Shown: one piece after another, positions 1 through 64,000 of the stretch
How positions within the stretch are numbered: the stretch's first letter is position 1
How the letters are laid out: every line of letters begins with the position of its first letter
From: Bilabrum cf. latius
Lineage: Eukaryota
NCBI GenBank assembly: GCA_965178125.1
Contig: OZ237766.1
Location: 248,001-312,000, forward strand
Length of the DNA: 64,000 nucleotides
Direction of reading: 5' to 3'
Notes under the pieces: model-generated
Seen by the model: only the letters and a program-made list of their open reading frames with translations
Database searches by the model: none
Told to the model about the DNA's origin: nothing
Position numbers and translations under genes: made by a program

Positions 1-1
1 T

Positions 2-2995
2 GTATGGGTCAATGCTGACGACACCGCCAGTGTAGATATGAAGCCTGCCCTGCAAAACTGGATACGATGACCTTGTTACGGCCAGAACGTCGGTGGATCC
101 TCGGCTGCTGTAGAGCTCGCGCACCTCGATCAGAGTGTCTGCCGCTTCGGGGAGGTGGGCCACTCTCGCATGAATGTTTCGCAGCTGGCTTCTTGGAGTA
201 AACACTCGTACTGTCACCTCATCGTGATCGTTGGGTGCGAATACCACGGCCTCGCCAAGCCTGCTTGTCGAGTGACCGGCGCGAATAGGCCAGTGGTCCA
301 GGCCAATAGCGTTCAAGCCGACTTGAAGCTCTCCTTGGTTCTGCTGACCCTGGAATAGTCCAAGAACATGTGTCTCGCGGAATGTGTCCATCCGAAGGAC
401 GAACCCGGGAGGCAGGAATTCACTCGTCTACACCCGTTCCACGAGAGAGTCTGCTGGCGGCGTGAGCGGACGCGGGACTGCTAGCTGGTCTAGAACGTCC
501 CAGTAGAATAGCTACCTACCAGACGGGCTCCGATAGAAACTAGTGACCACATCAAACAGCACGAAACGATCGCTGATTAGTCCAACGTACTCAGCGCGGT
601 AGCGAAGTACAGGTGCATCGGCCGCAGCCTCCGCAATGCCGGGTATCTGGCCATGCCTGACGACACCCGTGTCGAGATCTACAGCAGCTGGTGTGAACCT
701 CGTGCTCCACTTCTCAATGAACAGGAACCTGCTTCGCACCAGCACACCACCAGCGGTGTGCCCCTCTGCTGCATCCGGCTTACCGACCCAAACAGGCCGT
801 TTCACGCCGTCAAAGTACCACGCGTCTTGATTGCAACCCTGCAGCAGGTACCCGCCGTGCTAGACAGTAGCCACATAGTTCCCTTGCATGCATCTCACAT
901 CATCGTGGGATACGTTCCGTCGGGGCTGAGAACAGCCCCTGTCGCTGCCTGCATCGTACCCATCGCGCCCTTCAGTCGTGGACACTGGGGGCAGGCTAAG
1001 AAGATCGATGGGCCCCTCGCCTTCGCGCCCAAAGCACAAAAACGTAGGCCCAGAATTCGGCTTTCCATAGCTGTGCCAGCATGTCACCCCGACCTTGGTG
1101 ATCTCGTGCTTGCGAGCATCAATCTGCTAGAATGCGAACCGGGTGTCGATCCAATCCACCGTTGCTTGCTGTACGTCGGGGATATGAACACGGTGCGACA
1201 CCGAGGCTTCGCTGGTCATTCCGATCTCACTGTTCCAATCAATGCTAGTGACACCAAGGCCAGAAACTCTGTCCGGGGACAGAGAGCGTGATAGCACAAC
1301 TAGCGGAGGGTGGCCTGTGCTAGGGACAGCCACAGTCATCTCTGCGGCGGGCCACGAAGCGATTGCCACTGTTCCAACTGTGAGGAGCTCTGTGTTTCCA
1401 ATGCTGGTGGTGACTGGCACCATCAGCTGGGATGGAGTCGATCGGGTCATCATCAACATGCTAGGCCATCCAGTGCTAGCATCGGTTGGTTTTAGCTGCA
1501 CCACTGATTCGATGTCGCTGTCGAGTCGCCTGACATGCTGCAAAGCAGGAGGCTCAGACCCGTCCTAGACTGCGGCATACACATCATAGTACGTGGCAGA
1601 GCCCCACCGCCATGAACGAAGATATAGAGTCCTGCTGGCATCGGCCGTCCCCAGGAGAGACATCTTGGGGAATTCGTCCGGGGTCTGAGGGAGGCACTAC
1701 GCCGTTGCAGAGGCGGTATTCCAAACAAAATTGCACCGTATTGTGGGCTTATTGCGGGGTTTATCCACGTAACCCAACATTAAGCCGGTCCCGGGAGCAG
1801 GTCCGCTCGCGTGCACGTCTCTGGTGTCAGCTAAGTCGAGGGCAGCACCGTCAGTGTTTCGCAAAACGATCTTGGTTTCAGCTCCTGTGTTGAGCTCCAC
1901 GGCGATCTGCAACGTGTAGACGTTGGAGTCTACGTATGCCGCGTATGTCAACCGTGCGTCCCTGTGCGAAGCGCAGTGCAGTGCATCTCTCGACGCACTC
2001 GACGGCTGCCTCACGTACCGCGTTGTGCCATCGGAGGGACGCACGCATGCAGCACGAGTGGCCCCCCCGTGGGGCGCGAACGTGCAGATCCAGTCCCCGC
2101 ACGGCTTCAAAGCCTTCGAGGTTGAGTACGCGCTGTATGGCACCGTGAAGCCGCCTGAACCGGGAGTAAGATCCGCAGCAGGAGTGGCTACAGGTGCTGC
2201 AGAGCCACTGCCGCCAAAGGCGAAGCAGTACGGCTCCATACCCACCGCTGGGTCTTTGCCCGAGTAGAAGCACCCCATGGAGCCAGGTATAACGGTTATA
2301 CCAGCGTGAATTGAGGCTCCGCGAGACCCCGCCACGATGTATACCGTGGGATGTGATCCACCGGCTGCCTCGGCAGAGTCAGCACACGCGATCGCAGACC
2401 CCAAGTCGGCGACATCACTCGTCCGGGATCTAGGCACGAACTCTGCCACAATGCACACGGTACTGGGTGCAATCCACTCGGGTGCGTGCAGCACCGTCTG
2501 GATCTGAAGGTCAATGCTGCGGTTTTGTTCAGGCACCCAGAAGCTACCTGCCCCGTCCACTCTGCTCACCTGCCCGGTGGATTCCAGGAATACGTGCCAG
2601 GAGGTGTATCCACTGGGCTCGTGGGCCAGAAAGGAAACCTGGCTGGCTCCTTGGGCTGCAGCTGGTGCCACGGAGGACTCCCCGTACACCTCGCCCTGGA
2701 AGTCTACATCGACCGGCAGGGGCAGCTGGGTGGCAAAGTCGACATCCTGCTTGGTCCAGTAGCGGGGTACCTTGCCATAGCCGTCCCTAGTGTCGGCAAA
2801 GATGAGCGATCCGTTGGATAGCTGGACCATGCGGTGCAGATCGATGCTGTTTGGCTCAGTGGTGATTCTGTAGCCGGTTGCCGTAGCACTAGTGCCCGGC
2901 ATGGAAGTCCTTAGGTCGAGCTGTTGAATGGAGCTGGCTGCCGCAATGAGGACGGGCGCAGTCGCGATGAAGATGAAGAGAGCGCTGGGCTTCAT
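2..2995 (-). CDS. Large secreted protein with ELWxxDGT-like beta-propeller motifs; runs off the left edge
   Basis: Signal peptide MKPSALFIFIATAPVLIAAA. ORFs 1697-2995, 1127-1543, 860-1087 and 512-805 share one frame and are separated only by TAG (1697, 1565, 1127, 860, 512, 428). The frame stays open to position 2. Motifs GMEPYCF and ELYSSRGS resemble ELWxxDGT repeats. Confidence 0.7.
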
Positions 2996-3620
2996 TTATT
3001 TGTTATTATTTATTACCTGCAAGGATGGTGCGGTTTGTGAAGCCAAGCTTGGGCAATTTTGCATCGTTGAGCAAGCAGCAAAATCTGCGAGCCTCCGAGC
3101 AGAGAGGCATAGCCAACTGCAGGTCTTACGAAACAATTTATCGTGACGTACGATGTGTAATAAGTGAAGGTGATGTGCAGCAAAACCGCGTCTCAACAAG
3201 CTGTATTCCTGAGTTCGATGCGGTTCTGGGCTTGTACATACGGACTGTTTGCTTTGGACACCCAGTGCAAACCGGAACCGGAGCATGGCGCGATTGCAAC
3301 ATTACAAGGCCATCAATCAAATACAAAGTTGTCGGTCATACTTTGTATGCAAAAGGCGTACGACCCGGGGATCCTAAGTGTCCAGCCGCGATCTGAATTT
3401 CCTGAGTTCGTAAGATCCACACAACTTGGACCCACACTGCGCATTGGCTGCATGTCACGCCTTAGGGGATAATATGCTGACGTTGTCGATTGAAGTACCA
3501 GCGACATCGGATCAGCTTTAAATCCGATATTCAGCCGTCTGAGATCACACACTGTAGACCGCACTTCTTGTCTCGCTATCAGTCACACTCGGTTGGTTGG
3601 TATCGTCTATCTGGGATTGT

Positions 3621-4358
3621 TCACCAGGCGGGTGTGGTCGTTGGCTCTTTGAAATCACCCTTTGCCCGTTCCAGAAATGCCTCAACGTCCTCAATGCACT
3701 GCGTGAGCACTGCTCCATCTGCTGCACAACCACAGGCAGTGTCAACCTTCCCAAAGAATCCCCGGAGATGATTTGCAAGGTTGATCATGGAGTTGATTGG
3801 TGCCCACTGGAGTCCACCATGCGGATGATCCATGCACACTCTGCCACTAGAAAAAACGTGGGGATGGTATGGGATCTGTTTAAAGCTGATCTGCGGTTTT
3901 TTAAAGGGGTATTCCTCAGGAAGCTCGACAGCAACGTCAAGCGTGCGTCCTTTGTATGGGCTTTCGTAGGTCGTCCCCTAGATCTCGATCTCATCCTGTG
4001 CTACTGGCATGCCAATATGTATACTATGCTTTGGAATATGGGTAAACCATTTAAGGCTTGTAATGCTAGATTGGTCTTCTCTCACGGGAAGGGAAAGGTG
4101 CAGCACAAGCTCTCTTGGATTCCCTTCATCAAATTCGATGTAGCACCCATCCGTACGTTCAGTAAATGCTTCGGTTATCCACATACGACTCTCCTACGAA
4201 AATTTGATAGAATGGGAGCGTAATTTGTAGAAATGTGCATGGAGTTGAAGGCAATTCGGCCGCACAACACTCGACCTCACACTCATCAAGCGTCTTGAGC
4301 ACAAGGTATCGGCCACTGAACTGTCTGATTTCGCTGTGCTGGAGCTTGATGCAGCCAT
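3621..4358 (-). CDS. Ubiquitin-conjugating enzyme (E2/UBC family), spliced
   Basis: GTTYESPYKG...LPEEYPFKKPQISF...YHPHVFSSGRVCMD matches the UBC core with catalytic Cys. N-terminal SRRLMS. Likely intron ~4280-4194 (gtgagg...ttcgtag). TGA stop at 3621. Confidence 0.8.
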
Positions 4359-5207
4359 ATTCCGACTCTATGGTGTGTCGCCATCCCAAGGATCAGGGAA
4401 ACAACTTTGCCCCCCCCTTTTCTTCGAACGTTCGCCCCGTTCAACCGAAGCAATTTGCTTCAAGCAAAGCTGGACCTTCCTAGATCCACGGATCAACATG
4501 ACAAAACTTCATTGTTTGAAAAGCATGCGTGTACCACGTTTATGACTGCGTAGTACGTACAATTGGCGCTTTGCAAGGAAGACACGGTATCGCGAAATTG
4601 GCAGGGAGCCCACCTCAGGCTCATTGCCTCGCCGCGAGGGTTGGTGAGGCCAACAAGGTCTTTGAGATTGAGGTCGCGCATTGGGCGCAGTACCCCATCG
4701 AGGTGCAGGGGTAGATGCCACATAGCGAAGCGGAGGAGAGCACGGTTGATGAGGCAAGGCCAGTGAGGTACGATCAGGAACAGCGGCCGGGGGTGGGCCC
4801 GGTCTCTGGTCTCGCCGGGCCCTACCCATCCGATAGCAAAGTAGCAGCAAGGTGAGCCACAGCCTAGGGTGGGTGAGGGCGGAATAGTGGGAGGTGACCG
4901 TTCACCAAGCGGGTGAGGGATTAGCAGAGGAACATATGATCGGATTGGTGGGGTCGTCCGGATCTGACTGATAAAAAGGAGGAGGCACAGCCTGACAAAG
5001 TATTCCAGGCGGTTATTTATTTAGTTTCTTTCCGAATGGTGTGCGTGAATTATGCTGATAATGGCACTGTTTACTTAGGAATCAGTGCAACTTCCTGAAC
5101 ACACGTAAATCTCTCTTACGTAACCTTACGACTGCGAGGATCTACAATTACCGTAATGGTTTCGATACCGCCTCAGAAGTGGTATCGCATCTGGATTGAG
5201 GAAGTGC

Positions 5208-8200
5208 TCACGTAGCCACTGCGTTCTCACTGCCAGTGCGAGTGCCCGCCGGTGCGTCCTTGACGACAGCACCAGGTGCGTTGGCGGGGCAGCCGCAGAA
5301 GAAAATGAGCACCACACCCGCGATCAGCAGAATGGCACCAGTCACGATCAGCCCAATCATGATACCCGCACGGGCACTCTCCACCGAATCGTACGCCTCC
5401 TTGAGATCCTTCTCCGTCCCCGGGGTGGCCTCGTTGCTCTCCTCCGTCCACTGCAGCTGCACGTACACCTGCTCCCCGCCCGTGCCATCCGCCAGGCGCG
5501 GGTACATGCCGAAGGGGCGCAGTCGGAGCACACCCGCGAGCCTCCTCGCGGCACCGATGGACCGCCCCGAGACCGGGTCCACGTCGATGAACGAGCCGTG
5601 GGCCTCCTGCGTGGGCTCCTCGGCGTATCTGGCGCTCAGTGCCCGGATGGTCTCGTTGCAGGCCAGGTTGTTGGGCTGCGTGAGGAAGAGATCGAACTCA
5701 GTGGTGCTGTTGGGGTTGGATGCAGTGGCCTGCGCCAGCACGTACTCGGGGTGGGACCGCACGCTGACCATGCAGCCCTCGGGCGAGTTGAAGAGAACGT
5801 CGTTCTCGTACCGCTCGAAAGGGGGACTGCCCTCGTCCCCGTAGGCCGCCCTCGTCACACTCTCCACGTGGATGGCGTACCTCTGGATGTTCTCCAGCTT
5901 GCCGTTGGGGCCCTTGATGGCACCCCGCGGCTCGTTGGTGCCCGGCACTACGTCCTTGTACAGCCACATGAACCTCGATGCCTGGGACACCCAGATCTTG
6001 AACCGGAGAGGCAGGTCGCTTGGCTTGCTATCCAAGAGATTCTCGCCGTAGGGGTGCCTCAGCCCGTCGTATGACCCCTCAATGGAGATGGGGTCAGCCC
6101 CCATCCCAGACCAGTCCCTCAGCTCCGTCTGGCCCTCCACCGACTGGATCTGCCAGAACGTGTCACGGCCGCCGTTACCAGTGCCGATCGTCTCCGTGGT
6201 GCCTGCAGTGGCGTTGGACACCAGCGGAGGCACCATGCCCGCGTTCAACGAGGCCAGGATCGAGTCCCGGAAGCCGTCCAGCAGCAGCATGCGCGGGGTG
6301 GCCCTGATGTACGGCCCCGTTGCGAGGTTCCCGCTCGACCTGCCCGGCGTGGTGGCGGGCGTGGCCTCGGTGCCGTAGTACGTCTCCACCAGGTTGGGGA
6401 AATACACCAGCGCGTTGCTGCTGTGCTCCAGCCAGCGGAACACGTCGTGCACCTGGAAGCAGTCCATCGCTGGGATGCTGCTCGATACCGTGTCTTGGAT
6501 GGCCTGCCCGCACGCTGCGTGGAGCCCTGCATCTGCCGCCAGCGAGGTGGCATACCCGGTCACCTTGGCTCCCAGGGTCGTCGCCACGTCCCCATTGGCG
6601 GCCAGCGCGGTGATGTAGGCGGACTGCCTGGCAACTTGCGCGTCGATCGCAGTCATCATCGTCGCGTTGGTGGCGATGTGCTTCAGGTACGCAGCTCGGA
6701 ACCTCCACACGGCCTCGCTGCCCGCCCCGAAATCGGGGAGCGCGCTGCCAAGCACGGCAGATGCCTCGTTGAAGAGAGAAGGAGACGAAGAAAACTGTCC
6801 TAGGAGAGCCATGGCCGTCATGCCTGGCAGCTTGCTACCAGCGAACACGAGCCCGTTGCTGGAGGGATGCGCCCTCTGGCTGTAGATGGTGGGCGGGGCG
6901 TTGGCCAGACACGAGAACTCGGGGAAGCTGTTGAGCGTGTTGGGGTCGTTGATGGAGGCGAAGAGGGAGGCGGGTCCATTCAGGCAGGTGTTGGCGTCGG
7001 TGGCGGCGCTGCCCGCTGCCATGGGAAGCGTGATGGTGCCTGGCAGCTGCCCCCCGGCATGTGCAAGAGCTCCCGTGATGGTGTTGCTGCCGAACTGTGC
7101 CGCTGCTATGCCCACGTCAGATGCCGCTGGAAGCTCCACGCTGGCCTGCCCTAGGCTACCCAGGTATGCGTTGAAGACCTGAGGCACGACCTGGCCAGCG
7201 GTCGTGGTGTCGGGTCCCATGAGCCCGCCCATCATGAGGACGACCTGAAGCACGTGACCCGCGGCCACCTGGGGGTTGGAGTAGGAGGCATCCAGGCCGA
7301 TGTAGGCAGTGGCGAACTCCTGGGTCAGCCCCATGTAGGCCGGGGTGCTCATGGCCGCCTGCACGGCTGCGGCGTCGGTCGCGTCCACAGAGGCGAAGGA
7401 TGACGTCACTGCGATCCACTTGGGGAGTCCCGCCGCGGAAATGAGGGCGACTCCTGACGTGGAGGACGAGTTCATCAGGTCCATGTACACCCCGGCGGTG
7501 ACTCGGGTGCCCCCCGGCAGCGCGGGGGAGAGAGCCACCGCTGGATCCGCCGTGTAGCCAGCCGCAGTCCCTCCCACCTGAGCCTCGGCCTGGTCCGCGA
7601 ACGACGTGCTAGTTGTCGCCCTAAGCTGCATGAGGCGCATGGGCAGCACCACGGGCAGGACGGATGCTTTGAGGAGACCCACGAGAGAGGGCACTCCCGC
7701 CCGCAAGAACTGAGAGACGAAGAGCGGGATGGCGATGTCGTCCACCTGGATGGGGTCGCTGCCGCGGAGAGACACCGCCTGCTCCTAGTTCCGGTCTACC
7801 GCCCGGGCCGCACCCACAATGGTAGGAAGGAGGGCCCCGAAACCCGCGAATCCCACGTTGGGCACGACCAGGACCTCGTTGTCCAGCCGGGCCGGGTCAT
7901 CCACGTAGACGTACTCGGACTGGCTGTCCCAAGTGAGGCTGTCGTCGCCGTTGGAGTGGGTCGCGTTCTCGTACCTGGTGTACTTGCGGAACGCGTACGG
8001 CACGTTGGTCTGCTCCGGTCTTGCGCCGCCGTAGAGGGCTGCCTCGGGGTTCGTGATGTTGCTGATGTACACGATGTTGCGCACGCCGCCGTCCTCGTAC
8101 TGGTCGTCGTCCAGGTCGATGCTGTCGATCTGGTCGGCCCGCACGGTTGCGAGGCCGCGCTTGACGGGTTCCATCCGATTTTCAAATGCCTCGGAACCGG

Positions 8201-8616
8201 GAGTCAAGTATGTGTTGTCCTTGATGGTGTCCTCAAACGCGTTGTCAATGACACCCGGCAACACCAAACCGAGCACGATCGCAACGATGCCTAGCACAGC
8301 AACACTACTGCCCTGCGAGTACAGTTAGGAGAGATTTGGAAAAATGTGATGACAGCGAGTGCGTGAAAACTCTTGCAATTGCTGTCAAGACCATCACCGA
8401 TAGCCTTGGAACCAGCACAACACACCAAAATCAATATTGGCAGGCTGCTACGTTGTGAATGCTTTAGCTGTTGCCTGGCAGGCGAATGTTGAGCTAGCTA
8501 TTCACAAACATGTGTAAATCCGAAGCTGCTACCGCGGTACTACACATAGATTGTACATGGGTTGGGGTACCAGTCCAGATTACGCACACGGCGCGAGTTG
8601 GTAATGTGGCACACAT
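5208..8616 (-). CDS. CD36/scavenger receptor class B-like membrane protein
   Basis: N- and C-terminal TM helices. VYISNITNP...PYAFRK and FIDVDPVSG resemble CD36 motifs. ORFs 7785-8297 and 5208-7775 are joined by TAG at 7785. Probable short first exon MCATLPTRAVC from 8616, spliced to ~8313. TGA stop. Confidence 0.8.
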
Positions 8617-9257
8617 GAAAGGAAAAAACGGCACGATGTCGTACAATTGCATCACCACATGCACCTTGACAGTTTAAAGGCAACTGGTGGTGGTGTGACA
8701 TGCCGAGCATCCGAATGGGAAGGATTGTCAAGACTACCCAATGCCTCGCTATTTGTGAGCGCATAAGCTGTTTCTTGTTGAGTTAACTCACTGAAATCCA
8801 TACACAAAGATTCATAGTATTTGAATTACACCTGTATCAGCCCCTGAACTGTGGATGCCACAGAGTTTGGCTGTGTAACCCGTCGACTCCGGCACGCGCA
8901 GATAAACGGCTCCAGTTCCGCGAAAGTGCACTGCACAAAATCATAATTAGAGGTTTACCCAATCCGATCGGCGATAGCGATTGCAACTGCAGGTGAACTA
9001 GTTGCGGCGCTTGCAGCAGTCAGTATGCAAGTTGGATCTATATCAATCATCGGCAAGCACTAGTAGGGGTGTACTTTTCGCACCATAACTGCAAGCAGCG
9101 CAAGCGGGAGTAGCCATGGCCCATGAAGGAGTCGCCGAGCCGGGAAAGCCCTAAATCTGCCCTCTCAAATGGTACACCGAAGCCCCCATTGGGATTCTTT
9201 GCAGCGGCTGCATAGCTGCGCAGTTGCGCACAGGCACGCTGTAAACCCGCAACCACG

Positions 9258-11414
9258 TCATACCTCAGCTGCCGGCTGGGTCGCACTGCCACTGTCGCCC
9301 TGGTCCTCGGCCTCTTCGTGCCCTGGCTTCTTTGCATCTGCATCGCCCGCAGTAGTTGTCGCAGCGGCAGCGGCGGAAGCAGCACCTCCGGATGACGCGG
9401 TGGTCACACCCATGCGAACGACCTCGCCCCCGTCGCCATCACTGCTCGTGCACGGTCCCTGGGCTGTAGGGGACGGTGCTGGGCCTGCATCATTGCCGGA
9501 TTCTCCACATCCCGCAAACATGAGAGAGAGGGGCGCCTTTGGGCCGCCGCAGCACCCCGATTCCGTGATCTCTGCGGGCTTGTGCTTCGTCCCAAGCTTG
9601 GGTGCTGTGTAGCCATGGCCTCGCTGGTCTTCGTCCAGCTTGTCGATTGCGCCGGTGCGAAAGCACAACAAGCCTTCGTCTTTGGACAGGTAGGCGGCCT
9701 CGTCTTCGCTGAGAATGGCGGGATCGTAGGATGCTAGAAGCTGTTCCATGGCAAGGGCTTCCCAAACGGCAGCCACCGGTGCCTCCCACGCCTCGACCTT
9801 GCGTATAGGCCCTGACGGGTCCATGACGATGGCCAGCGCCCCGCTTGCCCATGATGCGCACACCATGACGAGTGCCAGCCCGCAAAACGTAATGCCGATG
9901 ATCACGGCGGCAGTGCTCAGCCACTTGGAGTCTTGGTCGCCCACCAGTGAGCTGCCTTGCTCCATCGCATCAACTACCTCGCTTTGCAGCAAAAGCACGA
10001 GACCGAGCCCCACGTCGCTCAGCGCTGCGATCACAACGTGCATCGCAAGCCATCGCGCTACTTGCACAGGCAAGTAAAGTTCCTCCAGCGTGTAACTTGT
10101 AGCGGAGCTGGCGTCATTTATGCCGTCCATACCCTCGTCAGTGGCCTTCACGCCGGGCAGTGCGTATTCTCCAAGATAGGCCCCCATGGCCTTGACAAGC
10201 GCCTTGGCGCAGGATTGCTTTTTATCGTCGTCACCATCGTCATCATCCTGCTTGCTTTTGCTCTTGTCCCCGCTCGACTTGCCTGCCGTCCCAGGAGGCA
10301 TGACAGCCCTTTCCTTCTTGCTGGCCAGCACCGTTGCCTCCGATATTGGCATCTCTCTTGAGTACCCCATGTCCTAGGATCGGGCGATCCACAAAGAGAA
10401 CGCAGCAGTGGCGGCAGCTCCTCCGGGTCCCATGCCTGCAACAGTCCCAAAGAACAGAGCAGCGGGCACGACAGACATGAAGAAAGCCACAAGACCCCCG
10501 CACACGGAAGTCTCTCGCGCGCCTGTGCAGGGGCCGATGCACTCCGAGACGGACACGAAAAGAGCTGCAAGCATGAGACCGACGCACCAAATAGGTGACG
10601 AGAGACACACAACCGCAATCCGACCCGCCGCTACGCCGACCAGAATATCAGCCGCGCTGTCCGTGACGTTCGTGGAAGGCGGACTTGGCACCAGCGCGGT
10701 CTAGTTGCCCTGCGACAGGCTGGTGCCGTTCAGCATGGTGGAGTTGCTCGGTAATCCACCGTCCGCATCGCCAGAAAGAGCCACGGAAACGTCGTAGAAT
10801 GCAGCTGCAACCCCGATGGACTGCATGAAGGCCCCTGCAGTGGCAAAACCAGCGGCGTGCCCCACCCACATTCCGCTGGATCGCAGCTGCACGAATTGCT
10901 TGAGGCTATAGCGCGTCGGCGCCACGCAAAGAAGGTCATCAACGGAAGCGGGCACCTGCAATGGGGGTATGCGTTCCAATAAGCCTCTTTGCTTCCATCC
11001 CTTCCTCTCCTGTTCGAGCCGGTCAGTGAATTCCACCGGGGCACCCACGATGGAGGAGAGGACTGGCGACACGACGTCGCGCACCGTCCCATACGCACCC
11101 CAGGCAGTTTGAACGAGGGCCAGGATGAGAAGGATACTCGCTTGGAGTGCTTCCCTGTCAGAATCGTCGCGGCTCGCCTATGCAGAGGGGTCGGCCGACT
11201 GGGTGTCTGAGGTGCCACCTGCACCGTATACTTCTCTCCGCATGCCCTGCAGGACGGAGAAGAGGGCCACCTTTGCCACGGACGACATGAAGGAGCTGAA
11301 GACGAAGGTTCCTTGCGCAATGATGTCTTGAGAGGGCCTGTAGATGAGCGGCTGGTGCACTCGGAGCCTGCTCATGATCACCCGGGCTTCCTCGGTGCCA
11401 TCACACTGAGCCAT
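9258..11414 (-). CDS. Multi-pass membrane protein of unknown function
   Basis: Four same-frame ORFs joined by TAG at 11178, 10701 and 10374. Several hydrophobic helices. TGA at 9258. Start approximate. Confidence 0.7.
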
Positions 11415-12791
11415 CACGGGCTGACAGGGGTAGATGCATGGACAAGCATGAGCTCTAGATCTATAATCTGCAAATAATAATGATTCAGACTGATCAAAAT
11501 AGTGCACTTTGGTGTTGGGTCGGTAGTACTCGGTACAGGGAGCGACTGGCCACCGCCAGCAGTTGACAAAGCATCTCACGAGCCATCCAAGAAAAAATTG
11601 CGGTCAAAATGATTTGTAGCGATGCGAGTGCCTTGAGCACGTCGAGTATCGATCTGCGGTAAGGCGAAAGAAGATGAACTTGGCCGTCTTGAATCGTGCA
11701 CCATCGGAATGCCCGGCGCCGATCTAATTCCCAGGGTGTCCTTACTCTCCACGCGATTCGGCACCAAGGGACACCAAATCATCAATTGCGGATTCTGTAG
11801 ATGAAATGTACAGCCAGTCGATGACGATGATGTCTGCGTAAGAGTCGAAAACGTTGGGACGCGTCTCGCACTAGATAGAATGCAAGATCAACAATCAGCG
11901 GTATTCGTTCACAATTCACAAGCAGAACTTACAAATAATGTTGACCATAGCATAAAATGCCACAACAGTCTGACTGTTTATCCTACAGCAGTCCTCATCG
12001 AAGCAGTATGTCTCCATTGGATTGCTTGGGGAATGGACTGCGAGCCTCGGGTCGGTACGCGAAGCATGCAGTCGAAGCGTTGCAGGTGCTTTGAATTGCG
12101 ACAATTATCATCACTGCAGCATATTGGTAACATTCGAGGGGCGGTACTCATCTTACGGTAAGCGCAGACCCTGTCTGACCCGAGTTGCAAAATACCTTGG
12201 CTTGGTCCGTTTAGCCTGCAAATCGCAGATTTTCAACACGAAACTGCACGCAACTACATTCAATCTGAGCTCTGGAGATAGAGGAAGGCTGGGGTCCGCA
12301 TGTCACGACTAGCCTGGTTCGCAGGCAAACGGACGGGGTGAGACGTGCGCTAGACTGCTGTAGGATGGGCCATTCAAGGCCGCACCCGGCCTTGCCAATG
12401 GATGTAGTCGTGTCGCACCGATCCACAGGGAGCTGTTAGCGGCAGTGTATATCCAAATCATGAAGCACACTGTCTATGAGTCAAATGGCTTTGTGATGCC
12501 GTGGGTTGCCACGAACACGCGCAGGCGCAGCAAGGTACCGCCATGTAACTCTGCAAAGTCCCTGACAGGCGGAAGAAGAATTGGTTCTTTGTGCGCGCTG
12601 AATTGACTGTTAGGAAGTCTCGCTCTCATCAGGTAGCCAACGTCTGGATTGCCAGATCATCTTTAGCCCAGATGGCCAAGTTGCAAATTTCGAACGTTCG
12701 TTTCGGTCGTGGCGAACCAATGATGAGAATCGGTGACGCCCCGTCAAGGTTCCTCCAATATCATATTGTTTCTATCTATACCCCGGTCCCA

Positions 12792-13430
12792 ATGAAGGTA
12801 CTTGGACTATGTATGGCAGTAATTGCGTCCGTTTCGGCTCAGTTTGTGCCGATACCCACCCGCCTGGACGGATTCCGGCCGTCCACGCACAACAACAGAA
12901 GCGCTGACCTCGTCCTCGAGGCGCACTATGACTTCATGTGCCCCGATTCCCGTTCGGCGTCCCAAACATTGGATGCAGTTTTGCCTCAATTCACGAAGTC
13001 ACAGCTCCAGTTTGTGGTGCATGTCTTCCCTCTGCCATACCACCAGATGAGCTTCCTCGCGAACGAGGGCGCCTGGGTGCTCGGGGAGCTCTCTGGCGGA
13101 GGAGACGACAAGGCGCTCTGCTGGATGAACAGCTGCTGGAAGAATCAGGAAAGCTGGGGCAACGGTGCCACTGCGAACATGTCTTTCACGGACGTGGTCG
13201 ATCTCATGGGAAAGGCAGCCGAATCCGAGTGCGGCTACAAGGCCGACGAGTTCAAGAACGCGATCGAGTCCGGCGCCGTGAACGAGGACACTCGCGTGTC
13301 GTGGAAATTCGGCTGCGCGAGGGGCGTGGCCGGCACTCCCACTTTCTTCCTGAACGGGGTGGAGCTTGGCCCCGACGCGGGTGGATACACGGCCTCCCAG
13401 TGGGTGGCTCTCCTCAAGCAGTACCTCTGA
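12792..13430 (+). CDS. Secreted DsbA/thioredoxin-like protein
   Basis: Signal peptide MKVLGLCMAVIASVSA, YDFMCPDS active-site-like motif, FPLPYH, GVAGTPTFFLNG. TGA stop. Confidence 0.85.
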   Translation: MKVLGLCMAVIASVSAQFVPIPTRLDGFRPSTHNNRSADLVLEAHYDFMCPDSRSASQTLDAVLPQFTKSQLQFVVHVFPLPYHQMSFLANEGAWVLGELSGGGDDKALCWMNSCWKNQESWGNGATANMSFTDVVDLMGKAAESECGYKADEFKNAIESGAVNEDTRVSWKFGCARGVAGTPTFFLNGVELGPDAGGYTASQWVALLKQYL

Positions 13431-13889
13431 GGCACTCGCTGGGGGGGGGGGGGGGGGGGGTAGTGCGTGAGAAGGATTTCATCTGCCGCACTGAAGGGTC
13501 ACTCGGAGGGGGCGCCATCGCAATCGATCCATCGATCGATCCTGCTTAACATTTTCCTGCTGCTGCTGCTGCGCCCCAGTGCGCGCCCCTGACCCTACCA
13601 CGGGGGGTGGGCGTGGCGGTCTGGATTGGAAGCGGGCCGTCTGCGGTTGCAACCCCATTGTTTCTGGTGACTCGAATTCGATATTTTGCATATGTCTTAG
13701 TGGAACAACCACGGGCATGCCCCCATCCAAGTCTCTCTAAATCAGCTGAGCGCCTTCAGGTTGCCATCGTCTCCTGCTGGAGGGACAGACGGTGGTAGCC
13801 TCACTCGCGGCTAGTAGTCTAGAGCTAGGCTAGCCTTGAGGAACAGGGAGGCGGACGCATACACGACCCAGCCCCTTGCACGCATCTTC

Positions 13890-14567
13890 TCATCTACCAC
13901 CACGGGCCCCACTTGCACTGCTCTCTGCCCCCCTTGCTGCCACGCTGCTCGACTTCGGGCTGCCTGCAAACAGGGGTCGCAGCAGGCCCCTGCCGGTTTC
14001 TGTGGAGCCGAGCAGGACGCCGACACCGAACAAAGCCACGCCCAGGCCCGCCACTAACGCAACCCGCTGCATTTCTCTCCTCTTGTGCAGGTGGAGCACC
14101 CAGTCTGCCTTCATCTTCGCGTGCTCGTCCGATTTGTGCTGCAGGTGCACCAGAAACCCATTGAATAGCTCCTCCCGAGAAATCCAGCCATCGTGGTTGG
14201 TGTCCATAGCCAAAAATACAGCTTCTACCACCGCGATCTGATCGTCGATATTCTGGGACGTAAATCCGAGTTCCTCCAAGAATCCAGCGGCCTTTGGGTC
14301 GATCTTTGGGTTCGAAAGGACCGAGCTCACGAAACGGAACAGCTCTGCTGGAGTGATGTGACCGTCTTTTGCACCTTCGTCATTCGACATATCGATTTCA
14401 TCGAAAACATAGTCAGATAGCGCACGGGCCGACATGATTGCTGCGGTTCGCTTGCCCACCATAGATTGGAAAGCCTTCTATCCTGCCTGCTGGATTGCCC
14501 TGCCCGGCGATTGGGGTGTCGTGGGGGGTTTGGCAGCGGAAGAATCAGTAGCGGACGACGATGCCAT
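13890..14567 (-). CDS. EF-hand protein with C-terminal TM helix
   Basis: EF loops DMSNDEGAKDGHITPAEL and DTNHDGWISREEL. TM VALVAGLGVALFGVGVLL. The N-terminus extends through TAG 14478 to ATG 14567. TGA stop. Confidence 0.75.
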
Positions 14568-14722
14568 GGTTTTGGTCGCGTTCACGTTTGCAGAGACTCT
14601 GTTCCAGGGATTGCAGAATTGAGGCCGAAACCCGGAACGTTCCATGGTGTTCGTTTGGAAAACGATTCAAGCACACTTCCATCCAAGAGTATGCTGCTTG
14701 CTACCCTCAGAACTTCCTTATC

Positions 14723-17716
14723 ATGGTGAATCTGATATTAATTGCGCTCCAGCTTGCGGTCTTGGACGTTTCTTGGGCCGAAATCAACGACCAAGGCCAT
14801 GTATCTGATGCCGAACAGCGGCGCGAGCTACCGCCCAGGCAAGAGGATCAGCAGCCTGAGGGATCGACTCTGCGCGCGTTGATTTATTCTGCTCATGCAT
14901 ACCCATTCTATAGACCCGATTTAGTGGACGAGGTGGAGTTCGAAGCCATCGATCTCAAGGATTGGGTGTTTGTGCCGGGCGACGACGAGCACTACTTGAA
15001 CACCAAGACGGGCGAGACATCATGGGTGAACCCTGCCCTTACGCAGGCAGCCGAAAACGTTGAGCGCAATCAGCTGTACATGCACCAGGACGCCTACGAG
15101 GCAGAAGCGCACGCCGCGGATGTTTACATGCTCGGGAGGACGCAAGAAGAGGAGGAAGCCGCGCTGCGGATCAGCTGGCGCCTGTACGACGAGACGCTTT
15201 AGTTCCGGGGATTTCTCGACGACCTTCCCGCGATCTAGAACCGCGCTCGCATCCCACGGGCGCCTCCTGACAGGGCGAGCATGAGGCGCATCGCGAAGCT
15301 GGCCGGCGTGTTATTTGACGTGGCTCAGATCCGGCTGGAAGTTGCCGTGTACAACATCGAAAGAGAGGTGTTTGCCCGTCTGGGAGCCAGCGGCGCGCTG
15401 GGTACGGCGGGGGAGGAGCATGCCAGCTGGGAGGACGGGGGCACCGGGCTTGGGGGAATAGAGGAGGGCCGAGGGGGTGGCGAGGGTGCATCGCACGGAG
15501 GTGCGCCCACCGAGCAACGCGAGACCCCTGGTGTCGTGTCTGAGGGAACACAAAAAGAAAGCGGGGAGGACGATGCAGCGGGATTCGATCTGGAGGCCCT
15601 CACAGCGAGCCTTTGGGAAGATGAAGACGTAGACGAGGAGGAGCATGACCGGATCCCGGCAAGTATTGCATCGGTCGATGACGCATCGCATGCGGGGGCA
15701 CAATCTTCATCTTCATCTTCGTCATCGTCGCAGGCCATGGACCGGCTTCTCGCCTCTGCGATCCACCAGAAGATGAGGGAGCAGGACCAGTCGGACTCGG
15801 AATCAGACTAGGATTCGCAGGGTGCGTCTGTGGAGGACACTACTGGTGCAGGCGGCAACGAGAAAGAGGAGGAGGAGGAGGAGGACGAGGTGCTGCCTGA
15901 GCGGATCGATCTGGACTCAGTAGACGAGAAGATAGCACAAGAGAAAAAGGTACTCAAGAAAGGATTGATCGCTGAATAGCCGAGGGAACAATCGAGTGCA
16001 ATGAGTGCTGCTGGTGAAGCAGATGCCCTTGGTGCACTGCACTCAGGCGACATCCACATGCCCGTGGACAAGCCCCCCCCGGCGGTTGCAACCGAAGACA
16101 GGGTGCTCCTGGCAGGGGCCCTCAGCGACCTGGGCAATTTCTGGTTCGCGCGGGGAGAGTGGCACCTGGCCATCGATTGCTTCCGCAGGTCACTCTTCTG
16201 GAACCCTGAGCACACGGCGACGCTGATCAACCTGGCCAGCGTGTTCGTCCGTCTTGGGTTCGAACATGACGCCGACACGGTGATGAAATACTACAGGCGG
16301 GTGGAAGGAGGCACCATGGGCGGGTGGGAGGTGTCCGAAGAGGATAGGCTGCAGCGGGGGATCGATTTCGGTAAGAGGCTGTCCCAGCTGATGGGGGGCA
16401 AGACCGTCGGGCAGCTAGTCCTGGACGGCGACATCGATACCCTGGCTTTGCTGAAGACGCTGCAGTACCAGCCGCAGCTGCAGGAAAACATCCAGTACGC
16501 TTCGTTGGACTCGTGCGGCGGCGCCTAGGGCGGTACCAATGATGCTGGCGTGCTGGACGACGGCATGAAGGAGATCGAGGGAGCTGGGGCGACGTCTGGC
16601 GCTGCACATGCTGGCCGCCAGATGGCTCATGATCCGTGGCTGCAATCGATGATGGAAATTGGGGGTGCTAGTGAAGGTGATGGTGATGGGGAAACCGGCA
16701 GCACCCAGACAAGTGGCCCGTTCCAGGTGCCTGCGTTGGAAGAGGCAGACGAGGTGCTGCGCTCGTTTGACTCTCACGAGAGGCTCCTTGAGATCGGCGG
16801 AACCGGGAGCTTCCCCACGATGTAGCAGGCACAGGAGCAGTTCGAGAGCTTCAAGACGTACCTGACTCGGATCACGGGAGACCCTTCTCTGGTCCCTGGT
16901 CACGGCCTGCAGGAGTACAAGAAGGCATGGCAGGAGCTGATCCAGGAGGAGGGGTCATACACCAAGGGTGTGACGAAGAGGAGGAGTGCGGTCGATGCGG
17001 AGAGGAGGCGCATCGAGGCGGAGACACCACCGGGCGGCTCCTACTCGATCTCGCCCGAGACCCTCCGCGGCTTCAACATCGCGATCGAGGGGGCGGTGCT
17101 GGGGCTGACGACGCAGAGGGAGGACGAGGAGAAGGAGAGGCAATCGGCGGCGGACGAACGTTCGCGAACCGAGGCGGCGGCGGCGTCGCTGCCGAGTCGA
17201 ATCGCGGGTGAAAGTGCAGGGCATGGTGGTGCGAACGGACGCCTATCTCAAGAGGCTGTTGCAGCCATGGACGCGTCCTCTGTTTTGGACGACGTGGCCG
17301 TGCTTGGATCCGTGGATGCTTCGCTTTCGTCGTCGGAGCGGGAGGGCTGGAGGGTACGTCCCGGGGTGGTTGGGGATGATTCGATCGGAGCTGTGGGGTT
17401 AGATGCCTCACTCGACGATGGGGCGGAGGGGGAGGGGGGCATGCCCCTGGACGAGCTGGCTGGGCTGGGACTTGGGCTGGTGCTCCTGGTGGGAGGCTTG
17501 GGATACGTTGCGGTGAGGAGCGGGTGCACTGCACGGTGCTGCCGCTGCTGCTGCTGCAGGGGGCAAACGGGGGAGGCGGTCGCGAGGGAGAAGAGCGGGG
17601 CAACATGGGGTGGGACTGGATCGGCAGCTGCCTCGCCCGCGGGTGGTGGCACCAAACCTAGCCAGAGCAAGGGCAAGGGCAAGGGGAGGGGCCGGCGAGG
17701 TGGCAGGCGGCGCTGA
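14723..17716 (+). CDS. Type I membrane protein with signal peptide, WW-like domain, TPR and C-terminal TM (~997 aa)
   Basis: Five ORFs in one frame joined by TAG at 15200, 15236, 15809, 15977, 16526 and 16823. WW-like DWVFV...HYLNTKTGETSWVNP. TPR ALSDLGNFWFARGEWHLAIDCFRRSL. TM LAGLGLGLVLLVGGLGYVAV. TGA stop. Confidence 0.8.
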
Positions 17717-17862
17717 TAGGCGGGAAATATAAGCGTTCGAACTAAACTGTACTGATGCTTTGCTGAACCGGCTTGTTTCGCCAAACATCATCTGCTGCGG
17801 CCTGCGAAGGCAAGCAGATGCGTCCCACTGGCACCACAACCACAGGCATCCTTTCAAGTTGA

Positions 17863-18312
17863 TCACCCCAACGGGTCGAAAATTGTCCTGACGTACGAGC
17901 CGCCCTTCTCCATGACCTAGACTACCGCGTTGACATTGGCTACGATCTCATCCTCGTCCGACTTCTCTGGGCCCGCCTTTGCTTGCTTCAGTTCTGCTCG
18001 CAAGACTCCAGCGTTGGCTAGCCTTGACGGCTTGATGCCGGTTGTATCGATCTTCTCGCATGAGAACTCGATTGTTTGGTCACCAGCTTCAATAATTTTT
18101 GGTTCTGTGGATCCTAGCAAAACCGTGTACCTCTTCTTGATTGAGTCTACTGTGTAAGAAAAGCTCCAGTACGCGTGGTCCATTTTTGACTTGGCCTCAA
18201 ACCCGATTTTCACTTCTAGTCCATCCGTCACGGCGACGTCAGAAGGACCAGCAGAGTACACATTCACTACGATTGCATCACCGCCCCCCTCCGAACCCGT
18301 TGCTGCCGCCAT
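17863..18312 (-). CDS. ASF1-like (histone-chaperone fold) small protein
   Basis: Beta-sandwich-like pattern resembling ASF1. The frame reads through TAG 17917 (VNAVV[Q]VMEKGGSYVRTIFDPLG) to TGA at 17863. Confidence 0.6.
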
Positions 18313-18472
18313 ACTACGCACTTCTGCCCGGTCGCCACGGTCGGCAGCGGAGCGGTTGCAAGCTCAGTTTTTGAAAGCATTCGATATCTACCGTCACGAA
18401 TCGTATAGGATATTGAGGCAAAGATAATGATACAAATTTTGCACGTTTGAGGACGTCGTTTGCGGAGCTGCA

Positions 18473-20616
18473 ATGCAGGCGGCAGAATTTGCTCACGAGT
18501 TTGAATCTCATGGAATTATTGATGAGGTTGGGAAGTCGCTTAGTTCTAGGCTCGACCGCAGTCAAGTTGTACCTCCTGTAATAATTAAAAGTATGATTTG
18601 GAATGAATGCCTGCACTTGATTGGCATATTTGCTGCCATTGCTATCGATGCAAACAGACCGCTTCACGTTGGTTGGCCTGGCACATGGCTCCAAGTCAAC
18701 AGCAGAGGCGCGCAGTCTCATTGCGAGATAGCCTGTGCCATCCCAGCTGAAATAGTTATGCGCATTCGGGGAGGTTCGCAAGTGTCTCACCGACGACAGT
18801 GCGTCGCGTTTCGTATTGCCAGGGAGCTGCCACTCGCCCCTCAGGCTTCCAGTACAGTTACGGTGGAAGGCGAAAACTTTGCCTTATATACGGCCAACCC
18901 CGCATTCATTCGTATCAATGTATCTATATACGGTAATGACGCCACTGAACGCGGTGGCAAACGTTCACCAGGCTCGAAATCGGTCTCTCTGGAATGCGAG
19001 CCAAGGGCGGGGACGATGCAACATCAATGCCATGACGGTCCTGCCGCTGGTGCAACCTAGGGGCAAACTGAAGGTGCAGCCAGTGTGGATGGTACACCCT
19101 CCAAGCAGTCAGCAGGGCACACCACGTCGTCTGGCAAGTCGCAACATCCAGGGGAAGGTGGAGCTGCACCAGCGATCGTACACGCTGGTCTCGGTCGCGC
19201 CCATGCATCGCCGGCTGTGTCAGACTGGATCGTGGTGCTAGGCCCAGATTTGGGCCAGCGTGAGGATCTGGGCCAGTCGGAGCGTGCGAACAGCATAGGT
19301 GCCAGCAGCATAGGTGCCAGCAGCATAGGTGCCAGCAGCAGGGACGGTGGCACGGGCACTGGCTGGGACGAGCGACTCCGTGAGGCATTTTAGGGGGGTG
19401 TTCCGATCGAATGCTGTATAGATTCGCTGTACGCGCTGGATGGCCACGGCGGCGGTGGATCGGTTCGCACCTCTAACACAGGTGCTGGCGCAAGCCCACC
19501 CAGTGGCGCCAAGGCTGCAAGGGGGCAGGGGATTAGCAGTATCAGTGGTGGCGACGGTGATGATGGTGGTGAGGCCAGTAGTGGTCATGCCAATGCAGTG
19601 CATAGGATTCATGCAGTCCCGGTTGATGCACCGCAGTGCAGTGCCCCTGGAAGCGCCGCTCAGCTGCAGCTGCTTCGGCTCATGGCCGTGGACCCATCAG
19701 CTGGCCAGCCATTTGCGACCAGCTCTGGAGCAGGTGACTCTACCCGACGCAGTTCCTCAGTTGGTGGGTCATTATTCACCAAGAGCCAGTCCAGTGCAGG
19801 GTCCACCGGTGGATTGGCCACCCACCGACGGCCTGACCGGTGCGGTCCCACAAGCCAGAGCGATGCATGTCTCCGGTCCGTCCTGGACGCCTTCGGGGGA
19901 GGTGACCCCATGCTGCGGGGGTATGACGAGAGCAGGGCCCCCAGGATGGGGTCATACATTGGTTCCGCTGGGACTGGGCGCGGCGCTCCCGGCGCTCCCG
20001 CTACTGGAGGGTAGAGGCGCGGGTAGGCGCCAGGCATCGACGGGTGGGGCGGGGACAGAGCAGGCAGTTTGCGCGGCACCAGTTCCGCAACGTCGGTGGC
20101 CAGCACCAGCACAAGCCGATCGCTCGACACCGCCACCCGCATGCGGAACCGGCGCCGCGCATCCGGACAGTCGAGCGACGCCGACACCCTCCAGCGCCTG
20201 CTGCCAACCGGGGCGGGCGCCTCTGCCAGCTCCTCACAGCCGGGCCAGCCCCCCCCCGCTGCTGGGGGGATGCAGGGGTTGCATGCTGGCGTCAGGGTGG
20301 TATCCTCTCGAGGGGGCTCCTCGGTGGGCTCGTAGCCCAGCCGGCGGTCGGCAGGGGGCGCCGCGCATTCGCTTGGTTCCGCAGCCCTCGCCCCGTCCGA
20401 GCCGGCCTTCGAGGTCTCGTCTGGGCACAGCTCCCGTTACTCGAAGAGGAAGAGGGAGAGGAGAAACATGAGGATGCAGAGGAAGAGGGGGGATGGGGGG
20501 AAACCTCCGACGCGGGGGATACCTGGTGTGACGAGTGCGGGCGTGGCGTCTAGAGGTGGCCGTCGCGCCGCACTGCTGGCCATCGCACGGTCGCAGTCGG
20601 CGATGCACCAACAGGC

Positions 20617-20662
<46 letters not shown>

Positions 20663-21250
20663 GAACAGCAACATCAACAGCAGAATCGCCCGTAGTATTC
20701 TCGCAGCCCTGACAGCGGCCCCCGTGGGAGTGTCCTGGGTGCGGTGGATCGAACCACTGAGATTGGTGTGACGAGTGAATCCACCGGTGGGGAGAGGGAT
20801 CCACCTGCGCCCTCGTCAGCGTATGCGTGCATCTCGTCGTCGTCTTCTTCGACTGCGGCTGCGGGCCCGGTACCCCACGACAGTGGGCCGGCTAGCGGCA
20901 TCGGCTCTGGCACTGTCAGGGGCCAGCTCTCGGAAGGTGACGCAGGTGCAGGCTCACTAACCGGTCCTAATGCTGGGGCAGGGACAGGGGCAGGGAATGG
21001 AGACACAGAAGCGCCACCGAGGAAACGGATGCGAGCCATGCCCCCGTCACCGCGCTCGTCACACCCGGCGCCAGTGGAGCCGTCGATCCGCCTGTCTGCT
21101 GTGCTGATGACCCGCCTAATGTCTGCGAGGAAACAGGTGGTTGTGGCTCACGTTCTAGCGCGAGCAATGGAGTATTTGGGGGGAAATGGGGATGGCTCGA
21201 GCGACGCTGAGCTCGGGGAAGCGGTGGGTCGCGCCGTGGACGAATCTTGA
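18473..21250 (+). CDS. Low-complexity poly-Gln-containing protein, unknown function
   Basis: Six same-frame ORFs joined by TAG at 19058, 19391, 20012, 20024, 20333, 20660 and 20693. Basic NLS-like runs. TGA at 21248. Start uncertain. Confidence 0.65.
20618..20659 (+). repeat. (CAG)n microsatellite encoding poly-Gln
   Basis: Run of 14 CAG immediately followed by TAG GAA CAG CAA CAT CAA CAG CAG. Confidence 0.95.
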
Positions 21251-21347
21251 TTGGGTAAGGTGCATTTTCTGGTTTCTTGTTCTCGGTGACGACGTGGCAC
21301 CTCGACGATTACTCACACATACATCTGCAACAGTTTACATTGCAATA

Positions 21348-21872
21348 ATGGCAGGATCAGCACCAAGCAAAGAAGCCGTTGATTTCGTGGATACGACTGT
21401 TAAGGATAGCAAGGTTGCGGTGTTCAGCAAGACCTACTGCCCGTTCTGTAAGTTTGCTTTTGCCCGTGTCTTTGTCGGGTCTAGGCAAGCCGTAGCGCGA
21501 TGTCATTTGCAATCACGCAGACTGTTGATTTTGGGGGCATTCGATCTCTTGTATCAGCCCAGACAGGTGGATTCGTTCTGGCGATCCGATGACGTCCCGA
21601 AACCATTACCTACTCCTCGTCCCGCAGGTACGAAGGCCAAGAACGCCCTAAGCACATTCAAGGGTCTCAGCAAGAACATGACGGTGGTTGAGTTAGACAC
21701 CCGCGAGGACGGAGCAGCCTTGCAGGCGGCCATGGCAGCCAAGGCCGGAGCTCGCAGCGTGCCCCAGGTGTTCATTGGCGGAAAGTGCATCGGTGGCGGA
21801 GACGACACTGCCAGGTTGCATGCGACTGGTGACTTGGAAAAGCTGCTCAAGGAGGCCAAAGCCATTGAGTAA
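21348..21872 (+). CDS. Dithiol glutaredoxin (CPFC), one intron 21448-21627
   Basis: VFSKTYCPFC, SVPQVFIGG, IGGGDD. Intron gtaagt...cccgcag (180 nt). Ends in TAA at the expected C-terminus. Confidence 0.95.
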   Translation: MAGSAPSKEAVDFVDTTVKDSKVAVFSKTYCPFCKFAFARVFVGSRQAVARCHLQSRRLLILGAFDLLYQPRQVDSFWRSDDVPKPLPTPRPAGTKAKNALSTFKGLSKNMTVVELDTREDGAALQAAMAAKAGARSVPQVFIGGKCIGGGDDTARLHATGDLEKLLKEAKAIE

Positions 21873-22554
21873 ATGCTTAGTTGACGCGAAACAGTCGTAG
21901 TTTTGCTAGTCCAACCCAAATAGAGTGCAATGCACTAGAGTGCAATGCACTGAAGACTGTACGGCGCCACCCGACGTGTTGGCTTCCTTGCAATTTCATG
22001 TATCACTACGATAGGAACCGCTGCAGGGGTATGCTCGCCGCCACACTGATGACCCCAAGCACCTGCCCCGCCGCCTGTGAACCTGCAACCGCCCTGGTCC
22101 CGTAGATGTAGTGCACTGTGGCACGCCTCACGGCCACTGAAGGCAGTCCGCCTGAAATACAATCGTGCCATAGTGCAGGGGCGCCGGTGCCATATCTGTG
22201 GCCGCAGTGGCGCACCCTACTAGTTAGTACCCGTAATGTCCCTCCAGCCGTGACCCCACCCTGGTGGTTCGTCGCGCCCGTGGTGCATTGGGCGAATCTG
22301 GCTGTCCGCGTGCGATGGCGCATGGGTCTGACTTGTGCTCAGGCCCCGCCGACTCATTGGGGACAGCCCTGGAGATTGATTCATCCGCTATAGTATGACC
22401 TGATCAAGAATCTTTGGACCTGATCATCTGATATTTGTAAGGTGCATTTTAAGTGTGATGATTGCAAATCATGATTATTTAGTGTGCATGCGTACAGGCC
22501 CACTGCATCAGCTTACACTGATATAAAGGTCGCATCAGCCTCGAATCTGCAGGA

Positions 22555-24234
22555 ATGAGATCAATCGTTTCTATGTTGGCAGCTTTCGCCGCCTGTTAGG
22601 CGGTCAGTGTGCACGGGCGACGTGCAGAAGGCCAGCGGCACCTTCGCAGCGCTGGCTCCATGATGTCGTCGACGTCGGTTCACGCCAGCAGCAGGCACCA
22701 GAGCCGCGACATCTATCGATTTGACGAGACTCAAGATAATTGGGCCTCTGAGTCCTGCGACGTGAGCGTTTTGGCCGCGAGGAAGCCAGCAACGATGAAC
22801 AGACTCCGGAGGGGCGAGATTCTGCATTCCACCTCCGACCCGTTCGATAATGCACTGGTCAAGGATTCTACGTACGTGTGGCTCCGCGCTGACTGCAAAC
22901 TCATTGTTAGTGACAAGGACGGGGTGGTACTGTTTTAGAGGGGCAGGCATCCGGTCGACCACTGTGCGCTGCTCTTGACGGATGCGTCGTGCAGCACGCA
23001 AGGAGACCTAGCCATCATCGACACGGATACGGGCAAGTACCTCTGGCGGGTGCAATCCTCTGTCTTCACACCCAAGGTGGACACGTTTCAGGTCCAGGGG
23101 GACGGCAATGCCGTTCTCCTTCAGGAAGGCGCGCAGCTGCTATGGAGCACCAAACGAGAATTGGGCGACGACCACGATCGTGGCTACTTCCACTTCGATC
23201 TGGAGGTGCGGGAGGACGTGCACAGTCTGCAGTGCGATACAGGGGCCCTGCAATCGTCGTACCACCAAGTGACCGACGGCGACGTGCTGTCTCCTGGGGA
23301 GTTGCTACGAGCCGGGGCCGCTTTGAGGGAGGGGCAGGGCGAGAGGTTTCCGGCCGAGCTGCGCATGCAGAGAGACTGCAACCTGGTGGTGTACCGAGGG
23401 GGCGAAGCGGTGTTTGCGACCAACACGAAGGGAAAGGGTACCGAGGGGAAGTGCGCACTCGTCATCACGGGGGATGGGTGCGACACCCAGGGCGACCTGG
23501 CCATCGTGGACAGCGCCTCCGGGCAGTACATCTGGCGGGTGCCTACCTCGCTGATGGACCCGGGAATAGACACATTTCGTCTGCAGGGGGATGGCAACGC
23601 AGTCCTGTTCCAGCAGGGAGGTGCTATCGCGTGGTCTGCGGGGTCGGCGGACCTGGAAAGTCCTGCCGACGACAAGACCTTCGGCAATGGTCGCAAGACG
23701 GCGGCGCTGCAGGCGGCCATTGCAGAGGCGGCTCCGAGTCGCTGCGACCCCCAGGCGCTTGCTAAGCGGCCTGCTGCCAATGGGCAAACTATGTGGGAAA
23801 CGGAGGCGCTGGCCATGGGGCAGTCGCTCCATTTGGAGTCCTTCAGCCATGCCTCTCTGACGGTACAGGACGACTGCAATCTGGTGGAGTTAAATAATAA
23901 TGGACTCATCAAGTGGAAGACGGATACCCAGGGCAAGGCTAAGAAGTGCGCACTCGTCATCACGGGGGAGGAGTGCGACCGCGTGGGAGATCTTGCTCTC
24001 GTGGACATGGACAGCGGGGCGTACCTGTGGAGCATCGGGACGTCCTACATCCGGCCCCCAGGTAGGTCGTTGAAGCTGTATATGGACTGCATGTACCTCA
24101 ACCAGCAGGGTTCGTCCGAAGGTCTCTGGAGGTCGTGCGGCAAGGGAAAATACGACCCCGTGCCCATTCAGGGATTCCCAATGGGCTAGTTCGAGTAGGC
24201 GTCCTCTTATCTGGGCCTGCCCCAAGACAACTAA
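22555..24234 (+). CDS. Secreted multi-domain bulb-type (B-) lectin
   Basis: Signal peptide MRSIVSMLAAFAAC[Q]A. Repeated QxDxNxV motifs (QGDGNAV, QRDCNLVVY, QDDCNLV). TAGs at 22597, 22936, 24187 and 24196. TAA stop at 24232. Confidence 0.85.
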
Positions 24235-24533
24235 GGTATGTCTTTGTTCAGGCGGTCGTGAAAGCACGGTTAGCATGGTTATGCCAACCGGCTCTCGCCC
24301 TGTTAGCGCATCCCATGCATGCATCCCGGATGCGTGATGCTTTGACACCGAAGAAGGGCGCATATTTCAACCTGAAGCGCACGCGCTACAAGTCACCAAA
24401 CGGTAATAAGTTATATACATGATCCATGGATATTCGGACAGGTTCAGGAGGGGCAGATCATGGGGATCATGATCGGATGCAGTGGAGTGGACAGCGTGCA
24501 GGCCTCCATGAACTTCGTTGAGGATCCGGGATG

Positions 24534-26516
24534 TCACACCATCGCACCCCGACCACCATGATTGTCCATCGGCTCTGCCCCTCCCCCAGATCTAGGCACC
24601 TCTACCTCGCACGCCTCATCATCGCTGCCCTCATCTTCATCGTCATCTTCGTCGTACTCGTACCCATCACCCTCTCCCACGCTATCTCCCAGGCCCATCC
24701 CCGCCAGTTCCCCCGGCATGAACTCATCCACGCTGTCTCTTCGATGCAGCATCTTTGGCGTCACTGTCTCCAGACGGCCCTGCCTCCACACGGGCACAGG
24801 CGCTCCGACAGGAGCAGAGGCCGCAGAAACGGCCGACTGGCCTCCTAAATGCGCGGCGCCAGGTCGGTTCCGCAGCGCCTTCAAGTCAGGCCCAAGCCGG
24901 GCCGCCTGCAGCGACTGGATCCGCTTCTGCCTCCAACCCGGAGCCGAATGTACTGCCACCCTCGCGCTGCTTGATGCCCCTGCATCATCCTCGTGCTCCT
25001 GGAACTGAATATCGCCCGCGGACCCGGAATCTCCGATGGATGCAATCACCTTTGCCATCTCGAGGGGGTTCCGCACCACTCGCCCGCCCCCTCCCGGCAC
25101 TGCCGTGCCGTGCACCCCACGCCTGCCCCTGTACCCTCTAGATCGAGTGGTCCTGCCTCTGCTGCTACCATTACCAGCGCTGCTCCCGCCTGGGCTTTGG
25201 GCGGCGTTCCGGCCCGTCTAATCGCCTGCTGCCCCGTCGTACACCTCGTCATCTGCCGCGCTCGAGACGCATACGCACAGCACACCGCACAGAAAGACAC
25301 AACACGACTCGGAATTGGGGTCTCCGACACCGGCATTCCCCCTGCAGCACTCGTCACACGCGTCGTAGTCTTCCTAATCGTCATCATTATTATCATCACC
25401 ATGTCCTAGTCCACCTACAGCATTAGCGCTGACACGGCCACCGTCCCGCCCCCCGGTGGAGGAACCAGCCCATACACAGCACTCGTCACACCCGGAGCAT
25501 AGGGCACGTCTAGTACGTCTCCGCAGCACGCCCAGCAAGGCCCGAACGGGCGCATTCAGCCCGTACACAAGGGCACAGGCGAACGCATGCGCCGGGCTCA
25601 GCATGGCCTGCAGCACCTGCACCGCCCTCAGTTCAGGCCCCTGAGGATCCGCCGCCTGATTCACGCGGTTGATTACGGACCATATTCGGATGGTGATGAA
25701 CACGGCGCAGAACAGGGCGAGTCGCCTTGCAGCCGCGCTCCGAAGCTGCTCGCTTGCAGCCGCCGAACGCCTGCCTCCCAGCCCGGGGCCGAACCTGCTT
25801 CGGTCACGCGAAGCATGCGTCCCTTCATTGGAGCCCTCTATTTCTCCTACTCCTGCCGCTCCTTTTGACACGCCACCACCTGCACCACCGCACTCGTCAC
25901 ACAAGCAAGAGCAGGGGCAGGAGCAGGAGCAGGAGCAGCACCCCCCGCAGGTGAGGTCATCCTCCTCTCCCCCGCACAGGAGCAGCACCAAACAGCCTAC
26001 GGAATATACCATGGACGCAATGAGCAGGGCGTAATAGCACCCGAACCGGAGGCCCGTTTCTTCTTGCACGATCCAGCACCACGGACCGGACGGCCCATAG
26101 GATTGCGTGGCCGCAGGGACGATTCCCAGTGCCAGTGGAACCAGCCAGTTGAACGCGATCACGGGCACGAGCGCATTCTTCAGGGCCGCATTGTCCCATT
26201 CGGACCGCACGACTAGGACCACCATGGTTGCGATGCTGCCAGTCCACAGGAACACGGACACGTCCCCCACTTGCGCCAGAAACGCGCCCCCCTGGCACAG
26301 CACGCCCACGCCCTGAAACACGCTGAGCAAATCGCCAATTCCAACGATACTTCCTGCCATGCACATATGAAACACCGCCGTGAAAGGGACGGAGCGCAAT
26401 CGGGGAAAGGACAGGAACAGGCAGACGATTCCCAGGCTTCCTGTCATGCTGAGAGAGGCGGACGCGATCGACACTCCTTTCACTGTATCCTCCCATGCTT
26501 GTTGCTCAAGTGACAT
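24534..26516 (-). CDS. 7TM receptor of the cAMP-receptor-like (CAR/GCR1) GPCR group with long C-tail
   Basis: SASLSMTGSLGIV, LCQGGAFLAQ, YGPSGPWCWI, ALVYG. The tail continues through TAG 25374 and 25218 to TGA 24534. Confidence 0.85.
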
Positions 26517-26840
26517 GCCCTCAGAGTGGCATACAAAAGGCAATTAGAGCAGCAGGAGGTTGAAGTTACCTTTGTCGACCGATGGGTCTGGCCGGGGATC
26601 CACGGATCCAATGATACTGGGGCTACCAGCACACTCAATAGCCCAAGCAGCCTAATGTCTGATAATTAAATACAGTTCATATCGAAGCGGGGGTACACAT
26701 GCTCGATGCAGTGTAAATTGCGACACTGCCTGGACTTCTAGGTATGCAACTCGGAGCAAGCCGTCGATTTGGGACCAGTCCCAGTACTCACGTGCAATTG
26801 ATAGAATGTGTATTGACAAATCGCCAGCAGTGTAAACAGT

Positions 26841-27905
26841 ATGCGGCACAAGGGTGAACGACGGCGTGATGCCGATCATTTGCATTCATTTGGGGAGCTG
26901 CTCTCTCTGTTCAGATATGCGGGCAAGACTCTTGTGACAACTGGAGCAGGGATAAGCACTGCTTGCGGGATTCCTGACTTTAGATCGAAAGGGTCCGGCC
27001 TATACGATATCATTCGATCCGTGGGGAGCGACCTTTTGGTTGAGCCTTAGGAGATGTAAGTGGTTGCATCAGGCGGAATTTGCTGGTACCACGCGTGCGT
27101 CTGAGTTTATGATTTGCCATATGGTGACCCGATACGTTCTACATTACTTCGCAGATTCGATATAAGGAGGTTTAAGGAAGAACCGGGCATCTTTTATGCC
27201 GCTGCCCCGCTGCTGTACGAGAATTTTGGCGATATCCGACCAAGTGCAGCCCATCGGTTCTTGCGGGTATTGCAGGACCGCCAAAAACTGCTCCGATGCT
27301 ATACTTAGAATATTGATGGGCTCGAGGAACGCGCCGGTCTCGCTCCGGCGAAGACGATCCAGTGCCACGGTACGCTAGCTTCGCTGTACTGCATGTCTTG
27401 CCGCAAGAAGAGTCCTGTGCTGGATCGGCTGCGAGATGTGCTGCAAGGAGAACCTGTCAAATGTAACCGACTCATATCACCGAAGGGGACTGCTGCCAGG
27501 GGACGTGGCAGGGGCCGAGGTAGAGGCACGGGGAGAGCAGGTCCCAAATTGGACTACCGGGGGCCCCAGGCTGCCTACGATGGCTCGCGCATTGCACGAA
27601 GTTCTCCTGAAACGTAGCCAGGAGAATTTACCGGGTCTGCCTGTGGCCCGCCTGTCCTACCCTCCCTTCCCGCACCACCAACACAGGGCAGCGGGGAGGT
27701 GTTGACGCGCCTCAATGGCACTGCCACGAGTAGCAATGGGGTGGGATCTGCTTCCAGTGGCAGTGGAGTGGGCTTTGCTTCCAGTAGCAATAAGGTGGGT
27801 CCTGAATCCGGTGGCACCGACTAGAGCGGTTCAGAGCTTATACGCCCAGCTTCAGCTTCTGCGTATTCGTCGTCACACGCGCATCCACCGTCGTCATCAT
27901 CATCA

Positions 27906-27959
<54 letters not shown>

Positions 27960-30398
27960 TCATCATCGTCGTCATCATCATGGTCGCCCAGTGATGAGCC
28001 ATCTGTGGTACCGTCCCAACTGTCGTCCAGCAGCCACGCGGAACCGGACCACGAGGCTGCTTCTTCTGACGGCAATGGTGCACATGCTTTTGACAGAGAC
28101 CATGTGCATGGTATGCACTCGTCACGCAATCGGTCCCGGCTGCCCCGCGCAGTCTCTGAGGCTGTATCGGTAGCACCGCGCGGGGGACAAAGCAATATAC
28201 ATCGCACTGCAGCGTCTCGCAAGGCGTCAACCTCCCACCACGTACACAGACCCTGCGATCGTAGTGGACCTGGCCCAGTGAATCACCTGCCACCTCGGAG
28301 ATGCCAGGGGGTTCTTAAGCCCGACATCACCTTCTTCTTTGAGTCCCTCCCTTCTGCATTCGCCAGGACGGTGCGAAAAGACGCACCCTCCGCCTCGCTG
28401 TACATCGCGATGGGCTCCTCCCTGCGGGTGGAGCCGGTGAGCCTGATGCCCGGCTGGCTGCACTCGTCATGCTGGCGGATCCTCATCAACTATGAGCCCG
28501 TCGTACCCAAGTCGGGGGATGCGTTCGACGGTATGCTCCTGGGGGACTGCCAGGAAACCGTGACTGGCTTGGCAGCATTGCTGGGGTGGCAGCTGCCCCT
28601 GTATTCCGGCCCAATCGGAGAAGGGGGCGTCAGTACTGGTCCTGGTGCTGGTGCTGGTGCTGGTGCTGGTGCTGGTGCTGGTGCTGGTGCTGGTGCTGGT
28701 GCTGGTGCTGGTGCTGGTGCTGGTGCTGGTGCTGGTGCTGGTGCTGGTGCTGGTGCTGGTGCTGGTACATGCCATGTCGGCTTGGTGGCAAGTGGCAGTT
28801 CTGGCGAGCAGCAGTCGGCTGATTCCTGCACAGGTGTTTCGGCTGCCCAGGCATTTGAGGCAAATGCCCGCCACCGAACAAATATGCATCGCTCTTCCGC
28901 GACCCAGTCTAAGTCTGCGGCATCGCAATCGTCTTTGACTGCTTCTGTGTCCAGCTCGGCTGAATGCAGCTCGGCTGAGTGCAGACCAGGAGCACCTGCA
29001 CCACCTACAGCAACTACATCATTTGCTGTGCCAGCTCCCGGCCAGCGCAAGCAGCCCCTCCGTCGCAGCAGGGCAGCGGCGGTCACCCAGCGCCAACGCA
29101 CTGGAGACAGGGCACGGATCGTGGGCCTCAAGCAGCAGCTGAGGCAGGCGTTTGAGTCCAGGCGAGGCACAGCATTTCAACATCGCAGCGATGGGAGAGG
29201 GGCTGGTGCTAGTACTGGTATACCAGCCGCAGGTGCGGGTGCCGGTGCAGGTAGGCGCGAAACAAGCAGCAGCGGTAGCAGCGGCAATAGCAGCGGCGGC
29301 GAAATTGTAGACATGACAAACGTTGGGAGCGGTAGTGAAGATGAAGATGGAGATGAAGACGTCATTGGTCACCCGACGGAAGCACATGATGCGAGTGAGC
29401 GTGTTGCTCCTGCTTACGGCAAGTCCAACGGTTGTCAAGCCGTTGGCGCTGGCCCTGGATCTGGCACGAGTGCAGGTACGAGACCCGCTGGGCTATGCTT
29501 CGAGGCTGACGGCGAATTGTTTGAGCTGGTTGCATTGCTTCCGATTCCGAGTCGACGCACGGGTGCGAGGAAGGCTAGGCGCGGGCTTGCGATTCTGCCC
29601 CGGGGTCAGGTGCGTGTGTATGCGCCCCGGGGGAGAGATGGAAGCGACAGCAATAGCATAGACGGTGATGATGAGGATGGCGAGGATGACGGGGTGGTGG
29701 GCGCAGCCGGCTACAGCAAAGACGTCGATGAAGACGGTGGTGACGGTGGAGTTGCCGGAAGCCACGATCACAGCGCATCACCGGGGAGGCGCGGCGTATA
29801 CAGGATCCTCGTCGATGAAGTGGGCCCGGTCTAGGACAGGGGTAAATGCACCAGCTCGATGGGAAGGGTGCTCAAGCAGGAGCTGGAGGCGCTTGCCCTT
29901 AGAGTTCCTGCTGGGTGGGTAAGAAGAGGGTCGGTGTGGTTCCATCCCGGGCACTGCCCCAGGGGTGAGTGGGAGGTGTATGGGGTGCATGATGCTGCGG
30001 GAGTCGCTGCAAGGGAGGGTGCAGCTGCCATCACGGCTCGGTAGGGACAGCCAGGGAACAATGCCTCAGGGAACAATGCCCCAGGGAACAATGGGGCGGG
30101 GAAGCTCGGCTTGAAGAGGGGACGGCAGCAGGTCGGTGCCGCCAGCAGGACGGGCAGCAGGCGAAGAGTTGATGCGAAAAGCTCTGGCAAGCCGGTTTAG
30201 GTTGACGAGGCTGAACGGATCTAGGGGTGTGTGGATGGGGACCAGGACAATGGGGTGCACCCTGGGGCGTTGAAGAGTGAGAGTGAGAGCGGGAGCGGGA
30301 GCGGGAGTGGGGGTGCCAGTGGCGAAGAATCTAGTGGGGCTAGAAGGAGCAAGCGAATACGGACGGTAGGGCGCGCGACATGGGGCAAACTATCGTAA
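26841..30398 (+). CDS. Class I (SIR2/SIRT1-like) NAD-dependent deacetylase with large low-complexity insertions; intron 27056-27154
   Basis: TGAGISTACGIPDFRS, EP[TAG]EIFDI, LLRCYT[TAG]NIDGLE, IQCHG, CMSC, LKPDITFF, MGSSLRVEP, LINYE. Eight in-frame TAGs. TAA at 30396. Start uncertain. Confidence 0.9.
27890..27980 (+). repeat. (TCG/TCA)n microsatellite encoding poly-Ser in the sirtuin
   Basis: Visible trinucleotide run in the sirtuin frame. Confidence 0.9.
28644..28766 (+). repeat. (GGTGCT)n hexamer repeat (Gly-Ala) in the sirtuin
   Basis: About 20 perfect units. Confidence 0.95.
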
Positions 30399-30636
30399 TA
30401 GCCTCGTAACCGTGCCACCACGCCGCACAATTGCCCTGGGGCAATTCAGTTAAATCAAATAAAAAGCAAACAATATCACGAAACCACATCCGGAACAGAA
30501 ATCCGGATCTGGAACGAGGGCCCGGGACCAACCTACCGGACTTCACGCTACACTCGTCAGCTGCAATAGCCTACACCACCTGAGCTCCACAACCCGAAAC
30601 CTGACCGCCAGACCTCAGCTGACGTGGAACAATCAC

Positions 30637-31177
30637 GGCAGGCCACACGATAGCACCTCCCTGCTGGAACAGGACTGCGTTGCCATCCCCCTGCAGACGA
30701 AGGGTATCCGGATCTGCAACCGGGTCCATCAGCGAGGCAGGCGCCCGCCAGATGTACTGCCCGGAGGCGCTGTCCACGATGGCCAGGTCGCCCTGGGTGT
30801 CGCAGCCGTCCTTGGTGATGACGAGTGCGCACTTCCCCTCGGTACCCTTGCCCCTCGTGTTGGTCGCAAACACCGCCTTGCCCCCTCGGTACACCACCAG
30901 GTTGCAGTCTCTCTGCATGCGCAGCTCGATCCCCTCCCCCGCCCTCAAAGCGGCCCCGGCTCGTAGCACCTGCCCAGGAGACATCACGGTGCCGTCGGTC
31001 ACTTGGAAGTATGACGATTGTAGGGCCCCTGCACCACACTGCAGACTGTGCACGTCTTCCCGCACCTCCAGATCGAAGTGGAAGCAGCCACGATCGTGGT
31101 CGTCGCCCAATTCTCGTTTGGTGCTCCACAGCAGCTGCGCGCCTTCCTGAAGGAGAACGGCATTGCCACCCCCCTGC
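30637..31177 (-). pseudogene. Inverted partial copy of the bulb-lectin gene (approx. 23094-23639)
   Basis: Near-identical GNAVLLQEGAQLLWSTKRELGDDHDRG...FQQGGAI with small indels. No signal peptide in the copied segment, and similarity ends abruptly on both sides. Confidence 0.7.
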
Positions 31178-31831
31178 AAGACGACAGCTCCATGGACTCG
31201 GCTTGTAGAGGTTTATATTCTGTGAACTCAACTCAAAAGCGAACGCTATCACGAAGCCGCATCTGCAACGAGGACCCGAGAAATGCCTTGACGTTGGCGA
31301 CCGCCACGGCGAGGTTGTTGTTCTCGGCTGCCCCTACAGCCAGGCTGGCAAAGTCCTCCCGGACCGCCCTTGCGAGCGCCCGTTTGGCCTTCGCTGCAGC
31401 CCTCCTCGATCCCTTCGAGACAAAATCGAGGATCCTTGAGTGGTCCTGCATGACCCGTGAGTACATAGTGTGGTACACACGCTGTTCCCCGCGCACGTGC
31501 TGGTGCTTAGAAACAGAAGCCCACAAGAGGCGCGCATTGACATGGCGAGTCGAAACCCGCCGCCCCTTGTCCTCCTACCTACTCTTCCGCGCCTTGTCGA
31601 GCAGACACAATCGCCCTGACAGCCTGGCAGTAGAGTCTGACGTTTCGGTTCCATTCGGAGCCTCGAGCCTCGAGCGGTCAGCATTGCACCATATCTTGCC
31701 TGGAGTGTATGCATCTGTGGTTACAATGTTTCCTACTCATAAACTATTATAATCTGAGCTGCTGTACTGCCAAACTGCGTCGCAGCCGGGATATGTACAA
31801 TCAATTATATTTGTCTGGATTGCATGGTTCA

Positions 31832-34513
31832 ATGCTGCCGTTGCATACGTTCGACAAGGAAGTAGAGAACGACTAGAAGTATGGATGGGTTCGGTCGTTA
31901 TCTGGGCTGGTGCATAGTGGGTTTTTGCACGACCAAATGCCCACCGAACAGCGTGCTGTTGGTGAGATTCACCTCGGTGCGGCGTGCTCGAATTACTCTG
32001 GAGCCGGAGCCCCTGCAAGCGCTGGCTCCCAGCTTGATTTGTCGTTTGTTTTTGGTGGACCGAAGGGGGTATCAACGACAGTCATCCAAAATGGACCTTG
32101 CAGAACCAACGAAGACCGCGATCGCGCTGCCAGGCTAGATCTGGCCGCGTCGCACGGCAACGGTGGATGGAAATGCACTCGACAGATCATGGTAGCATCG
32201 GCCCCGAGGACTGGAAGCACAGCGATCGCCTCGGCAGCTCGGGCAATCTGTGGCGGGAGTGATATCCTCAAGACACATGCAGCTCCCGTGCTGCTGCTGC
32301 CGAACCCAAGTCGGGGCCGCACTACCCTCATCCCTGCTCGAGAATTCCATGGCAGCGGCAGTGGTTTGAAAGCTCCCCGCCTGCAAAATATCTGTGCAGT
32401 GCCTGTATTCGTCACCAGCCGCTCCCTCGTTGACGCGCTAGCGTCATGGGCGAGGCTCAAAGCGAGCAAGCTTCTGCGGGAGTTCCGGTCTTGGAACCAG
32501 TTCGATTCGGAACAAAACCCGATGCGTTGCCTGTATGATGACAACGAGCGCGGTCTGGGCCGGTACGTCGGCGCTGTTAATTCAACGGGGGGAATGGCCA
32601 GCTGTCCCAAGCATAGACCCGCGATGAACCCAGCTGTGGCTCGCCAAGCGGTCGACGAATGGGAGGCCCGACTCGGTCTACGGGAGTACGTCGGCTGCAG
32701 GGTCGGAACGGATGGGACGACACGGTGCTCCCAGAAAGTCACTGCGCTGCTCAAAACTGCGGCCTAGGCAAGGGCGGCAGCATCAGCAGCAGGGAATAGC
32801 TTGCTCAGGGACTCTATCGCGCGGTCGATGGCCAGCGCCGAGCAGTCGCTGCAGCTAGCCTATGAGCAAACGCAACCGGTAAGGAGTCCAAAGCCTCGGA
32901 CGAATGAACAAGCATTTGCAGAAGCAGGCCTAACACAAGGCCTAACACAAGGCGAAACACAATCGCCTAGGGTGTCACGAGAGTCGGCCACCTCCGTTGC
33001 TGCCATGCTGCACGACCGCGATATATTGCTGGAGCAGTCGCATTTCAGGCTGCAGCCTGCCTTCAGAGAATTGATGCAGCGCACTGCGGCGGCGTAGCAA
33101 AGCTGGAGGATGGAATGCGTTGGCATGAACGGCGATGTATCCGTTGAGTTCCCTGTGCTGCTACAGCTGCTGCGGCCGCCTGGCAGGCCGGTACTGCTGC
33201 AGGTGTTCGCCGGCAGGGACTACAAGAGCGCTTACGGAACCGGAGGGATGGGCACCGCGCATGTGCTGGCGGTGGCGACAGCGACTGTGTGGCTGGAGCA
33301 GCTAGCCGGCATCGGTGTGACGAGTGCATCGGACCTGCACAGGTGCTTGGCGCCAGGACTCACCGGAGGGGACATCACGAGCTGTATGCCACCCAGTCTA
33401 TCACCGGTGCCCCGTAGTGTGACGAGTGGGCTCGTCCTATCTGCCCTGGACCTCTTGCACGGATCGCGAGGTGATGCTGGCTTGGAAGGTGGTGTCCCTC
33501 ATCACGGACGGTAGAGTGGTGGTTGCAACCGGGAGAGGGGCGGTGGTGACCGCGACGGCTCTTCTGGGCCGTTGAAGTGGCGAGGGTAGCTCTCAAAAGC
33601 AACCAACGCGTTTGCCGCTGCTCTGCGCGGCCTGCATGGAGCGATCTACTAGGGCAAGCGAGGTGCGGGGACGTACCCGCAGCAGGCCTACATCGATGTT
33701 CCGCTGGGGATTGGCGCCGCGCAATTGCTCCCGCTGGGCGATAGCGACCCGGCAGCGGAAGCAATTCGGATCGAGGCCCGGTTCCGTCACCGTGTGACGA
33801 GTGCGAGGAACCACGCCGTGGCGTAGTACGGTAGGTCCACGTGGGCGGCGGTGCGCGTGGCGTGTGTAGACGTGCGGCTAGATCGGGGGTACTCGTAGTT
33901 GCATGGATCGGATCATGGATCGGATCATGGGGGGCGGGAGCCTGGCGATCCGGTGAATGGCGTGGCCCAGCATGACGCCTCGGAGGACTTAGCGGGTGCC
34001 GCTGGGAGAAGGGTTTAGACCCCATTGGGAGCACTTGCTCCGCCCCTCGTGTACCGTGGGCGCAACGGCACTGGCAGCACCGCCTCCACGGACGGCCAGG
34101 TGCATCGAATTGCAGCGGAGACGTGGGCCCGCGCGCTGGCAGCGGAGTCGCCTGGCCACACCGCAAATCGCCTGGGTGCAATCGATGCGGAACCAGCCGC
34201 GGCGCCGCGCGATGCGCAGACGGGAGGCACAGCTCCTGGCAGGAGGCCAAGGGCTTGGTACCTTGACCCCACCACGGGGTTGCACATGGGGCATGTGGGG
34301 GGCAGCGGTGGGAGGCCGGGGCGAGCGGTGGAGGAGATGGTAGCTGATGTTATGCGTGTGACGAGTGCCGCACGGTGGGGTGATGGTGGTGACTCAGCCG
34401 ATGATGATGCCCCCTCAGTCGCCCTAGTGGCAGCGGAAGTGCAGCGGGCATTAGATCACTCGGTGAAGCTCATTGTCCAGGCTAGGGAAGACACCATGGC
34501 AGTAGTAGGGTGA
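31832..34513 (+). CDS. Sulfotransferase-like domain protein with long C-terminal extension
   Basis: IMVASAPRTGST (5'-PSB-like), ILKTH and SRSLVDALASW (3'-PB-like). ORFs joined by at least 8 TAGs (32765, 33095, 33512, 33587, 33650 and others). TGA at 34511. Start approximate. Confidence 0.6.
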
Positions 34514-34960
34514 TACGGTAGCAGGGTAATACCAAGTGGTGATGGTCCACTGATGGATGCCAACTGAGGATTTTGCTGGAGGAGCCGCCGCCGCATGGCA
34601 TGGCTCTCTGGGAGTGAGCGAGCCGACAGCAATGCCGCAGTCGAGAAGGAGCACCGAATACCGCTAGGGCGTTTGCTTCAATGCGTGCAGTGCAAATACG
34701 TATTTCTGGGAAGGGGGCAGCTGTGATAGCGTCTACATGTCCGTCTACATGTCCACGTCCCAAATTATTATTTGTCTAGATTTCATCACGCTACATAGGT
34801 CGCAACGGTCATCGATCAACATTTAGCCCATACGTGCTAACCAAAGTGATTTAGCTGAGTGTAGCAGCATACGCATATATAAGTTGTTTAGCTGTCCTCT
34901 GTAGAGCAAATCAGGCCGCAAGCGCGGCCCGATCCAAATACACTCGCGCACCCAGCGACC

Positions 34961-37900
34961 ATGGCAGCAACAGGCGTAGCTCCGGCCAGCGGCACACGCC
35001 GTCCAAAGCGTGGCATGAGCGAACAGCGTAAAGATCGTATCGAGCGCTTTGGAATCGATTGTGGAGACGGGCTACTCTGGAAAGGAGGTGCTTGGAGACC
35101 AGGGGGCGAGTACATCAAGAAGCTCCAGGTGAAGAATGTAGGAGCTGCTGTGCAGACCATCCGGTACGCCCTGCCAGCTAGCAAGTTCTTTTCGATGGAT
35201 TTTCCGGAGCCTAGGAAGCTGGCCCCCGGCAACAGCGCGTCGATTGAGATCCGGTTCCGACCGGTTCGAGAGGAGGAATACGAGGACGAGATCGAATTTG
35301 AGACGCCGGCAGGGCGCTTTTCGGTGCCAGTTGTGGCTCGGCTCCCCAGGCTAGGGGCTTCGTTGCCGCCCCAGGTCATGTTTCCGCTGTCGCCCGCGCT
35401 CGAGACGGCCTCGAGCATCGTGCTCCTCAGCAACACCGGGCAGGTGCCCTTCTCGTTCGAGTTCCGCTGCGCGGCGCCCTTCCTGATCGAGCCCTCCTCG
35501 GGCGTGGCGCCGCCGGGGCAGGACCTTCCCATCCGGATCGATTTCACGCCGCCCGAGGCGGGCGATGTCGAGACGACCGCCACCTGCCTGGTGCGGGCCA
35601 TTGGGGAGGCAGGGGAAGGGGGCCCCGCGGGGGACGCGGGTGCAGGGCACGACGGTGCGATTGCGGTTGCAACCGGCGGCGTGCGCGTGTCGGGCCCCTC
35701 TTCGCTGCAGATGCGCACCGTACTCCGCGGCACCGGCAAATTCCCGCACATCGTGGTGGAGCCTAGGGAGGCGGACTTTGGTGAGGTGACCGCCACCGCT
35801 GGTGCGACGAGTGCGGCGGTCGGGGCGGGCGCGGGGGAGGAGGTGACGGACGCGGCGCTGGTGCTGCGGAACCCCAGCCAGGTGCACTGCACGGTGGTGT
35901 CGAGGCCAGTCGAACGTGACAGGAGGCCCCATTTCTCCCTGGCTCCCGGGCGGGCGGTGGTGGAAGGCGACGGAGGCAACGTTCCTTTGAAGCTCAGCTA
36001 CAGGCCGCTGGTGCCCGGCTCCCACAGCGTGGAGCGCTTTCAGCTGACCGCGCCGGGCGGCGCGCGGGTTACTGTGGTCGCGCGGGGTCGCGCGGTGGCG
36101 CCCCGCGTCACACTTGGTCGCAAGGACAGGGAGGGGGCTGCGGGCGGGCGCCCGGGCAAGCGCAAGCCCAGGCCCAGCGTGCTGGACTTTGGCGACTTCA
36201 GCATGGACAAGGCCCCGCCCTCGCACGTGCTTCGGTTGCGGAACCACAGCGCGGCGCCGGTCCGGTTCGCGTTCTTGGCCGAGGAAGGCGCGGTGTTCCG
36301 GTTTTCCAGGCTGCAGGGAGAAATACCAGCGCAGATGTACCTGGATGTGTCCGTTCACTTCGTCCCCTAGCAGTCCGGTAATTTCTCCAGGCGCGTTCCC
36401 TGCCTGATTCGCGGGGGGGAACCCCTGTGGGTTGATTGCATCGGCACTGCGCACGACCCGTCCGCACAAGGGGGCCAGCGACCCATGCCCCTGCGGGACT
36501 GGCACTACAGGGCCTACCGGATGCGGCCCGCGCCCCTGAGACTTTTGGCTCCGGACGATGTGCTGGCGGTGGCCAAGGCTCACGCGAGGGCGGTTGCAAC
36601 CGGTTTGGATCCGGAGCAGGCGCTTCCCCGGGCTGGGTTCCCAAGCGCGCTGACGAGTGCGCACACGCGCGCCTGGGAAGAATCCGCCATGCTGCGACCG
36701 GGCGGCGGCGCCGATATTCCGCAAGGGGAGGGCGATGGTTCCGGCTTGGCGGAGGAGACCATCAGGGGGGGCGCGGGGGGGCTGACAGGTGCATCGAACG
36801 ATGGTGCTGGGCCTGTGCTGACGAAGCAGACACTCAGTGCGTTGGAGCTGGCCGGCGGGGGCGCACTGCAGGGGGGCGGGGCCTCCCAGGGGGCGCCGCG
36901 CACACCCATGCTGCGGGGCGGTGGTTCCGCAGCCGGGGGCGCCGGCGCGATGTTCCTGACGGAGGGCGGGTCCATCGGCGCCGCCGGCACCGCCAGCGGA
37001 ACCGGCCGGCTGCGGCTCACGGCCGGCGCGGACGCCGACGAGGCCAATCTGCAAGGGATGGCGATGGTGCGGGCAAGCGGGCGAGCTGGTCGGGCCGCGT
37101 CCTCGGCCGGGCCCGAGGTGCAGGCCACGCGGTGCGAGGGGATGAGCCTAGGGGCGCGGGCTGCATACGCTGAGATCTTCGCCTCTGCAGCTGCAGTCAC
37201 CCAGGAGCCTCTCCCCGTGGCCTCGTTGAGTCCGGCGCACGATCCCCCTCTGCCCGTCACACTGTCGGCTGGAAGCCTGGATTTCGGGGCGGCGGGTCAT
37301 GGTCGTATGCCTCCGAAGCGCCACGTCATGGTGCGGAACCACACCAACGGCCGGGTCGCCATCTTCTGGCACGTACCCTAGACGGCCGAGGCGGCCTCCA
37401 GGGCGATCTCGGGGGCGCTGGCGGGGGAGGGAAGCGACTGGGCGGTTGTTCCCCGGGAGCTGGATTTGGCTCCGGGTCAGGAGGAGGAGGTGACGATCAG
37501 CTTCCGGCCCAGGGGGGAGGACGCGTATTACGGCTCCGAGTTGGAGTGCGTGGCGCTGCCCCGGCAGAATCGCTCCTTCCGGCTGGTGGACGAGTCCTCC
37601 TTCTGTCCCGCCGTGACGATCCCGCTGCGCGTGTCGGGGCACAGCTTCGCTTCCATGGGGTCTTTCCAGCCGCGGGCCAGCCTGCAGGGGCCGGTGCGGA
37701 GATTGGGGGATGACGAGGCGAGAGATGGCGCTGGCGCTGGTGCTGGTGCTGGTGCTGGTGCTGGTGCTGGTGCTGGTGCTGGTGCTGGTGCTGGTGCTGG
37801 TGCTGGTGCTGGTGCTGGTGCTGGTGTAGGGGTTGCTGCCGGCCTGGAGGTGCCCGACACATTCGAGCTCGAGTTCCCACCCGTGTACGATGCATGGAGA

Positions 37901-40900
37901 GCGGCCGACTTGGCCAGGGCGGCGGGCCGGCCTGCGGAACATCCGTGCGCGGCGCCGGACGGGAAGAGCCTCAGCGGCCGCTGGGGACCCTCGGCGGAGT
38001 GCGGGTACCAGACGGTGGAGCTGAGGAACGAGAGCGATGCCCCCTGCGCGTTTTCGATTCCGGGCGATCCTCAGGGGGTGTTCGCAGTGCTTCCGGCCAT
38101 GGGGCATGTCCCCGCAAAGGGGTTCGCCCTCCTTGCGGTGAGGTACAGGCCCCCGCCGGTGTCGAGCGAGCACGGCGTGGGTGGCGATGGCGTGGACGGG
38201 GGCGGCGGGAATGGACATGGACATGGTCCAAGGAGGCACATGGCCGTGATGCCCATCGAGCTGAACGGCTCCGAATCCAGCGGGCTGCGGCTGGTACTGA
38301 GGGGGCAGGCGGCGCTGCCCAGGCTGGCACTGCCCGCCGGTGGCGTGGTGTTTGGGCGACCCACCTGCGTCGGGGCGCAGTCGGTTGTAACCGCCCGGCT
38401 GGCCAGCGCCGCGCGCGTCCCCTGCCGGTTCCGCTGGCGGATCCCCAAGTCCGCCGAGGGCGTCCTCTCGTTGTTCCCTGAGGAGGGGCGCGTGTCGGGG
38501 AACGACCACGTGGACGTGCAGGTGTGCTTCAGCCCGAGGCGGGCGGGGAGGCACGAGGTCGTTGCGGAGTGCCTCGTGTACCCATCGGGCGGGCAGGGCA
38601 TGGTGGCCATGGGCGCGGGGCCGGAGGAGGTTCCGCCGTGCGCTGCCTTCGGGGTGGTGCCCGGGGCGCCGCGCAATGAGGATGGTTCCGCCGCCTCGGG
38701 TGCCTCGCAGTCGGCGGTGCAGAGACTGCTCATGACCTTTGTGTGCGAGGGGGCGGATGGTGCCCTGGCGATCGTTCCCTCTCGGCTGGACGCGGGCGCC
38801 GTGACGGTGGGCGCCGCGCAGAGGGTGCAGGTCGAGCTGCGGAACCGGAGCACGTCTGCCCTGCGGTGGAGGGTCGCTGCGGTGCTCGACGGGCCCGCCG
38901 CTGCGGGGCTCAGGGAGTGGAGTCCCGACGGGGATCCGGAGTCGAATCTAGGGGAGGAGAGCAAGACAAGCGGTGGGAGGGGAAGCCCCACCCTGGGGGG
39001 CATGGGGGGGGGTGGCCCCGGGCTCGAGGTGGGGTCAAGGTACGCCCTGTCCCTCCCCGGGGGTAGGCGGGGTCGGAACGGGACGGTGGGGACCCGGAGC
39101 GTGATGGGGGGCGCGATGGATGACGAGGAGGACTGGGTGGCCAGGGAACAAGGGGCCGAGATGGCCCTGGCGCTGGTGGCGGCCGCCCGCTCAGGGAACA
39201 AGGGGGCCCGGCTGGCCCTTGCGTGGCTGCGGGCGGGCAGGGACGCGAGGGCCGACGACGAGGCCTACGAGGAGTCGGTGCAGCGGGAGGAGGCGCAGGC
39301 GGGTCTGGACGCGGCCGAGGCGGAGGCGGCCCGCCGAAGGTTCTCTAGGGGTGACGTGAAGGAGCAGGAGAGGGGGGCGGGGGGTAGCGGCGCACCGGGG
39401 TTCGATCCCGAGACCGGGCTCCCCACAGGCGGCAGCCCCCCGCTCTCGGCTAGGTCCAGTGTGAGCAAGAGCTCGGCGGGCCTGTCCACGGTGCGAGAAA
39501 TCAACGACGAGGACCAGCTGGACGATGGCCCCATGCCGGAGCCAGTGTCACTGGCCCCATTCGGGGGCGACCTGGCGGCCAAATCACACCGGGGTTTAGA
39601 GCTGGTGGTGGCGCCCAGGGCCAGGGGACCCGTGAGGGCGTACGTGTACGCCATCGTGGAGACGATTCAGGCTGCACTGCACGGTGGTGCGGGGGAAATC
39701 GGGGATGGAATGGGTAGCGAAAACGGGCTCGCGCCCGCCACGGAGATGTCAATGTCCCTTGCGCAAGCCCTTGCCAGACGAGGCAGGAGGGCGCGGGTAC
39801 TGGCTCGAGCCGCCGGCCTCGCGCTGGGCACGCCTTTATGCCCACCACCCCTGGCTCCCAACGCAGACGGGATGGCCCTCGAAATCAGGGGACAGGGGAT
39901 CGTGCCCAGCGTGTGCATCGACGATGCACGCTGCCTGCAGTCCCACGAAGCTCTCCTCTATTTGTTCCCTCACTTCGACGCGGACGGGCGGGCCGGGAAT
40001 CCCTCCAGCCACGCGGCTGCGGCCGACGCCGGGGAGCAGGCCAGGAACAGCGACTCGGAGTCGAAAGAAGGGGGCGGGCTGGGTCCCGACGGGCTTCCGC
40101 GGGCGCCGCGCAGGGTGGTTCCGCTGTCGGCGCTTGTTCCCTCGAGGGGCAGGGGTCGGCCGGGGCAGGGCGCGGGGGTCTTTGGCGATCCTGCCGCGGC
40201 GGCCACGGTGCGACGGGGTGGATTTCAGCGGGGGGAGGACGACGAGGACGGTGACGCGCACGCCGCCTCCCTCTCTGGCTGGTGCTTTGACCTGGGGCAG
40301 CCGCTGCTGCTGCCTGGGGAACAGAGGCAGGACGTGGCAAAACGGGTGGGTCTTCGCTGGGCCGCGGCCGAGGCCACCGCTTTGGCCAGGGGCAGGGCCG
40401 CCCCGCTGGCGCCTCTCGCTGCCGTACCCACCTCCAGCGTTTGTTCCCCGGCTGTTCTGTGGAGGCGGCTGTCGCTGCACCACCTAAACTCGGTCCTGGC
40501 CGGCGTCATGCTTGGCTCGGAGCTCAGGTACCTCAAGAGGACCCCCATGTTTCGGGACGCGAGGGACCTGAGGAGGACCACCATCGAGTTCGCGCCGAGG
40601 CCGGTGGGCGCCCCCCCCGAGGTGATCCTCCTCTCCGTCCGGAACTGCGGTGGCGGGGAGTGCGCCATGAAGACGAGGTTCCTTGCGAGACCAGAGGCCC
40701 CCGCCGAGCCCTGGACCGAGATGCGGGCGCCCTCTAGTGAGGAGAGGAGGTGCAGGGACCTGAACAGGAGGGGGGTCATGGCCGTGTTCCCCAGGTCTGC
40801 GAGGTTGCAACCGGGGCAGCGGGCCACCCTCAGGATGCACTACGCCTACGATGACTCGGAATCGATTGTCCGGGCTGTGGTGCCGGCGGGCAAGGAGGCG

Positions 40901-43900
40901 GCCGGGGTGGGCGGCAAGGGTGCCAAGGGCAAGGCCCGGGCAGCCGCGGCTGCCGCCGCACGTGCTCGTCACCTCGCCCCCGGGACGCAGGAGGCAGAGG
41001 TGCTGATGCAGGTGGAGGGCGGCAAGGTGGTGAGGATGCTGCTCCGGGGGAGGACCCTCCGGAGGGGGTTTCCCTTCCTGTACCCCGCCTGCCCCTCGGG
41101 GCTCTGGAGGCTGCGACCGGTGATGGTGGGGTCGCAGGCACCCCCCCTGCAGTTCGTGAACCTTCACAACACCTCGGACACGGACGCTTTCTACGCGATC
41201 GACCCGGCTCCGTTCTGGTCTTCAGCCGCTGCAACGGACGGCCTGCCTCCCTTCTCGGTTCCGCTGGAGGGGCGCCGCGGTTTTGTCCCCGCGGGCGGTG
41301 AGGTGGCCATACCCGTGGTGGCCAATCCCACGGAGGCGGGCGAGTCGTCCTGCGAGATGAGGGTTCGGTGGACGTTCGGGGACAGGTCGCACCCGTTCTG
41401 CCGGGTGGTGGAAGGCAGGCTCGGGCTCGGTGGCAGCCCGTGTGCCGACGAGGTCAGCGGGGCGGAGGGGGAGGAGGAAGAGGCGGTGGAGTCGCACTTG
41501 TCACACCAGGGGCCCAGCTGGGGGGAGGATCTAGACGACCTGCCACCGAGCGTGGAGGCCGGCGGCCGCCGGTGGAAGGAAGCCCACGGCGCACTCGTCA
41601 CACGAGTCATGAGAGAGAGGAAAGAGGCCCTGGGACTCGATGCGGGGAACATCGCCGTACCGCGGCCCGGTCCGTTGCTGCCCAGCGGCGCCTCCTCGGT
41701 GCTTGGCAACGGGTGGGATGTGTCCGTTCGGCTGCTGTGCCGGGGATACCTGTCGCCGGAGGCGTCTCTTGGGGGGCCCGCTTCGGCCAACTCGGAGTCG
41801 AAAACAGACGACCGCGGTGCCGATTCGAGCGCAGCCCAGGCAGCCGCTGTGGCCGAGCCGGCGATCCGGGAGGACCCATCGCCGGCCCCCGTGCTGCCAG
41901 GGCTGCAGAGCTGGTCGCATCTGGATCGGGCGCTGGGGTGGCAGCTCGCCGGTACTGACGTCACTGCGGAACTAGCTGCGGAAGCTGCGATACGCAAGGC
42001 GAGCGTGGCAGCGGCGGAGGGCCGCTCGGGATCAAACCGGAAAGCGCTGGCGACCGCATCAGCATCAGCATCAGCATCAGCATCGGCTGCTCCAGAAGGT
42101 CAAGGAGGCAAGCTCTCGTCACACCTGCTGGGAGGTGCCATCGGGGCGGCACTTCGCAGAGCAGACTCTAGAGTGAGGGGACTCGAGGTGGGCTCCCCCG
42201 AGGACGGGCCCATGAGCGTGAGGCATGCAGCGGAGATGGCCGTGGGGCAGGCGGGGCCCGCGGTGGCACCACCGGCCGCCGGGAGAGTGACCGGAAATGA
42301 CTCGGAATCCAAAGAGACCCTGCAGGCGCAGGGGCACCTCACGCGGGTTCGTGCCCTCCTGTAGGCTTGTTCCCTGGAAGCACCCCCCTTGGACGGTGGT
42401 GACGGCGCGGGGGGGTATCCCATGGTGGGACCTGAACGATCCGTGGAGAGCGCATTGGAATCCATGCAGTCGAGGTCTCCCAGGGAACAACAACGGGGTG
42501 GTCGTGGCGGTGGTGGTGGTGATAACGGGAACGACCCCTCGGTGGGGTCATCCTTCCCCCAGGGAACAATGGTCCCCTACGCCCCCCTGGACGCCCCCGA
42601 CGCCCACGTGCCCCCCTCCCACAGAGATTCCCCCGACTGCCCCGCGCCCTCCCTTGCTCTTGTGCCGAGGCGGGCGGTGCCCATGGTGCCTGCCCCCGGT
42701 GCGTTATCGGCTGACTTCTTCGGTGCGGAACCGCCCCTGGTGCGGTGCGCGGCGTGGCCCGCCCCATGGTGCCCCGAGGGGATGGCCAGTCTCAGCGCCG
42801 AGGAGGTTCCGCTGGGGGACCTGCCCTTCGGCGGCGCCGCGCATCGGCTGGTGGTGCTGCGGAACCACAGGAAGGGCGGCCTGGCTCGCTCCAAGGCGCT
42901 CGGGTGGGTCCCGCCGGATCAGCGGCGCGACGGTTCCGCAGGCGCCGCGCATTACCCGCCCGGTCCCGTGGAGGAAGGCGGCTGGCTCCGATTCGCCTGG
43001 GAATCCACCCCCGCCCTGACACTGGGTGGCGGGGGGAGCAGCGTGAGCGTGCATCCGCCCAGCGGCATGATCCCGCCCGGAGGTGCCGTTCTGTGTCGGA
43101 TCACCTGTGTGGGTCCCTACGCGGCGGTTGCAACCGACGGATACCTGTCCTGCGTGGCGGCCGTGCCCGAGGAAGAGGTGGCCAAACTGGTCGCGGTCCG
43201 TGCCAGGGAACAAGCCGTCCTGGCCCGCAGGCGAGCCGCCCGGGAGGCGGCCCGCCCCCCCGACCCCAAGCACGTCCCAGTTGCAACCAGGAGCACCCAG
43301 GCCAGGGAGCTTCGGGTCGCCGCCAGCGCGCACCATCGGGACCTCAAGGCCACCTCCATGGCGAGGAAGCACATCGCCCCGCCCAAGTCCCCCTCTGTCG
43401 TGAGCAGGGAGAGGTCCAGATCCAGGGGCAGGGGCGGTGGGCGCAACTCCGATGCCGGGTCCTTTGCGGCGCCGCGCAGTTTTGCGGAACCTATCGAGGA
43501 GCAGGATTCGCTCGATTCGATCGGGCTCGCGGCTGGGATCGAAGGCGGCAGCAGCAGCAACGTCGACGACGGCGGCGGTTTCGGGGGCGGCGGTTCCGTG
43601 TCTTCCGTCAGCCGGGCGATGATGAAAGGTGTCGGCGGCGGCAGCAGGCGAACCAGGGGCGGTGCTGGAATCAACACTCCCAGGCATCCGGGCGGGGCCG
43701 CGGGTGGCGGGAACGGCTCCGTGGCCTCTGGGCAGTCCCAAGCCCTGGCTGAACTGGAGAGGGCGGGGCGGCCGGTGCGAAACTCTGTTCCCTCAGTACC
43801 TGTGACGCAGACGCTCAAGCTGCCCGCAAACCGGAAGAGGGCGCGCCCACGGGTCGTGGTCCGCGGCGGGGTTGCGACCATCGACGAAGACGCGCTGGCG

Positions 43901-45127
43901 CGGGAGGACGAGGAGGCCCCCGCCGAGGACGCGGGGGATGTGCGGGCTCGGCTGGCCGTGGCGGCCGCGCGGGAAGCCGCTGGCCTTGACGGATCCGACG
44001 GTGGTGACCCGGAGGACGACGATGAAGATGAAGATGAAGACCAGGTGCCCCCTGGTGCGAGGAGGAGCCCGCACGTCGCCGTGGCGATCGCCCGGTCCAG
44101 GGCCAGCGGCTCCAGGGGGAAGCGAACGAGGGGGGGTGCTTCCGAGGGGGGTCGTAGCAAGATGTCCATGGGCCTGCCTGCTTCTGCCATGGGTTAGAAG
44201 GCACCGCAGTCGCTGGCTGTGCCTCCTCCCGTTCCACCCGCGGTGCGGCTGATGCTTCGTGTGAGGGCACGCGTGCTCTCGCCCGACGATTTCGATGCCG
44301 TGCACGGGGCCAGCAGGAGGGCTTGCTTCGTCACGGTGCACGAAGAGGCAGCCGTGGCGGGTGCCAGCGCGGGCGGTGATGCGGAACATGTGCCGACGGC
44401 GCCGCGCATCGGGGATCTCCCCGGCGGGGCACAGGCCCTGGTGCCGCCCTCGGCGGATGCGCTTGCCAGGCAGCACGTGCACGGGCTGCTGCTGGCACCC
44501 GGTAGGGGTGGTCAAAGTGGTGGCGGCGGAGAGAGCGTTGGGAGTGGTCAAAGTGGCAGCGGCGATGGGGCCATGGCAGTGGTGGACGAGGAGGGCCTCA
44601 GGCAGGCGAGGGGCGAGGCGGCTGCCGAGGCTGCGGCCGAGTCCAGGGGATCCACCGGTGGATTGCTGGGTGTGCTGGCGAGGGATCTGATGGAAATGCT
44701 CGCGGCGGACGCGGCAGGTTCCGCTGATGTGCGCGGCGCCGATTCAGGTGGTGCCACTGGCGCGACGTTCGCGGAAGTGTCCGCGGAGATGCGCGCGCCC
44801 CTTCCGGGTGACGCCGCAGGCACGGGACACTTAGAAGGTGCATCGCACGATTGTGCTGGTGGTGATGGTGATCCCGATGGGGCCGATCCGATCCCAGGAG
44901 GCTGCGAAGACCGCGCCTGGGCCATGTGCCAGCCAGAGGGCCGTGCCCTGTGCGCGGGTGTGGTGGAGAATGCACTGCGGCTGGTCATCGGGGATGCAAT
45001 GGGAAGCGCGGAGGGGGCGGGGGCCTTCTTGGCCGAAGGAGAGACGCAGGGCGATGGTGCTGGAACTGAGGGTGGGCGAGGTGGTTATCGCCCGCTTGCT
45101 AGTCGGGCTGTGCTGCTGGACGGGTGA
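34961..45127 (+). CDS. CFAP65: Cilia- and flagella-associated protein 65-like (ASH/MSP Ig-like domains), ~3388 aa, apparently intronless
   Basis: WRPGGEYIKKLQVKNVG...YALPASKFFSMDFPEP and repeated LDFG...LRN modules. Five ORFs joined by TAG at 36368, 37379, 42362 and 44195. TGA stop. Confidence 0.8.
37739..37826 (+). repeat. (GGTGCT)n hexamer repeat (Gly-Ala) in the CFAP65-like gene
   Basis: Perfect tandem run. Confidence 0.95.
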
Positions 45128-45388
45128 CGGTGTGTTGAGTGATCCATCCGGGTGATGCCTTCAATCTCAAGGATGCAACTCTGCTTGAAAGCACACGGAT
45201 GTAGATAGAAGCTCATTTATAGAAAGCAAGGGTGGTATCACATCGATAATTCCAATGCAGCAGCAAACAGGACCTGACCGATGCTTTCAGATGCCACCGA
45301 ACATGTAGCTGGGCACGGGGGCCGGTGCGCTTCTCAAGTGCGCGACTTCCAATCCACTCCACATCAATCAACACGACCGAGGGGTAAT

Positions 45389-46821
45389 TCACTCCACCTG
45401 GATCCACACCTCGTTGTGCTGCGGACATAAAGTTGAGGAGCAAAAAATGATAGTAAAAGGCATCGGAGACGAAGGGGGCCATTCGAGGCACCTTCAGGTG
45501 AGTGCAGTGCAATGCACTGTGTACCACTCACGCGGTTGAACAGGGTGAAGGGGGAATCGTACGAGGCCCAGATGGGGGACCACCGGGTGTTCATCACGGG
45601 CGTGTACCCATCTGCCTTGAGGTCGGCGAGGAGGCTTGCCTGCGTGCTCTTGAACTCATCCTCGCTCGGGAACCCGCCGTACACGGCCGAGGCGATCTTG
45701 AGGCCCGAGGGCATCTGGCTGATGCTGATCTTGTCCGACTTGGGCACGTCCTGCAGGCTCTTGGAGAATGCCGAGGGCACGAAGAAGGAGACCCACCAGT
45801 TCTGGGTGTCGTTGGTCTGGGAGATGACAGGGTGCGTCATCTGCGGGGATAGCATGGGACAGCAGCAGGCTAGGGTAGGGTGGTGCGGGGATTCGGCAAC
45901 TCACCGAGGGGTCCCAGAGTGCACATGATTCCCGCAGCAATACATTTTTTTAAACGCTGGAAAGCGCCTGTTCCTACAAATACTGCCGCTCTTCTTGCCA
46001 AGGCAACGCAGCACGGCAGGCGGGGCCCAGTGAAGCGTCGTCACTGACGGAATGCCGTCATCGTGCATCAACTCACGGGAATCTTCTGGTGCTGGTCATT
46101 GTCTCCCTCAATGTAGTCGAAGTTAGCCTGGAAACCCTCCTGTGTGGAAGCCTGCCAGTCCCCCTGCACGCTGGCGGTGGACCAGAACTCGAGTGTGTTG
46201 GCGGCGTAGCTTCGCACCTGGTAGGTCGTCTTATTGGCGACGAGGTCGAAGCAAGGAGCCTCAATCTGCGTGACTTGAGAACAATTAGCGAGCTGTCTTA
46301 TGTGTGTTACTGTACGTACAGGTTTCGAGGGCTTCAACGAACTGTACTCATCAACGCCTGCAGCAACTCATCAAGCCAAAGGCTTGCCACTTTAGATTGC
46401 CTTCAGCAAGTCAAAATGATTGTAAACGACGAACACGGCTAAATTTATACTCCTATACCAAAGCTACGGCATCTTATAATGCAATAATGCTTGCAGGTCC
46501 AGAAACAAGACACCACGTATTTCTGCACGATTCGTGGTCATCACCAAACAAGCAACCAATTTGCTTCGGTTATGCACCATACCAGGGCTTTATTTGATCG
46601 ATCATCAAAACTGAATTCACAGTAGGCGAAAATGTGGAGCCATGAAGCGCCAAACATCGCAGGGCAACGCAAGAAGCGTCCCCACGTCACGCCATCAAAT
46701 CACCGCATGTCAGCAGGAGCTCATCCCTATGTCTCACGTTCTTGTCGTAGGTGTAGCAAGGAGGGCCCTATTGAGCAGAGACAGCAGTAGCAAGTGCGAT
46801 GGCAGCGGCAACAGCGAACAT
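45389..46821 (-). CDS. Secreted SOUL heme-binding family protein; exons 46821-46738, 46265-46077, 45840-45532, 45418-45389
   Basis: IEAPCF, YQVRSY, FDYIEGDNDQHQKIP|MTHPV, VSFFVP, YDSPFTLFNR|HNEVW. Canonical gtgag...cag introns. TAG at 46768 after the signal peptide. TGA stop. Confidence 0.9.
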
Positions 46822-47183
46822 TTTCGTTTACTATTTCTTTAGCTTGTGGATGGAATGCAGCGTCACCGTCAAGGTGCTGACAGCAACAGTTACGAGCAGT
46901 TTTAAAGTATACCAGATAGCGTCAAAGTGCAACGCCGCAGTCACTGTCTGCGGCAGTTGAACTCTACGAAACAACTGCAAGCCTCATTAATTTAGTAATG
47001 CCCGCAGATACAACGGCCTTTGTTATACTATATGTGCGTTCATTCGGGTAATGGCTGATATTACCGGATGTACAACAAGCGCTAATCCATTCCACGACGT
47101 TCCATTTAGCTGGATGTCACAAAGCTGTTAACGAGTATGACAAGCAGCACACTGAGGGACAAGCATACGCAATCATTGAGTAA

Positions 47184-48415
47184 TTATGTACTCGACCCTG
47201 CTGCCTGCAGCATGGCAACGCACTCGTCATGCCCCCCCAGCCTGGCTGCCTCCAATGGTCTCACCACCCTGGTCCCGCCGGCCCCATCCTCCACCTCGCC
47301 CTTGATCTCCAGTCCGCCCGCCAGCTTGCCCAGCTTCAGCCTCTTCGCAAGCTCCATGGGCCTGCCCTCAGCAGCTGCCCTGAAGACTCTTCCAGCGTCC
47401 CTCTTGGCATCGACCGCCCGCCTCCATTTGGCCAGGTGTCCCACCCAGGGGGCGTAGTACCTCAGCAGCTTGGCAGCTTCAAAGTGCCCGTTGTTGAATG
47501 CCACGTGATACGGGTATTTTCCAAACTGTGGTGCTTATAACGGGTGTCTCATAATCTGGCGACAGCAAGATACGCTGCATGCATACGCGCGGCGCTGCAA
47601 TCCCATCCGTGTTCTTGCAGCACATTGAATTGTTGAATGATAGGTGGTAAACGCATACGCTAGCTGGAATTCCATCCGCGGCTCGATTAATGCCAACCAC
47701 TCGCCCCGCGCGGCTGAGGCTGCTAGAAGCTCACCCTAGTAACTGCGTGTATGTCGGCACCTAGGACCAGCAGCCTACGTATCACCACGCAGTCTCCTCG
47801 AGTTCCTGCGTAGTGCAATGCCGTAAACCCACCCTGCACGAACATGATTAGAACAAGATCTCGATATGCGTGACCTCCAAAACAAGGGATCGCAACGAAA
47901 ATATCGACATGCCAAGGTACTGCACAGAATAACGCATCGAATGAGTACTTCTGCCATCAAAGTAAATCTATGTATGCTCTCACATGGTTGCCCCAGTTCA
48001 CGCGTGCGCCTGACCTTACTAGCAACCCGCAAATATCAGCGTGGCCATTCATCGCGGCGCCCATCAACGGAGAAGCTTCTCGCCTTGTCTACGCAGATCA
48101 CAACGAATTACACATGCATATTAGATACATTCCAGTCGGCAACCCTACCAGACGTGCGAAGTGTGTTTCGGCGCGTGCCAGATCCGGGTGCCCGAGAACG
48201 GGGCGCTCTCGTCAGAGGCTCACATGATGCGGCATGAGCAGAGCCGCGCCACCTCTGATTATCTCTTCGCATTTAGCATAGTCGCCATCGCTGGCTGCTT
48301 TGGTTAGCGCAATACGTGTATCGTCATGATTCTCCGCCGTAGGAGCGGGTTGCACTCCACCAAACACTCCCTGCGGCATGGCCGGCGGACCCGCCCTGCA
48401 TTCGTAAGTGGCCAT
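47184..48415 (-). CDS. Short ankyrin-repeat protein; exons 48415-48224, 48088-47984, 47833-47735, 47525-47184
   Basis: Phase-0 exons SPLMGAAMNGHADIC and TALHYAGTRGD...LGADIHA. Terminal exon is paralogous to 48700-49041. TAA stop. Confidence 0.8.
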
Positions 48416-48699
48416 TTTGTGAGTCACACTGAATTCGTATCAGTCATTCGGTAAGACATCTGACAAAAAATTGGATTATCTTACATTCACGGGTACGGGT
48501 CAATCTCAAAAGATGTTGTCGCTGGCGGTCCTGGTGCTTAGCAGTGCACTGCAGTTGCACCAGAGGGCAGTTACGATGACTGTTGTCCATCGGCAGGCCA
48601 ACAATGTCTCCAGAAGTTACGCACGGAGAACCCAATAAACGCTGGCATGCGTCACTCTGCCGCCTCCTCGAGCAACCTCACACACTCGTCATGCCCAGA

Positions 48700-51600
48700 T
48701 CACCCCATCGCCTCCTCGAGCAACTTCACGCACTTGTCATGACCCCCCAGTTGAGCTGCCTCAAGCGGACCTAGCACCCTGGCACCGCTCCGAGTCGATC
48801 CGTCCTTCAGCTGGCCCTTGATCTCCAGCCCGCCTGCCAGCTTGCCCAGTCTCAGCCTCTTTGCCAGCTCCATGGGCCTGCCCTCAGCAGCTGCCCTGAA
48901 GACTCGCCCAGCGTCCCTCCTGGCCTCGACCGCTCTCCTCCACAGAGCCAGATACACCCACCGGGGGGTATACGTTTCTAGTTGTCTGGCAATGTCATGG
49001 TGAGACGTTCGGTATGCGACATCGATCGAAGTTTCACCATTCTGCATATATTTGTATGCAGGTTATGAAATAATGTCTCACTAAATTGGTTTATTCGTTC
49101 AGCCGACAGGCAGATGCACGCGTTTGCATCAATAATTTGTCAGTAATAAAATAAAAAAAATCATCCTGAACATAAAAAAGCGTGATGTGAAAACAAATCC
49201 AATGCGAACTCACATTCGCGCACGCTCTCGGCCGCGCCCCCTTGGACAGCAGCAGCTCGCACACGGAGGCATGGCCGTTCCCGGCAGCCAGACTGAGCGG
49301 CGTGTCTCCTTCCTGCAAGGGATCTCATATAGAACAAATACCGAACAAAGCTACGCAGTGCCCAGAGCCGCGCACTACACGATTTCTACACATTTATCAC
49401 CATGTCTACCTCAGGCCAGTCTGTCGCAGCCTTGCAAGTATCAGGCCTATACTTGCAATCGGACCCAGCTGACCATACAGCTAGCTCATGGTCGAGGCAT
49501 ACATAACATGGCCCGCACTCGGTTGTAGCGAGTGGTTGCGTATGCAAGGACTGCCCTCGAGTGGAGCCGTGGGCAGCAACACCAACCATGGTTAGAACCA
49601 CAGTCTAGATGAGGATCTCACTCTGTCAATTCTGTCGACCATCGCCCCCTTGGACAGGAGCAGCTTGCACACTTCGACGTGACCATCTCCAGCAGCCAGA
49701 CCGAGAGGCGTGAATCCATCCTGCAAGGGAACTCATATAGAACCAATACCGAACAAAGCTACGCAGTGCCCAGAACGGCGCACTACACGATTTCTACACA
49801 TTTATCACCATGTCTACCGCAGGCCGGTCTGTCGCAGCCTTGCGAGTATCAGGCCCATACTTGCACTCGGATCCAGACGCCCATACAGCTAGCTCGTGGT
49901 CGAGGCATACATAACATGGCCCGCACTCGGTTGTAGCGAGTGGTTGCGTATGCAAGGACTGCCCTCGAGTGGAGCCATGGGCAGCAACACCAACCATGGT
50001 TAGAACCACAGTCTAGATGAAAATCTCACTTCATTACTCTCGATGTTTGCCCCCTTGGACAGGAGCAGCTCGCACACTTCGGCATGGCCATTCTCAGCAG
50101 CCAGACCGAGAGGCGTGCATTCATCCTGCAAGGGAACTCATATAGAACCAATACCGAACAAAGCTACGCAGTGCCCAGGGCCGCGCACTACACGATTCCT
50201 ACAGCAGTATCACAATGTCTTCCTCAGGCCAGTCTGTCGCAGCCTTGCGAGTATCAGGCCCATACTTGCACTCGGATCCAGACGCCCATACAGCTAGCTC
50301 GTGGTCGAGGCATACATAACATGGCCCGCACTCGGTTGTAGCGAGTGGTTGCGTATGCAAGGACTGCCCTCGAGTGGAGCCATGGGGTCCGACACCATTA
50401 ATGGTAATTCAGGACCACAGTCCAGCTGAAAATCTCACCATGGCAATTGTAGCGACCATCGCCCCCTTGGACAGCAGCAGCTCGCACACGTCGGCATGGC
50501 CATTCTTAGCAGCCAGGCCGAGAGGCGCGTGCACATACTGCAAGGGAACTCATATAGGACCAATACCGAACAAAGCTACGTTGTGCCCAGAACGGCGCAC
50601 AACACGATTTTTACAAAAGTTTTACCACGTTTTCCGCAGGCCAGTCTGTCGCGGTCGAGCAATTACCACGCCTATACAAGTAATCGGATCATGCTGACCA
50701 CACAGCGTGCAGTGAAGAGAGGCATAACATGGCATGCACTCGGCTGTAGCGAGTGGTTCCGTATGCAAGGACTGCCCACGAGTGCAGCCATGGGCTGCGA
50801 CACCATCCATGGTTAGGACCAGAGTCAAGCTGAAAATCTCACTTCATTACCCTCGATCTGCGCCCCCTTGGACAGGAACACCTCGCACACGTCAGCATGG
50901 CCATTCTTGGCAGCCAGACCGAGAGGCGTGTGCTGATACTGCAAGGGAACTCATATAGGACCAATACTGAACAAAGCTACGTAGTGCCTAGAACGGTGCA
51001 CAACACGATTCCTACAAAAGTTTTACCACGTTTTCCGCATGCCAGTCTGTCGCGGTCAATCAATTACCACGCCTATACAAGCAATCGGATCTAGCTGACC
51101 ACACAGCGTGCAGTAAAAGCAGGCATAACATGGCATACACTCGGCTGTAGCGAGTGGTTCCGTATGCAAAGACTGCCCTCGAGTGCAGCCATGGGCTGCG
51201 ACACCATCCATGGTTAGGACCACAGTCTAGATGAAAATCTCACTTCATTACCCTCGATCTGCGCTCCCTTGGACAGCAACAGCTCGCACACGGAGGCATG
51301 GCCATTCCTGGCAGCCAGACCGAGAGGCGTGCATTCATCCTGCAAGGGAACTCATATAGAACCAATACCGAACAAAGCTACGCAGTGCCCAGGGCCGCGC
51401 ACTACACGATTCCTATAGCAGTATCACAATGTCTTCCTCAGGCCAGTCTGTCGCAGCCTTGCGAGTATCAGGCCCATACTTGCACTCGGATCCAGACGCC
51501 CATACAGCTAGCTCGTGGTCGAGGCATACATAACATGGCCCGCACTCGGTTGTAGCGAGTGGTTGCGTATGCAAGGACTGCCCTCGAGTGGAGCCATGGG

Positions 51601-54600
51601 GTCCGACACCATTAATGGTAATTCAGGACCACAGTCCAGCTGAAAATCTCACCATGGCAATTGTAGCGACCATCGCCCCCTTGGACAGCAGCAGCTCGCA
51701 CACGTCGGCATGGCCATTCTTAGCAGCCAGACCGAGAGGCGTGCATCCATTCTGCAAGGGAACTCATATAGAACCAATACCGAACAAAGCTACGTTGTGC
51801 CCAGAACGGCGCACAACACGATTTTTACAAAAGTTTTACCACGTTTTCCCCAGGCCAGTCTGTCGCGGTCGAGCAATTACCACGCCTATACAAGTAATCG
51901 GATCATGCTGACCACACAGCGTGCAGTGAAGAGAGGCATAACATGGCATGCACTCGGCTGTAGCGAGTGGTTCCGTATGCAAGGACTGCCCACGAGTGCA
52001 GCCATGGGCTGCGACACCATCCATGGTTAGGACCAGAGTCAAGCTGAAAATCTCACTTCATTACCCTCGATCTGCGCCCCCTTGGACAGGAACACCTCGC
52101 ACACGTCAGCATGGCCATTCTTGGCAGCCAGACCGAGAGGCGTGTGCTGATACTGCAAGGGAACTCATATAGGACCAATACTGAACAAAGCTACGTAGTG
52201 CCTAGAACGGTGCACAACACGATTCCTACAAAAGTTTTACCACGTTTTCCGCATGCCAGTCTGTCGCGGTCAATCAATTACCACGCCTATACAAGCAATC
52301 GGATCTAGCTGACCACACAGCGTGCAGTAAAAGCAGGCATAACATGGCATACACTCGGCTGTAGCGAGTGGTTCCGTATGCAAAGACTGCCCTCGAGTGC
52401 AGCCATGGGCTGCGACACCATCCATGGTTAGGACCACAGTCTAGATGAAAATCTCACTTCATTACCCTCGATCTGCGCTCCCTTGGACAGCAACAGCTCG
52501 CACACGGAGGCATGGCCATTCCTGGCAGCCAGACCGAGAGGCGTGCATCTATCCTGCAATGGAACTCATGTAGGACCAATACCGAACAAAGCTACGCAGT
52601 GCCCAGAGCCGCGCACTACACGATTTCTACACATTTATCACCATGTCTACCTCAGGCCAGTCTGTCGCAGCCTTGCAAGTATCAGGCCTATAGGTGCAAT
52701 CGGACCCAGCTGACCATACAGCTAGTTCTAGGTGAAGGCAGGCAGAACCTGGCCCGCACTCAGTTGTAGCGAGTGGTTGCGTATGGAAGGATTACCCTCG
52801 AGTGGAGCCATGGTCCGCGACACCACCCATGCCAGTGGTTTGGAACACAGTCCAGCTGAAAATCTCACCATGGCAATTCTCTCGATCCGCGCCCCTTTGG
52901 ACATCAGCAGCTCGCACACTTCGACGTGACCATGTCCAGCAGCCAGACCGAGAGGCGTGCATCTATCCTGCAAGGGAACTCATATTGGACCAATACCGAA
53001 CAAAGCTACGCAGTGCCCAGAGCCGCGCACTACACGATTTCTACACATTTATCACCATGTATTCCGCAGGCTAGGCTATCGCAGTCTTGCAAGTATCATG
53101 CCTATACAAGCAATCGGATCCAGCTGACCATACAGCTAGCTCATGGTGAAGGCAGGCATAACATGGCATGCACTCGGTTGCAGCGAGTGGTTCCGTATGG
53201 AAGGATTGCCCTCGAGTGGAGCCATGGGCAGCGACACCATCCATGGTCAGGGCCACAGTCTATCTGGAGGGCTTACCTTGCGATGTGTCTCAATCTGCGC
53301 CCCTTTGGACAGGAGCAGCTCGCACACTTCGGCATGGCCATTTCTGGCAGCCAGACCGAGAGGCGTGTGCAGATACTGCAAGGGAACGCATGTAGGACCA
53401 ATACTGAACAAAGCTTCCAGGTGCCCAGGCCGCGCACTACACGATTCCTACACACAAGTATCACCATGTTTACCTCAGGCCAGTCTGTCGCAGTCAAGCA
53501 AGTATCAGGACTATACTTGCAATCGGATCCAGCTGACTATACAGCAAGAGCACAGTACAGGCAGGCATAACATGGCCCGCACTCGGTTGCAGCGAGTGGT
53601 TCCGTATGCAAGGACTGCCCTCGAGTGGAGCCGTGGGCTGCGACACCATTAATGGTCAGGACCACAGTTTAGATGCAAATCTCACCCTGCGATGTCTCTC
53701 GATGTTTGCGCCATTGGACAGCAGCAGCTCGCACACGTCGGCATGACCATTATCAGCAGCCAGACCGAGAGGTGTGAATCCATCCTGCAAGGGAACGCAT
53801 GTAGGACCAATACCGAACAAAGCTACGCAGTGCCCTGGGCTGCGCACTACACGATTCCTACACAAGTATCACCATGTTTACCTCAGGCCAGTCTGTCGCA
53901 GCCTTGCAAGTATCAGGCTCATACGAGCAATCGGATCCAGCTGACCATACAGCAAGAGCATAGTAAAAGCAGGCAGAACCTGGCCCGCACTCGGTTGTAG
54001 CGAGTGGTTCCGTATGGAAGGACTGCCCTCGAGTGCAGCCATGGGCTGCGACACCATCCATGGTTAGGACCACAGTTTAGATGCAAATCTCACCCTGCAA
54101 TATTCCTCGACCTGCGCTCCCTTGGACAGCAGCAGCTCGCACATGGAGGCATGGCCATTCCTGGCAGCTAGGCCGAGAGGCGTGCATCTATTCTGCAAGG
54201 GAACGCATGTAGGACCAATACCGAACAAAGATCCGCAGTGCCCTGGGCCGCGTACTAAACGATTCCTAGATCTACACAAGTATTGGACTACCATGTTTTC
54301 CTCAGGCCAGTCTATCGCATCCTTGCAAGTATCAGGACTATAGGCGCAATCGGATCAAGCTGCACATACAGCTAGCTCTTGGTGAAGGCAGGCATAAGAT
54401 GGCCCGCACTCGGTTGCAGCGTGGTTTCGTATGGAAGGATTACCCTTCAGTGGAGCCATGGGCTGCGACACCATCCATGGTTAGGCCCACAGTCTATCCA
54501 AAGATCTCACGTTGTCCTTGGCGTCTATCTGCGCCCCCTTGGACAGCAGCAGCTCGCACACGTCAGCATGGCCATTCTTGGCAGCTAGGCCAAAAGGCGT

Positions 54601-57277
54601 GATTCCATCCTGCAAGGGAACGCATATTGGACCAATACCGAACAAAGATACGCAGTGCCCTGGGCCGCGTACTAAACGATTCCTTCACAAGTATAACCAT
54701 AATTGCCTCAGGCTAGTCTGTCGCAGCCTTGCGAGTATCCGGGATCAGGCCTATACGTGCAATCGGATCCAGCTGACCATACAGCAAGCGCACAGTGAAG
54801 GCAGGCACAACATGGCCCGCACTCGGTTGTAGCGAGTGGTTTCGTATGGAAGGATTGCCCTCGAGTAGAGCCAAGGGCTGCGACACCATTAATGGTCAGG
54901 ACCACAGTTTATCTAAAGGTCTCACGTGGGTCTTGGCCTCGATGTTTGCTCCCTTGGACAGGAGCAGCTCGCACACTTCGGCATGGCCATTCTCAGTAGC
55001 CAGACTGAGAGGCGTCTATCTATTCTGCAAGGGACCGCATGTAGGACCAATACCGAACAAAGCTACGCAGTGCCCAGAACGGCGCTCAACACGATTCCTA
55101 CACAAGTATCACCATGTTTACCTCAGGCCAGTCTGTCGCATCCTTGCAAGTATCAGGCCCATACGAGCAATCGGATCCAGCCGATCATACAGCTAGCGCG
55201 CAGTAAAGGCACGCATAATATGGCCCGCACTCGGTTGTAGCGAGCGGTTCCGTATGGAAGGTTTGCCCTTCAGTGGAGCCATGGGCTGCGACACCATCCA
55301 TGGTTAGGATCACAGTCTAGATGAGGATCTCACCCTGATGGTTCCATCAACGCTCGCCCCCTTGGATAGCAGCAGCTCGCACACTTCGGCATGACCATTC
55401 CGGGCAGCCAGACCGAGAGGCGTGCATCTATCCTGCAAGGGAACGCATATTGGACCAATACCGAACAAAGATACGCAGTGCCCTGGGCCGCGCACTACAC
55501 GATTCCTACACAAGTATCACCATGTTTACCTCAGGCCAGTCTGTCGCAGCCTTGCGAGTATCAGGCCTATACTTGCAATCGGATCCGGCTGCATATACAG
55601 CTAGCACACAGTGAAGGCAGGCACAACATGGCCCGCACTCGGTTGTAGCGAGTGGTTCCGAATCGAAGGTTTGCCCTCGAGTAGAGCCATGGGCTGCAAC
55701 ACCATTAATGGTCAGGACCACAGTCTAGCTGAGAAGCACATTTCACTTACCTCGATGTTTGCTCCCTTGGACAGCAGCAGCTCGCACACGTCGGCATGGC
55801 CATTTCTAGCAGCCAGATCGAGAGGCGCGTGCACATACTGCAAGGGAACGCATGTAGGACCAATATCGAACAAAGCTTCGCAGTGCCCTGGGCCGCAAAC
55901 TACATGATTTCAACACAAGTATTGCCATGTTTTCGTCAGGCCAGTTTGTCGCAGAGTATCAGGCCTATACGTGCAATCAGATCATGCTGCCCATACAGCT
56001 AGCGCACAGAAAAGCAGGCATAACATGGCCCGCACGCGGTTGTAGCGAGTGGTTTCGTATGGAAGGATTGCCCTCGAGTGCAGCCATGGGCTGCGACACC
56101 ATCCATGGTTAGAACCACAGTCTAGATGAGGATCTCACCCTGATGGTTCCATCAACGCTCGCCCCCTTGGATAGCAGCAGCTCGCATACGGAGAACTGGC
56201 CATTCTCAGCAGCCAAACCGAGAGGCGTGTATTCATCCTGCAAGGGAACGCATGTAGGACCAATACTGAACAAAGCTTCCAGGTGCCCAGAGCCGCGCAC
56301 TACACGATTCTTACACAAGTATCACCATGTTTTCCTCAAGCCAGCCTGTCGCAGCCTTGCAAGTATCAGGCCTATACGTGCAATCGGATCCAGCTGACTA
56401 TACAGCAAGCGCACAGTGAAGGCAGGCATAACATGGCCCGCACTCGGTTGTAGCGAGTGGTTCCGTATGGAAGGACTGCCCACGAGTGCAGCCATGGGCT
56501 GCGACACCATTAATGGTCAGGACCACAGTCTAGCTGAAAATCTCACCATGCCAATTCTGTCGACCTTCGCCCCTTTAGACAGCAGCAGCTCGCACACGTC
56601 GGCATGACCATTCCGGGCAGCCAGACCGAGGGGCGAGTGTTCATCCTGCGTGGGAAGCACGAGGGGAGCAGATTTGAAGTTAGATAGACAGGTAGTGCCC
56701 TGAACCATGCAGTGCACGCTACCTACGCCAGTCCCAACCGTGGCAGTCAAAACCTTGAAAGCTGCAGAATGGTCAAAGTCCAGGCACGTTCATTACATGT
56801 ATGAGGCCATTCAGCTAGCTCGCCTGCAACGGCACACACCTACTAGTAAGCCACAGCCGGTAGGGACGAGTGATCTACCAGGCAGTGCATCACCTCCTTT
56901 GCGATCATTAGCTAATACATTGCCAATGGTGAGTATGTCAGTGAACTTGCTTATCTCACCTTGCTCATGGACTCTATCTGCGCCCCCTTGGACAACAGCA
57001 GCTCGCATGCCTACTTCCATCCATTTGCTGCTGCTTTTCCCAGGGCTGACCAATTAAACTGCGATATTTTCGCAAGATACAGCGATCACATATTCGTGTT
57101 AGCACTCAGTTAATCATTGCAATGATCATAAGAGACGCAAGATGCACGCATGGACCTACCTCCGCCTCGTTCTTTTCCTCGATCGTAGCAACAACTTCAT
57201 CTCTGCCTAGCAATTCTACAAGTTCTTCTTGATTCGTCAATGCATCATGCAGCTCCTTTCCGAGCTAGGATAAAGGC
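48700..57277 (-). CDS. Ankyrin-array protein: N-cap exon (~57277-57161), 20 single-repeat ankyrin exons (57058 down to 49214) and terminal exon 49041-48700
   Basis: Exons of 99, 96 or 87 nt, all phase 0, with cag| acceptors and |gtgag or |gtaag donors. Consensus xxxTPLGLAAxNGHAxVCELLLSKGAxIxxxxx. TGA at 48700. First exon not located. Confidence 0.9.
49214..56645 (-). repeat. Tandem array of 19 exon+intron units, period ~400-420 bp
   Basis: Recurrent intron text (ctgcaagggaac...gaacaaagctacgcagtgccc...ggcccgcactcggttgtagcgagtgg...ctcac on the + strand). Confidence 0.95.
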
Positions 57278-58047
57278 CTGCAATTCGTGAAGTAATGACG
57301 TGCGTTGACAAATATTTGACACAACGTGGTAGCCAATCTTCGCACTATCCTAAATCTAATCCGGATCATGTCGCCTATGAGTCTCACATGACCAACACTA
57401 AGTTTACAGTATCGACAACTTCTGATTAAGGCTTGTAGGTATATATGTATTTGGAGGGCGGTGGGTTGCAGTCTGGTGGGTTGGGCGGAGCGCCGACGGT
57501 TGCAACCATTTTGCCGCGCAAATACGGAACAATGGTCCATGATTGTTCGATTATTTGCTAACTGGCTACAGTAGCCATCGTGTGAAAACTTAGCTTGTAG
57601 TTTTAATCTCACATAGCCATCGGAACCCGCACATCATCATCTGACCCAGCCAGTGCTGCTTCGTGGCCGATCGGAGCCATGCCTCACCGAACCGCAGCCC
57701 GCTGTCAGGCTGATCCGCCGAAGTGGCGTCCAGGTACGCGCTCGTCACACCCTTCAGCGCCCTGGCGCGCAGGATCCGCCGGAGCTGGTCCGCCGCGCGA
57801 TCCTGCTCGTGGGTGGTTCCGCTGGACTGCGAGGGGTCGGGGGCGATGCTCTAGACTTGGCTGGATGTGTGCACTGGAAAACAATTGAAACAATTCAACC
57901 AATCAAACCATGGTATACGAGCTATCAAATCAATCCACAGAAGAGACTTAAACCAGGGACCCACGACACACGCGAGGTCATGCAATCCCCCGCAGCCCGA
58001 TCCACCAGCACGCACCACAGCCTGCTGGCCAAGGCCCCACCCAGCAA

Positions 58048-61000
58048 TCACTCCCTCGGCACCTCACACTGCATTTTGCCCAAGGACATATTCACGTACA
58101 TCACATCCCCATCATCTCCCACCATGCGTTTCCAACCAGGCGGCAGGGGCGGTGCTGGTGGCCTGACCCCCTCCCTCCTCTCCGCCGGCACCCATCGCTG
58201 TTCCCTGGGCCCCGACCATAACCCGCTCCCCCCCTCACCGTACGCACTCGTCACACGGGCCAGAGAGGCCACGTGCCCACCCACCCTCCCGCTCGCACCA
58301 TCCCGCCCCAGCAGCTCCCGCCGCAGGTGCCTGTCCCACAGCGAGGCCTCACCTGCCACCAGAGGACGCACCCGGCCCAGCACGCCCTCCACGCCCCACC
58401 CGAAAATCGCCCGCGTGCCTGCGCTCGGGGGCCGCAGCACGGCCATGGGCCCCGCCTGCACCACGGCCCGCTCGGCCTCCCCGCGGTCCTGCAGCACGCC
58501 GGCCCCCACTGCCTCGGCCAGCTCCCCCTCGAAGGCATGCCCGCCCACCACGCCCATGGAAAGACCATCCACTGCCCCGGCCACCTCACTCGTCACACTG
58601 CCTCCCCCCTCCACCGCCCCGTCCCTGGCAATTGGCCCCAGCTCGTCCGCGGCCCGCAGCACTGCCTCCTCCATCAGCAGGTCAGCGGCTGTCTGGCCAG
58701 AGGATTCGGAGCCATCGGCGGGGAGTATTGGTGCTGGTGCTGGTGCTGGTGCTGGTGCTGGTGCTGGTGCTGGTGCTGGTGCTGGTGCTGGTGCTGGTGC
58801 TGGTGCTGGTGCTGGTGCTGGTGCTGGTGCTGGTGCTGGTGCTGGTGCTGGTGCTGGATCGTCTGCCCCTGCCCCGCTCGCAGCAGGGCCACGCTCCTGA
58901 GGTGCCGCTGCAGCACCATCATGCGATGCACCCGTCCCCCGCTCCCGCTCCCTCACCGCCTCTCGCCCCACCAGCGAGGCTAGTGGCAGAGGACCCATGC
59001 ACTCGTCAGCATGAGCAAGCAGAGAACGCTGCCCAACCACCCACGCACCGCAAGCCGCATCGTCCACAGACACATCCCCTGCACCTGCACCTACACCTGC
59101 ACCTTTGGAGTCAGACCCGCCCTGTGACGGATGCACCCCTCCCCGCATCAGCACACCCGCGTCCACCGGCCCGTACAGCATCCCCATCAGCGCCCCGATG
59201 GCCTCCTCCTGGGGAACACGGGACCGGGGGTGGGCCTAAAGCAGGCCCCGCAGCACGGCCTCCAGAGCAGGGGGACAGTCCGCCTGACTGGGCAGCCGAG
59301 GGATGTCCCTGTCTCCGTACATGCTCTCGGGGTCCGGCAGAGACACGAGTGCCCCGCCCCCGGCATGCGCCTGCTCCGCCATCAGCTCCCACACCATCTT
59401 GCCTGCTGCCCACGCATCGCTGGAAGCATACGCCTGCGCCAGCGTGCGCATGGGTCTGTCCCACGCGTCAGTCACCTGCCCCCCGCTGGCCCTTCGCCTC
59501 ACCTCTGGGGCCATGGCACCCATGCCCCCCTGCATGCTCAGCACAGAGACCGCCAGCAGGTCGGGCTGAGCGTCCTTGCCGCAGCCCACGAACGGCCAGG
59601 CGGTCGATGATGGTGGTGAGGATAATGACGGTGATCCAGATGATGGCAATGCACCCTTGCTGCCCTCCTCTGTTGCAGCCGTGGGTGCAGCTGGTGGCCC
59701 CGATGGTGCGGCAGTAGGCACCTGCTTGCTGGATCCTGCAGGCGCGCTAGGATCGTCCTCGCCCTCTTCCACCACGAACACGCCCGGGTCCGACTCTTGC
59801 ACCTCTACCTGCTTTCCTGAGGTTGCATCCGGGGCTGTAGTCGATGATGCCCCGGCACCTGCTGCAGAGCTTGATGCTGCAGTCGCACTTGAACCCGACA
59901 GGCTTTCACCAGCCCGCTCGTCCTGCTCCTGCTGCATCATGAGGTTGATGCGGGCCCTCAGCGTCTCGTCCACCTTCACTCTCAGCCCGCCCTCAAACAG
60001 CAAACAACCCTCCCCCCAGTCGCCCAGCACGGCCCGACCGTCCGCCGTTAGAAACACGTTGTCCGCCTTCACGTCCCGGTGCACCACCCCGCGGGACCGG
60101 GCGTGCTGCAGGCCCTGCAGCACCTAAAGCAGCCACAGAGCCGCCTGCCGCCCCGAGATCATGCCACCTGCCCGCAGCGCCGCTTTCGCCGCCCCCTGCA
60201 GCGTGGTGGGGAACCGCTCCGTCAGCATCCAGGTGGTGCGCCTGCGGGGGATCCAGCCGAACCAGGGCAGCATCAGCTGCGTTGAGCCCAGCCAGGCGTG
60301 GTGCACGGCAAGCACATTCGGATGCCCGTGCAGCACCACTCGCCCCCTACTGTCCACTCGATCCCCCAGCACCCTCGGCAGCAGCCAGTCGTGCTGCTGT
60401 TTCTGCGCCACTCCAGCGTAATAGTCCCGGTCTGGACCCCCCGAGGTTGACCCCTTCAGCACCAGGTGCTGCCAGCCGGCCCACGGGTTGATGCCTGACC
60501 CAGCTCCACCATCGTGCGGTGCACCCTTAGCACCACCATCCGGTGCATTGGGCTAGTCCACAGCCACCACGGCAAAGACCAGCCCGTTGCACCCCTGGCC
60601 CTCCGCCGCCTGCTGCCCCGCCACGGCCCCGAAGACAGACCCGTCCCAGAACAGAGGCCTCTTCCTGCCCTGCTGCCCCGCCTCCAGCCGACCGGGAGTG
60701 CCCCCCCGTCGCTGGCTCTGGCCCCCGTCCTGCACCCGGATCCACCAGGCTCCGCTCCACTCGGCCCCCAGCCGCTCCAGCACGCTCACATCACCGACGC
60801 TGCTGGGGTCCATGTGCGCGGGCTGTGAGCCAGTGGCTAGGATGAGCTTGGGCCGTGGATGGTGCGCGGTGAGGTCGCCAGAAACGGGTCCGTTGGCGGG
60901 CTGATTGCGGGACAGCACCGCCTCCATGTGGGCCTGGGGCAGGGTAGAATTGGGCGTGTCAGGGTCTGCCGGGCTGGCTCTGGCAGCGGCTGCCTGGGCC

Positions 61001-63960
61001 AGTCGGACGCCGGCGTGCTGCAGGGCGTACCGGGCTTGGGCGGTAGCTGTACACCTGGATTTGAATAACTGCAGCTCACCACGGCACACGAGTAGCTTGT
61101 ACCTTGTGATCGCCTCTTCTTGAATGGCACGCAGATTGGCACTCGATGCCGAAGTTGACAGTGTGATCTCACTGGCCTACTTCGCGATTTGTACCGTGTC
61201 CAATCCCTGCACAATTGGTATGCCGGAAGTATCGCACAGCTTTAGTAGCAGATAGAGCGACAATGTGGATGACCCCTGCCCTCTGGTCATGGCGTCCTTG
61301 AAGCCGTTTGGGGCGTCGTCTGGGACCAACTGGGCGGGAATCTTTCCATCATTTGACTTGGATGTTGTGCTAGCTCCGTGATGAAGCAAGGCAACTGCGC
61401 ATCCTACATGCTTATTCATACATGCATTATGGAGCGAGGCTTTGCTCTACTTGTTATTGGCCTCGATCTGCGCCCCCTTGGACAGCAACAGCTCGCACAC
61501 GGATGCACAGCCATTGAAGGCAGCTAGTGCGAGGGGCGTGTTTCCATCCTGCGAGGGACTCACGAGGGGAGCAGACCTTAACACAGCTAGGCAGTGCCCT
61601 GGTACAGGCATCGCAGCAGAAATACACCGATCGAAAGCATATCCATCACAGGCCAGTCAGGTGCACCCAAGCCAGCTCCAAGTCCATCCACGACTTGCAT
61701 CAAACCAACCGGCTGGCTTCCTCGCTAGCCAACACGTATCTAGGCCTCAGTCAAAAGGAGCGAGTGACCTTCACTGCCGCGTCGCATGTAGTGGAATCAT
61801 TGGATGTGCCTCGGGCGATTTGAAGACAGACAGTATGCATGCATATCTCACCTTGCTCTTGGCCTCGATCTGCGCCCCCTTGGCAAGCAGCAGCTCGCAC
61901 ACAGAGGCATGGCCCTTGGCAGCAGCCCATGCGAGGGGCGTGTCTTCATTCTGCGAGTAACTCTGGAGGGGAGCAGACCTGAACAAAGCTAGGAAGGGCC
62001 CTGATACAGGCATCGCAACACAGATATACCAATCGAAAGCATGGCCACCACAGTTCAGTCAGGCGCACCCAAGCCAGCTTCAAGCCCGTCCACGACTTGC
62101 ATCAGACCAACCGGCTGATTTGCTCGCTAGCCAACCAGCATCTAGGCCTCAGTCAAAATCAGCGAGTGACCTTCACTGCTGTGTGGCATGGTGTGGAATC
62201 ATTGGATGTGACACGGGCGATTTGAAGACAGACAGTATGCATGCATATCTCACGTTGTTCTTGGCCTCGATCTGCGCCCCCTTGGACAGCAACAGCTCGC
62301 ACACGGATGCATGGCCATTCCTGGCAGCCTATGCGAGGGGGGTATTTCCGAACTGCGAGGGACTCATGAGGGGAGCAGACCTTAACACAGCTAGGCAGTG
62401 CCCTGGTACAGGCATCGCAGCAGAAATACACCGATCGAAAGCATATCCATCACAGGCCAGTCAGGTGCACCCAAGCCAGCTCCAAGTCCATCCACGACTT
62501 GCATCAAACCAACCGGCTGGCTTCCTCGCTAGCCAACACGTATCTAGGCCTCAGTCAAAAGGAGCGAGTGACCTTCACTGCCGCGTCGCATGTAGTGGAA
62601 TCATTGGATGTGCCTCGGGCGATTTGAAGACAGACAGTATGCATGCATATCTCACCTTGCTCTTGGCCTCGATCTGCGCCCCCTTGGCAAGCAGCAGCTC
62701 GCACACAGAGGCATGGCCCTTGGCAGCAGCCCATGCGAGGGGCGTGTCTTCATTCTGCGAGTAACTCTGGAGGGGAGCAGACCTGAACAAAGCTAGGAAG
62801 GGCCCTGATACAGGCATCGCAACACAGATATACCAATCGAAAGCATGGCCACCACAGTTCAGTCAGGCGCACCCAAGCCAGCTTCAAGCCCGTCCACGCC
62901 TTGCATCAGACCAACCAGCTGGTTTGATCGCTAGCCAACACGTATCTAGGCCTCAGTCAAAATCAGCGAGTGACCTTCACTGCTGTGTGGCATGGAGTGG
63001 GATCATTGGTTGTGACACGGGCGATTTGAAGACAGACAGTATGCATGCGCATCTCACCTTGTCCTTGGCCTCGATCTGCGCCCCCTTGGACAGCAGCAGC
63101 TCGCACACTGAGGCATGACCATTCAAGGCAGCATGTGCAAGGGGGGTGTCTCCATTCTGCGAATGACTCTGGAGGGGAGCAGACCTGAGCAAAGCTAGGA
63201 AGGGCCCTGGTACAGGCACCGCAGCAGAAATACACCGATCGAAAGCATATCCATCACAGGCCAGTCAGGTGCACCCAAGCCAGCTTCAAGCCCGTCCACG
63301 ACTTGCATCAGACCAACCAGCTGGTTTGATCGCTAGCCAACACGTATCTAGGCCTCAGTCAAAATCAGCGAGTGACCTTCACTGCTGTGTGGCATGGAGT
63401 GGGATCATTGGTTGTGACACGGGCGATTTGAAGACAGACAGTATGCATGCGCATCTCACCTTGTCCTTGGCCTCGATCTGCGCCCCCTTGGCCAGCAGCG
63501 GCTCACACACGGAGGCATGGCCATTCCTAGCAGCCAGTGCGAGGGGGGTGGTTCCATTCTGCGAGGGACTCATGAGGGGAGCAGACCTGAACACGACTAG
63601 GCAGGGTCCTGGTACAGGCATCGCAACACAGATATATCAATCAAAAGCATAGATACCGCAGGCCAGTAGGGTGCACCCAAGCCAGCTTCAAGCCCGTCCA
63701 CGCCTTGCATCAGACCAACCGGCTGATTTGATCGCTAGCCAACCAGCATGTAGTCCTCAGTCAAAAGGAGCGAGTGACCTTCACTGCCGTGTGGCATGGA
63801 GTATGGCCATTGGATGTGACCTGGGCGATTTGAAGACAGACGGTATGCATGCGCATCTCACCTTGTCCTTGGCCTCGATCTGCGCCCCCTTGGACAGCAG
63901 CAGCTCGCACGCCAACTTCCAGCCGTTTGCTGCAGATTTAGCCAGTGCTGCCCACTGATG
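58048..63960 (-). CDS. Ankyrin-array + PINK1-like protein kinase + C-terminal WW domain; 5' end lies beyond the window
   Basis: Ankyrin exons start at 63960, 63558, 63156, 62754, 62352 and 61950, then a long exon 61548-58048 read through TAG 61447, 61177, 60553, 60124 and 59236. Motifs GQGCNGLV, VLK, HPNVL, HRDVKADN, DWG, GGMGAMAPEV, DAWAAG. WW LPPGWKRM...YVN. TGA stop. Confidence 0.9.
58730..58857 (+). repeat. (GGTGCT)n hexamer repeat (Pro-Ala on the coding minus strand)
   Basis: About 21 perfect units. Confidence 0.95.
61450..63960 (-). repeat. Tandem array of exact 402-bp units (99-nt ankyrin exon + 303-nt intron)
   Basis: Exon starts are spaced exactly 402 bp. An 804-bp two-unit block is nearly identically duplicated. 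Confidence 0.95.
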
Positions 63961-64000
63961 CTGCGCATCATGTCGTAATATTTTGTGATCAAATGCTCTT

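Follow-up and report, generated by a model that had tools for sequence, protein, structure and literature searches.

Genes of the window

The DNA analysed here, referred to below as the window, is a stretch of 64,000 nucleotides with a GC content of 54–71%, carrying protein-coding genes on both strands (Table 1) and few, short GT..AG introns of 99–300 nt. Both its GC content and its introns of that length set the window apart from typical ciliate macronuclear DNA. Searches of the window found no tRNA genes and no Rfam families, and eRF1 is not encoded within it.

CFAP65, a protein of the central apparatus of cilia and flagella, matches 16 Pfam families, with Ig_CFAP65_4th at 8.4e-60, and the FAP65 entry of the PDB at 1.5e-58, and it has 1085 homologues. 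The best PDB matches of this protein and of the glutaredoxin are Chlamydomonas proteins, a green-algal affinity that we treat as a lead only, the PDB being sparsely sampled. Ankyrin exons of the PINK1-like kinase gene extend upstream, on the minus strand, to at least 63958, and the 20 ankyrin exon units hold a single TAG, which falls in a variable column. The bulb-type lectin belongs to a multi-copy family: a fragment at 30638-31176 is 93% identical to 23095-23639, the shared part being TAG-free in both copies. The lectin protein has 9 distant matches at 24-33% identity, and no relative of it was found in the metagenome scan; one further homologous-protein search besides that with the lectin returned 2 matches.

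Table 1. Genes and gene parts in the window, with in-frame TAG codons and terminators
Feature	Position	Strand	In-frame TAG	Terminator	Matches and remarks
Secreted protein, no known family	2..2995	-	6		Signal-peptide-like start; continues beyond window
Ubiquitin-conjugating-enzyme-like	3621..4499	-	3, of which 3980 alone at domain	TGA	Pfam UQ_con 1e-12
CD36-family membrane protein	5208..8297	-	1 (7785-7787)	TGA	Pfam CD36 2.5e-19
Membrane protein, no known family	9258..11579	-	3	TGA	
1092-codon frame	14438..17716	+	8 (first two may precede true start)	TGA	WW-like and TPR-like; no Pfam match
Low-complexity protein	18473..21250	+	7, including 20660	TGA	
Glutaredoxin	21348..21872	+		TAA	Exons 21348-21447 and 21628-21872; intron 21448-21627 (GTAAGT..CAG); Pfam Glutaredoxin
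Bulb-type lectin, three domains, multi-copy family	22555..24234	+	4	TAA	Pfam B_lectin
cAMP-receptor-like GPCR (Dicty_CAR)	24534..26543	-	2	TGA	
Sirtuin exon 1, GAGISTACGIPDFRS motif	26880..27055	+	27048-27050		Pfam SIR2 1e-07; solved-sirtuin matches; 5' limit uncertain
Sirtuin intron, 99 nt	27056..27154	+			GTAAGT...CAG; in-frame TAA at 27057 and a TGA
Sirtuin exon 2, long low-complexity insert	27155..30398	+	7	TAA	Pfam SIR2 1.8e-30 across TAG
934-codon frame, no known family	31709..34513	+	9	TGA	
CFAP65, cilia/flagella central-apparatus protein	34961..45127	+	36368, 37379, 42362, 44195	TGA	3388 codons; intronless
Ankyrin + PINK1-like kinase gene	58048..61611	-	5, including 60124-60126 and 59236-59238	TGA	Pfam Pkinase, Ank

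In-frame TAG codons

With TAG read as sense, 13 long gene frames span 13,219 codons and contain 59 in-frame TAGs, 0 TAAs and 0 TGAs; TAA is not seen at the similar frequency that would have spoken against a change of UAG alone. TAGs occur in 12 of these 13 frames, at 1–9 per TAG-bearing frame, and make up about 11% of the Gln codons of the window genes. The original prediction had counted about 60 TAGs in 15 genes; here the 59 and the one at 27048 make 60, located in 12 of the 13 long frames and in sirtuin exon 1. The four codons that it had singled out (27306, 27048, 60124 and 59236) are all TAG and all in frame.

Once TAG alone is released as a stop, the top frames grow from 1660, 858 and 669 to 3414, 1403 and 1202 codons. 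Off frame, the stop triplets comprise 162 TAG, 65 TAA and 459 TGA, a TAG share of 24%, and under this null the probability that all 59 of 59 in-frame stops are TAG is about 1e-37. TAA and TGA together occur once per 60 codons over all frames, yet frames of 559-3388 codons contain neither. Three Pfam matches run across a TAG, namely SIR2 (residues 15-119, TAG at 65), Pkinase (460-536, TAG at 496) and Ig_CFAP65_4th (423-497, TAG at 470).

The zero count of in-frame TAA and TGA is partly built into the definition of the frames, a caveat against which codon-model and read-through scoring were used; the codon-usage model discriminates weakly between coding and non-coding sequence and serves as supporting evidence only. 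In its non-circular form, this weak discriminator gives a positive downstream score for 30 of 54 TAGs. About five TAGs (14462, 14549, 4370, 4196 and 19058) lie near 5' ends in sequence that the model calls non-coding and may belong to UTRs or introns. When TGA or TAA served as the sole stop in a symmetric open-flank test, the result did not discriminate, because long open frames arise by chance in GC-rich DNA.

The amino acid at UAG

The assignment of Gln draws on two proteins with three conserved columns between them, a small total, and on a polyglutamine context. At all three columns, the solved homologues carry Q when the TAG is masked as X. In the sirtuin, the TAG of the TQNID motif (27306-27308, CYT-Q-NIDGLE), predicted to occupy an invariant Gln, faces Q in 4 of 4 printed PDB alignments, and the TAGs assigned to the LLQLLEG and ALLQ motifs of the kinase likewise face Q at both masked columns in three printed PINK1 alignments, human PINK1 included; an EGFR alignment also shows Q at the first of these columns. 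The fourth cited site, a PQxxFD motif at 27048, is weaker than had been claimed: the TAG is in frame (EP-Q-E, exon 1), but the site depends on the intron at 27056-27154 being spliced out. The alignment of exon 1 to solved sirtuins ends short of this TAG column.

TAG 20660 stands immediately 3' of a (CAG)13 run. Beyond the conserved columns, three further TAG columns are variable and uninformative on the residue; in CFAP65, column 470 (TAG 36368) holds T19, R15, P15 ... Q8 in a set of 118 homologues, with Arg (AGG) in the closest orthologue. For the two C-terminal CFAP65 TAGs no alignable homologue was found, and the N-terminal part of the CD36-family protein had no match in the PDB, leaving TAG 7787 without a column.

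UAA and UGA as terminators

Gene ends had been predicted to be exclusively TGA or TAA, at 18 sites (14 and 4, respectively). We traced 13 ends, fewer than claimed, with 10 TGA and 3 TAA; none is TAG, as foreseen. UGA, absent in frame, is the terminator at 10 of the 13. If UAA shared the meaning of UAG, 14.0-24.1 in-frame TAAs would be expected, as estimated from the A/G ratios of CAR, AAR, GAR and TTR codons, in which the A form is used at 19-29%; the observed number is 0, with P(0) between 3e-6 and 2e-9.

Reading through the three TAA ends adds sequence with scores of -21, 0 and -29 per 100 codons, where genes reach +17, and the codon model describes the sequence 3' of each of these ends as non-coding-like. 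The TAA of the glutaredoxin gene coincides with the C-terminus of Chlamydomonas GRX2 (7ncv), the query stopping 2 residues and 7ncv 1 residue past the aligned block. Only one of 475 TAAs has coding-like flanks, and it belongs to the GTAAGT donor site at which the sirtuin intron begins. A code without any dedicated stop, of the Condylostoma or Blastocrithidia type, was considered and rejected on the in-frame counts of 0 TAA and 0 TGA.

TAGs in other public runs and in an orthologue

Spliced-looking contigs of other public runs carry the TAGs unchanged and with zero mismatches, the outcome foreseen if UAG is left unedited, and identical TAGs are found in three runs that belong to separate studies. 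Among the 25 TAGs in 14438-28600, zero-mismatch contigs cover 16 in run X5 and 9 in run X7; one X5 contig, 14686-17391, keeps six TAGs of the 14438..17716 frame. A contig of X7 joins 21447 to 21628, a GT..AG joint in the glutaredoxin gene, and in X5 two acceptors, 21628 and 27155, coincide exactly with the beginnings of contig pieces. The case for splicing consists of this one joint and these two piece boundaries, and the RNA nature of X5 and X7 is a software guess, X5 being flagged 'probably DNA'. The sequencing-run search listed no RNA runs with window sequence.

A metagenome contig, L001, encodes a CFAP65 orthologue of 479 codons, of which codon 149 is an in-frame TAG and none is TAA or TGA. 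It is identical to the window CFAP65 at 348 of 477 residues (~73%), and the nucleotide differences are distributed over the three codon positions as 98/73/274, with conservation at the protein level continuing past the TAG. Opposite the L001 TAG, the window has Glu (GAG), and 143 homologues show E33, S25, R21 ... Q8 in this column; the variable columns are therefore compatible with a Glu reading as well. A database fragment, P0021, stops exactly ahead of this TAG, and the CFAP65 of this relative stands in the database as two fragments split there. The genome-contig scan gave no CFAP65 relatives.

Reading of the code and its alternatives

It is highly probable, in our judgement, that the window belongs to the nuclear genome of a eukaryote, rich in GC and equipped with a motile cilium or flagellum, in which UAG is a sense codon, most likely for Gln, with UGA and UAA as stops. 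The core of the original prediction is in this respect supported by all the tests possible on the window, namely the Q columns obtained with TAG masked, the missing TAA, the TAA stop validated by homology, the unedited TAGs in contigs and the TAG in a second species.

An ambiguous UAG, sense inside genes and a context-dependent stop for some of them, as in Condylostoma, karyorelict ciliates and Blastocrithidia, appears unlikely. The lectin TAGs 15 and 12 codons and the sirtuin TAGs 66 and 58 codons ahead of their TAA leave room for a stop at TAG with a stretch behind it that is open by chance, so UAG could terminate at these two genes next to its sense use, and gene ends without homology cannot be proven non-TAG. 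Against this, of the 11 genes that are complete and contain TAG, 9 run on for 118-858 codons between their last TAG and the terminator, compared with a chance spacing of 60, TGA or TAA stands at 13 of 13 traced ends, and the known ambiguous codes also involve UAA and/or UGA, neither of which is found in frame here. That the TAGs are untranslated, through pseudogenes, assembly or sequencing errors, UAG-to-CAG editing or introns, is barely credible. Real introns do hide in-frame stops, as the TAA and TGA within 27056-27154 illustrate, and the roughly five TAGs near 5' ends are in non-coding-like sequence; decay or error would, however, yield TGA and TAA as well, in place of counts of 59/0/0, and contigs from three runs, spliced-looking ones included, reproduce the same TAGs without a mismatch; divergence dominated by third positions persists beyond the TAG in both orthologues.

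As to the residue, UAG might stand for Glu, as in an oligohymenophorean ciliate, or for Leu or Ser, all three of which are published meanings (PMC11687900). The L001 TAG facing a window Glu, in a column that is mostly E (33/143), and the window TAG 36368 facing Arg in the L001 orthologue would fit another residue, but the three conserved columns are all Q and never E, L or S, with 4 of 4 alignments in the sirtuin, a TAG adjoins (CAG)13, and Q is present in both variable columns too; we regard a residue other than Gln as quite improbable. It is very improbable, finally, that UAA and UAG both mean Gln (the UAR code, NCBI table 6) and that UAA is merely made rare by GC-richness. This is the usual form of stop-to-Gln change, reported for example in Amoeboaphelidium protococcarum (PMC6299283), and TAA is indeed the rarest stop triplet in DNA of 54-71% GC; the composition-based estimate nevertheless calls for 14-24 in-frame TAAs where none occurs, three genes end at TAA, one of them matched to the C-terminus of a homologue and each followed by non-coding-like sequence, and the sole TAA with coding-like flanks is an intron donor.

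Proposed mechanism

For the preferred reading, in which UAG alone has become Gln, UAG would be read by a tRNA-Gln with a CUA anticodon derived from CUG, and, since a CUA anticodon would be unable to wobble onto UAA, the meaning of UAA would be retained. An eRF1 that recognises the G of UAG less strongly would presumably cease to compete at this codon. UGA-dominated termination in a GC-rich genome may have left few UAG-dependent genes and thereby made the capture of UAG easier.

Comparison with known codes

The UAR=Gln code (NCBI table 6), used by many ciliates, hexamitid diplomonads, some ulvophyte green algae, oxymonads and Amoeboaphelidium, shares with the window the change of UAG from stop to Gln; in those organisms UAA is a sense codon too, whereas in the window it is absent in frame and ends genes. 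In the rhizarian exLh (Leu), Scotinosphaera (Ser) and uncultured phyllopharyngeans (Leu), UAG is uncoupled from UAA as in the window, presumably through a CUA-anticodon tRNA, but the residue is Leu or Ser where the conserved columns of the window point to Gln. The crAss-like phages that read TAG as Q are prokaryotic in type and terminate with RF1/RF2, in contrast to the window, which comes from a eukaryotic nuclear genome, and such a genome has a single eRF1. In formal terms the code of the window is NCBI table 15, the 'Blepharisma' code, with TAG = Q, which PMC9523058 gives for crAss-like phages as 'genetic code 15'.

The prediction that such a code is rare holds, but the code has precedents, as Iotanema and three ciliate lineages have already been published. 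UAG = Gln with UAA kept as a stop is described for Iotanema spirale, Protocruzia tuzeti, Hartmannula sinica and Trochilia petrani (PMC5304391 and PMC11687900). Iotanema spirale, a non-ciliate flagellate of the Fornicata, has the same table, with UAG alone changed to Gln and UAA a stop (PMC5304391; PMC9161772). Its eRF1 carries a T32G change. It lives as an endobiont, is anaerobic and has only a reduced organelle related to mitochondria, in contrast to the window with its PINK1-like kinase, 54-71% GC and conventional GTAAGT introns; we infer that the window organism is different from Iotanema. The three ciliates share UAG -> Gln and the UAA stop with the window, but in them UAA is the preferred stop, at 58.8-86% of genes in standard-code phyllopharyngeans (PMC11687900), and UGA the rarest. 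In the window, TGA closes 10 of 13 genes and TAA 3 of 13. In the main texts of the openly accessible literature, no report of UAG = Gln was found for any GC-rich flagellate outside the ciliates and fornicates.

Taken together with the L001 orthologue, the window may represent an undescribed, independent origin of UAG-only-to-Gln among aerobic eukaryotes with flagella and GC-rich genomes, in a clade comprising at least two species (the window organism and that of L001), neither ciliate nor fornicate, with UGA as the main terminator. We put this forward tentatively, rating its chances slightly short of even.

Significance

Because standard-code gene callers fragment the proteins of the window lineage, annotation, phylogenomics and metagenome binning need table 15 for it. 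Codes in which UAG and UAA differ in meaning, of which a handful have been published, are natural experiments on how one eukaryotic release factor discriminates between near-identical stops. A GC-rich lineage with UGA as its main terminator and with TAG at about 11% of its Gln codons would add an independent data point, of opposite base composition to the ciliate cases. If the tentative reading of a separate clade is true, it would be the first case of UAG-only-to-Gln in a GC-rich genome and would provide a natural test of whether UGA-dominated termination leads to the capture of UAG.

Results

With all three stop codons in force, the longest frames in the window reach 1660, 858 and 669 codons; if only TAG is read as sense, they reach 3414, 1403 and 1202 codons, whereas opening TAA instead has next to no effect. 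We defined 13 gene frames, with 13,219 codons in total, in which TAG occurs 59 times in frame and TAA and TGA not at all, bearing out the roughly 60 in-frame TAG codons of the original prediction. Read in its two shifted frames (+1 and +2), this gene DNA contains 162 TAG, 65 TAA and 459 TGA. Averaged over all frames, one codon in 60 is TAA or TGA, so gene frames 559-3388 codons long that are free of both yet hold up to nine TAG are not a product of chance. Some five of the 59 sit close to 5' ends, in sequence that the codon model scores as non-coding, and may fall outside the translated sequence.

Three Pfam matches, to SIR2, Pkinase and the fourth Ig domain of CFAP65, each span a TAG, and of the 11 complete genes with TAG, 9 stay open for 118-858 codons after the last one. 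A metagenome scan provided an orthologue of CFAP65 from a related species on contig L001 (Ga0136560_1021489; 1793 nt, 59% GC); its frame covers 479 codons before the contig runs out, and the only stop triplet in it is a TAG at codon 149. It shares 348 of 477 aligned residues (~73%) with the window protein. Nucleotide differences over these 477 codons number 98, 73 and 274 at first, second and third positions, and 188 of the changed codons are synonymous, 129 non-synonymous; protein-level purifying selection is therefore indicated beyond the TAG in both species. In the protein database this orthologue is split into P0021 and P0012, the former stopping exactly before the TAG, which is what a standard-code gene caller makes of a TAG-bearing gene.

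To assign the amino acid, TAG was masked as X before alignment to solved structures. All four TAG positions put forward originally as Gln sites, at 27306, 27048, 60124 and 59236, proved to be TAG codons in the expected context. The sirtuin TxNID column (27306) carries Q in all four alignments printed. In the kinase, the masked columns are LLxVLQGL and GLLxAHP; the three alignments printed show LLQLLEG and ALLQ there in human PINK1, and EGFR likewise has Q in the first column. The TAG at 20660 directly follows thirteen CAG codons within a polyQ tract. The PQxxFD site at 27048 reads EPQEIFDIRRF once 27056-27154 is spliced out; since the alignment of sirtuin exon 1 to solved sirtuins ends before this column, that part of the prediction is consistent with Gln and goes no further.

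Translation of UAG as Glu has small room left, in the variable columns of CFAP65. Column 470 (T19, R15, P15 ... Q8 among 118 homologues; Arg, AGG, in L001) and the likewise variable column 807 speak neither for nor against Gln, and the same holds for the L001 TAG, which lies opposite a Glu codon (GAG) of the window in a column of E33, S25, R21 ... Q8 among 143 homologues. Regarding editing or assembly error, the window sequence was found in public sequencing runs from four studies with four organism labels. Among the longest pieces listed, zero-mismatch contigs cover 16 (run X1), 16 (X5) and 9 (X7) of the 25 TAG in 14438-28600. One X7 contig bridges 21447 and 21628, and the stretch it skips has GT..AG ends; two acceptors, 21628 and 27155, are the precise starting points of X5 pieces, and X5 depth varies several-fold from gene to gene. 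We read the X5 and X7 contigs as spliced transcripts retaining UAG, the run type being a guess and X5 being marked as probably DNA. As sources of the TAG codons, decay and random error were rejected, since either would have given TGA and TAA as well. At 17288, within a coding region, X1 lacks 3 nt that the window has, an in-frame allele or strain difference.

The gene ends that we traced, 13 against the 18 of the original prediction, are all TGA (10) or TAA (3). As the zero count of in-frame TAA is partly built into how frames are delimited, the stop role of UAA was tested in four ways. If UAA shared the meaning of UAG, 14-24 in-frame TAA would be expected beside 59 TAG, from the A/G preference of CAR, AAR, GAR or TTR codons (19-29% A); the probability of seeing none is 3e-6 to 2e-9. 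Reading through TAA merged no genes and added 9 codons (lectin), 139-140 (sirtuin) and 106-114 upstream of two starts, additions that score -29, -21 and 0 per 100 codons in the codon model against +17 for genes. With the model trained on TAG-free pieces only, the 50 codons past each of the three TAA ends score -16.8, -8.6 and -18.8. The glutaredoxin TAA coincides with the C-terminus of the best solved homologue (query 2-78 of 80 against 32-106 of 107 in the 7ncv chain). Only 1 of 475 TAA triplets on both strands has coding-like flanks, and it lies in the GTAAGT donor of the sirtuin intron. We consider it quite probable that UAG encodes Gln while UAA and UGA serve as stops; the Gln-diagnostic columns are few, and UAG may also end some genes. 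The core of the original prediction is supported as far as one window allows.

The window (54-71% GC) carries typical eukaryotic nuclear genes with few, conventional introns, and neither a tRNA gene nor an Rfam match was found within its 64 kb. CFAP65 is intronless within a 70% GC stretch and, padded by Gly/Ala-rich low-complexity inserts, is nearly twice as long as the 1847-residue chain in PDB 9ijj; its best database homologues are likewise long (2621 and 2911 aa). A low-complexity insert of ~300 residues (poly-Ser run, Arg-Gly repeats) splits the sirtuin catalytic domain, and the protein has a C-terminal extension of ~650 residues. Each unit of both tandem arrays pairs one ~99-nt ankyrin-repeat exon with an intron of ~300 nt, so the two were duplicated as a block. 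The lectin gene is a member of a family present in many copies, with numerous 90-99% variants; summed contig depth over 22479-24370 is ~10-100x that of its neighbours in X1, X5 and X7, and the matches of run X8, which bears a different organism label, are confined to this family (~90-95% identity).

Features of the window; genes down to the SOUL-domain gene are from the Pfam domain search
Feature	Position	Strand	Remarks
CD36-family protein
Bulb-type lectin	22555-24234	+
cAMP-receptor-like GPCR
Sirtuin
CFAP65	34961-45127	+	central-apparatus protein of motile cilia, 3388 residues
Ankyrin + PINK1-like kinase	58048-61611	-
UBC-like protein
DsbA-like protein
Glutaredoxin	21348-21872	+
SOUL heme-binding-domain gene	45367-45900 + 46071-46367	-	at least 2 exons; lower-GC part
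Glutaredoxin intron	21448-21627		180 nt, GTAAGT...CAG
Sirtuin intron	27056-27154		99 nt, GTAAGT...CAG
Sirtuin insert	27520-28400
Hexamer repeat	28636-28766		perfect (CTGGTG) x 21.8, sirtuin frame, (Ala-Gly)n
Partial lectin copy	30638-31176	-	probably a gene fragment; 93% over 533 nt to 23095-23639; just past sirtuin 3' end
Tandem array	49235-56656	-	period 408 bp, 18 copies; units differ in reading frame
Hexamer repeat	58729-58857		perfect (TGGTGC) x 21.5, kinase frame, (Ala-Pro)n
Tandem array	61450-63910	-	period 402 bp, 6 copies; 5' part of kinase gene

Discussion

The code inferred for the window equals NCBI table 15. The abstract of PMC9523058 names 'genetic code 15', and UAG=Gln with UAA retained is described for Iotanema spirale (PMC5304391) and for Protocruzia tuzeti, Hartmannula sinica and Trochilia petrani (PMC11687900). 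The code was rightly called rare, but its kind is already published. UAG is also known to encode Leu in a rhizarian and in certain ciliates, and Ser in Scotinosphaera. Compared with the ciliate cases, the window organism differs in GC content, introns and UGA as preferred stop; unlike Iotanema, it looks aerobic, with a PINK1-like kinase. The best solved matches of glutaredoxin and CFAP65 are Chlamydomonas proteins, a weak lead only as to the taxon. A literature search of sources outside subscription journals and supplements returned no report of UAG=Gln in a comparable GC-rich flagellate that is neither ciliate nor fornicate.

Established knowledge and the arguments of PMC5304391 and PMC11687900 suggest that UAG would be read by a tRNA-Gln(CUA), one anticodon change from tRNA-Gln(CUG). 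Because wobble does not let a CUA anticodon pair with UAA, this tRNA would read UAG only and leave UAA untouched, and eRF1 would presumably have lost its former affinity for G at the third position. Where most genes of a GC-rich genome terminate at UGA, few would have relied on UAG. Since the relative on L001 likewise has an in-frame TAG, the code change is, judging from these two sequences, older than the split between its species and the window organism.

What the first reader, a model, noticed from the sequence alone, without database searches (positions are those of the whole stretch)
48700..57277. One-exon-one-ankyrin cassette array: candidate diversifying (immune-like) receptor locus
Seen: 20 symmetric phase-0 exons, each one ankyrin repeat, 19 of them in ~410-bp units whose ~310-bp introns are about as conserved as the exons. 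Any exon can be skipped, duplicated or swapped without a frameshift. Known: analogous exon-per-repeat shuffling was described for LRR-ROCO and NB-ARC-TPR genes of the brown alga Ectocarpus. Inference: an ankyrin-based recognition repertoire generated by unequal crossover, gene conversion and/or combinatorial splicing in a unicellular eukaryote, possibly against viruses or bacteria.
Basis: partly seen in the sequence, partly recalled or inferred. Interest (0 to 1): 0.88.

Follow-up and report, generated by a model that had tools for sequence, protein, structure and literature searches.

The report
Expressed ankyrin exon-per-repeat cassette array
This is an expressed gene built from about twenty near-identical exon-plus-intron cassettes, each encoding one ankyrin repeat whose surface loop differs from copy to copy, so it is a plausible fast-evolving binding protein but not a demonstrated immune receptor.

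Summary
On the minus strand, 20 phase-0 exons of 87, 96 or 99 nt each encode one ankyrin repeat. Nineteen of them sit in a 408-bp tandem array of 18.2 copies. Introns are more alike (mean 85%) than exons (77%).

Contigs of two RNA-like runs carry GT..AG joints at 9 predicted introns, so the gene is transcribed and spliced as modelled. No exon skipping appeared among the joints shown.

Three in-frame TAG codons looked like breaks. The window's long coding frames hold 54 TAG and no TGA. One TAG aligns to the Gln of the sirtuin TQNIDGLE stretch. TAG is therefore read as a sense codon, probably Gln, and the 804-codon ORF is intact.

- **Variation:** it is concentrated in the first 3 and last 6-7 codons of each exon (p-distance 0.40-0.43, against 0.15 in introns).
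- **Selection:** omega is 2.5 at these codons and 0.27 in the framework.
- **Mosaicism:** neighbouring segments have unlinked genealogies.
- **Recent growth:** a 3-unit duplication is still near-identical.

Tandem duplication, patchy exchange and loop diversification are supported. Combinatorial splicing and an immune role are not. The gene has no signalling domain, but an upstream paralogue joins a second such array to a kinase and a WW domain.

The parts
57388..57466 (-). Upstream exon (known part). It is 5' UTR and ends with the AT of a start codon that the next intron splits. An in-frame TAA lies 13 codons upstream.
   Evidence: An RNA-like contig (X5 record 20, X6 record 29) extends 73-79 nt beyond the joint 57276/57387. 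Sequence and frame.
57278..57387 (-). Intron of 110 nt, GTGAGA..TTGCAG.
   Evidence: CT..AC joint in X5 and X6, absent from the DNA-like runs X1 and X4. Splice sites.
57160..57277 (-). Exon of 118 nt: the G of the ATG, then PLS[TAG]LGKELHDALTNQEELVELLGRDEVVATIEEKNEAE. It looks like an N-terminal helix pair and has no Pfam match.
   Evidence: (piece 57160-57276 with 0 other letters).
56960..57058 (-). E1, a cap-type ankyrin exon of 99 nt, FNWSALGKAAANGWK[TAG]ACELLLSKGAQIESMSK. It lies outside the 408-bp array.
   Evidence: RNA-like contig piece 56959-57058 has 0 other letters. Weak Ank_3 and Ank_2 matches below cut-off. 79% identical to the cap exon of the upstream array.
56547..56645 (-). E2, ankyrin exon of 99 nt, DEHSPLGLAARNGHADVCELLLSKGAKVDRIGM.
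   Evidence: Pfam Ank 29.9 bits. Joints to E1 and E3.
56139..56237 (-). E3, ankyrin exon of 99 nt.
   Evidence: Joints to E2 and E4.
55751..55837 (-). E4, ankyrin exon of 87 nt with a GTAAGT donor. Its head YVHAPL is shared with E17.
   Evidence: Joint to E3.
55334..55432 (-). E5, ankyrin exon of 99 nt.
   Evidence: Pfam Ank 33.4 bits.
54926..55024 (-). E6, ankyrin exon of 99 nt, NR[TAG]TPLSLATENGHAEVCELLLSKGANIEAKTH.
   Evidence: Pfam Ank 35.2 bits with TAG read as Q. Joint to E7.
54511..54609 (-). E7, ankyrin exon of 99 nt. Its tail AQIDAKDN resembles the tails of the upstream array.
   Evidence: Joints to E6 and E8.
54094..54192 (-). E8, ankyrin exon of 99 nt.
   Evidence: Joints to E7 and E9.
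53686..53784 (-). E9, ankyrin exon of 99 nt.
   Evidence: Pfam Ank 35.2 bits. Joint to E8.
53277..53375 (-). E10, ankyrin exon of 99 nt with a GTAAGC donor.
52869..52967 (-). E11, ankyrin exon of 99 nt.
   Evidence: Joint to E12 in X5.
52458..52553 (-). E12, ankyrin exon of 96 nt. First exon of the older copy of the 3-unit duplication.
   Evidence: Pfam Ank 28.9 bits.
52057..52152 (-). E13, ankyrin exon of 96 nt, identical to E16.
51653..51751 (-). E14, ankyrin exon of 99 nt. It differs from E17 at 7 bases, 6 in the first 4 codons and 1 at base 21.
51244..51339 (-). E15, ankyrin exon of 96 nt. It differs from E12 by 2 adjacent bases (E against R).
50843..50938 (-). E16, ankyrin exon of 96 nt, identical to E13.
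50439..50537 (-). E17, ankyrin exon of 99 nt, with the head of E4 on the body of E14.
   Evidence: Pfam Ank 23.1 bits.
50030..50125 (-). E18, ankyrin exon of 96 nt.
49622..49720 (-). E19, ankyrin exon of 99 nt.
49214..49312 (-). E20, the last array exon, 99 nt. It is followed by a 172-nt intron of another kind.
   Evidence: Pfam Ank 32.2 bits. The RNA loose end at 54531 equals the E20 tail joined to the head of the terminal exon.
48700..49041 (-). Terminal exon of 113 codons plus TGA. It begins with an ankyrin-like stretch (NGETSIDVAYRTSHHDIARQLE) followed by a family-specific tail. No Pfam match.
   Evidence: Two distant homologues with other N-termini, P0001 and P0002. The Atlas feature search points to ankyrin clusters at 0.95, a lead only.
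49235..56656 (-). The 408-bp exon-plus-intron tandem array, 18.2 copies.
   Evidence: Identity matrices. Means.
50097..52548 (-). Recent 3-unit (1214-bp) duplication: 50097-51334 matches 51311-52548 with 10 mismatches. The edges lie in the exon framework of E18/E15 and E15/E12.
61450..63963 (-). Second exon-per-ankyrin array: a cap exon plus six 99-nt exons, period 402, 6.1 copies, 86% matches. Its introns are remote homologues of the main array's introns. It holds one in-frame TAG and a 2-unit, 804-bp duplication.
58048..61656 (-). Long open frame continuing from the second array: ankyrin, protein kinase domain, then a WW-like end (PPLPPGWKRMVGDDGDVMYVNMSLGKMQCEVP). It holds 5 TAG and ends in TGA.
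   Evidence: The WW reading is by eye and recalled motif; Pfam listed no WW match.
47184..48415 (-). Downstream paralogue with four exons, one ankyrin-like repeat per exon. Its C-terminal exon is 64% identical to that of the array gene. It ends in TAA.

Best explanation
The locus is an intact, transcribed gene for a soluble protein of about 804 residues. The protein is made almost wholly of ankyrin repeats: an N-terminal helix pair, a cap repeat, 19 array repeats and an ankyrin-like C-terminal exon.

The array grew, and still changes, by unequal homologous recombination between 408-bp cassettes. Each cassette holds one phase-0 exon and one intron of about 310 nt. Because every cassette is in frame, gain, loss or exchange of units never breaks the reading frame. 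Recombination and gene conversion keep the introns and the exon framework alike within an array (concerted evolution).

The codons at both exon ends are kept different, or are driven apart, by selection. Together, the end of one exon and the start of the next encode the loop that joins two repeats and lines the usual binding face.

Shown: the anatomy, the splicing, the intact frame under TAG as a sense codon, purifying selection on the framework, excess divergence at the exon ends, mosaicism, and a recent multi-unit duplication.

Inferred: that the protein is a protein-binding scaffold or adaptor whose binding surface is being diversified, and that introns serve as recombination substrates.

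Its partner and its biological role are unknown. All exons appear to be spliced in consecutively.
For: Anatomy:
- Searches give 22 GT-AG introns and a CDS of 2415 nt, with 3 TAG, 0 TAA and a terminal TGA.
- 7 of 7 tested array exons exceed the Pfam Ank cut-off.

Expression and splicing:
- 9 joints with CT..AC ends lie exactly at predicted introns. They occur in X5 (9 of 9) and X6 (8 of 9), and in none of the DNA-like runs X1 and X4.
- Depth in intron bins is 0-5 in X5 and X6, against 25-350 in exon bins.

TAG as a sense codon:
- 10 long frames totalling 12,219 codons hold 54 TAG and 0 TGA, while the off-frames hold many TGA.
- One TAG aligns to Q of TQNIDGLE in solved sirtuins 5ol0_A and 5h4d_A.
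- BLASTP to a homologue runs without a gap through two TAG codons.

Selection:
- By Nei-Gojobori counts, the framework has pN 0.05 against pS 0.25.
- Mean p-distances are head 0.40, tail 0.43, core 0.14 and intron 0.15.
- By maximum likelihood, omega is 2.53 for 11 variable codons and 0.27 for 21 framework codons. The likelihood-ratio test against omega = 1 gives p = 0.0027.

Recombination:
- The 3-unit duplication has 10 mismatches in about 1238 bp, 7 of them in the head of E17, which equals the head of E4.
- Mantel r between neighbouring segments runs from -0.19 to 0.12 (all p > 0.15) once the recent copy is removed.

Concerted evolution:
- Introns are 85% alike within array 1 and 89% within array 2, but 52% between arrays. 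They are still detectable as homologues, with nhmmer E from 6e-8 to 1.4e-4 for 6 of 6 array-2 introns.
Against: - No partner, phenotype or condition-dependent expression is known.
- The variable codons were chosen after seeing their variability. This biases omega upwards.
- Recombination among units, which I show, is known to inflate tree-based tests of positive selection.
- By Nei-Gojobori counts, dN/dS at the variable codons is only about 1.0-1.45.
- Framework synonymous divergence (pS 0.25) also exceeds intron divergence (0.15). Part of the contrast may therefore come from homogenised or constrained introns rather than fast exons.
- The RNA-like status of X5 and X6 is inferred from spliced contigs. 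The tool labels them a guess, and X5 'probably DNA'.
- Contigs cannot show rare isoforms.
- 4 of the 13 introns in the laid stretch were not among the joints displayed.
- No contig spans the array, so unit number and order rest on the assembly alone.
- The Gln identity of TAG rests on one invariant aligned site. At two variable sites the homologue has R.
Confidence: 0.65

Rival explanations
1. The array would be one member of an ankyrin-based recognition repertoire with an immune-like role. Unit shuffling, and possibly alternative splicing, would diversify it for detecting viruses or bacteria.
For: - The cassette architecture matches that of the Ectocarpus candidate receptors (PMC3341825, passages).
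- Variable codons lie where ankyrin repeats usually bind partners. PMC4986451 (passages) places such sites on the inner helices and the hairpin/loop.
- Omega is 2.5 at these codons.
- Units are mosaic.
- Three paralogous ankyrin genes lie side by side, and one joins a like array to a kinase domain and a WW-like end.
Against: - The array gene has no signalling or oligomerisation domain.
- No exon skipping was seen among the joints displayed.
- There are no inactivated or reverse-oriented repeat exons in the introns or on the plus strand.
- Family size, pseudogenes and strain polymorphism could not be examined.
- There are no data from infection or challenge.
Confidence: 0.15
2. Concerted evolution without ongoing diversification. 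The repeats would be old and each would have a fixed, selected loop sequence for a fixed partner. Gene conversion and unequal crossover keep homogenising the introns and the framework, which makes the loops only look fast.
For: - Framework synonymous divergence (pS 0.25) exceeds intron divergence (0.15), and Nei-Gojobori dN/dS at the variable codons is near 1.
- Introns are homogeneous within each array but 52% alike between arrays.
- The loop-like tails of E6 and E7 resemble the tails of the second array, as expected for retained old sequence.
Against: - Maximum-likelihood omega of 2.5, with p = 0.0027 against omega = 1.
- In the youngest duplicate, 9 of the 12 differences counted on the unit alignment fall in exon heads (291 nt) and 3 fall in 923 nt of intron, Fisher p = 0.00026. 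These 9 changes may be only 2 events.
- The head of E17 was replaced after the duplication, so loops do change.
Confidence: 0.25
3. The introns are conserved because they carry a function of their own, such as an intronic RNA or a regulatory element, and the ankyrin exons are secondary.
For: - Introns are more alike than exons.
- Parts of the intron (alignment columns 121-220 and the last 40) have diversity of only 0.05-0.12.
Against: - There are 0 Rfam matches at E up to 1 in 46000-60000 on both strands.
- RNAalifold on 16 of the 18 array introns gives a covariation term of only -0.49 kcal/mol, and 5 of 71 pairs show a compensated change.
- The most conserved intron part is the branch and acceptor region, as expected for splicing.
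- The intron profile finds no copy outside the two arrays in the window.
- Introns of the two arrays have drifted to 52% identity.
Confidence: 0.05
4. The locus is a dead gene or an assembly artefact. The in-frame TAG codons would be real stops, or the array would be a mis-assembled repeat.
For: - Three in-frame TAG codons under the standard code.
- No contig of the DNA-like runs spans the array.
Against: - TAG is in frame throughout the window's long coding frames and aligns to a conserved Gln.
- The framework has dN/dS of 0.18-0.27.
- Spliced contigs exist.
- Unit-specific contigs of runs X1 and X4 match distinct units with 0 other letters, for example 52696-52875, 53031-53334, 54238-54472 and 55111-55295. 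These runs may, however, be the assembly's own source.
Confidence: 0.03

Closest known systems
Ectocarpus LRR-ROCO and NB-ARC-TPR genes with exon-per-repeat shuffling (PMC3341825, passages read; PMC11378527, listing and start of abstract only)
   Same: - One repeat per exon, with equal exon length in multiples of three, so that units can be gained, lost or exchanged in frame.
- Signs of positive selection at ligand-facing residues.
- Tandemly arranged paralogues.
   Different: - The repeat type is ankyrin (33 residues, 99 nt), not LRR (24 residues, 72 nt) or TPR.
- The array gene has no Roc-COR or NB-ARC domain.
- No inactivated or reverse-strand repeat exons were found in its introns.
- Alternative splicing was not seen.
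- Family size is unknown.
- The supplementary tables of that paper, which list other phase-0 exon runs, could not be read.
Highly internally conserved ANK, TPR and WD repeats of fungal NOD-like receptors (PMC4986451, passages read)
   Same: - Near-identical ankyrin repeats within one gene.
- Variable positions confined to the inner helices and the hairpin/loop.
- Positive selection and concerted evolution by reshuffling of repeats within and between paralogues.
   Different: - Here every repeat is a separate exon with a conserved intron.
- Mean amino-acid identity between repeats is 67% (framework 84%), below that study's 85% criterion.
- There is no NACHT or NB-ARC domain.
- Repeat-number polymorphism was not testable.
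Ankyrin-repeat genes in which introns fall at the same place in successive repeats, such as vertebrate ankyrins. This is recalled. Street, Rose and Barrick 2006 was seen only as a reference-list entry.
   Same: One ankyrin repeat per 99-nt exon is not in itself new.
   Different: Those repeats are old, and their introns are unrelated in sequence. Here the introns are 78-100% identical and more alike than the exons. This dates the expansion as recent or ongoing.
Designed ankyrin repeat proteins, with a fixed framework and randomised surface positions (recalled, no call)
   Same: The pattern is the same: an invariant framework (TPLxLAA..GH..VCELLLSKGA) with variation at loop and surface positions. 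By my recalled mapping, 5 of 6 designed positions are among the most variable here (entropies).
   Different: The natural array varies the whole loop (exon positions 27-33 and 1-3), not only the designed positions. Nothing is known of its targets.

Membership tests
Ankyrin repeat (Pfam PF00023 and clan) | Profile match above the curated cut-off | tested here: met
   7 of 7 array exons tested (of 19) score 23.1-35.2 bits against a cut-off of 21.1. E1 falls below the cut-offs. An HMM built from the array finds all 20 exons.
Ankyrin repeat (Pfam PF00023 and clan) | Tandem units of about 33 residues | tested here: met
   Exons encode 29, 32 or 33 residues. In 6 of the 7 exons tested, exon residue 1-2 aligns to profile position 1-2 of 33.
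Exon-shuffled candidate receptors of the Ectocarpus type | One repeat per exon, phase 0, equal or near-equal length | tested here: met
   20 of 20 exons are 87, 96 or 99 nt.
Exon-shuffled candidate receptors of the Ectocarpus type | Repeat domain joined to a signalling NTPase (Roc-COR or NB-ARC) | tested here: not met
   No Pfam family other than Ank in the exons tested, including the N- and C-terminal exons. The upstream paralogue has a kinase domain instead.
Exon-shuffled candidate receptors of the Ectocarpus type | Positive selection at ligand-facing residues | tested here: inconclusive
   Omega is 2.53 at 11 variable codons, p = 0.0027. However, the sites were chosen post hoc, the units recombine, and Nei-Gojobori dN/dS is about 1.0-1.45.
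Exon-shuffled candidate receptors of the Ectocarpus type | Inactivated or reverse-strand repeat exons inside introns | tested here: not met
   A six-frame HMM search of the window finds ankyrin units only at the exon positions on the minus strand.
Exon-shuffled candidate receptors of the Ectocarpus type | Large family with pseudogenes and variable exon content; alternative splicing | not testable with these tools
   No genome is held. Only contigs were available and only half of the array could be laid. No skip was seen among the joints displayed.
Fungal NLR-type highly internally conserved repeats | At least 85% amino-acid identity between repeats over at least 100 residues | tested here: not met
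   Mean identity is 67%, with the framework at 84% and the variable positions at 25%.
Fungal NLR-type highly internally conserved repeats | NACHT or NB-ARC nucleotide-binding domain | tested here: not met
   None was found in the N- and C-terminal exons scanned against Pfam, and every other coding exon is an ankyrin repeat.
Fungal NLR-type highly internally conserved repeats | Repeat-number polymorphism between strains | not testable with these tools
   No run gave a contig spanning the array.
Nuclear code with UAG read as Gln and UAA and UGA as stops | In-frame TAG within conserved coding sequence | tested here: met
   54 TAG in 12,219 in-frame codons, with 0 TGA. Alignments to a homologue run through two TAG codons without a gap.
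Nuclear code with UAG read as Gln and UAA and UGA as stops | TAG aligns to Gln at invariant sites | tested here: inconclusive
   At one invariant site, TAG aligns to Q of TQNIDGLE in two solved sirtuins. Elsewhere the aligned residues are Q, E and S in kinases and R at two variable sites.
Nuclear code with UAG read as Gln and UAA and UGA as stops | TAA still terminates | tested here: inconclusive
   Reading TGA as the only stop extends the long frames by only 8-140 codons, and most TAA then lie at or near the frame ends. The downstream paralogue ends at TAA. A TAA also lies in frame in the 5' UTR of the array gene. The frames were delimited by TAA, so the count of 0 is partly by construction.
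Nuclear code with UAG read as Gln and UAA and UGA as stops | A tRNA with anticodon CUA; an altered release factor | not testable with these tools
   No tRNA gene lies in the window and no genome is held.

The most novel reading that the evidence does not exclude
The three neighbouring genes would belong to an ankyrin-based, diversifying recognition family of a protist that reads UAG as a sense codon. In this family each intron sits in the middle of the variable loop. Recombination within the long, homogeneous introns then re-pairs half-loops and makes new binding surfaces without ever breaking the frame. The ankyrin-only array would serve as an adaptor, a decoy or a donor of cassettes for the ankyrin-kinase paralogue. 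This would be a third repeat type, after LRR and TPR, used in exon-cassette form for recognition, and the first with introns as the evident exchange substrate.
Probability: 0.12. Interest if true: 0.85.

Novelty: new variant of a known kind. Interest (0 to 1): 0.55.

Why it matters
Recently expanded repeat arrays that still have their introns are rare. Here the introns give a built-in neutral yardstick. The loop codons of an ankyrin scaffold have diverged about 2.7 times more than the adjacent introns, while the framework is under purifying selection.

This makes the locus a clean natural case for asking how repeat proteins gain new binding surfaces. It also lets one ask whether introns act as recombination buffers, as exon-shuffling theory holds.

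If strain comparisons show variation in unit number and loops, the locus would extend cassette-type candidate receptors beyond brown-algal LRR and TPR genes.

Separately, gene prediction in this genome will fail unless TAG is read as a sense codon. That may be why no close homologue of these genes is in the protein collections.

Tried and rejected
- **Whole-genome search with the intron:** not possible, because no genome is held.
- **Read laying, first attempt:** I laid 52400-58700.
- **RNA holders:** no RNA holder is listed on record. X5 and X6 are treated as RNA-like only because of their spliced contigs.
- **Uncovered parts:** parts of the stretch without cover in X5 and X6 (57464-58307, and intron bins) are not used as evidence of anything except in contrast with the joints.
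- **Odd joints (goes back 918 and 3380; skips 1970, 1118 and 328):** The fit for the 1118 joint is weaker, at 19 of 24 on one side.
- **Joint 54161 to 56568:** it occurs in runs X4, X1 and X5 with only 27 letters on its shorter side. It was not interpreted.
- **Rfam:** 0 matches.
- **RNAalifold on introns:** no meaningful covariation.
- **tRNA scan:** 0 genes.
- **Exact search for the 3' end of the intron in metagenome contigs:** 0 matches.
- **Protein search with a two-repeat stretch of the neighbouring gene:** it gave only generic ankyrin proteins at 28-50% identity.
- **Structure prediction of the spliced protein:** not attempted, because joined sequence cannot be handed to the tools.
- **Literature:** searches for a description of exon-per-ankyrin cassette arrays with conserved introns found none in the listings. 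Searches for UAG read as Gln in stramenopiles or bicosoecids also found none. Listings only, so this is weak evidence of absence.

Full report
**What is there.** Tandem Repeats Finder reports one array at 49235..56656 with period 408, 18.2 copies and 83% matches. The coding sense is the minus strand. Scanning for YAG, an open frame and GT(A/G)AG gave 20 exons of 99 nt (14), 96 nt (5) or 87 nt (1). Each reads as x3-TPLGLAA-xx-GH-x-x-VCELLLSKGA-x6-7. All are multiples of three and all are phase 0. Nineteen exons (E2-E20) sit in units of 400-417 bp, separated by 18 introns of 301-318 nt. E1 is a diverged repeat outside the array.

I tested 7 of the 19 array exons against Pfam. All 7 exceeded the Ank cut-off. 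In 6 of the 7, exon residue 1-2 aligned to profile position 1-2 of 33, so an exon is one Pfam ankyrin unit. The N-terminal exon and the 113-residue C-terminal exon have no Pfam match. A feature search points to ankyrin clusters for the C-terminal exon, which is a lead only.

**Is the gene whole?** Under the standard code the model has three in-frame TAG codons: in the exon before E1, in E1 and in E6. The rest of the window explains them.

- Ten long frames totalling 12,219 codons contain 54 TAG, 0 TGA and 0 TAA. Their off-frames hold many TGA, in most cases tens.
- Read with TAG as X, one frame has a Sir2 domain. Its X lies opposite the Q of T-Q-NIDGLE in the solved sirtuins 5ol0_A and 5h4d_A.
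- BLASTP of a large flagellar-protein-like frame against its best named homologue runs colinearly, without a gap, through two TAG codons. The homologue has R at both. These TAG codons are therefore not in introns.
- TAA appears to remain a stop. Reading TGA as the only stop extends the long frames by only 8-140 codons. The downstream paralogue ends in TAA. A TAA lies in frame 13 codons upstream of the array gene's ATG.

With TAG as a sense codon, most likely Gln, the array gene is an intact CDS of 2415 nt. It has 804 codons plus TGA and 22 GT-AG introns. An intron splits its ATG. No hydrophobic run is longer than 6 residues, so I read the protein as soluble.

**Is it expressed and spliced as modelled?** One search for sequencing runs gave four DNA-like runs of organism A (X1-X4) and two runs of organism B that the tool guesses to be RNA (X5, X6). 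I laid 52400-58700.

- Of the 15 joints displayed, 9 have CT..AC ends and lie exactly on predicted introns. These are the two upstream introns and the introns E1-E2, E2-E3, E3-E4, E6-E7, E7-E8, E8-E9 and E11-E12.
- All 9 are in X5, 8 are in X6, and none is in X1 or X4.
- Intron bins have depth 0-5 in X5 and X6, against 25-350 in exon bins.
- A 340-nt contig joins the upstream exon, the next exon, E1 and E2. Its two listed pieces have 0 other letters, so two of the TAG codons are in the spliced RNA.
- E6 is joined to E7. The rows displayed do not show its TAG position itself.
- Four of the 13 introns in the laid stretch were not among the joints displayed, and 6 joints were not shown.
They appear odd because they were laid on look-alike exons.

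No exon skip is among the joints shown. Contigs cannot exclude rare isoforms.

**How the units differ.** Mean pairwise identity is 77.0% for exons E2-E20 (171 pairs) and 85.0% for introns (153 pairs). The excess exon divergence is local. Mean p-distances are as follows:

| Segment | Mean p-distance |
|---|---|
| First 9 nt of the exon | 0.40 |
| Last 18 nt of the exon | 0.43 |
| Middle 69 nt of the exon | 0.14 |
| Intron | 0.15 |

Amino-acid identity between repeats is 67% overall, 84% in the framework and 25% at positions 1-3 and 27-32.

Framework codons show purifying selection. Nei-Gojobori counts give pN 0.05 against pS 0.25, and maximum likelihood gives omega 0.27. The 11 most variable codons give omega 2.53. 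Fixing omega at 1 costs 4.49 log-likelihood units, p = 0.0027.

Four caveats apply:
- The sites were chosen by their variability.
- The units recombine.
- Nei-Gojobori dN/dS at these codons is only about 1.0-1.45.
- Framework synonymous divergence also exceeds intron divergence.

The variable codons flank each intron. The end of one exon and the start of the next together encode the loop between repeats. According to passages of PMC4986451, the hairpin/loop and the inner helices form the binding face of ankyrin domains. They are also where fungal NLR ankyrin repeats vary. My structural mapping of exon positions is otherwise recalled.

**How the array changes.** A 3-unit, 1214-bp block is duplicated. 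Positions 50097-51334 match 51311-52548 with 10 mismatches, and the edges lie in the exon framework rather than in introns. Seven of the mismatches lie in the head of E17, which is identical to the head of E4 about 5.3 kb away. A short patch was therefore exchanged after the duplication.

On the unit alignment of the two copies there are 12 differences. Nine fall in 291 nt of exon and 3 in 923 nt of intron, Fisher p = 0.00026. The nine may, however, be only two events.

Across the array, identical heads occur with different tails and the reverse. Distances in neighbouring segments are uncorrelated once the recent copy is removed, with Mantel r from -0.19 to 0.12. The units are mosaics.

**Context.** A profile of the array's repeats finds a second exon-per-ankyrin array upstream on the same strand. 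It runs 63963-61450 and consists of a cap exon plus six 99-nt exons, with period 402 and 6.1 copies. Its last exon has lost its donor and reads on into a 1202-codon frame with a protein kinase domain and a WW-like end.

In this second array introns (89%) again exceed exons (84%), and a 2-unit block is duplicated at 100%. Between the two arrays exons are 72% identical and introns 52%. An nhmmer profile of array-1 introns still detects 6 of 6 array-2 introns (E from 6e-8 to 1.4e-4) and nothing else in the window. The cassette is therefore older than the two genes, and each array is homogenised separately.

Downstream lies a short paralogue with one ankyrin-like repeat per exon and a C-terminal exon 64% identical to that of the array gene.

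Protein searches found only two distant relatives of the C-terminal exon, both with other N-termini. They found only generic ankyrin proteins for the repeat.

**What the introns are not.** Rfam gives no match. RNAalifold on 16 of the 18 array introns gives a covariation term of -0.49 kcal/mol. No intron copy lies outside the arrays in the window. An exact search for the intron's 3' end in metagenome contigs found nothing.

**Reading.** The best-supported account is an expressed, soluble, all-ankyrin protein. Its repeat number grew recently by unequal recombination of in-frame exon-plus-intron cassettes. Concerted evolution acts within each array, and selection keeps or drives the inter-repeat loops apart.

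The evidence does not support the immune-receptor reading, though it does not exclude it. The architecture parallels the Ectocarpus LRR and TPR genes (PMC3341825) and the variable ankyrin repeats of fungal NLRs (PMC4986451). However, the gene has no signalling domain, no skipped-exon transcript was seen, and neither family size nor strain variation could be examined.

The main rival is that the loops are old and fixed, and only the rest of each unit is homogenised. Comparison with another strain or species would decide between the two.

**Limits.** No whole genome was held. Only half of the array could be laid, and only as contigs. Supplementary tables of the cited papers were closed. The spliced protein could not be folded or searched as one sequence.

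Noticed in passing
whole window; for example 27105-30395 (+), 34961-45127 (+), 58048-61656 (-): TAG is a sense codon here, most likely Gln, while TGA and apparently TAA terminate. There are 54 in-frame TAG and 0 TGA in 12,219 codons. One TAG lies opposite the Q of the sirtuin TQNIDGLE stretch, and alignments to a homologue run through two TAG codons. The best named homologue of a neighbouring gene is from the bicosoecid Cafeteria, at 42% identity. Two literature searches listed no report of such a code in stramenopiles. This may deserve a finding of its own.
   Followed up: partly
58048-63963 (-): A second exon-per-ankyrin array (period 402, 6.1 copies) reads on into a kinase domain and a WW-like end. 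The window ends at 64000, so the gene's start may lie outside it.
   Followed up: partly
47184-48415 (-): A short paralogue with four exons, one ankyrin-like repeat each, and the same C-terminal exon type (64% identity). It ends in TAA.
   Followed up: partly
34961-45127 (+): An open frame of about 3390 codons, apparently without introns, at 70% G+C. It is hydin- or ASH-domain-like and is interrupted only by TAG codons. The window's long genes seem intron-poor, while the ankyrin genes carry an intron after every repeat.
   Followed up: partly
28636-28766 and 58729-58857: Perfect hexamer microsatellites (CTGGTG and TGGTGC, about 21.5 copies each) lie inside long open frames, where they read as Gly-Ala or Ala-Pro runs.
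   Followed up: no
54161 joined to 56568: A joint skipping 2406 bases (about 6 units) occurs in DNA-like runs X4 and X1 and in X5, with only 27 letters on its shorter side. It could be a deletion variant of the array or an artefact of contig building in repeats.
   Followed up: no
52860-53570 (+): An open frame of 236 codons runs antisense through the array across an exon and its introns. I took it as chance, because neighbouring units do not keep it open.
   Followed up: no
5211-8324 (-), 24537-26543 (-), 27105-30395 (+): Other long frames carry CD36, Dicty_CAR-type receptor and Sir2 domains when TAG is read through.
   Followed up: no

Follow-up and report, generated by a model that had tools for sequence, protein, structure and literature searches.

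A tandem array of single-repeat ankyrin exons with a near-fixed framework and variable codons likely under diversifying selection

Results and Discussion

The window (the whole stretch of DNA analysed, 64,000 nt) carries on its minus strand an intact, spliced gene encoding an all-ankyrin solenoid of ~804 aa, in which each of 19 tandem exons specifies one ankyrin repeat with a near-fixed framework. The residues that vary map to the beta-turn and the start of helix 1, and comparison of the repeats suggests that their codons are likely under diversifying selection.

Anatomy of the exon array

Tandem Repeats Finder reports a period of 408 at 49235-56656 (18.2 copies, 83% matches, score 8592), and 19 exons can be placed on the minus strand at 49214-56645, all in phase 0 and every one bounded by AG and GT. 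Thirteen exons are 99 nt long, five 96 nt and one 87 nt; the 18 internal introns span 301-318 nt each (typically ~309 nt), and the tandem unit is ~408 bp. One exon corresponds to one Pfam ankyrin repeat: the PF00023 model register 1-33 is the exon register, and all 19 exons pass the gathering threshold of 21.1 bits, with scores of 23.1-35.8 bits. No pseudo-exons were seen in the introns of the array. Splice evidence was taken from contigs of two runs, X5 and X6, presumed to be RNA (type guessed). The exons below were placed by the exon table and Pfam match, with other evidence in brackets.

49214..56645, minus strand, ankyrin exon array, 19 exons and 18 internal introns (Tandem Repeats Finder, AG/GT borders, PF00023 in 19 of 19)
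56547..56645, minus strand, exon 1, DEH...RIGM (splice joint)
56139..56237, minus strand, exon 2, DEY...GTIR (splice joint)
55751..55837, minus strand, exon 3, 87 nt, YVH...NIE (acceptor joint observed, donor predicted)
55334..55432, minus strand, exon 4, DRC...GTIR (splice joint)
54926..55024, minus strand, exon 5, NR[TAG]...AKTH (joints on both sides; TAG at 55016-55018)
54511..54609, minus strand, exon 6, DGI...AKDN, the most canonical repeat of the array (splice joint, structure-chain alignment)
54094..54192, minus strand, exon 7, NRC...EYCR (splice joint)
53686..53784, minus strand, exon 8, DGF...RHRR (splice joint)
53277..53375, minus strand, exon 9, YLH...THRK
52869..52967, minus strand, exon 10, DRC...RIAM (splice joint)
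52458..52553, minus strand, exon 11, 96 nt, DRC...GNE (splice joint)
52057..52152, minus strand, exon 12, 96 nt, YQH...GNE
51653..51751, minus strand, exon 13, NGC...TIAM
51244..51339, minus strand, exon 14, 96 nt, DEC...GNE, a chimera made by duplication (duplicate comparison)
50843..50938, minus strand, exon 15, 96 nt, YQH...GNE, equal to exon 12
50439..50537, minus strand, exon 16, YVHA...TIAM (duplicate comparison)
50030..50125, minus strand, exon 17, 96 nt, DEC...SNE
49622..49720, minus strand, exon 18, DGF...RIDR
49214..49312, minus strand, exon 19, EGD...ACAN

Among 17 repeats compared, seven framework columns are invariant (P5, A9, G13, C18, L21, G25 and A26) and eight more are at least 90% conserved, bearing out the near-fixed framework described in a first-pass annotation of this DNA; the repeats are 58-73% identical to the first. 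The variable strings listed there are likewise all present (13 of 13 N-terminal triplets, the Q of NRQ being TAG; 7 of 7 pairs at residues 11-12; 10 of 10 C-terminal strings), and the C-terminal list can be extended by RIAM, SNE, ACAN and the ...NIE of the short exon 3. Loop lengths are unequal across repeats (29, 32 or 33 aa), and the reading frame survives length changes of -3 and -12 nt and a -2/+2 event.

Gene structure, TAG codons and splicing

Further exons flank the array on both sides.

57388..57574, minus strand, upstream exon, 5' extent approximate (GT..AG joint over 57278-57387 in X5 and X6; depth in bin 57368-57574)
57160..57277, minus strand, 118-nt exon, the G of the ATG plus 39 codons (PLSQLGKELHDALTNQEELVELL...), one in-frame TAG (joints on both sides, X5 and X6)
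56960..57058, minus strand, N-cap-like degenerate ankyrin exon (FNWSALGKAAANGWKQACELLLSKGAQIESMSK), one in-frame TAG (joints skipping 57059-57159 and 56646-56959)
48700..49041, minus strand, last exon, 113 codons and a TGA stop (acceptor and frame; loose ends in X5 and X6 carrying the junction from exon 19 to 49041)

The first in-frame ATG is split by an intron, with AT closing the most upstream exon and G opening the next, and in-frame translation upstream of the gene start meets a stop other than TAG. The 118-nt exon has no Pfam hits, the N-cap-like exon has a weak, sub-threshold match to Ank_3/Ank_2, and the last exon, whose repeats are more degenerate, carries a half-repeat together with a C-terminal module (WRRAVEARRDAG...LLEEAMG) that is conserved and recurs in three database proteins and in the neighbouring gene (47184-47426). 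Pfam finds neither a NOD domain nor a signalling domain in the exons of the gene, and its solenoid product would presumably be cytosolic.

TAG is read as a sense codon in this genome, probably as Gln. All three in-frame stops in the ankyrin exons are TAG, in-frame TAGs stand in exon 5 and in two upstream exons, a CFAP65-like ORF chain at 34892-45127 is interrupted by four TAGs only, and a kinase ORF chain by three TAGs only. One CFAP65-like TAG (residue 493) lies inside an end-to-end match to Pfam Ig_CFAP65_4th (residues 446-520, profile 1-76 of 76), and a kinase TAG aligns opposite Gln in EGFR and PINK1. Since TAG is a sense codon, the all-ankyrin ORF is intact and the TAG of exon 5 is no mark of a pseudogene. 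It is highly improbable that the array is a decaying pseudogene, transcribed and broken by a premature stop in exon 5. Such decay would account for the in-frame TAGs, the non-canonical turn residues and the one exon shortened after donor loss, but TAG is also the only break in conserved ORFs at other places in the window, and it occurs within a full-length domain match and opposite a kinase Gln; TGA and TAA are absent from all 19 exons, every splice site is intact, and the framework has an omega of 0.2-0.3.

Contigs of X5 and X6 cover the exons and skip the introns, with GT..AG joints at the predicted borders for ten introns. Junction sequences for exons 15>16, 16>17 (or 13>14), 17>18 and 18>19 are also found as displaced joints, which resolve to neighbouring-exon junctions elsewhere in the array, and the junction from exon 19 to the last exon is present as loose ends; run X3 has none of the 15 listed joints. 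The donor of exon 3 is a predicted GTAAGT, the ancestral donor position now being AT, and among the 15 of 23 joints listed its acceptor joint is present and its donor joint absent. The joints listed (15 of 23) connect neighbouring exons in genomic order, with no exon-skipping joint among them. This makes it improbable that splicing is combinatorial, i.e. that exon skipping or exon choice yields numerous isoforms with loops paired in new ways, although all 19 exons are symmetric and in-frame, and PMC11378527 reports alternatively spliced repeat exons in the ROCO genes of brown algae; the counter-evidence is itself weak, as assembled contigs drop rare forms.

Variable positions on the ankyrin fold

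Alignment to solved DARPin and ANK-N5C chains, combined with residue numbering from an excerpt of PMC4308713, equates exon residue p with ankyrin position p+2. The splice junction consequently falls between turn positions 2 and 3, inside the beta-turn as previously proposed. The fast exon codons 2, 3, 11 and 30-33 translate to ankyrin positions 4, 5, 13, 32, 33, 1 and 2, and the variable residues overall occupy positions 1-5, 13 and 32-33, that is, the beta-turn and the start of helix 1.

The likeness to DARPins proposed in the first-pass annotation holds in part. Position 14, which is randomised in DARPins, is here almost invariably Asn, and position 10 does not vary across the array. The DARPin and ANK-N5C libraries (PDB 4O60/4QFV) share with the array a 33-residue repeat, a fixed scaffold, and a variable beta-turn 1 and helix 1 start that make up a continuous concave surface. 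Of the six positions randomised in ANK-N5C according to the PMC4308713 excerpt (2, 3, 5, 10, 13 and 33), four (2, 5, 13 and 33) are among the fastest here, and position 3 is also variable. In contrast, Asp1 and Gly4, retained in the libraries to hold the turn, are among the most variable residues here (2 of 19 repeats keep Asp1 and 5 of 19 keep Gly4), so the match is only partial; loop length also varies, and the array is natural and intron-split.

A recent three-unit duplication and a second array

Two adjacent parts of the array are copies of each other.

51311..52548, minus strand, older copy of the three-unit duplication, exon 11 codon 3 to exon 14 codon 9 (comparison with 50097-51334)
50097..51334, minus strand, younger copy (intron distances 0-0.7%)

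The copies are separated by three intron differences, one synonymous framework difference and one cluster in codons 1-4 of exons 13/16; exon 16 is otherwise a copy of exon 13, save for one synonymous site. The breakpoints lie in framework codons 3-9, and therefore the loops were copied intact, both halves together with the intron between them. This one datable duplication contradicts the suggestion that a new loop arises with every new exon pairing; the listed joints follow genomic order.

61451..63960, minus strand, paralogous array with cap exon 63862-63960 and six ankyrin exons, period 402 (Tandem Repeats Finder, exon placement)

The second array shows the same pattern: between its units v2 and v4, for example, the difference is 4.0% for the intron, 16% for the exon and 46% for eight variable codons. 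Its cap exon is paralogous to the N-cap-like exon 56960-57058, and its introns are not alignable with those of the first array.

Rates and tests of selection

Among the repeats compared, all of them paralogues within one genome, the mean pairwise nucleotide difference is 0.40 at codons 1-3, 0.30 at codons 11-12 and 0.47 at codons 27-33, against 0.126 in the framework and 0.150 in introns. The variable codons change at 2.5-4 times the intron rate and ~1.8 times the framework synonymous rate, outpacing both as the earlier proposal of diversifying selection had implied. By parsimony, 12 variable codons have 3.3-4.0 nonsynonymous changes per site, compared to 1.0-1.3 changes in introns and 1.85-2.1 at framework synonymous sites. 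Framework synonymous sites are thus ~2 times faster than introns, so introns make an imperfect neutral baseline and may be under constraint or homogenised.

By partition maximum likelihood, omega for the variable codons is 2.5-2.7 when the synonymous rate is shared and 1.7-2.3 when they have their own (p = 0.004, 0.005 and 0.044), and omega for the framework is 0.21-0.25; the codons of the partition were picked for their amino-acid variability, a choice that shifts omega upward (when the best 9 of 12 neutral codons are taken, the median omega is 1.25 and the 99% quantile 2.5). Codons 27-29 are constrained (omega 0.45). In tree-free pairwise maximum likelihood, the nine codons named by the first-pass annotation have an omega of 2.5 versus 0.3 for the remainder. 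Under the corresponding null (four settings of 60 replicates each, with and without shuffled histories), the 95% quantile is 1.6 and the maxima are 2.0, 2.0, 2.0 and 2.5. Tree-free omega is ~2-2.5 for these codons versus 0.2-0.3 for the scaffold (p ~0.01-0.05); for 12 codons, measured against their own synonymous sites, it is 1.6, and the null reaches at least 1.6 with a probability of 0.11-0.16.

Against the variable codons' own synonymous sites alone the signal is weak. The nine-codon omega is then 1.6-3.2 depending on kappa, with p about 0.05 (2.0 at kappa 4, equal to the null 95% quantile), the Nei-Gojobori dN/dS of the variable codons is 0.8-0.85, and their parsimony ratio is 0.85-1.16. 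The site-model likelihood ratio (M2a vs M1a, 42-54) does not settle the matter, since simulating neutral evolution with recombination, in which exon ends had shuffled histories, gave values up to 42 (12-42 in four of five replicates and 22.7 in one further replicate).

From these sequence comparisons diversifying selection on the variable codons appears likely; what carries it is the omega of ~2-2.5 from recombination-robust pairwise estimates, and not the site model. We infer positive rather than merely relaxed selection, and a binding function. A less probable, though possible, reading is that constraint is relaxed and recombination active with no positive selection, the loop residues being merely free to vary while introns and framework are homogenised by gene conversion or held by constraint, and short conversions and indels pile changes at exon ends. 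The local ratios near 1 by counting methods, the M2a signal of the neutral simulations and the pace of framework synonymous sites relative to introns would all agree with this, as would the exon 13/16 difference, a single complex event with its changes clustered rather than a series of independent substitutions, and the weak correlation of exon-part with intron distances (rho -0.21 to 0.28). However, the pairwise omega of 2.5 is matched in at most 1 of 240 null replicates, the partition omega exceeds 1 even with the variable codons' own synonymous rate, codons 1 and 3 show 0 synonymous versus 22 nonsynonymous changes (none at third positions and 22 at first and second positions), and the exon length changes are all frame-preserving.

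Comparison with known systems

A conserved scaffold with variable loops is already known from other repeat-protein receptor families. The 24-repeat membrane-binding domain of animal ankyrin-R/B is, like the product described here, a long uninterrupted ankyrin solenoid, and exons of 99 bp are common among those coding for animal ankyrin repeats. With a single exon as query, the best PDB sequence hits are ankyrin-1/2 chains (4rlv, 5y4d, 7tw3). The animal domain, however, sits in a large spectrin-binding adaptor alongside other domains, and its repeats are old and diverged. The product described here has no domain besides the ankyrin repeats, which are young paralogues whose introns can be aligned.

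Fungal NOD-like receptors (Podospora and others, with ANK, TPR or WD repeats) also have tandem repeats on a conserved scaffold. Their repeats are >85% identical, lie C-terminal to NACHT or NB-ARC and show repeat-number polymorphism between isolates, unlike the more divergent, NOD-free array here, in which each repeat is a separate exon.

Brown-algal LRR-ROCO and NB-ARC-TPR genes (Ectocarpus, kelps), which are receptor candidates with exon shuffling, are alike in having one repeat per short, constant-length, symmetric-phase tandem exon, and the excerpts of PMC3341825 and PMC11378527 describe positively selected sites on the concave face, clustered genes and PAML-type evidence with acknowledged limits. 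According to the same excerpts, their repeats are LRR (72-nt exons, phase 2 per PMC11378527) or TPR, fused to ROC-COR or NB-ARC, with inactivated intronic exons and alternative splicing; here they are ankyrin repeats of 99 nt in phase 0, with no signalling domain in the gene, no pseudo-exons in the array and consecutive listed joints.

Proposed mechanism

The array would grow when repeats cross over unequally, the breakpoints falling in the conserved TPLGLAA framework. As the closing residues of exon n and the opening residues of exon n+1 together make up the beta-hairpin loop, such a crossover would copy the loop as a unit, along with the intron that splits it. After duplication, purifying selection holds the scaffold (omega 0.2-0.3), and codons 1-3 and 30-33 of each exon, which encode the loop, turn over rapidly, as does codon 11, the first surface codon of helix 1; the changes come by point substitution, by small indels that keep the frame, and by short events of conversion or compensated frameshift. 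Selection would most likely favour different residues in each repeat, and the concave binding groove of the solenoid would thereby be diversified.

Structure and splicing of the ankyrin array gene

The minus-strand ankyrin array at 49214-56645 (array 1) is a tandem repeat with a period of 408 bp and 18.2 copies (49235-56656, 83% matches, score 8592; Tandem Repeats Finder), and each unit carries, on the minus strand, one short open segment between AG and GT. The resulting 19 exons (13 of 99 nt, five of 96 nt and one of 87 nt) are all in phase 0, with lengths that are multiples of three, and are separated by introns of 301-318 nt. All 19 score above the cut-off of Pfam PF00023 (23.1-35.8 bits against 21.1), and their borders coincide exactly with both ends of the PF00023 repeat model. 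The cap exon upstream of the array (56960-57058) has an Ank_3 score of 17 bits, which is under the threshold. With TAG read as glutamine, the gene model consists of the following parts, and its product has about 804 residues. Pfam searching of the gene's exons found no domain besides ankyrin.

Parts of the array gene model
57388/57277 junction, minus strand: split ATG
57160-57276, minus strand: exon of 39 codons, no Pfam match
56960-57058, minus strand: cap-like repeat
49214-56645, minus strand: 19 array exons
49041-48700, minus strand: last exon, 113 codons, TGA stop, no Pfam match

Contigs of the sequencing runs X3, X5 and X6 were compared with positions 52400-58600, i.e. the 5′ half of array 1 and the upstream exons, and 15 of 23 joints were listed. 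The contigs of X5 and X6, runs guessed to be RNA but not recorded as such, have coverage of exons and none of introns, and they are joined at exactly the predicted borders (GT..AG, minus strand) for the three upstream introns and for array introns 1, 2, 4, 5, 6, 7 and 10; no joint for introns 3, 8 or 9 is among the 15 listed. Coverage by run X3 is unbroken over the whole stretch, with none of the 15 joints. For the 3′ half of array 1, splicing was deduced from displaced joints whose inserted letters were matched to the exon table. These spell the junctions 15>16, 16>17 (or 13>14), 17>18 and 18>19, and the junction of exon 19 with the last exon is spelled by loose ends of contigs. Given the in-frame joints of neighbouring exons in the X5 and X6 contigs and exon lengths that are all multiples of three, the ankyrin repeats follow one another in a single polypeptide. 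No exon skipping was seen among the 15 listed joints of X5 and X6, which is weak evidence against it, as contigs lose rare forms.

In the short exon of the array, exon 3, the ancestral donor seems to be gone, with a GT to AT change at the homologous place, immediately 3′ of the exon on the minus strand (55722-55750). The predicted donor is a GTAAGT that arose 12 nt upstream and shortens the repeat to 29 amino acids; no joint at this donor is among the 15 listed for the X5 and X6 contigs in 52400-58600.

TAG as a sense codon

The in-frame stops in the exons of the two array genes are all TAG, with no TGA or TAA; they occur in exon 5, in two upstream exons and in one exon of array 2, the paralogous array on the same strand. 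A CFAP65-like frame (34892-45127, plus strand) is broken by four single TAGs only and ends in TGA, a kinase frame (61176-58048, minus strand) is broken by three TAGs only, and an ORF chain at 5208-8324 (minus strand) is broken by one TAG only and joined across it; all three are long and conserved. When read through, one CFAP65-like TAG, at residue 493, falls within a match to Pfam Ig_CFAP65_4th that is end-to-end (residues 446-520, profile positions 1-76 of 76), and a kinase TAG is aligned with a conserved Gln of EGFR and PINK1. From these alignments and frames, TAG is a sense codon in this organism, probably for Gln, and the in-frame TAGs are an organism-wide property, not gene damage. The array gene stops at TGA (48700) and the small neighbouring ankyrin gene at TAA (47184). 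The tRNA scan found no tRNA genes in the 64,000-nt window.

Variable residues on the ankyrin fold

The first-pass annotation had listed residue strings at exon residues 1-3, 11-12 and the C-terminus as hypervariable. Every listed string was recovered in the exon translations, which confirms the observation; only the strings RIAM, SNE and ACAN, and exon 3 with its short repeat, are missing from the lists. The listed strings had been equated with the turn and helix-1 positions randomised in DARPin libraries, where the variable positions are 2, 3, 5, 13, 14 and 33. Residues 1-32 of one exon align to residues 103-134 of the ANK-N5C-281 chain, and residues 2-32 of the same exon align to DARPin repeats, with exon Gly2 on the DARPin turn Gly. 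In PMC4308713, Asp167 and Gly170 of internal repeat V of ANK-N5C are positions 1 and 4, and positions 2, 3, 5, 10, 13 and 33, in β-turn 1 and helix 1, are those randomised in the ANK-N5C library. This numbering and the alignment together place exon residue p at ankyrin position p+2, and hence the splice junction between turn positions 2 and 3.

On this mapping the fastest exon codons (2, 3, 11 and 30-33) correspond to ankyrin positions 4, 5, 13, 32, 33, 1 and 2. Nonsynonymous changes per site are 3.2-5.6 at positions 2, 5, 13 and 33, 2.6 at position 3, 0.75 at position 14 and 0 at position 10. The equation with DARPins is right in outline, but the pattern extends beyond that of DARPins. DARPin libraries hold Asp1 and Gly4, whereas in array 1 Asp is found at exon residue 32 in two of 19 repeats and Gly at exon residue 2 in five of 19, and the codons of both have a posterior of 1.00 for the fast class of the site-class model. 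DARPin repeats have a fixed length, whereas those of array 1 have 29, 32 or 33 amino acids, and position 14, variable in DARPins, is almost always Asn.

Exon residue 3 (ankyrin position 5, in the hairpin) is Cys in seven and His in six of the 19 repeats, and the last four exon residues are often His, Cys or Met as well. Judging by this composition, a metal-binding or redox role of the groove is conceivable.

Substitution rates and selection

Mean pairwise difference is 0.40 in codons 1-3, 0.47 in codons 27-33 and 0.30 in codons 11-12, against 0.126 in the framework and 0.150 in introns. By parsimony on three trees, a set of 12 variable codons has 3.3-4.0 nonsynonymous changes per site, compared with 1.0-1.3 changes per intron site and 1.85-2.1 per framework synonymous site; codons 1 and 3 have 22 nonsynonymous and no synonymous changes. 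The rate excess proposed from first inspection is therefore borne out, in that loop and helix-1 codons outpace every silent class, both introns and framework synonymous sites.

Whether this excess amounts to positive selection depends on the method. In our own implementation of the site-class models, M2a is preferred over M1a with a likelihood ratio test statistic (LRT) of 54.2 (53.9 on another tree, 42.1 when restricted to codons 1-29, and 43.0 when exons 3, 14, 15 and 16 are omitted), with ω2 of 4-5.8 and codons 2, 3, 11, 30, 32 and 33 flagged. As controls of the code, framework codons alone give an LRT of 1.02, and none of 11 simulations under M1a exceeds 1.98. However, recombination does occur in this array, and when neutral exon ends were simulated with histories shuffled relative to the framework, the LRT was 12-42 in four of five replicates (the fifth did not converge) and 22.7 in an earlier replicate. 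As neutral shuffled histories mimic the signal, with LRTs up to 42, the comparison of M2a with M1a was rejected as proof of selection, and the site-model result alone is not evidence for it.

Counting against a local synonymous baseline gives ratios near 1 (0.8-0.85 by Nei-Gojobori, 0.85-1.16 by parsimony). Tree-free pairwise likelihood gives ω of 1.6 for the 12 variable codons (null probability of at least 1.6, 0.11-0.16) and 2.0 without the duplicated exons. It gives 12 for codons 1-3 (null probability of at least 8, 0.023), 12 for codons 30-33, a value without its own four-codon null, and 0.45 for codons 27-29. For the nine codons within the first-pass lists, ω is 2.0 at κ of 4 and 1.6-3.2 over κ of 2-6, with a null 95% quantile of 2.0. 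When pair distance is shared exon-wide, ω is 2.5 for these nine codons and 0.3 for the rest; the corresponding null, run with and without shuffling in four settings of 60 replicates each, has a 95% quantile of 1.6 in all four and maxima of 2.0, 2.0, 2.0 and 2.5. Partition models on fixed trees put ω of the variable codons at 1.7-2.3 (p = 0.004-0.044), even if these are given a synonymous rate of their own, and ω of the framework at 0.21-0.25. The scaffold is clearly under purifying selection, and ω is likely to exceed 1 at the loop and helix-1 codons (p of 0.01-0.05, for a partition picked by eye).

The 18 array introns (49313-56546) change at about half the rate of framework synonymous sites (1.0 vs 2.1 changes per site), and some of their blocks are highly conserved (π of 0.05-0.09). 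Rfam has no match in 48500-57600. When 15 of the 18 were folded to a consensus, leaving out the three duplicates, the covariation term was -0.8 kcal/mol and compensatory changes were seen in three of 68 pairs, so that conserved structure in the array introns finds no support. Their slow change may reflect constraint or homogenisation.

Growth of the array by duplication

A recent duplication of about 1,240 bp has left two copies, one with exons 11-13 and the other with exons 14-16, introns included. The copies differ at three intron sites and one synonymous framework site, and otherwise only in a cluster at codons 1-4 of exons 13 and 16 (51740-51751 vs 50526-50537). In this cluster a single substitution, together with a deletion and an insertion of 2 nt each, turns NGCT into YVHA, with TGCAC read in two frames. 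Since exons 16 and 3 share their first 19 nt, short conversion from a repeat of the YVHA type and a new compensated frameshift are equally likely sources.

Identity of the copies begins after codon 2 of exons 11 and 14 and stops at codon 9 of exons 14 and 17. From these limits we infer that one unequal crossover, placed in the conserved TPLGLAA codons, accounts for both ends of the duplication. The loops GNE/YQH and TIAM/DEC were thereby copied whole, each with its own splitting intron. It had been supposed that, because the splice junction lies inside the turn, a new loop arises with every new pairing of exons; the opposite is seen, as the duplication carried loops intact. Over all units, distances of the N-terminal codons follow the upstream intron weakly (ρ of 0.28), in the expected direction.

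Second array, neighbouring genes and homologue searches

Array 2 (61451-63960, minus strand) is a tandem repeat of period 402 (61450-63910; Tandem Repeats Finder) that comprises a cap exon (63862-63960) and six repeats, with the same variability pattern as array 1. With one near-identical unit pair excluded, differences within array 2 are 4-13.5% for introns and 13-20% for exons, the exon change falling mostly within eight codons. Its introns can not be aligned with those of array 1, despite a nearly identical scaffold.

Between the arrays lies a PINK1-like kinase gene (58048-61176, minus strand). By sequence, PINK1 chains are its best matches among solved structures (E-value 5.6e-08 in a PDB search at 0.01; no match in a PDB search at 1e-10), and it has long low-complexity inserts and a (PA)n tract from a hexamer microsatellite (58729-58857). 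Downstream of array 1, a small ankyrin gene (48415-47184, minus strand) has ankyrin-like exons and shares with the array gene a C-terminal module, WRRAVDAKRDAG... This module is found in three unnamed database proteins (P0001-P0003), which have other N-terminal parts and are without arrays. Elsewhere in the window, a DsbA-like ORF has a best database identity of 39%, to unnamed proteins, and two related ORFs in opposite orientation (22939-24189, plus strand, and 30571-31212, minus strand) have lectin modules of the bulb type (B_lectin) in repeated form, with a Pfam match from the former only. The ORF chain at 5208-8324, of 1038 codons, matches the CD36 family at its N-terminal end and has a hydrophobic stretch at its C-terminal end.

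Searching of the protein database found no close relative of the array gene; an exon with its flanking residues matched generic ankyrin proteins only, at no more than 56% identity (four matches among nine candidates). A metagenome scan gave 44 loci, all at no more than 66% identity over the full repeat. None of the 44 has the repeat spacing of about 400 nt, and those with recurring repeats have them contiguously at 99 nt, i.e. they are intronless genes.

Comparison with known repeat receptors

Repeat-protein receptors that combine a fixed scaffold with hypervariable binding residues have originated repeatedly, for example as plant and animal LRRs and lamprey VLRs. The same logic is described for the ANK, TPR and WD repeats of fungal NLRs in PMC4986451, where highly internally conserved repeats are those that share over 85% identity with one another across 100 amino acids or more. 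The repeats of array 1, in contrast, have 58-73% identity to the first repeat, and the NACHT or NB-ARC domain that stands N-terminal to the fungal repeats is absent from the array gene, whose model leaves no room for it. For brown algae, LRR and TPR exons of this kind are described in PMC3341825 and PMC11378527. The ROCO-LRR and NB-ARC-TPR genes resemble array 1 (19 exons of 87, 96 or 99 nt, phase 0) in their tandem one-repeat exons, constant in length and symmetric in phase. However, they carry LRR or TPR repeats with ROC-COR or NB-ARC domains, whereas the array gene has ankyrin repeats and no further domain. Positive selection is described for sites on their concave binding face; for array 1, recombination-robust estimates of ω are 2-2.5, with p of about 0.01-0.05, and site-model LRTs are unreliable. 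The array gene works like the fungal and the brown-algal groups but, as it lacks the defining features of both, is a member of neither. The literature covered, which leaves out most subscription journals, yielded no account of an ankyrin array that combines one repeat per exon with hypervariable loop residues.

A protist array with one ankyrin repeat per exon would be an independent case among repeat-protein receptors. As alignable introns date each duplication, it would also be a clean system in which to follow the joint shaping of a putative binding surface by unequal crossing-over, microconversion and selection. The PAML-type test customary for such arrays can be fully mimicked by neutral evolution with recombination. 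The inheritance of a loop with its splitting intron is a concrete and testable point on how exon structure influences what recombination shuffles.

An ambitious reading, which we regard as improbable, is that these clustered, all-ankyrin genes with one repeat per exon, in a microbial eukaryote with TAG as Gln, are a germline system that generates binding diversity through intron-centred loop cassettes. Such a system would comprise at least two arrays and a third gene with a common tail module, inside 17 kb. Crossovers in the scaffold would re-assort and multiply the loop cassettes and short conversions would rewrite them, with splicing or somatic action possibly added. If true, it would parallel, with ankyrin repeats, the LRR exon shuffling of brown algae or the VLR assembly of lampreys.
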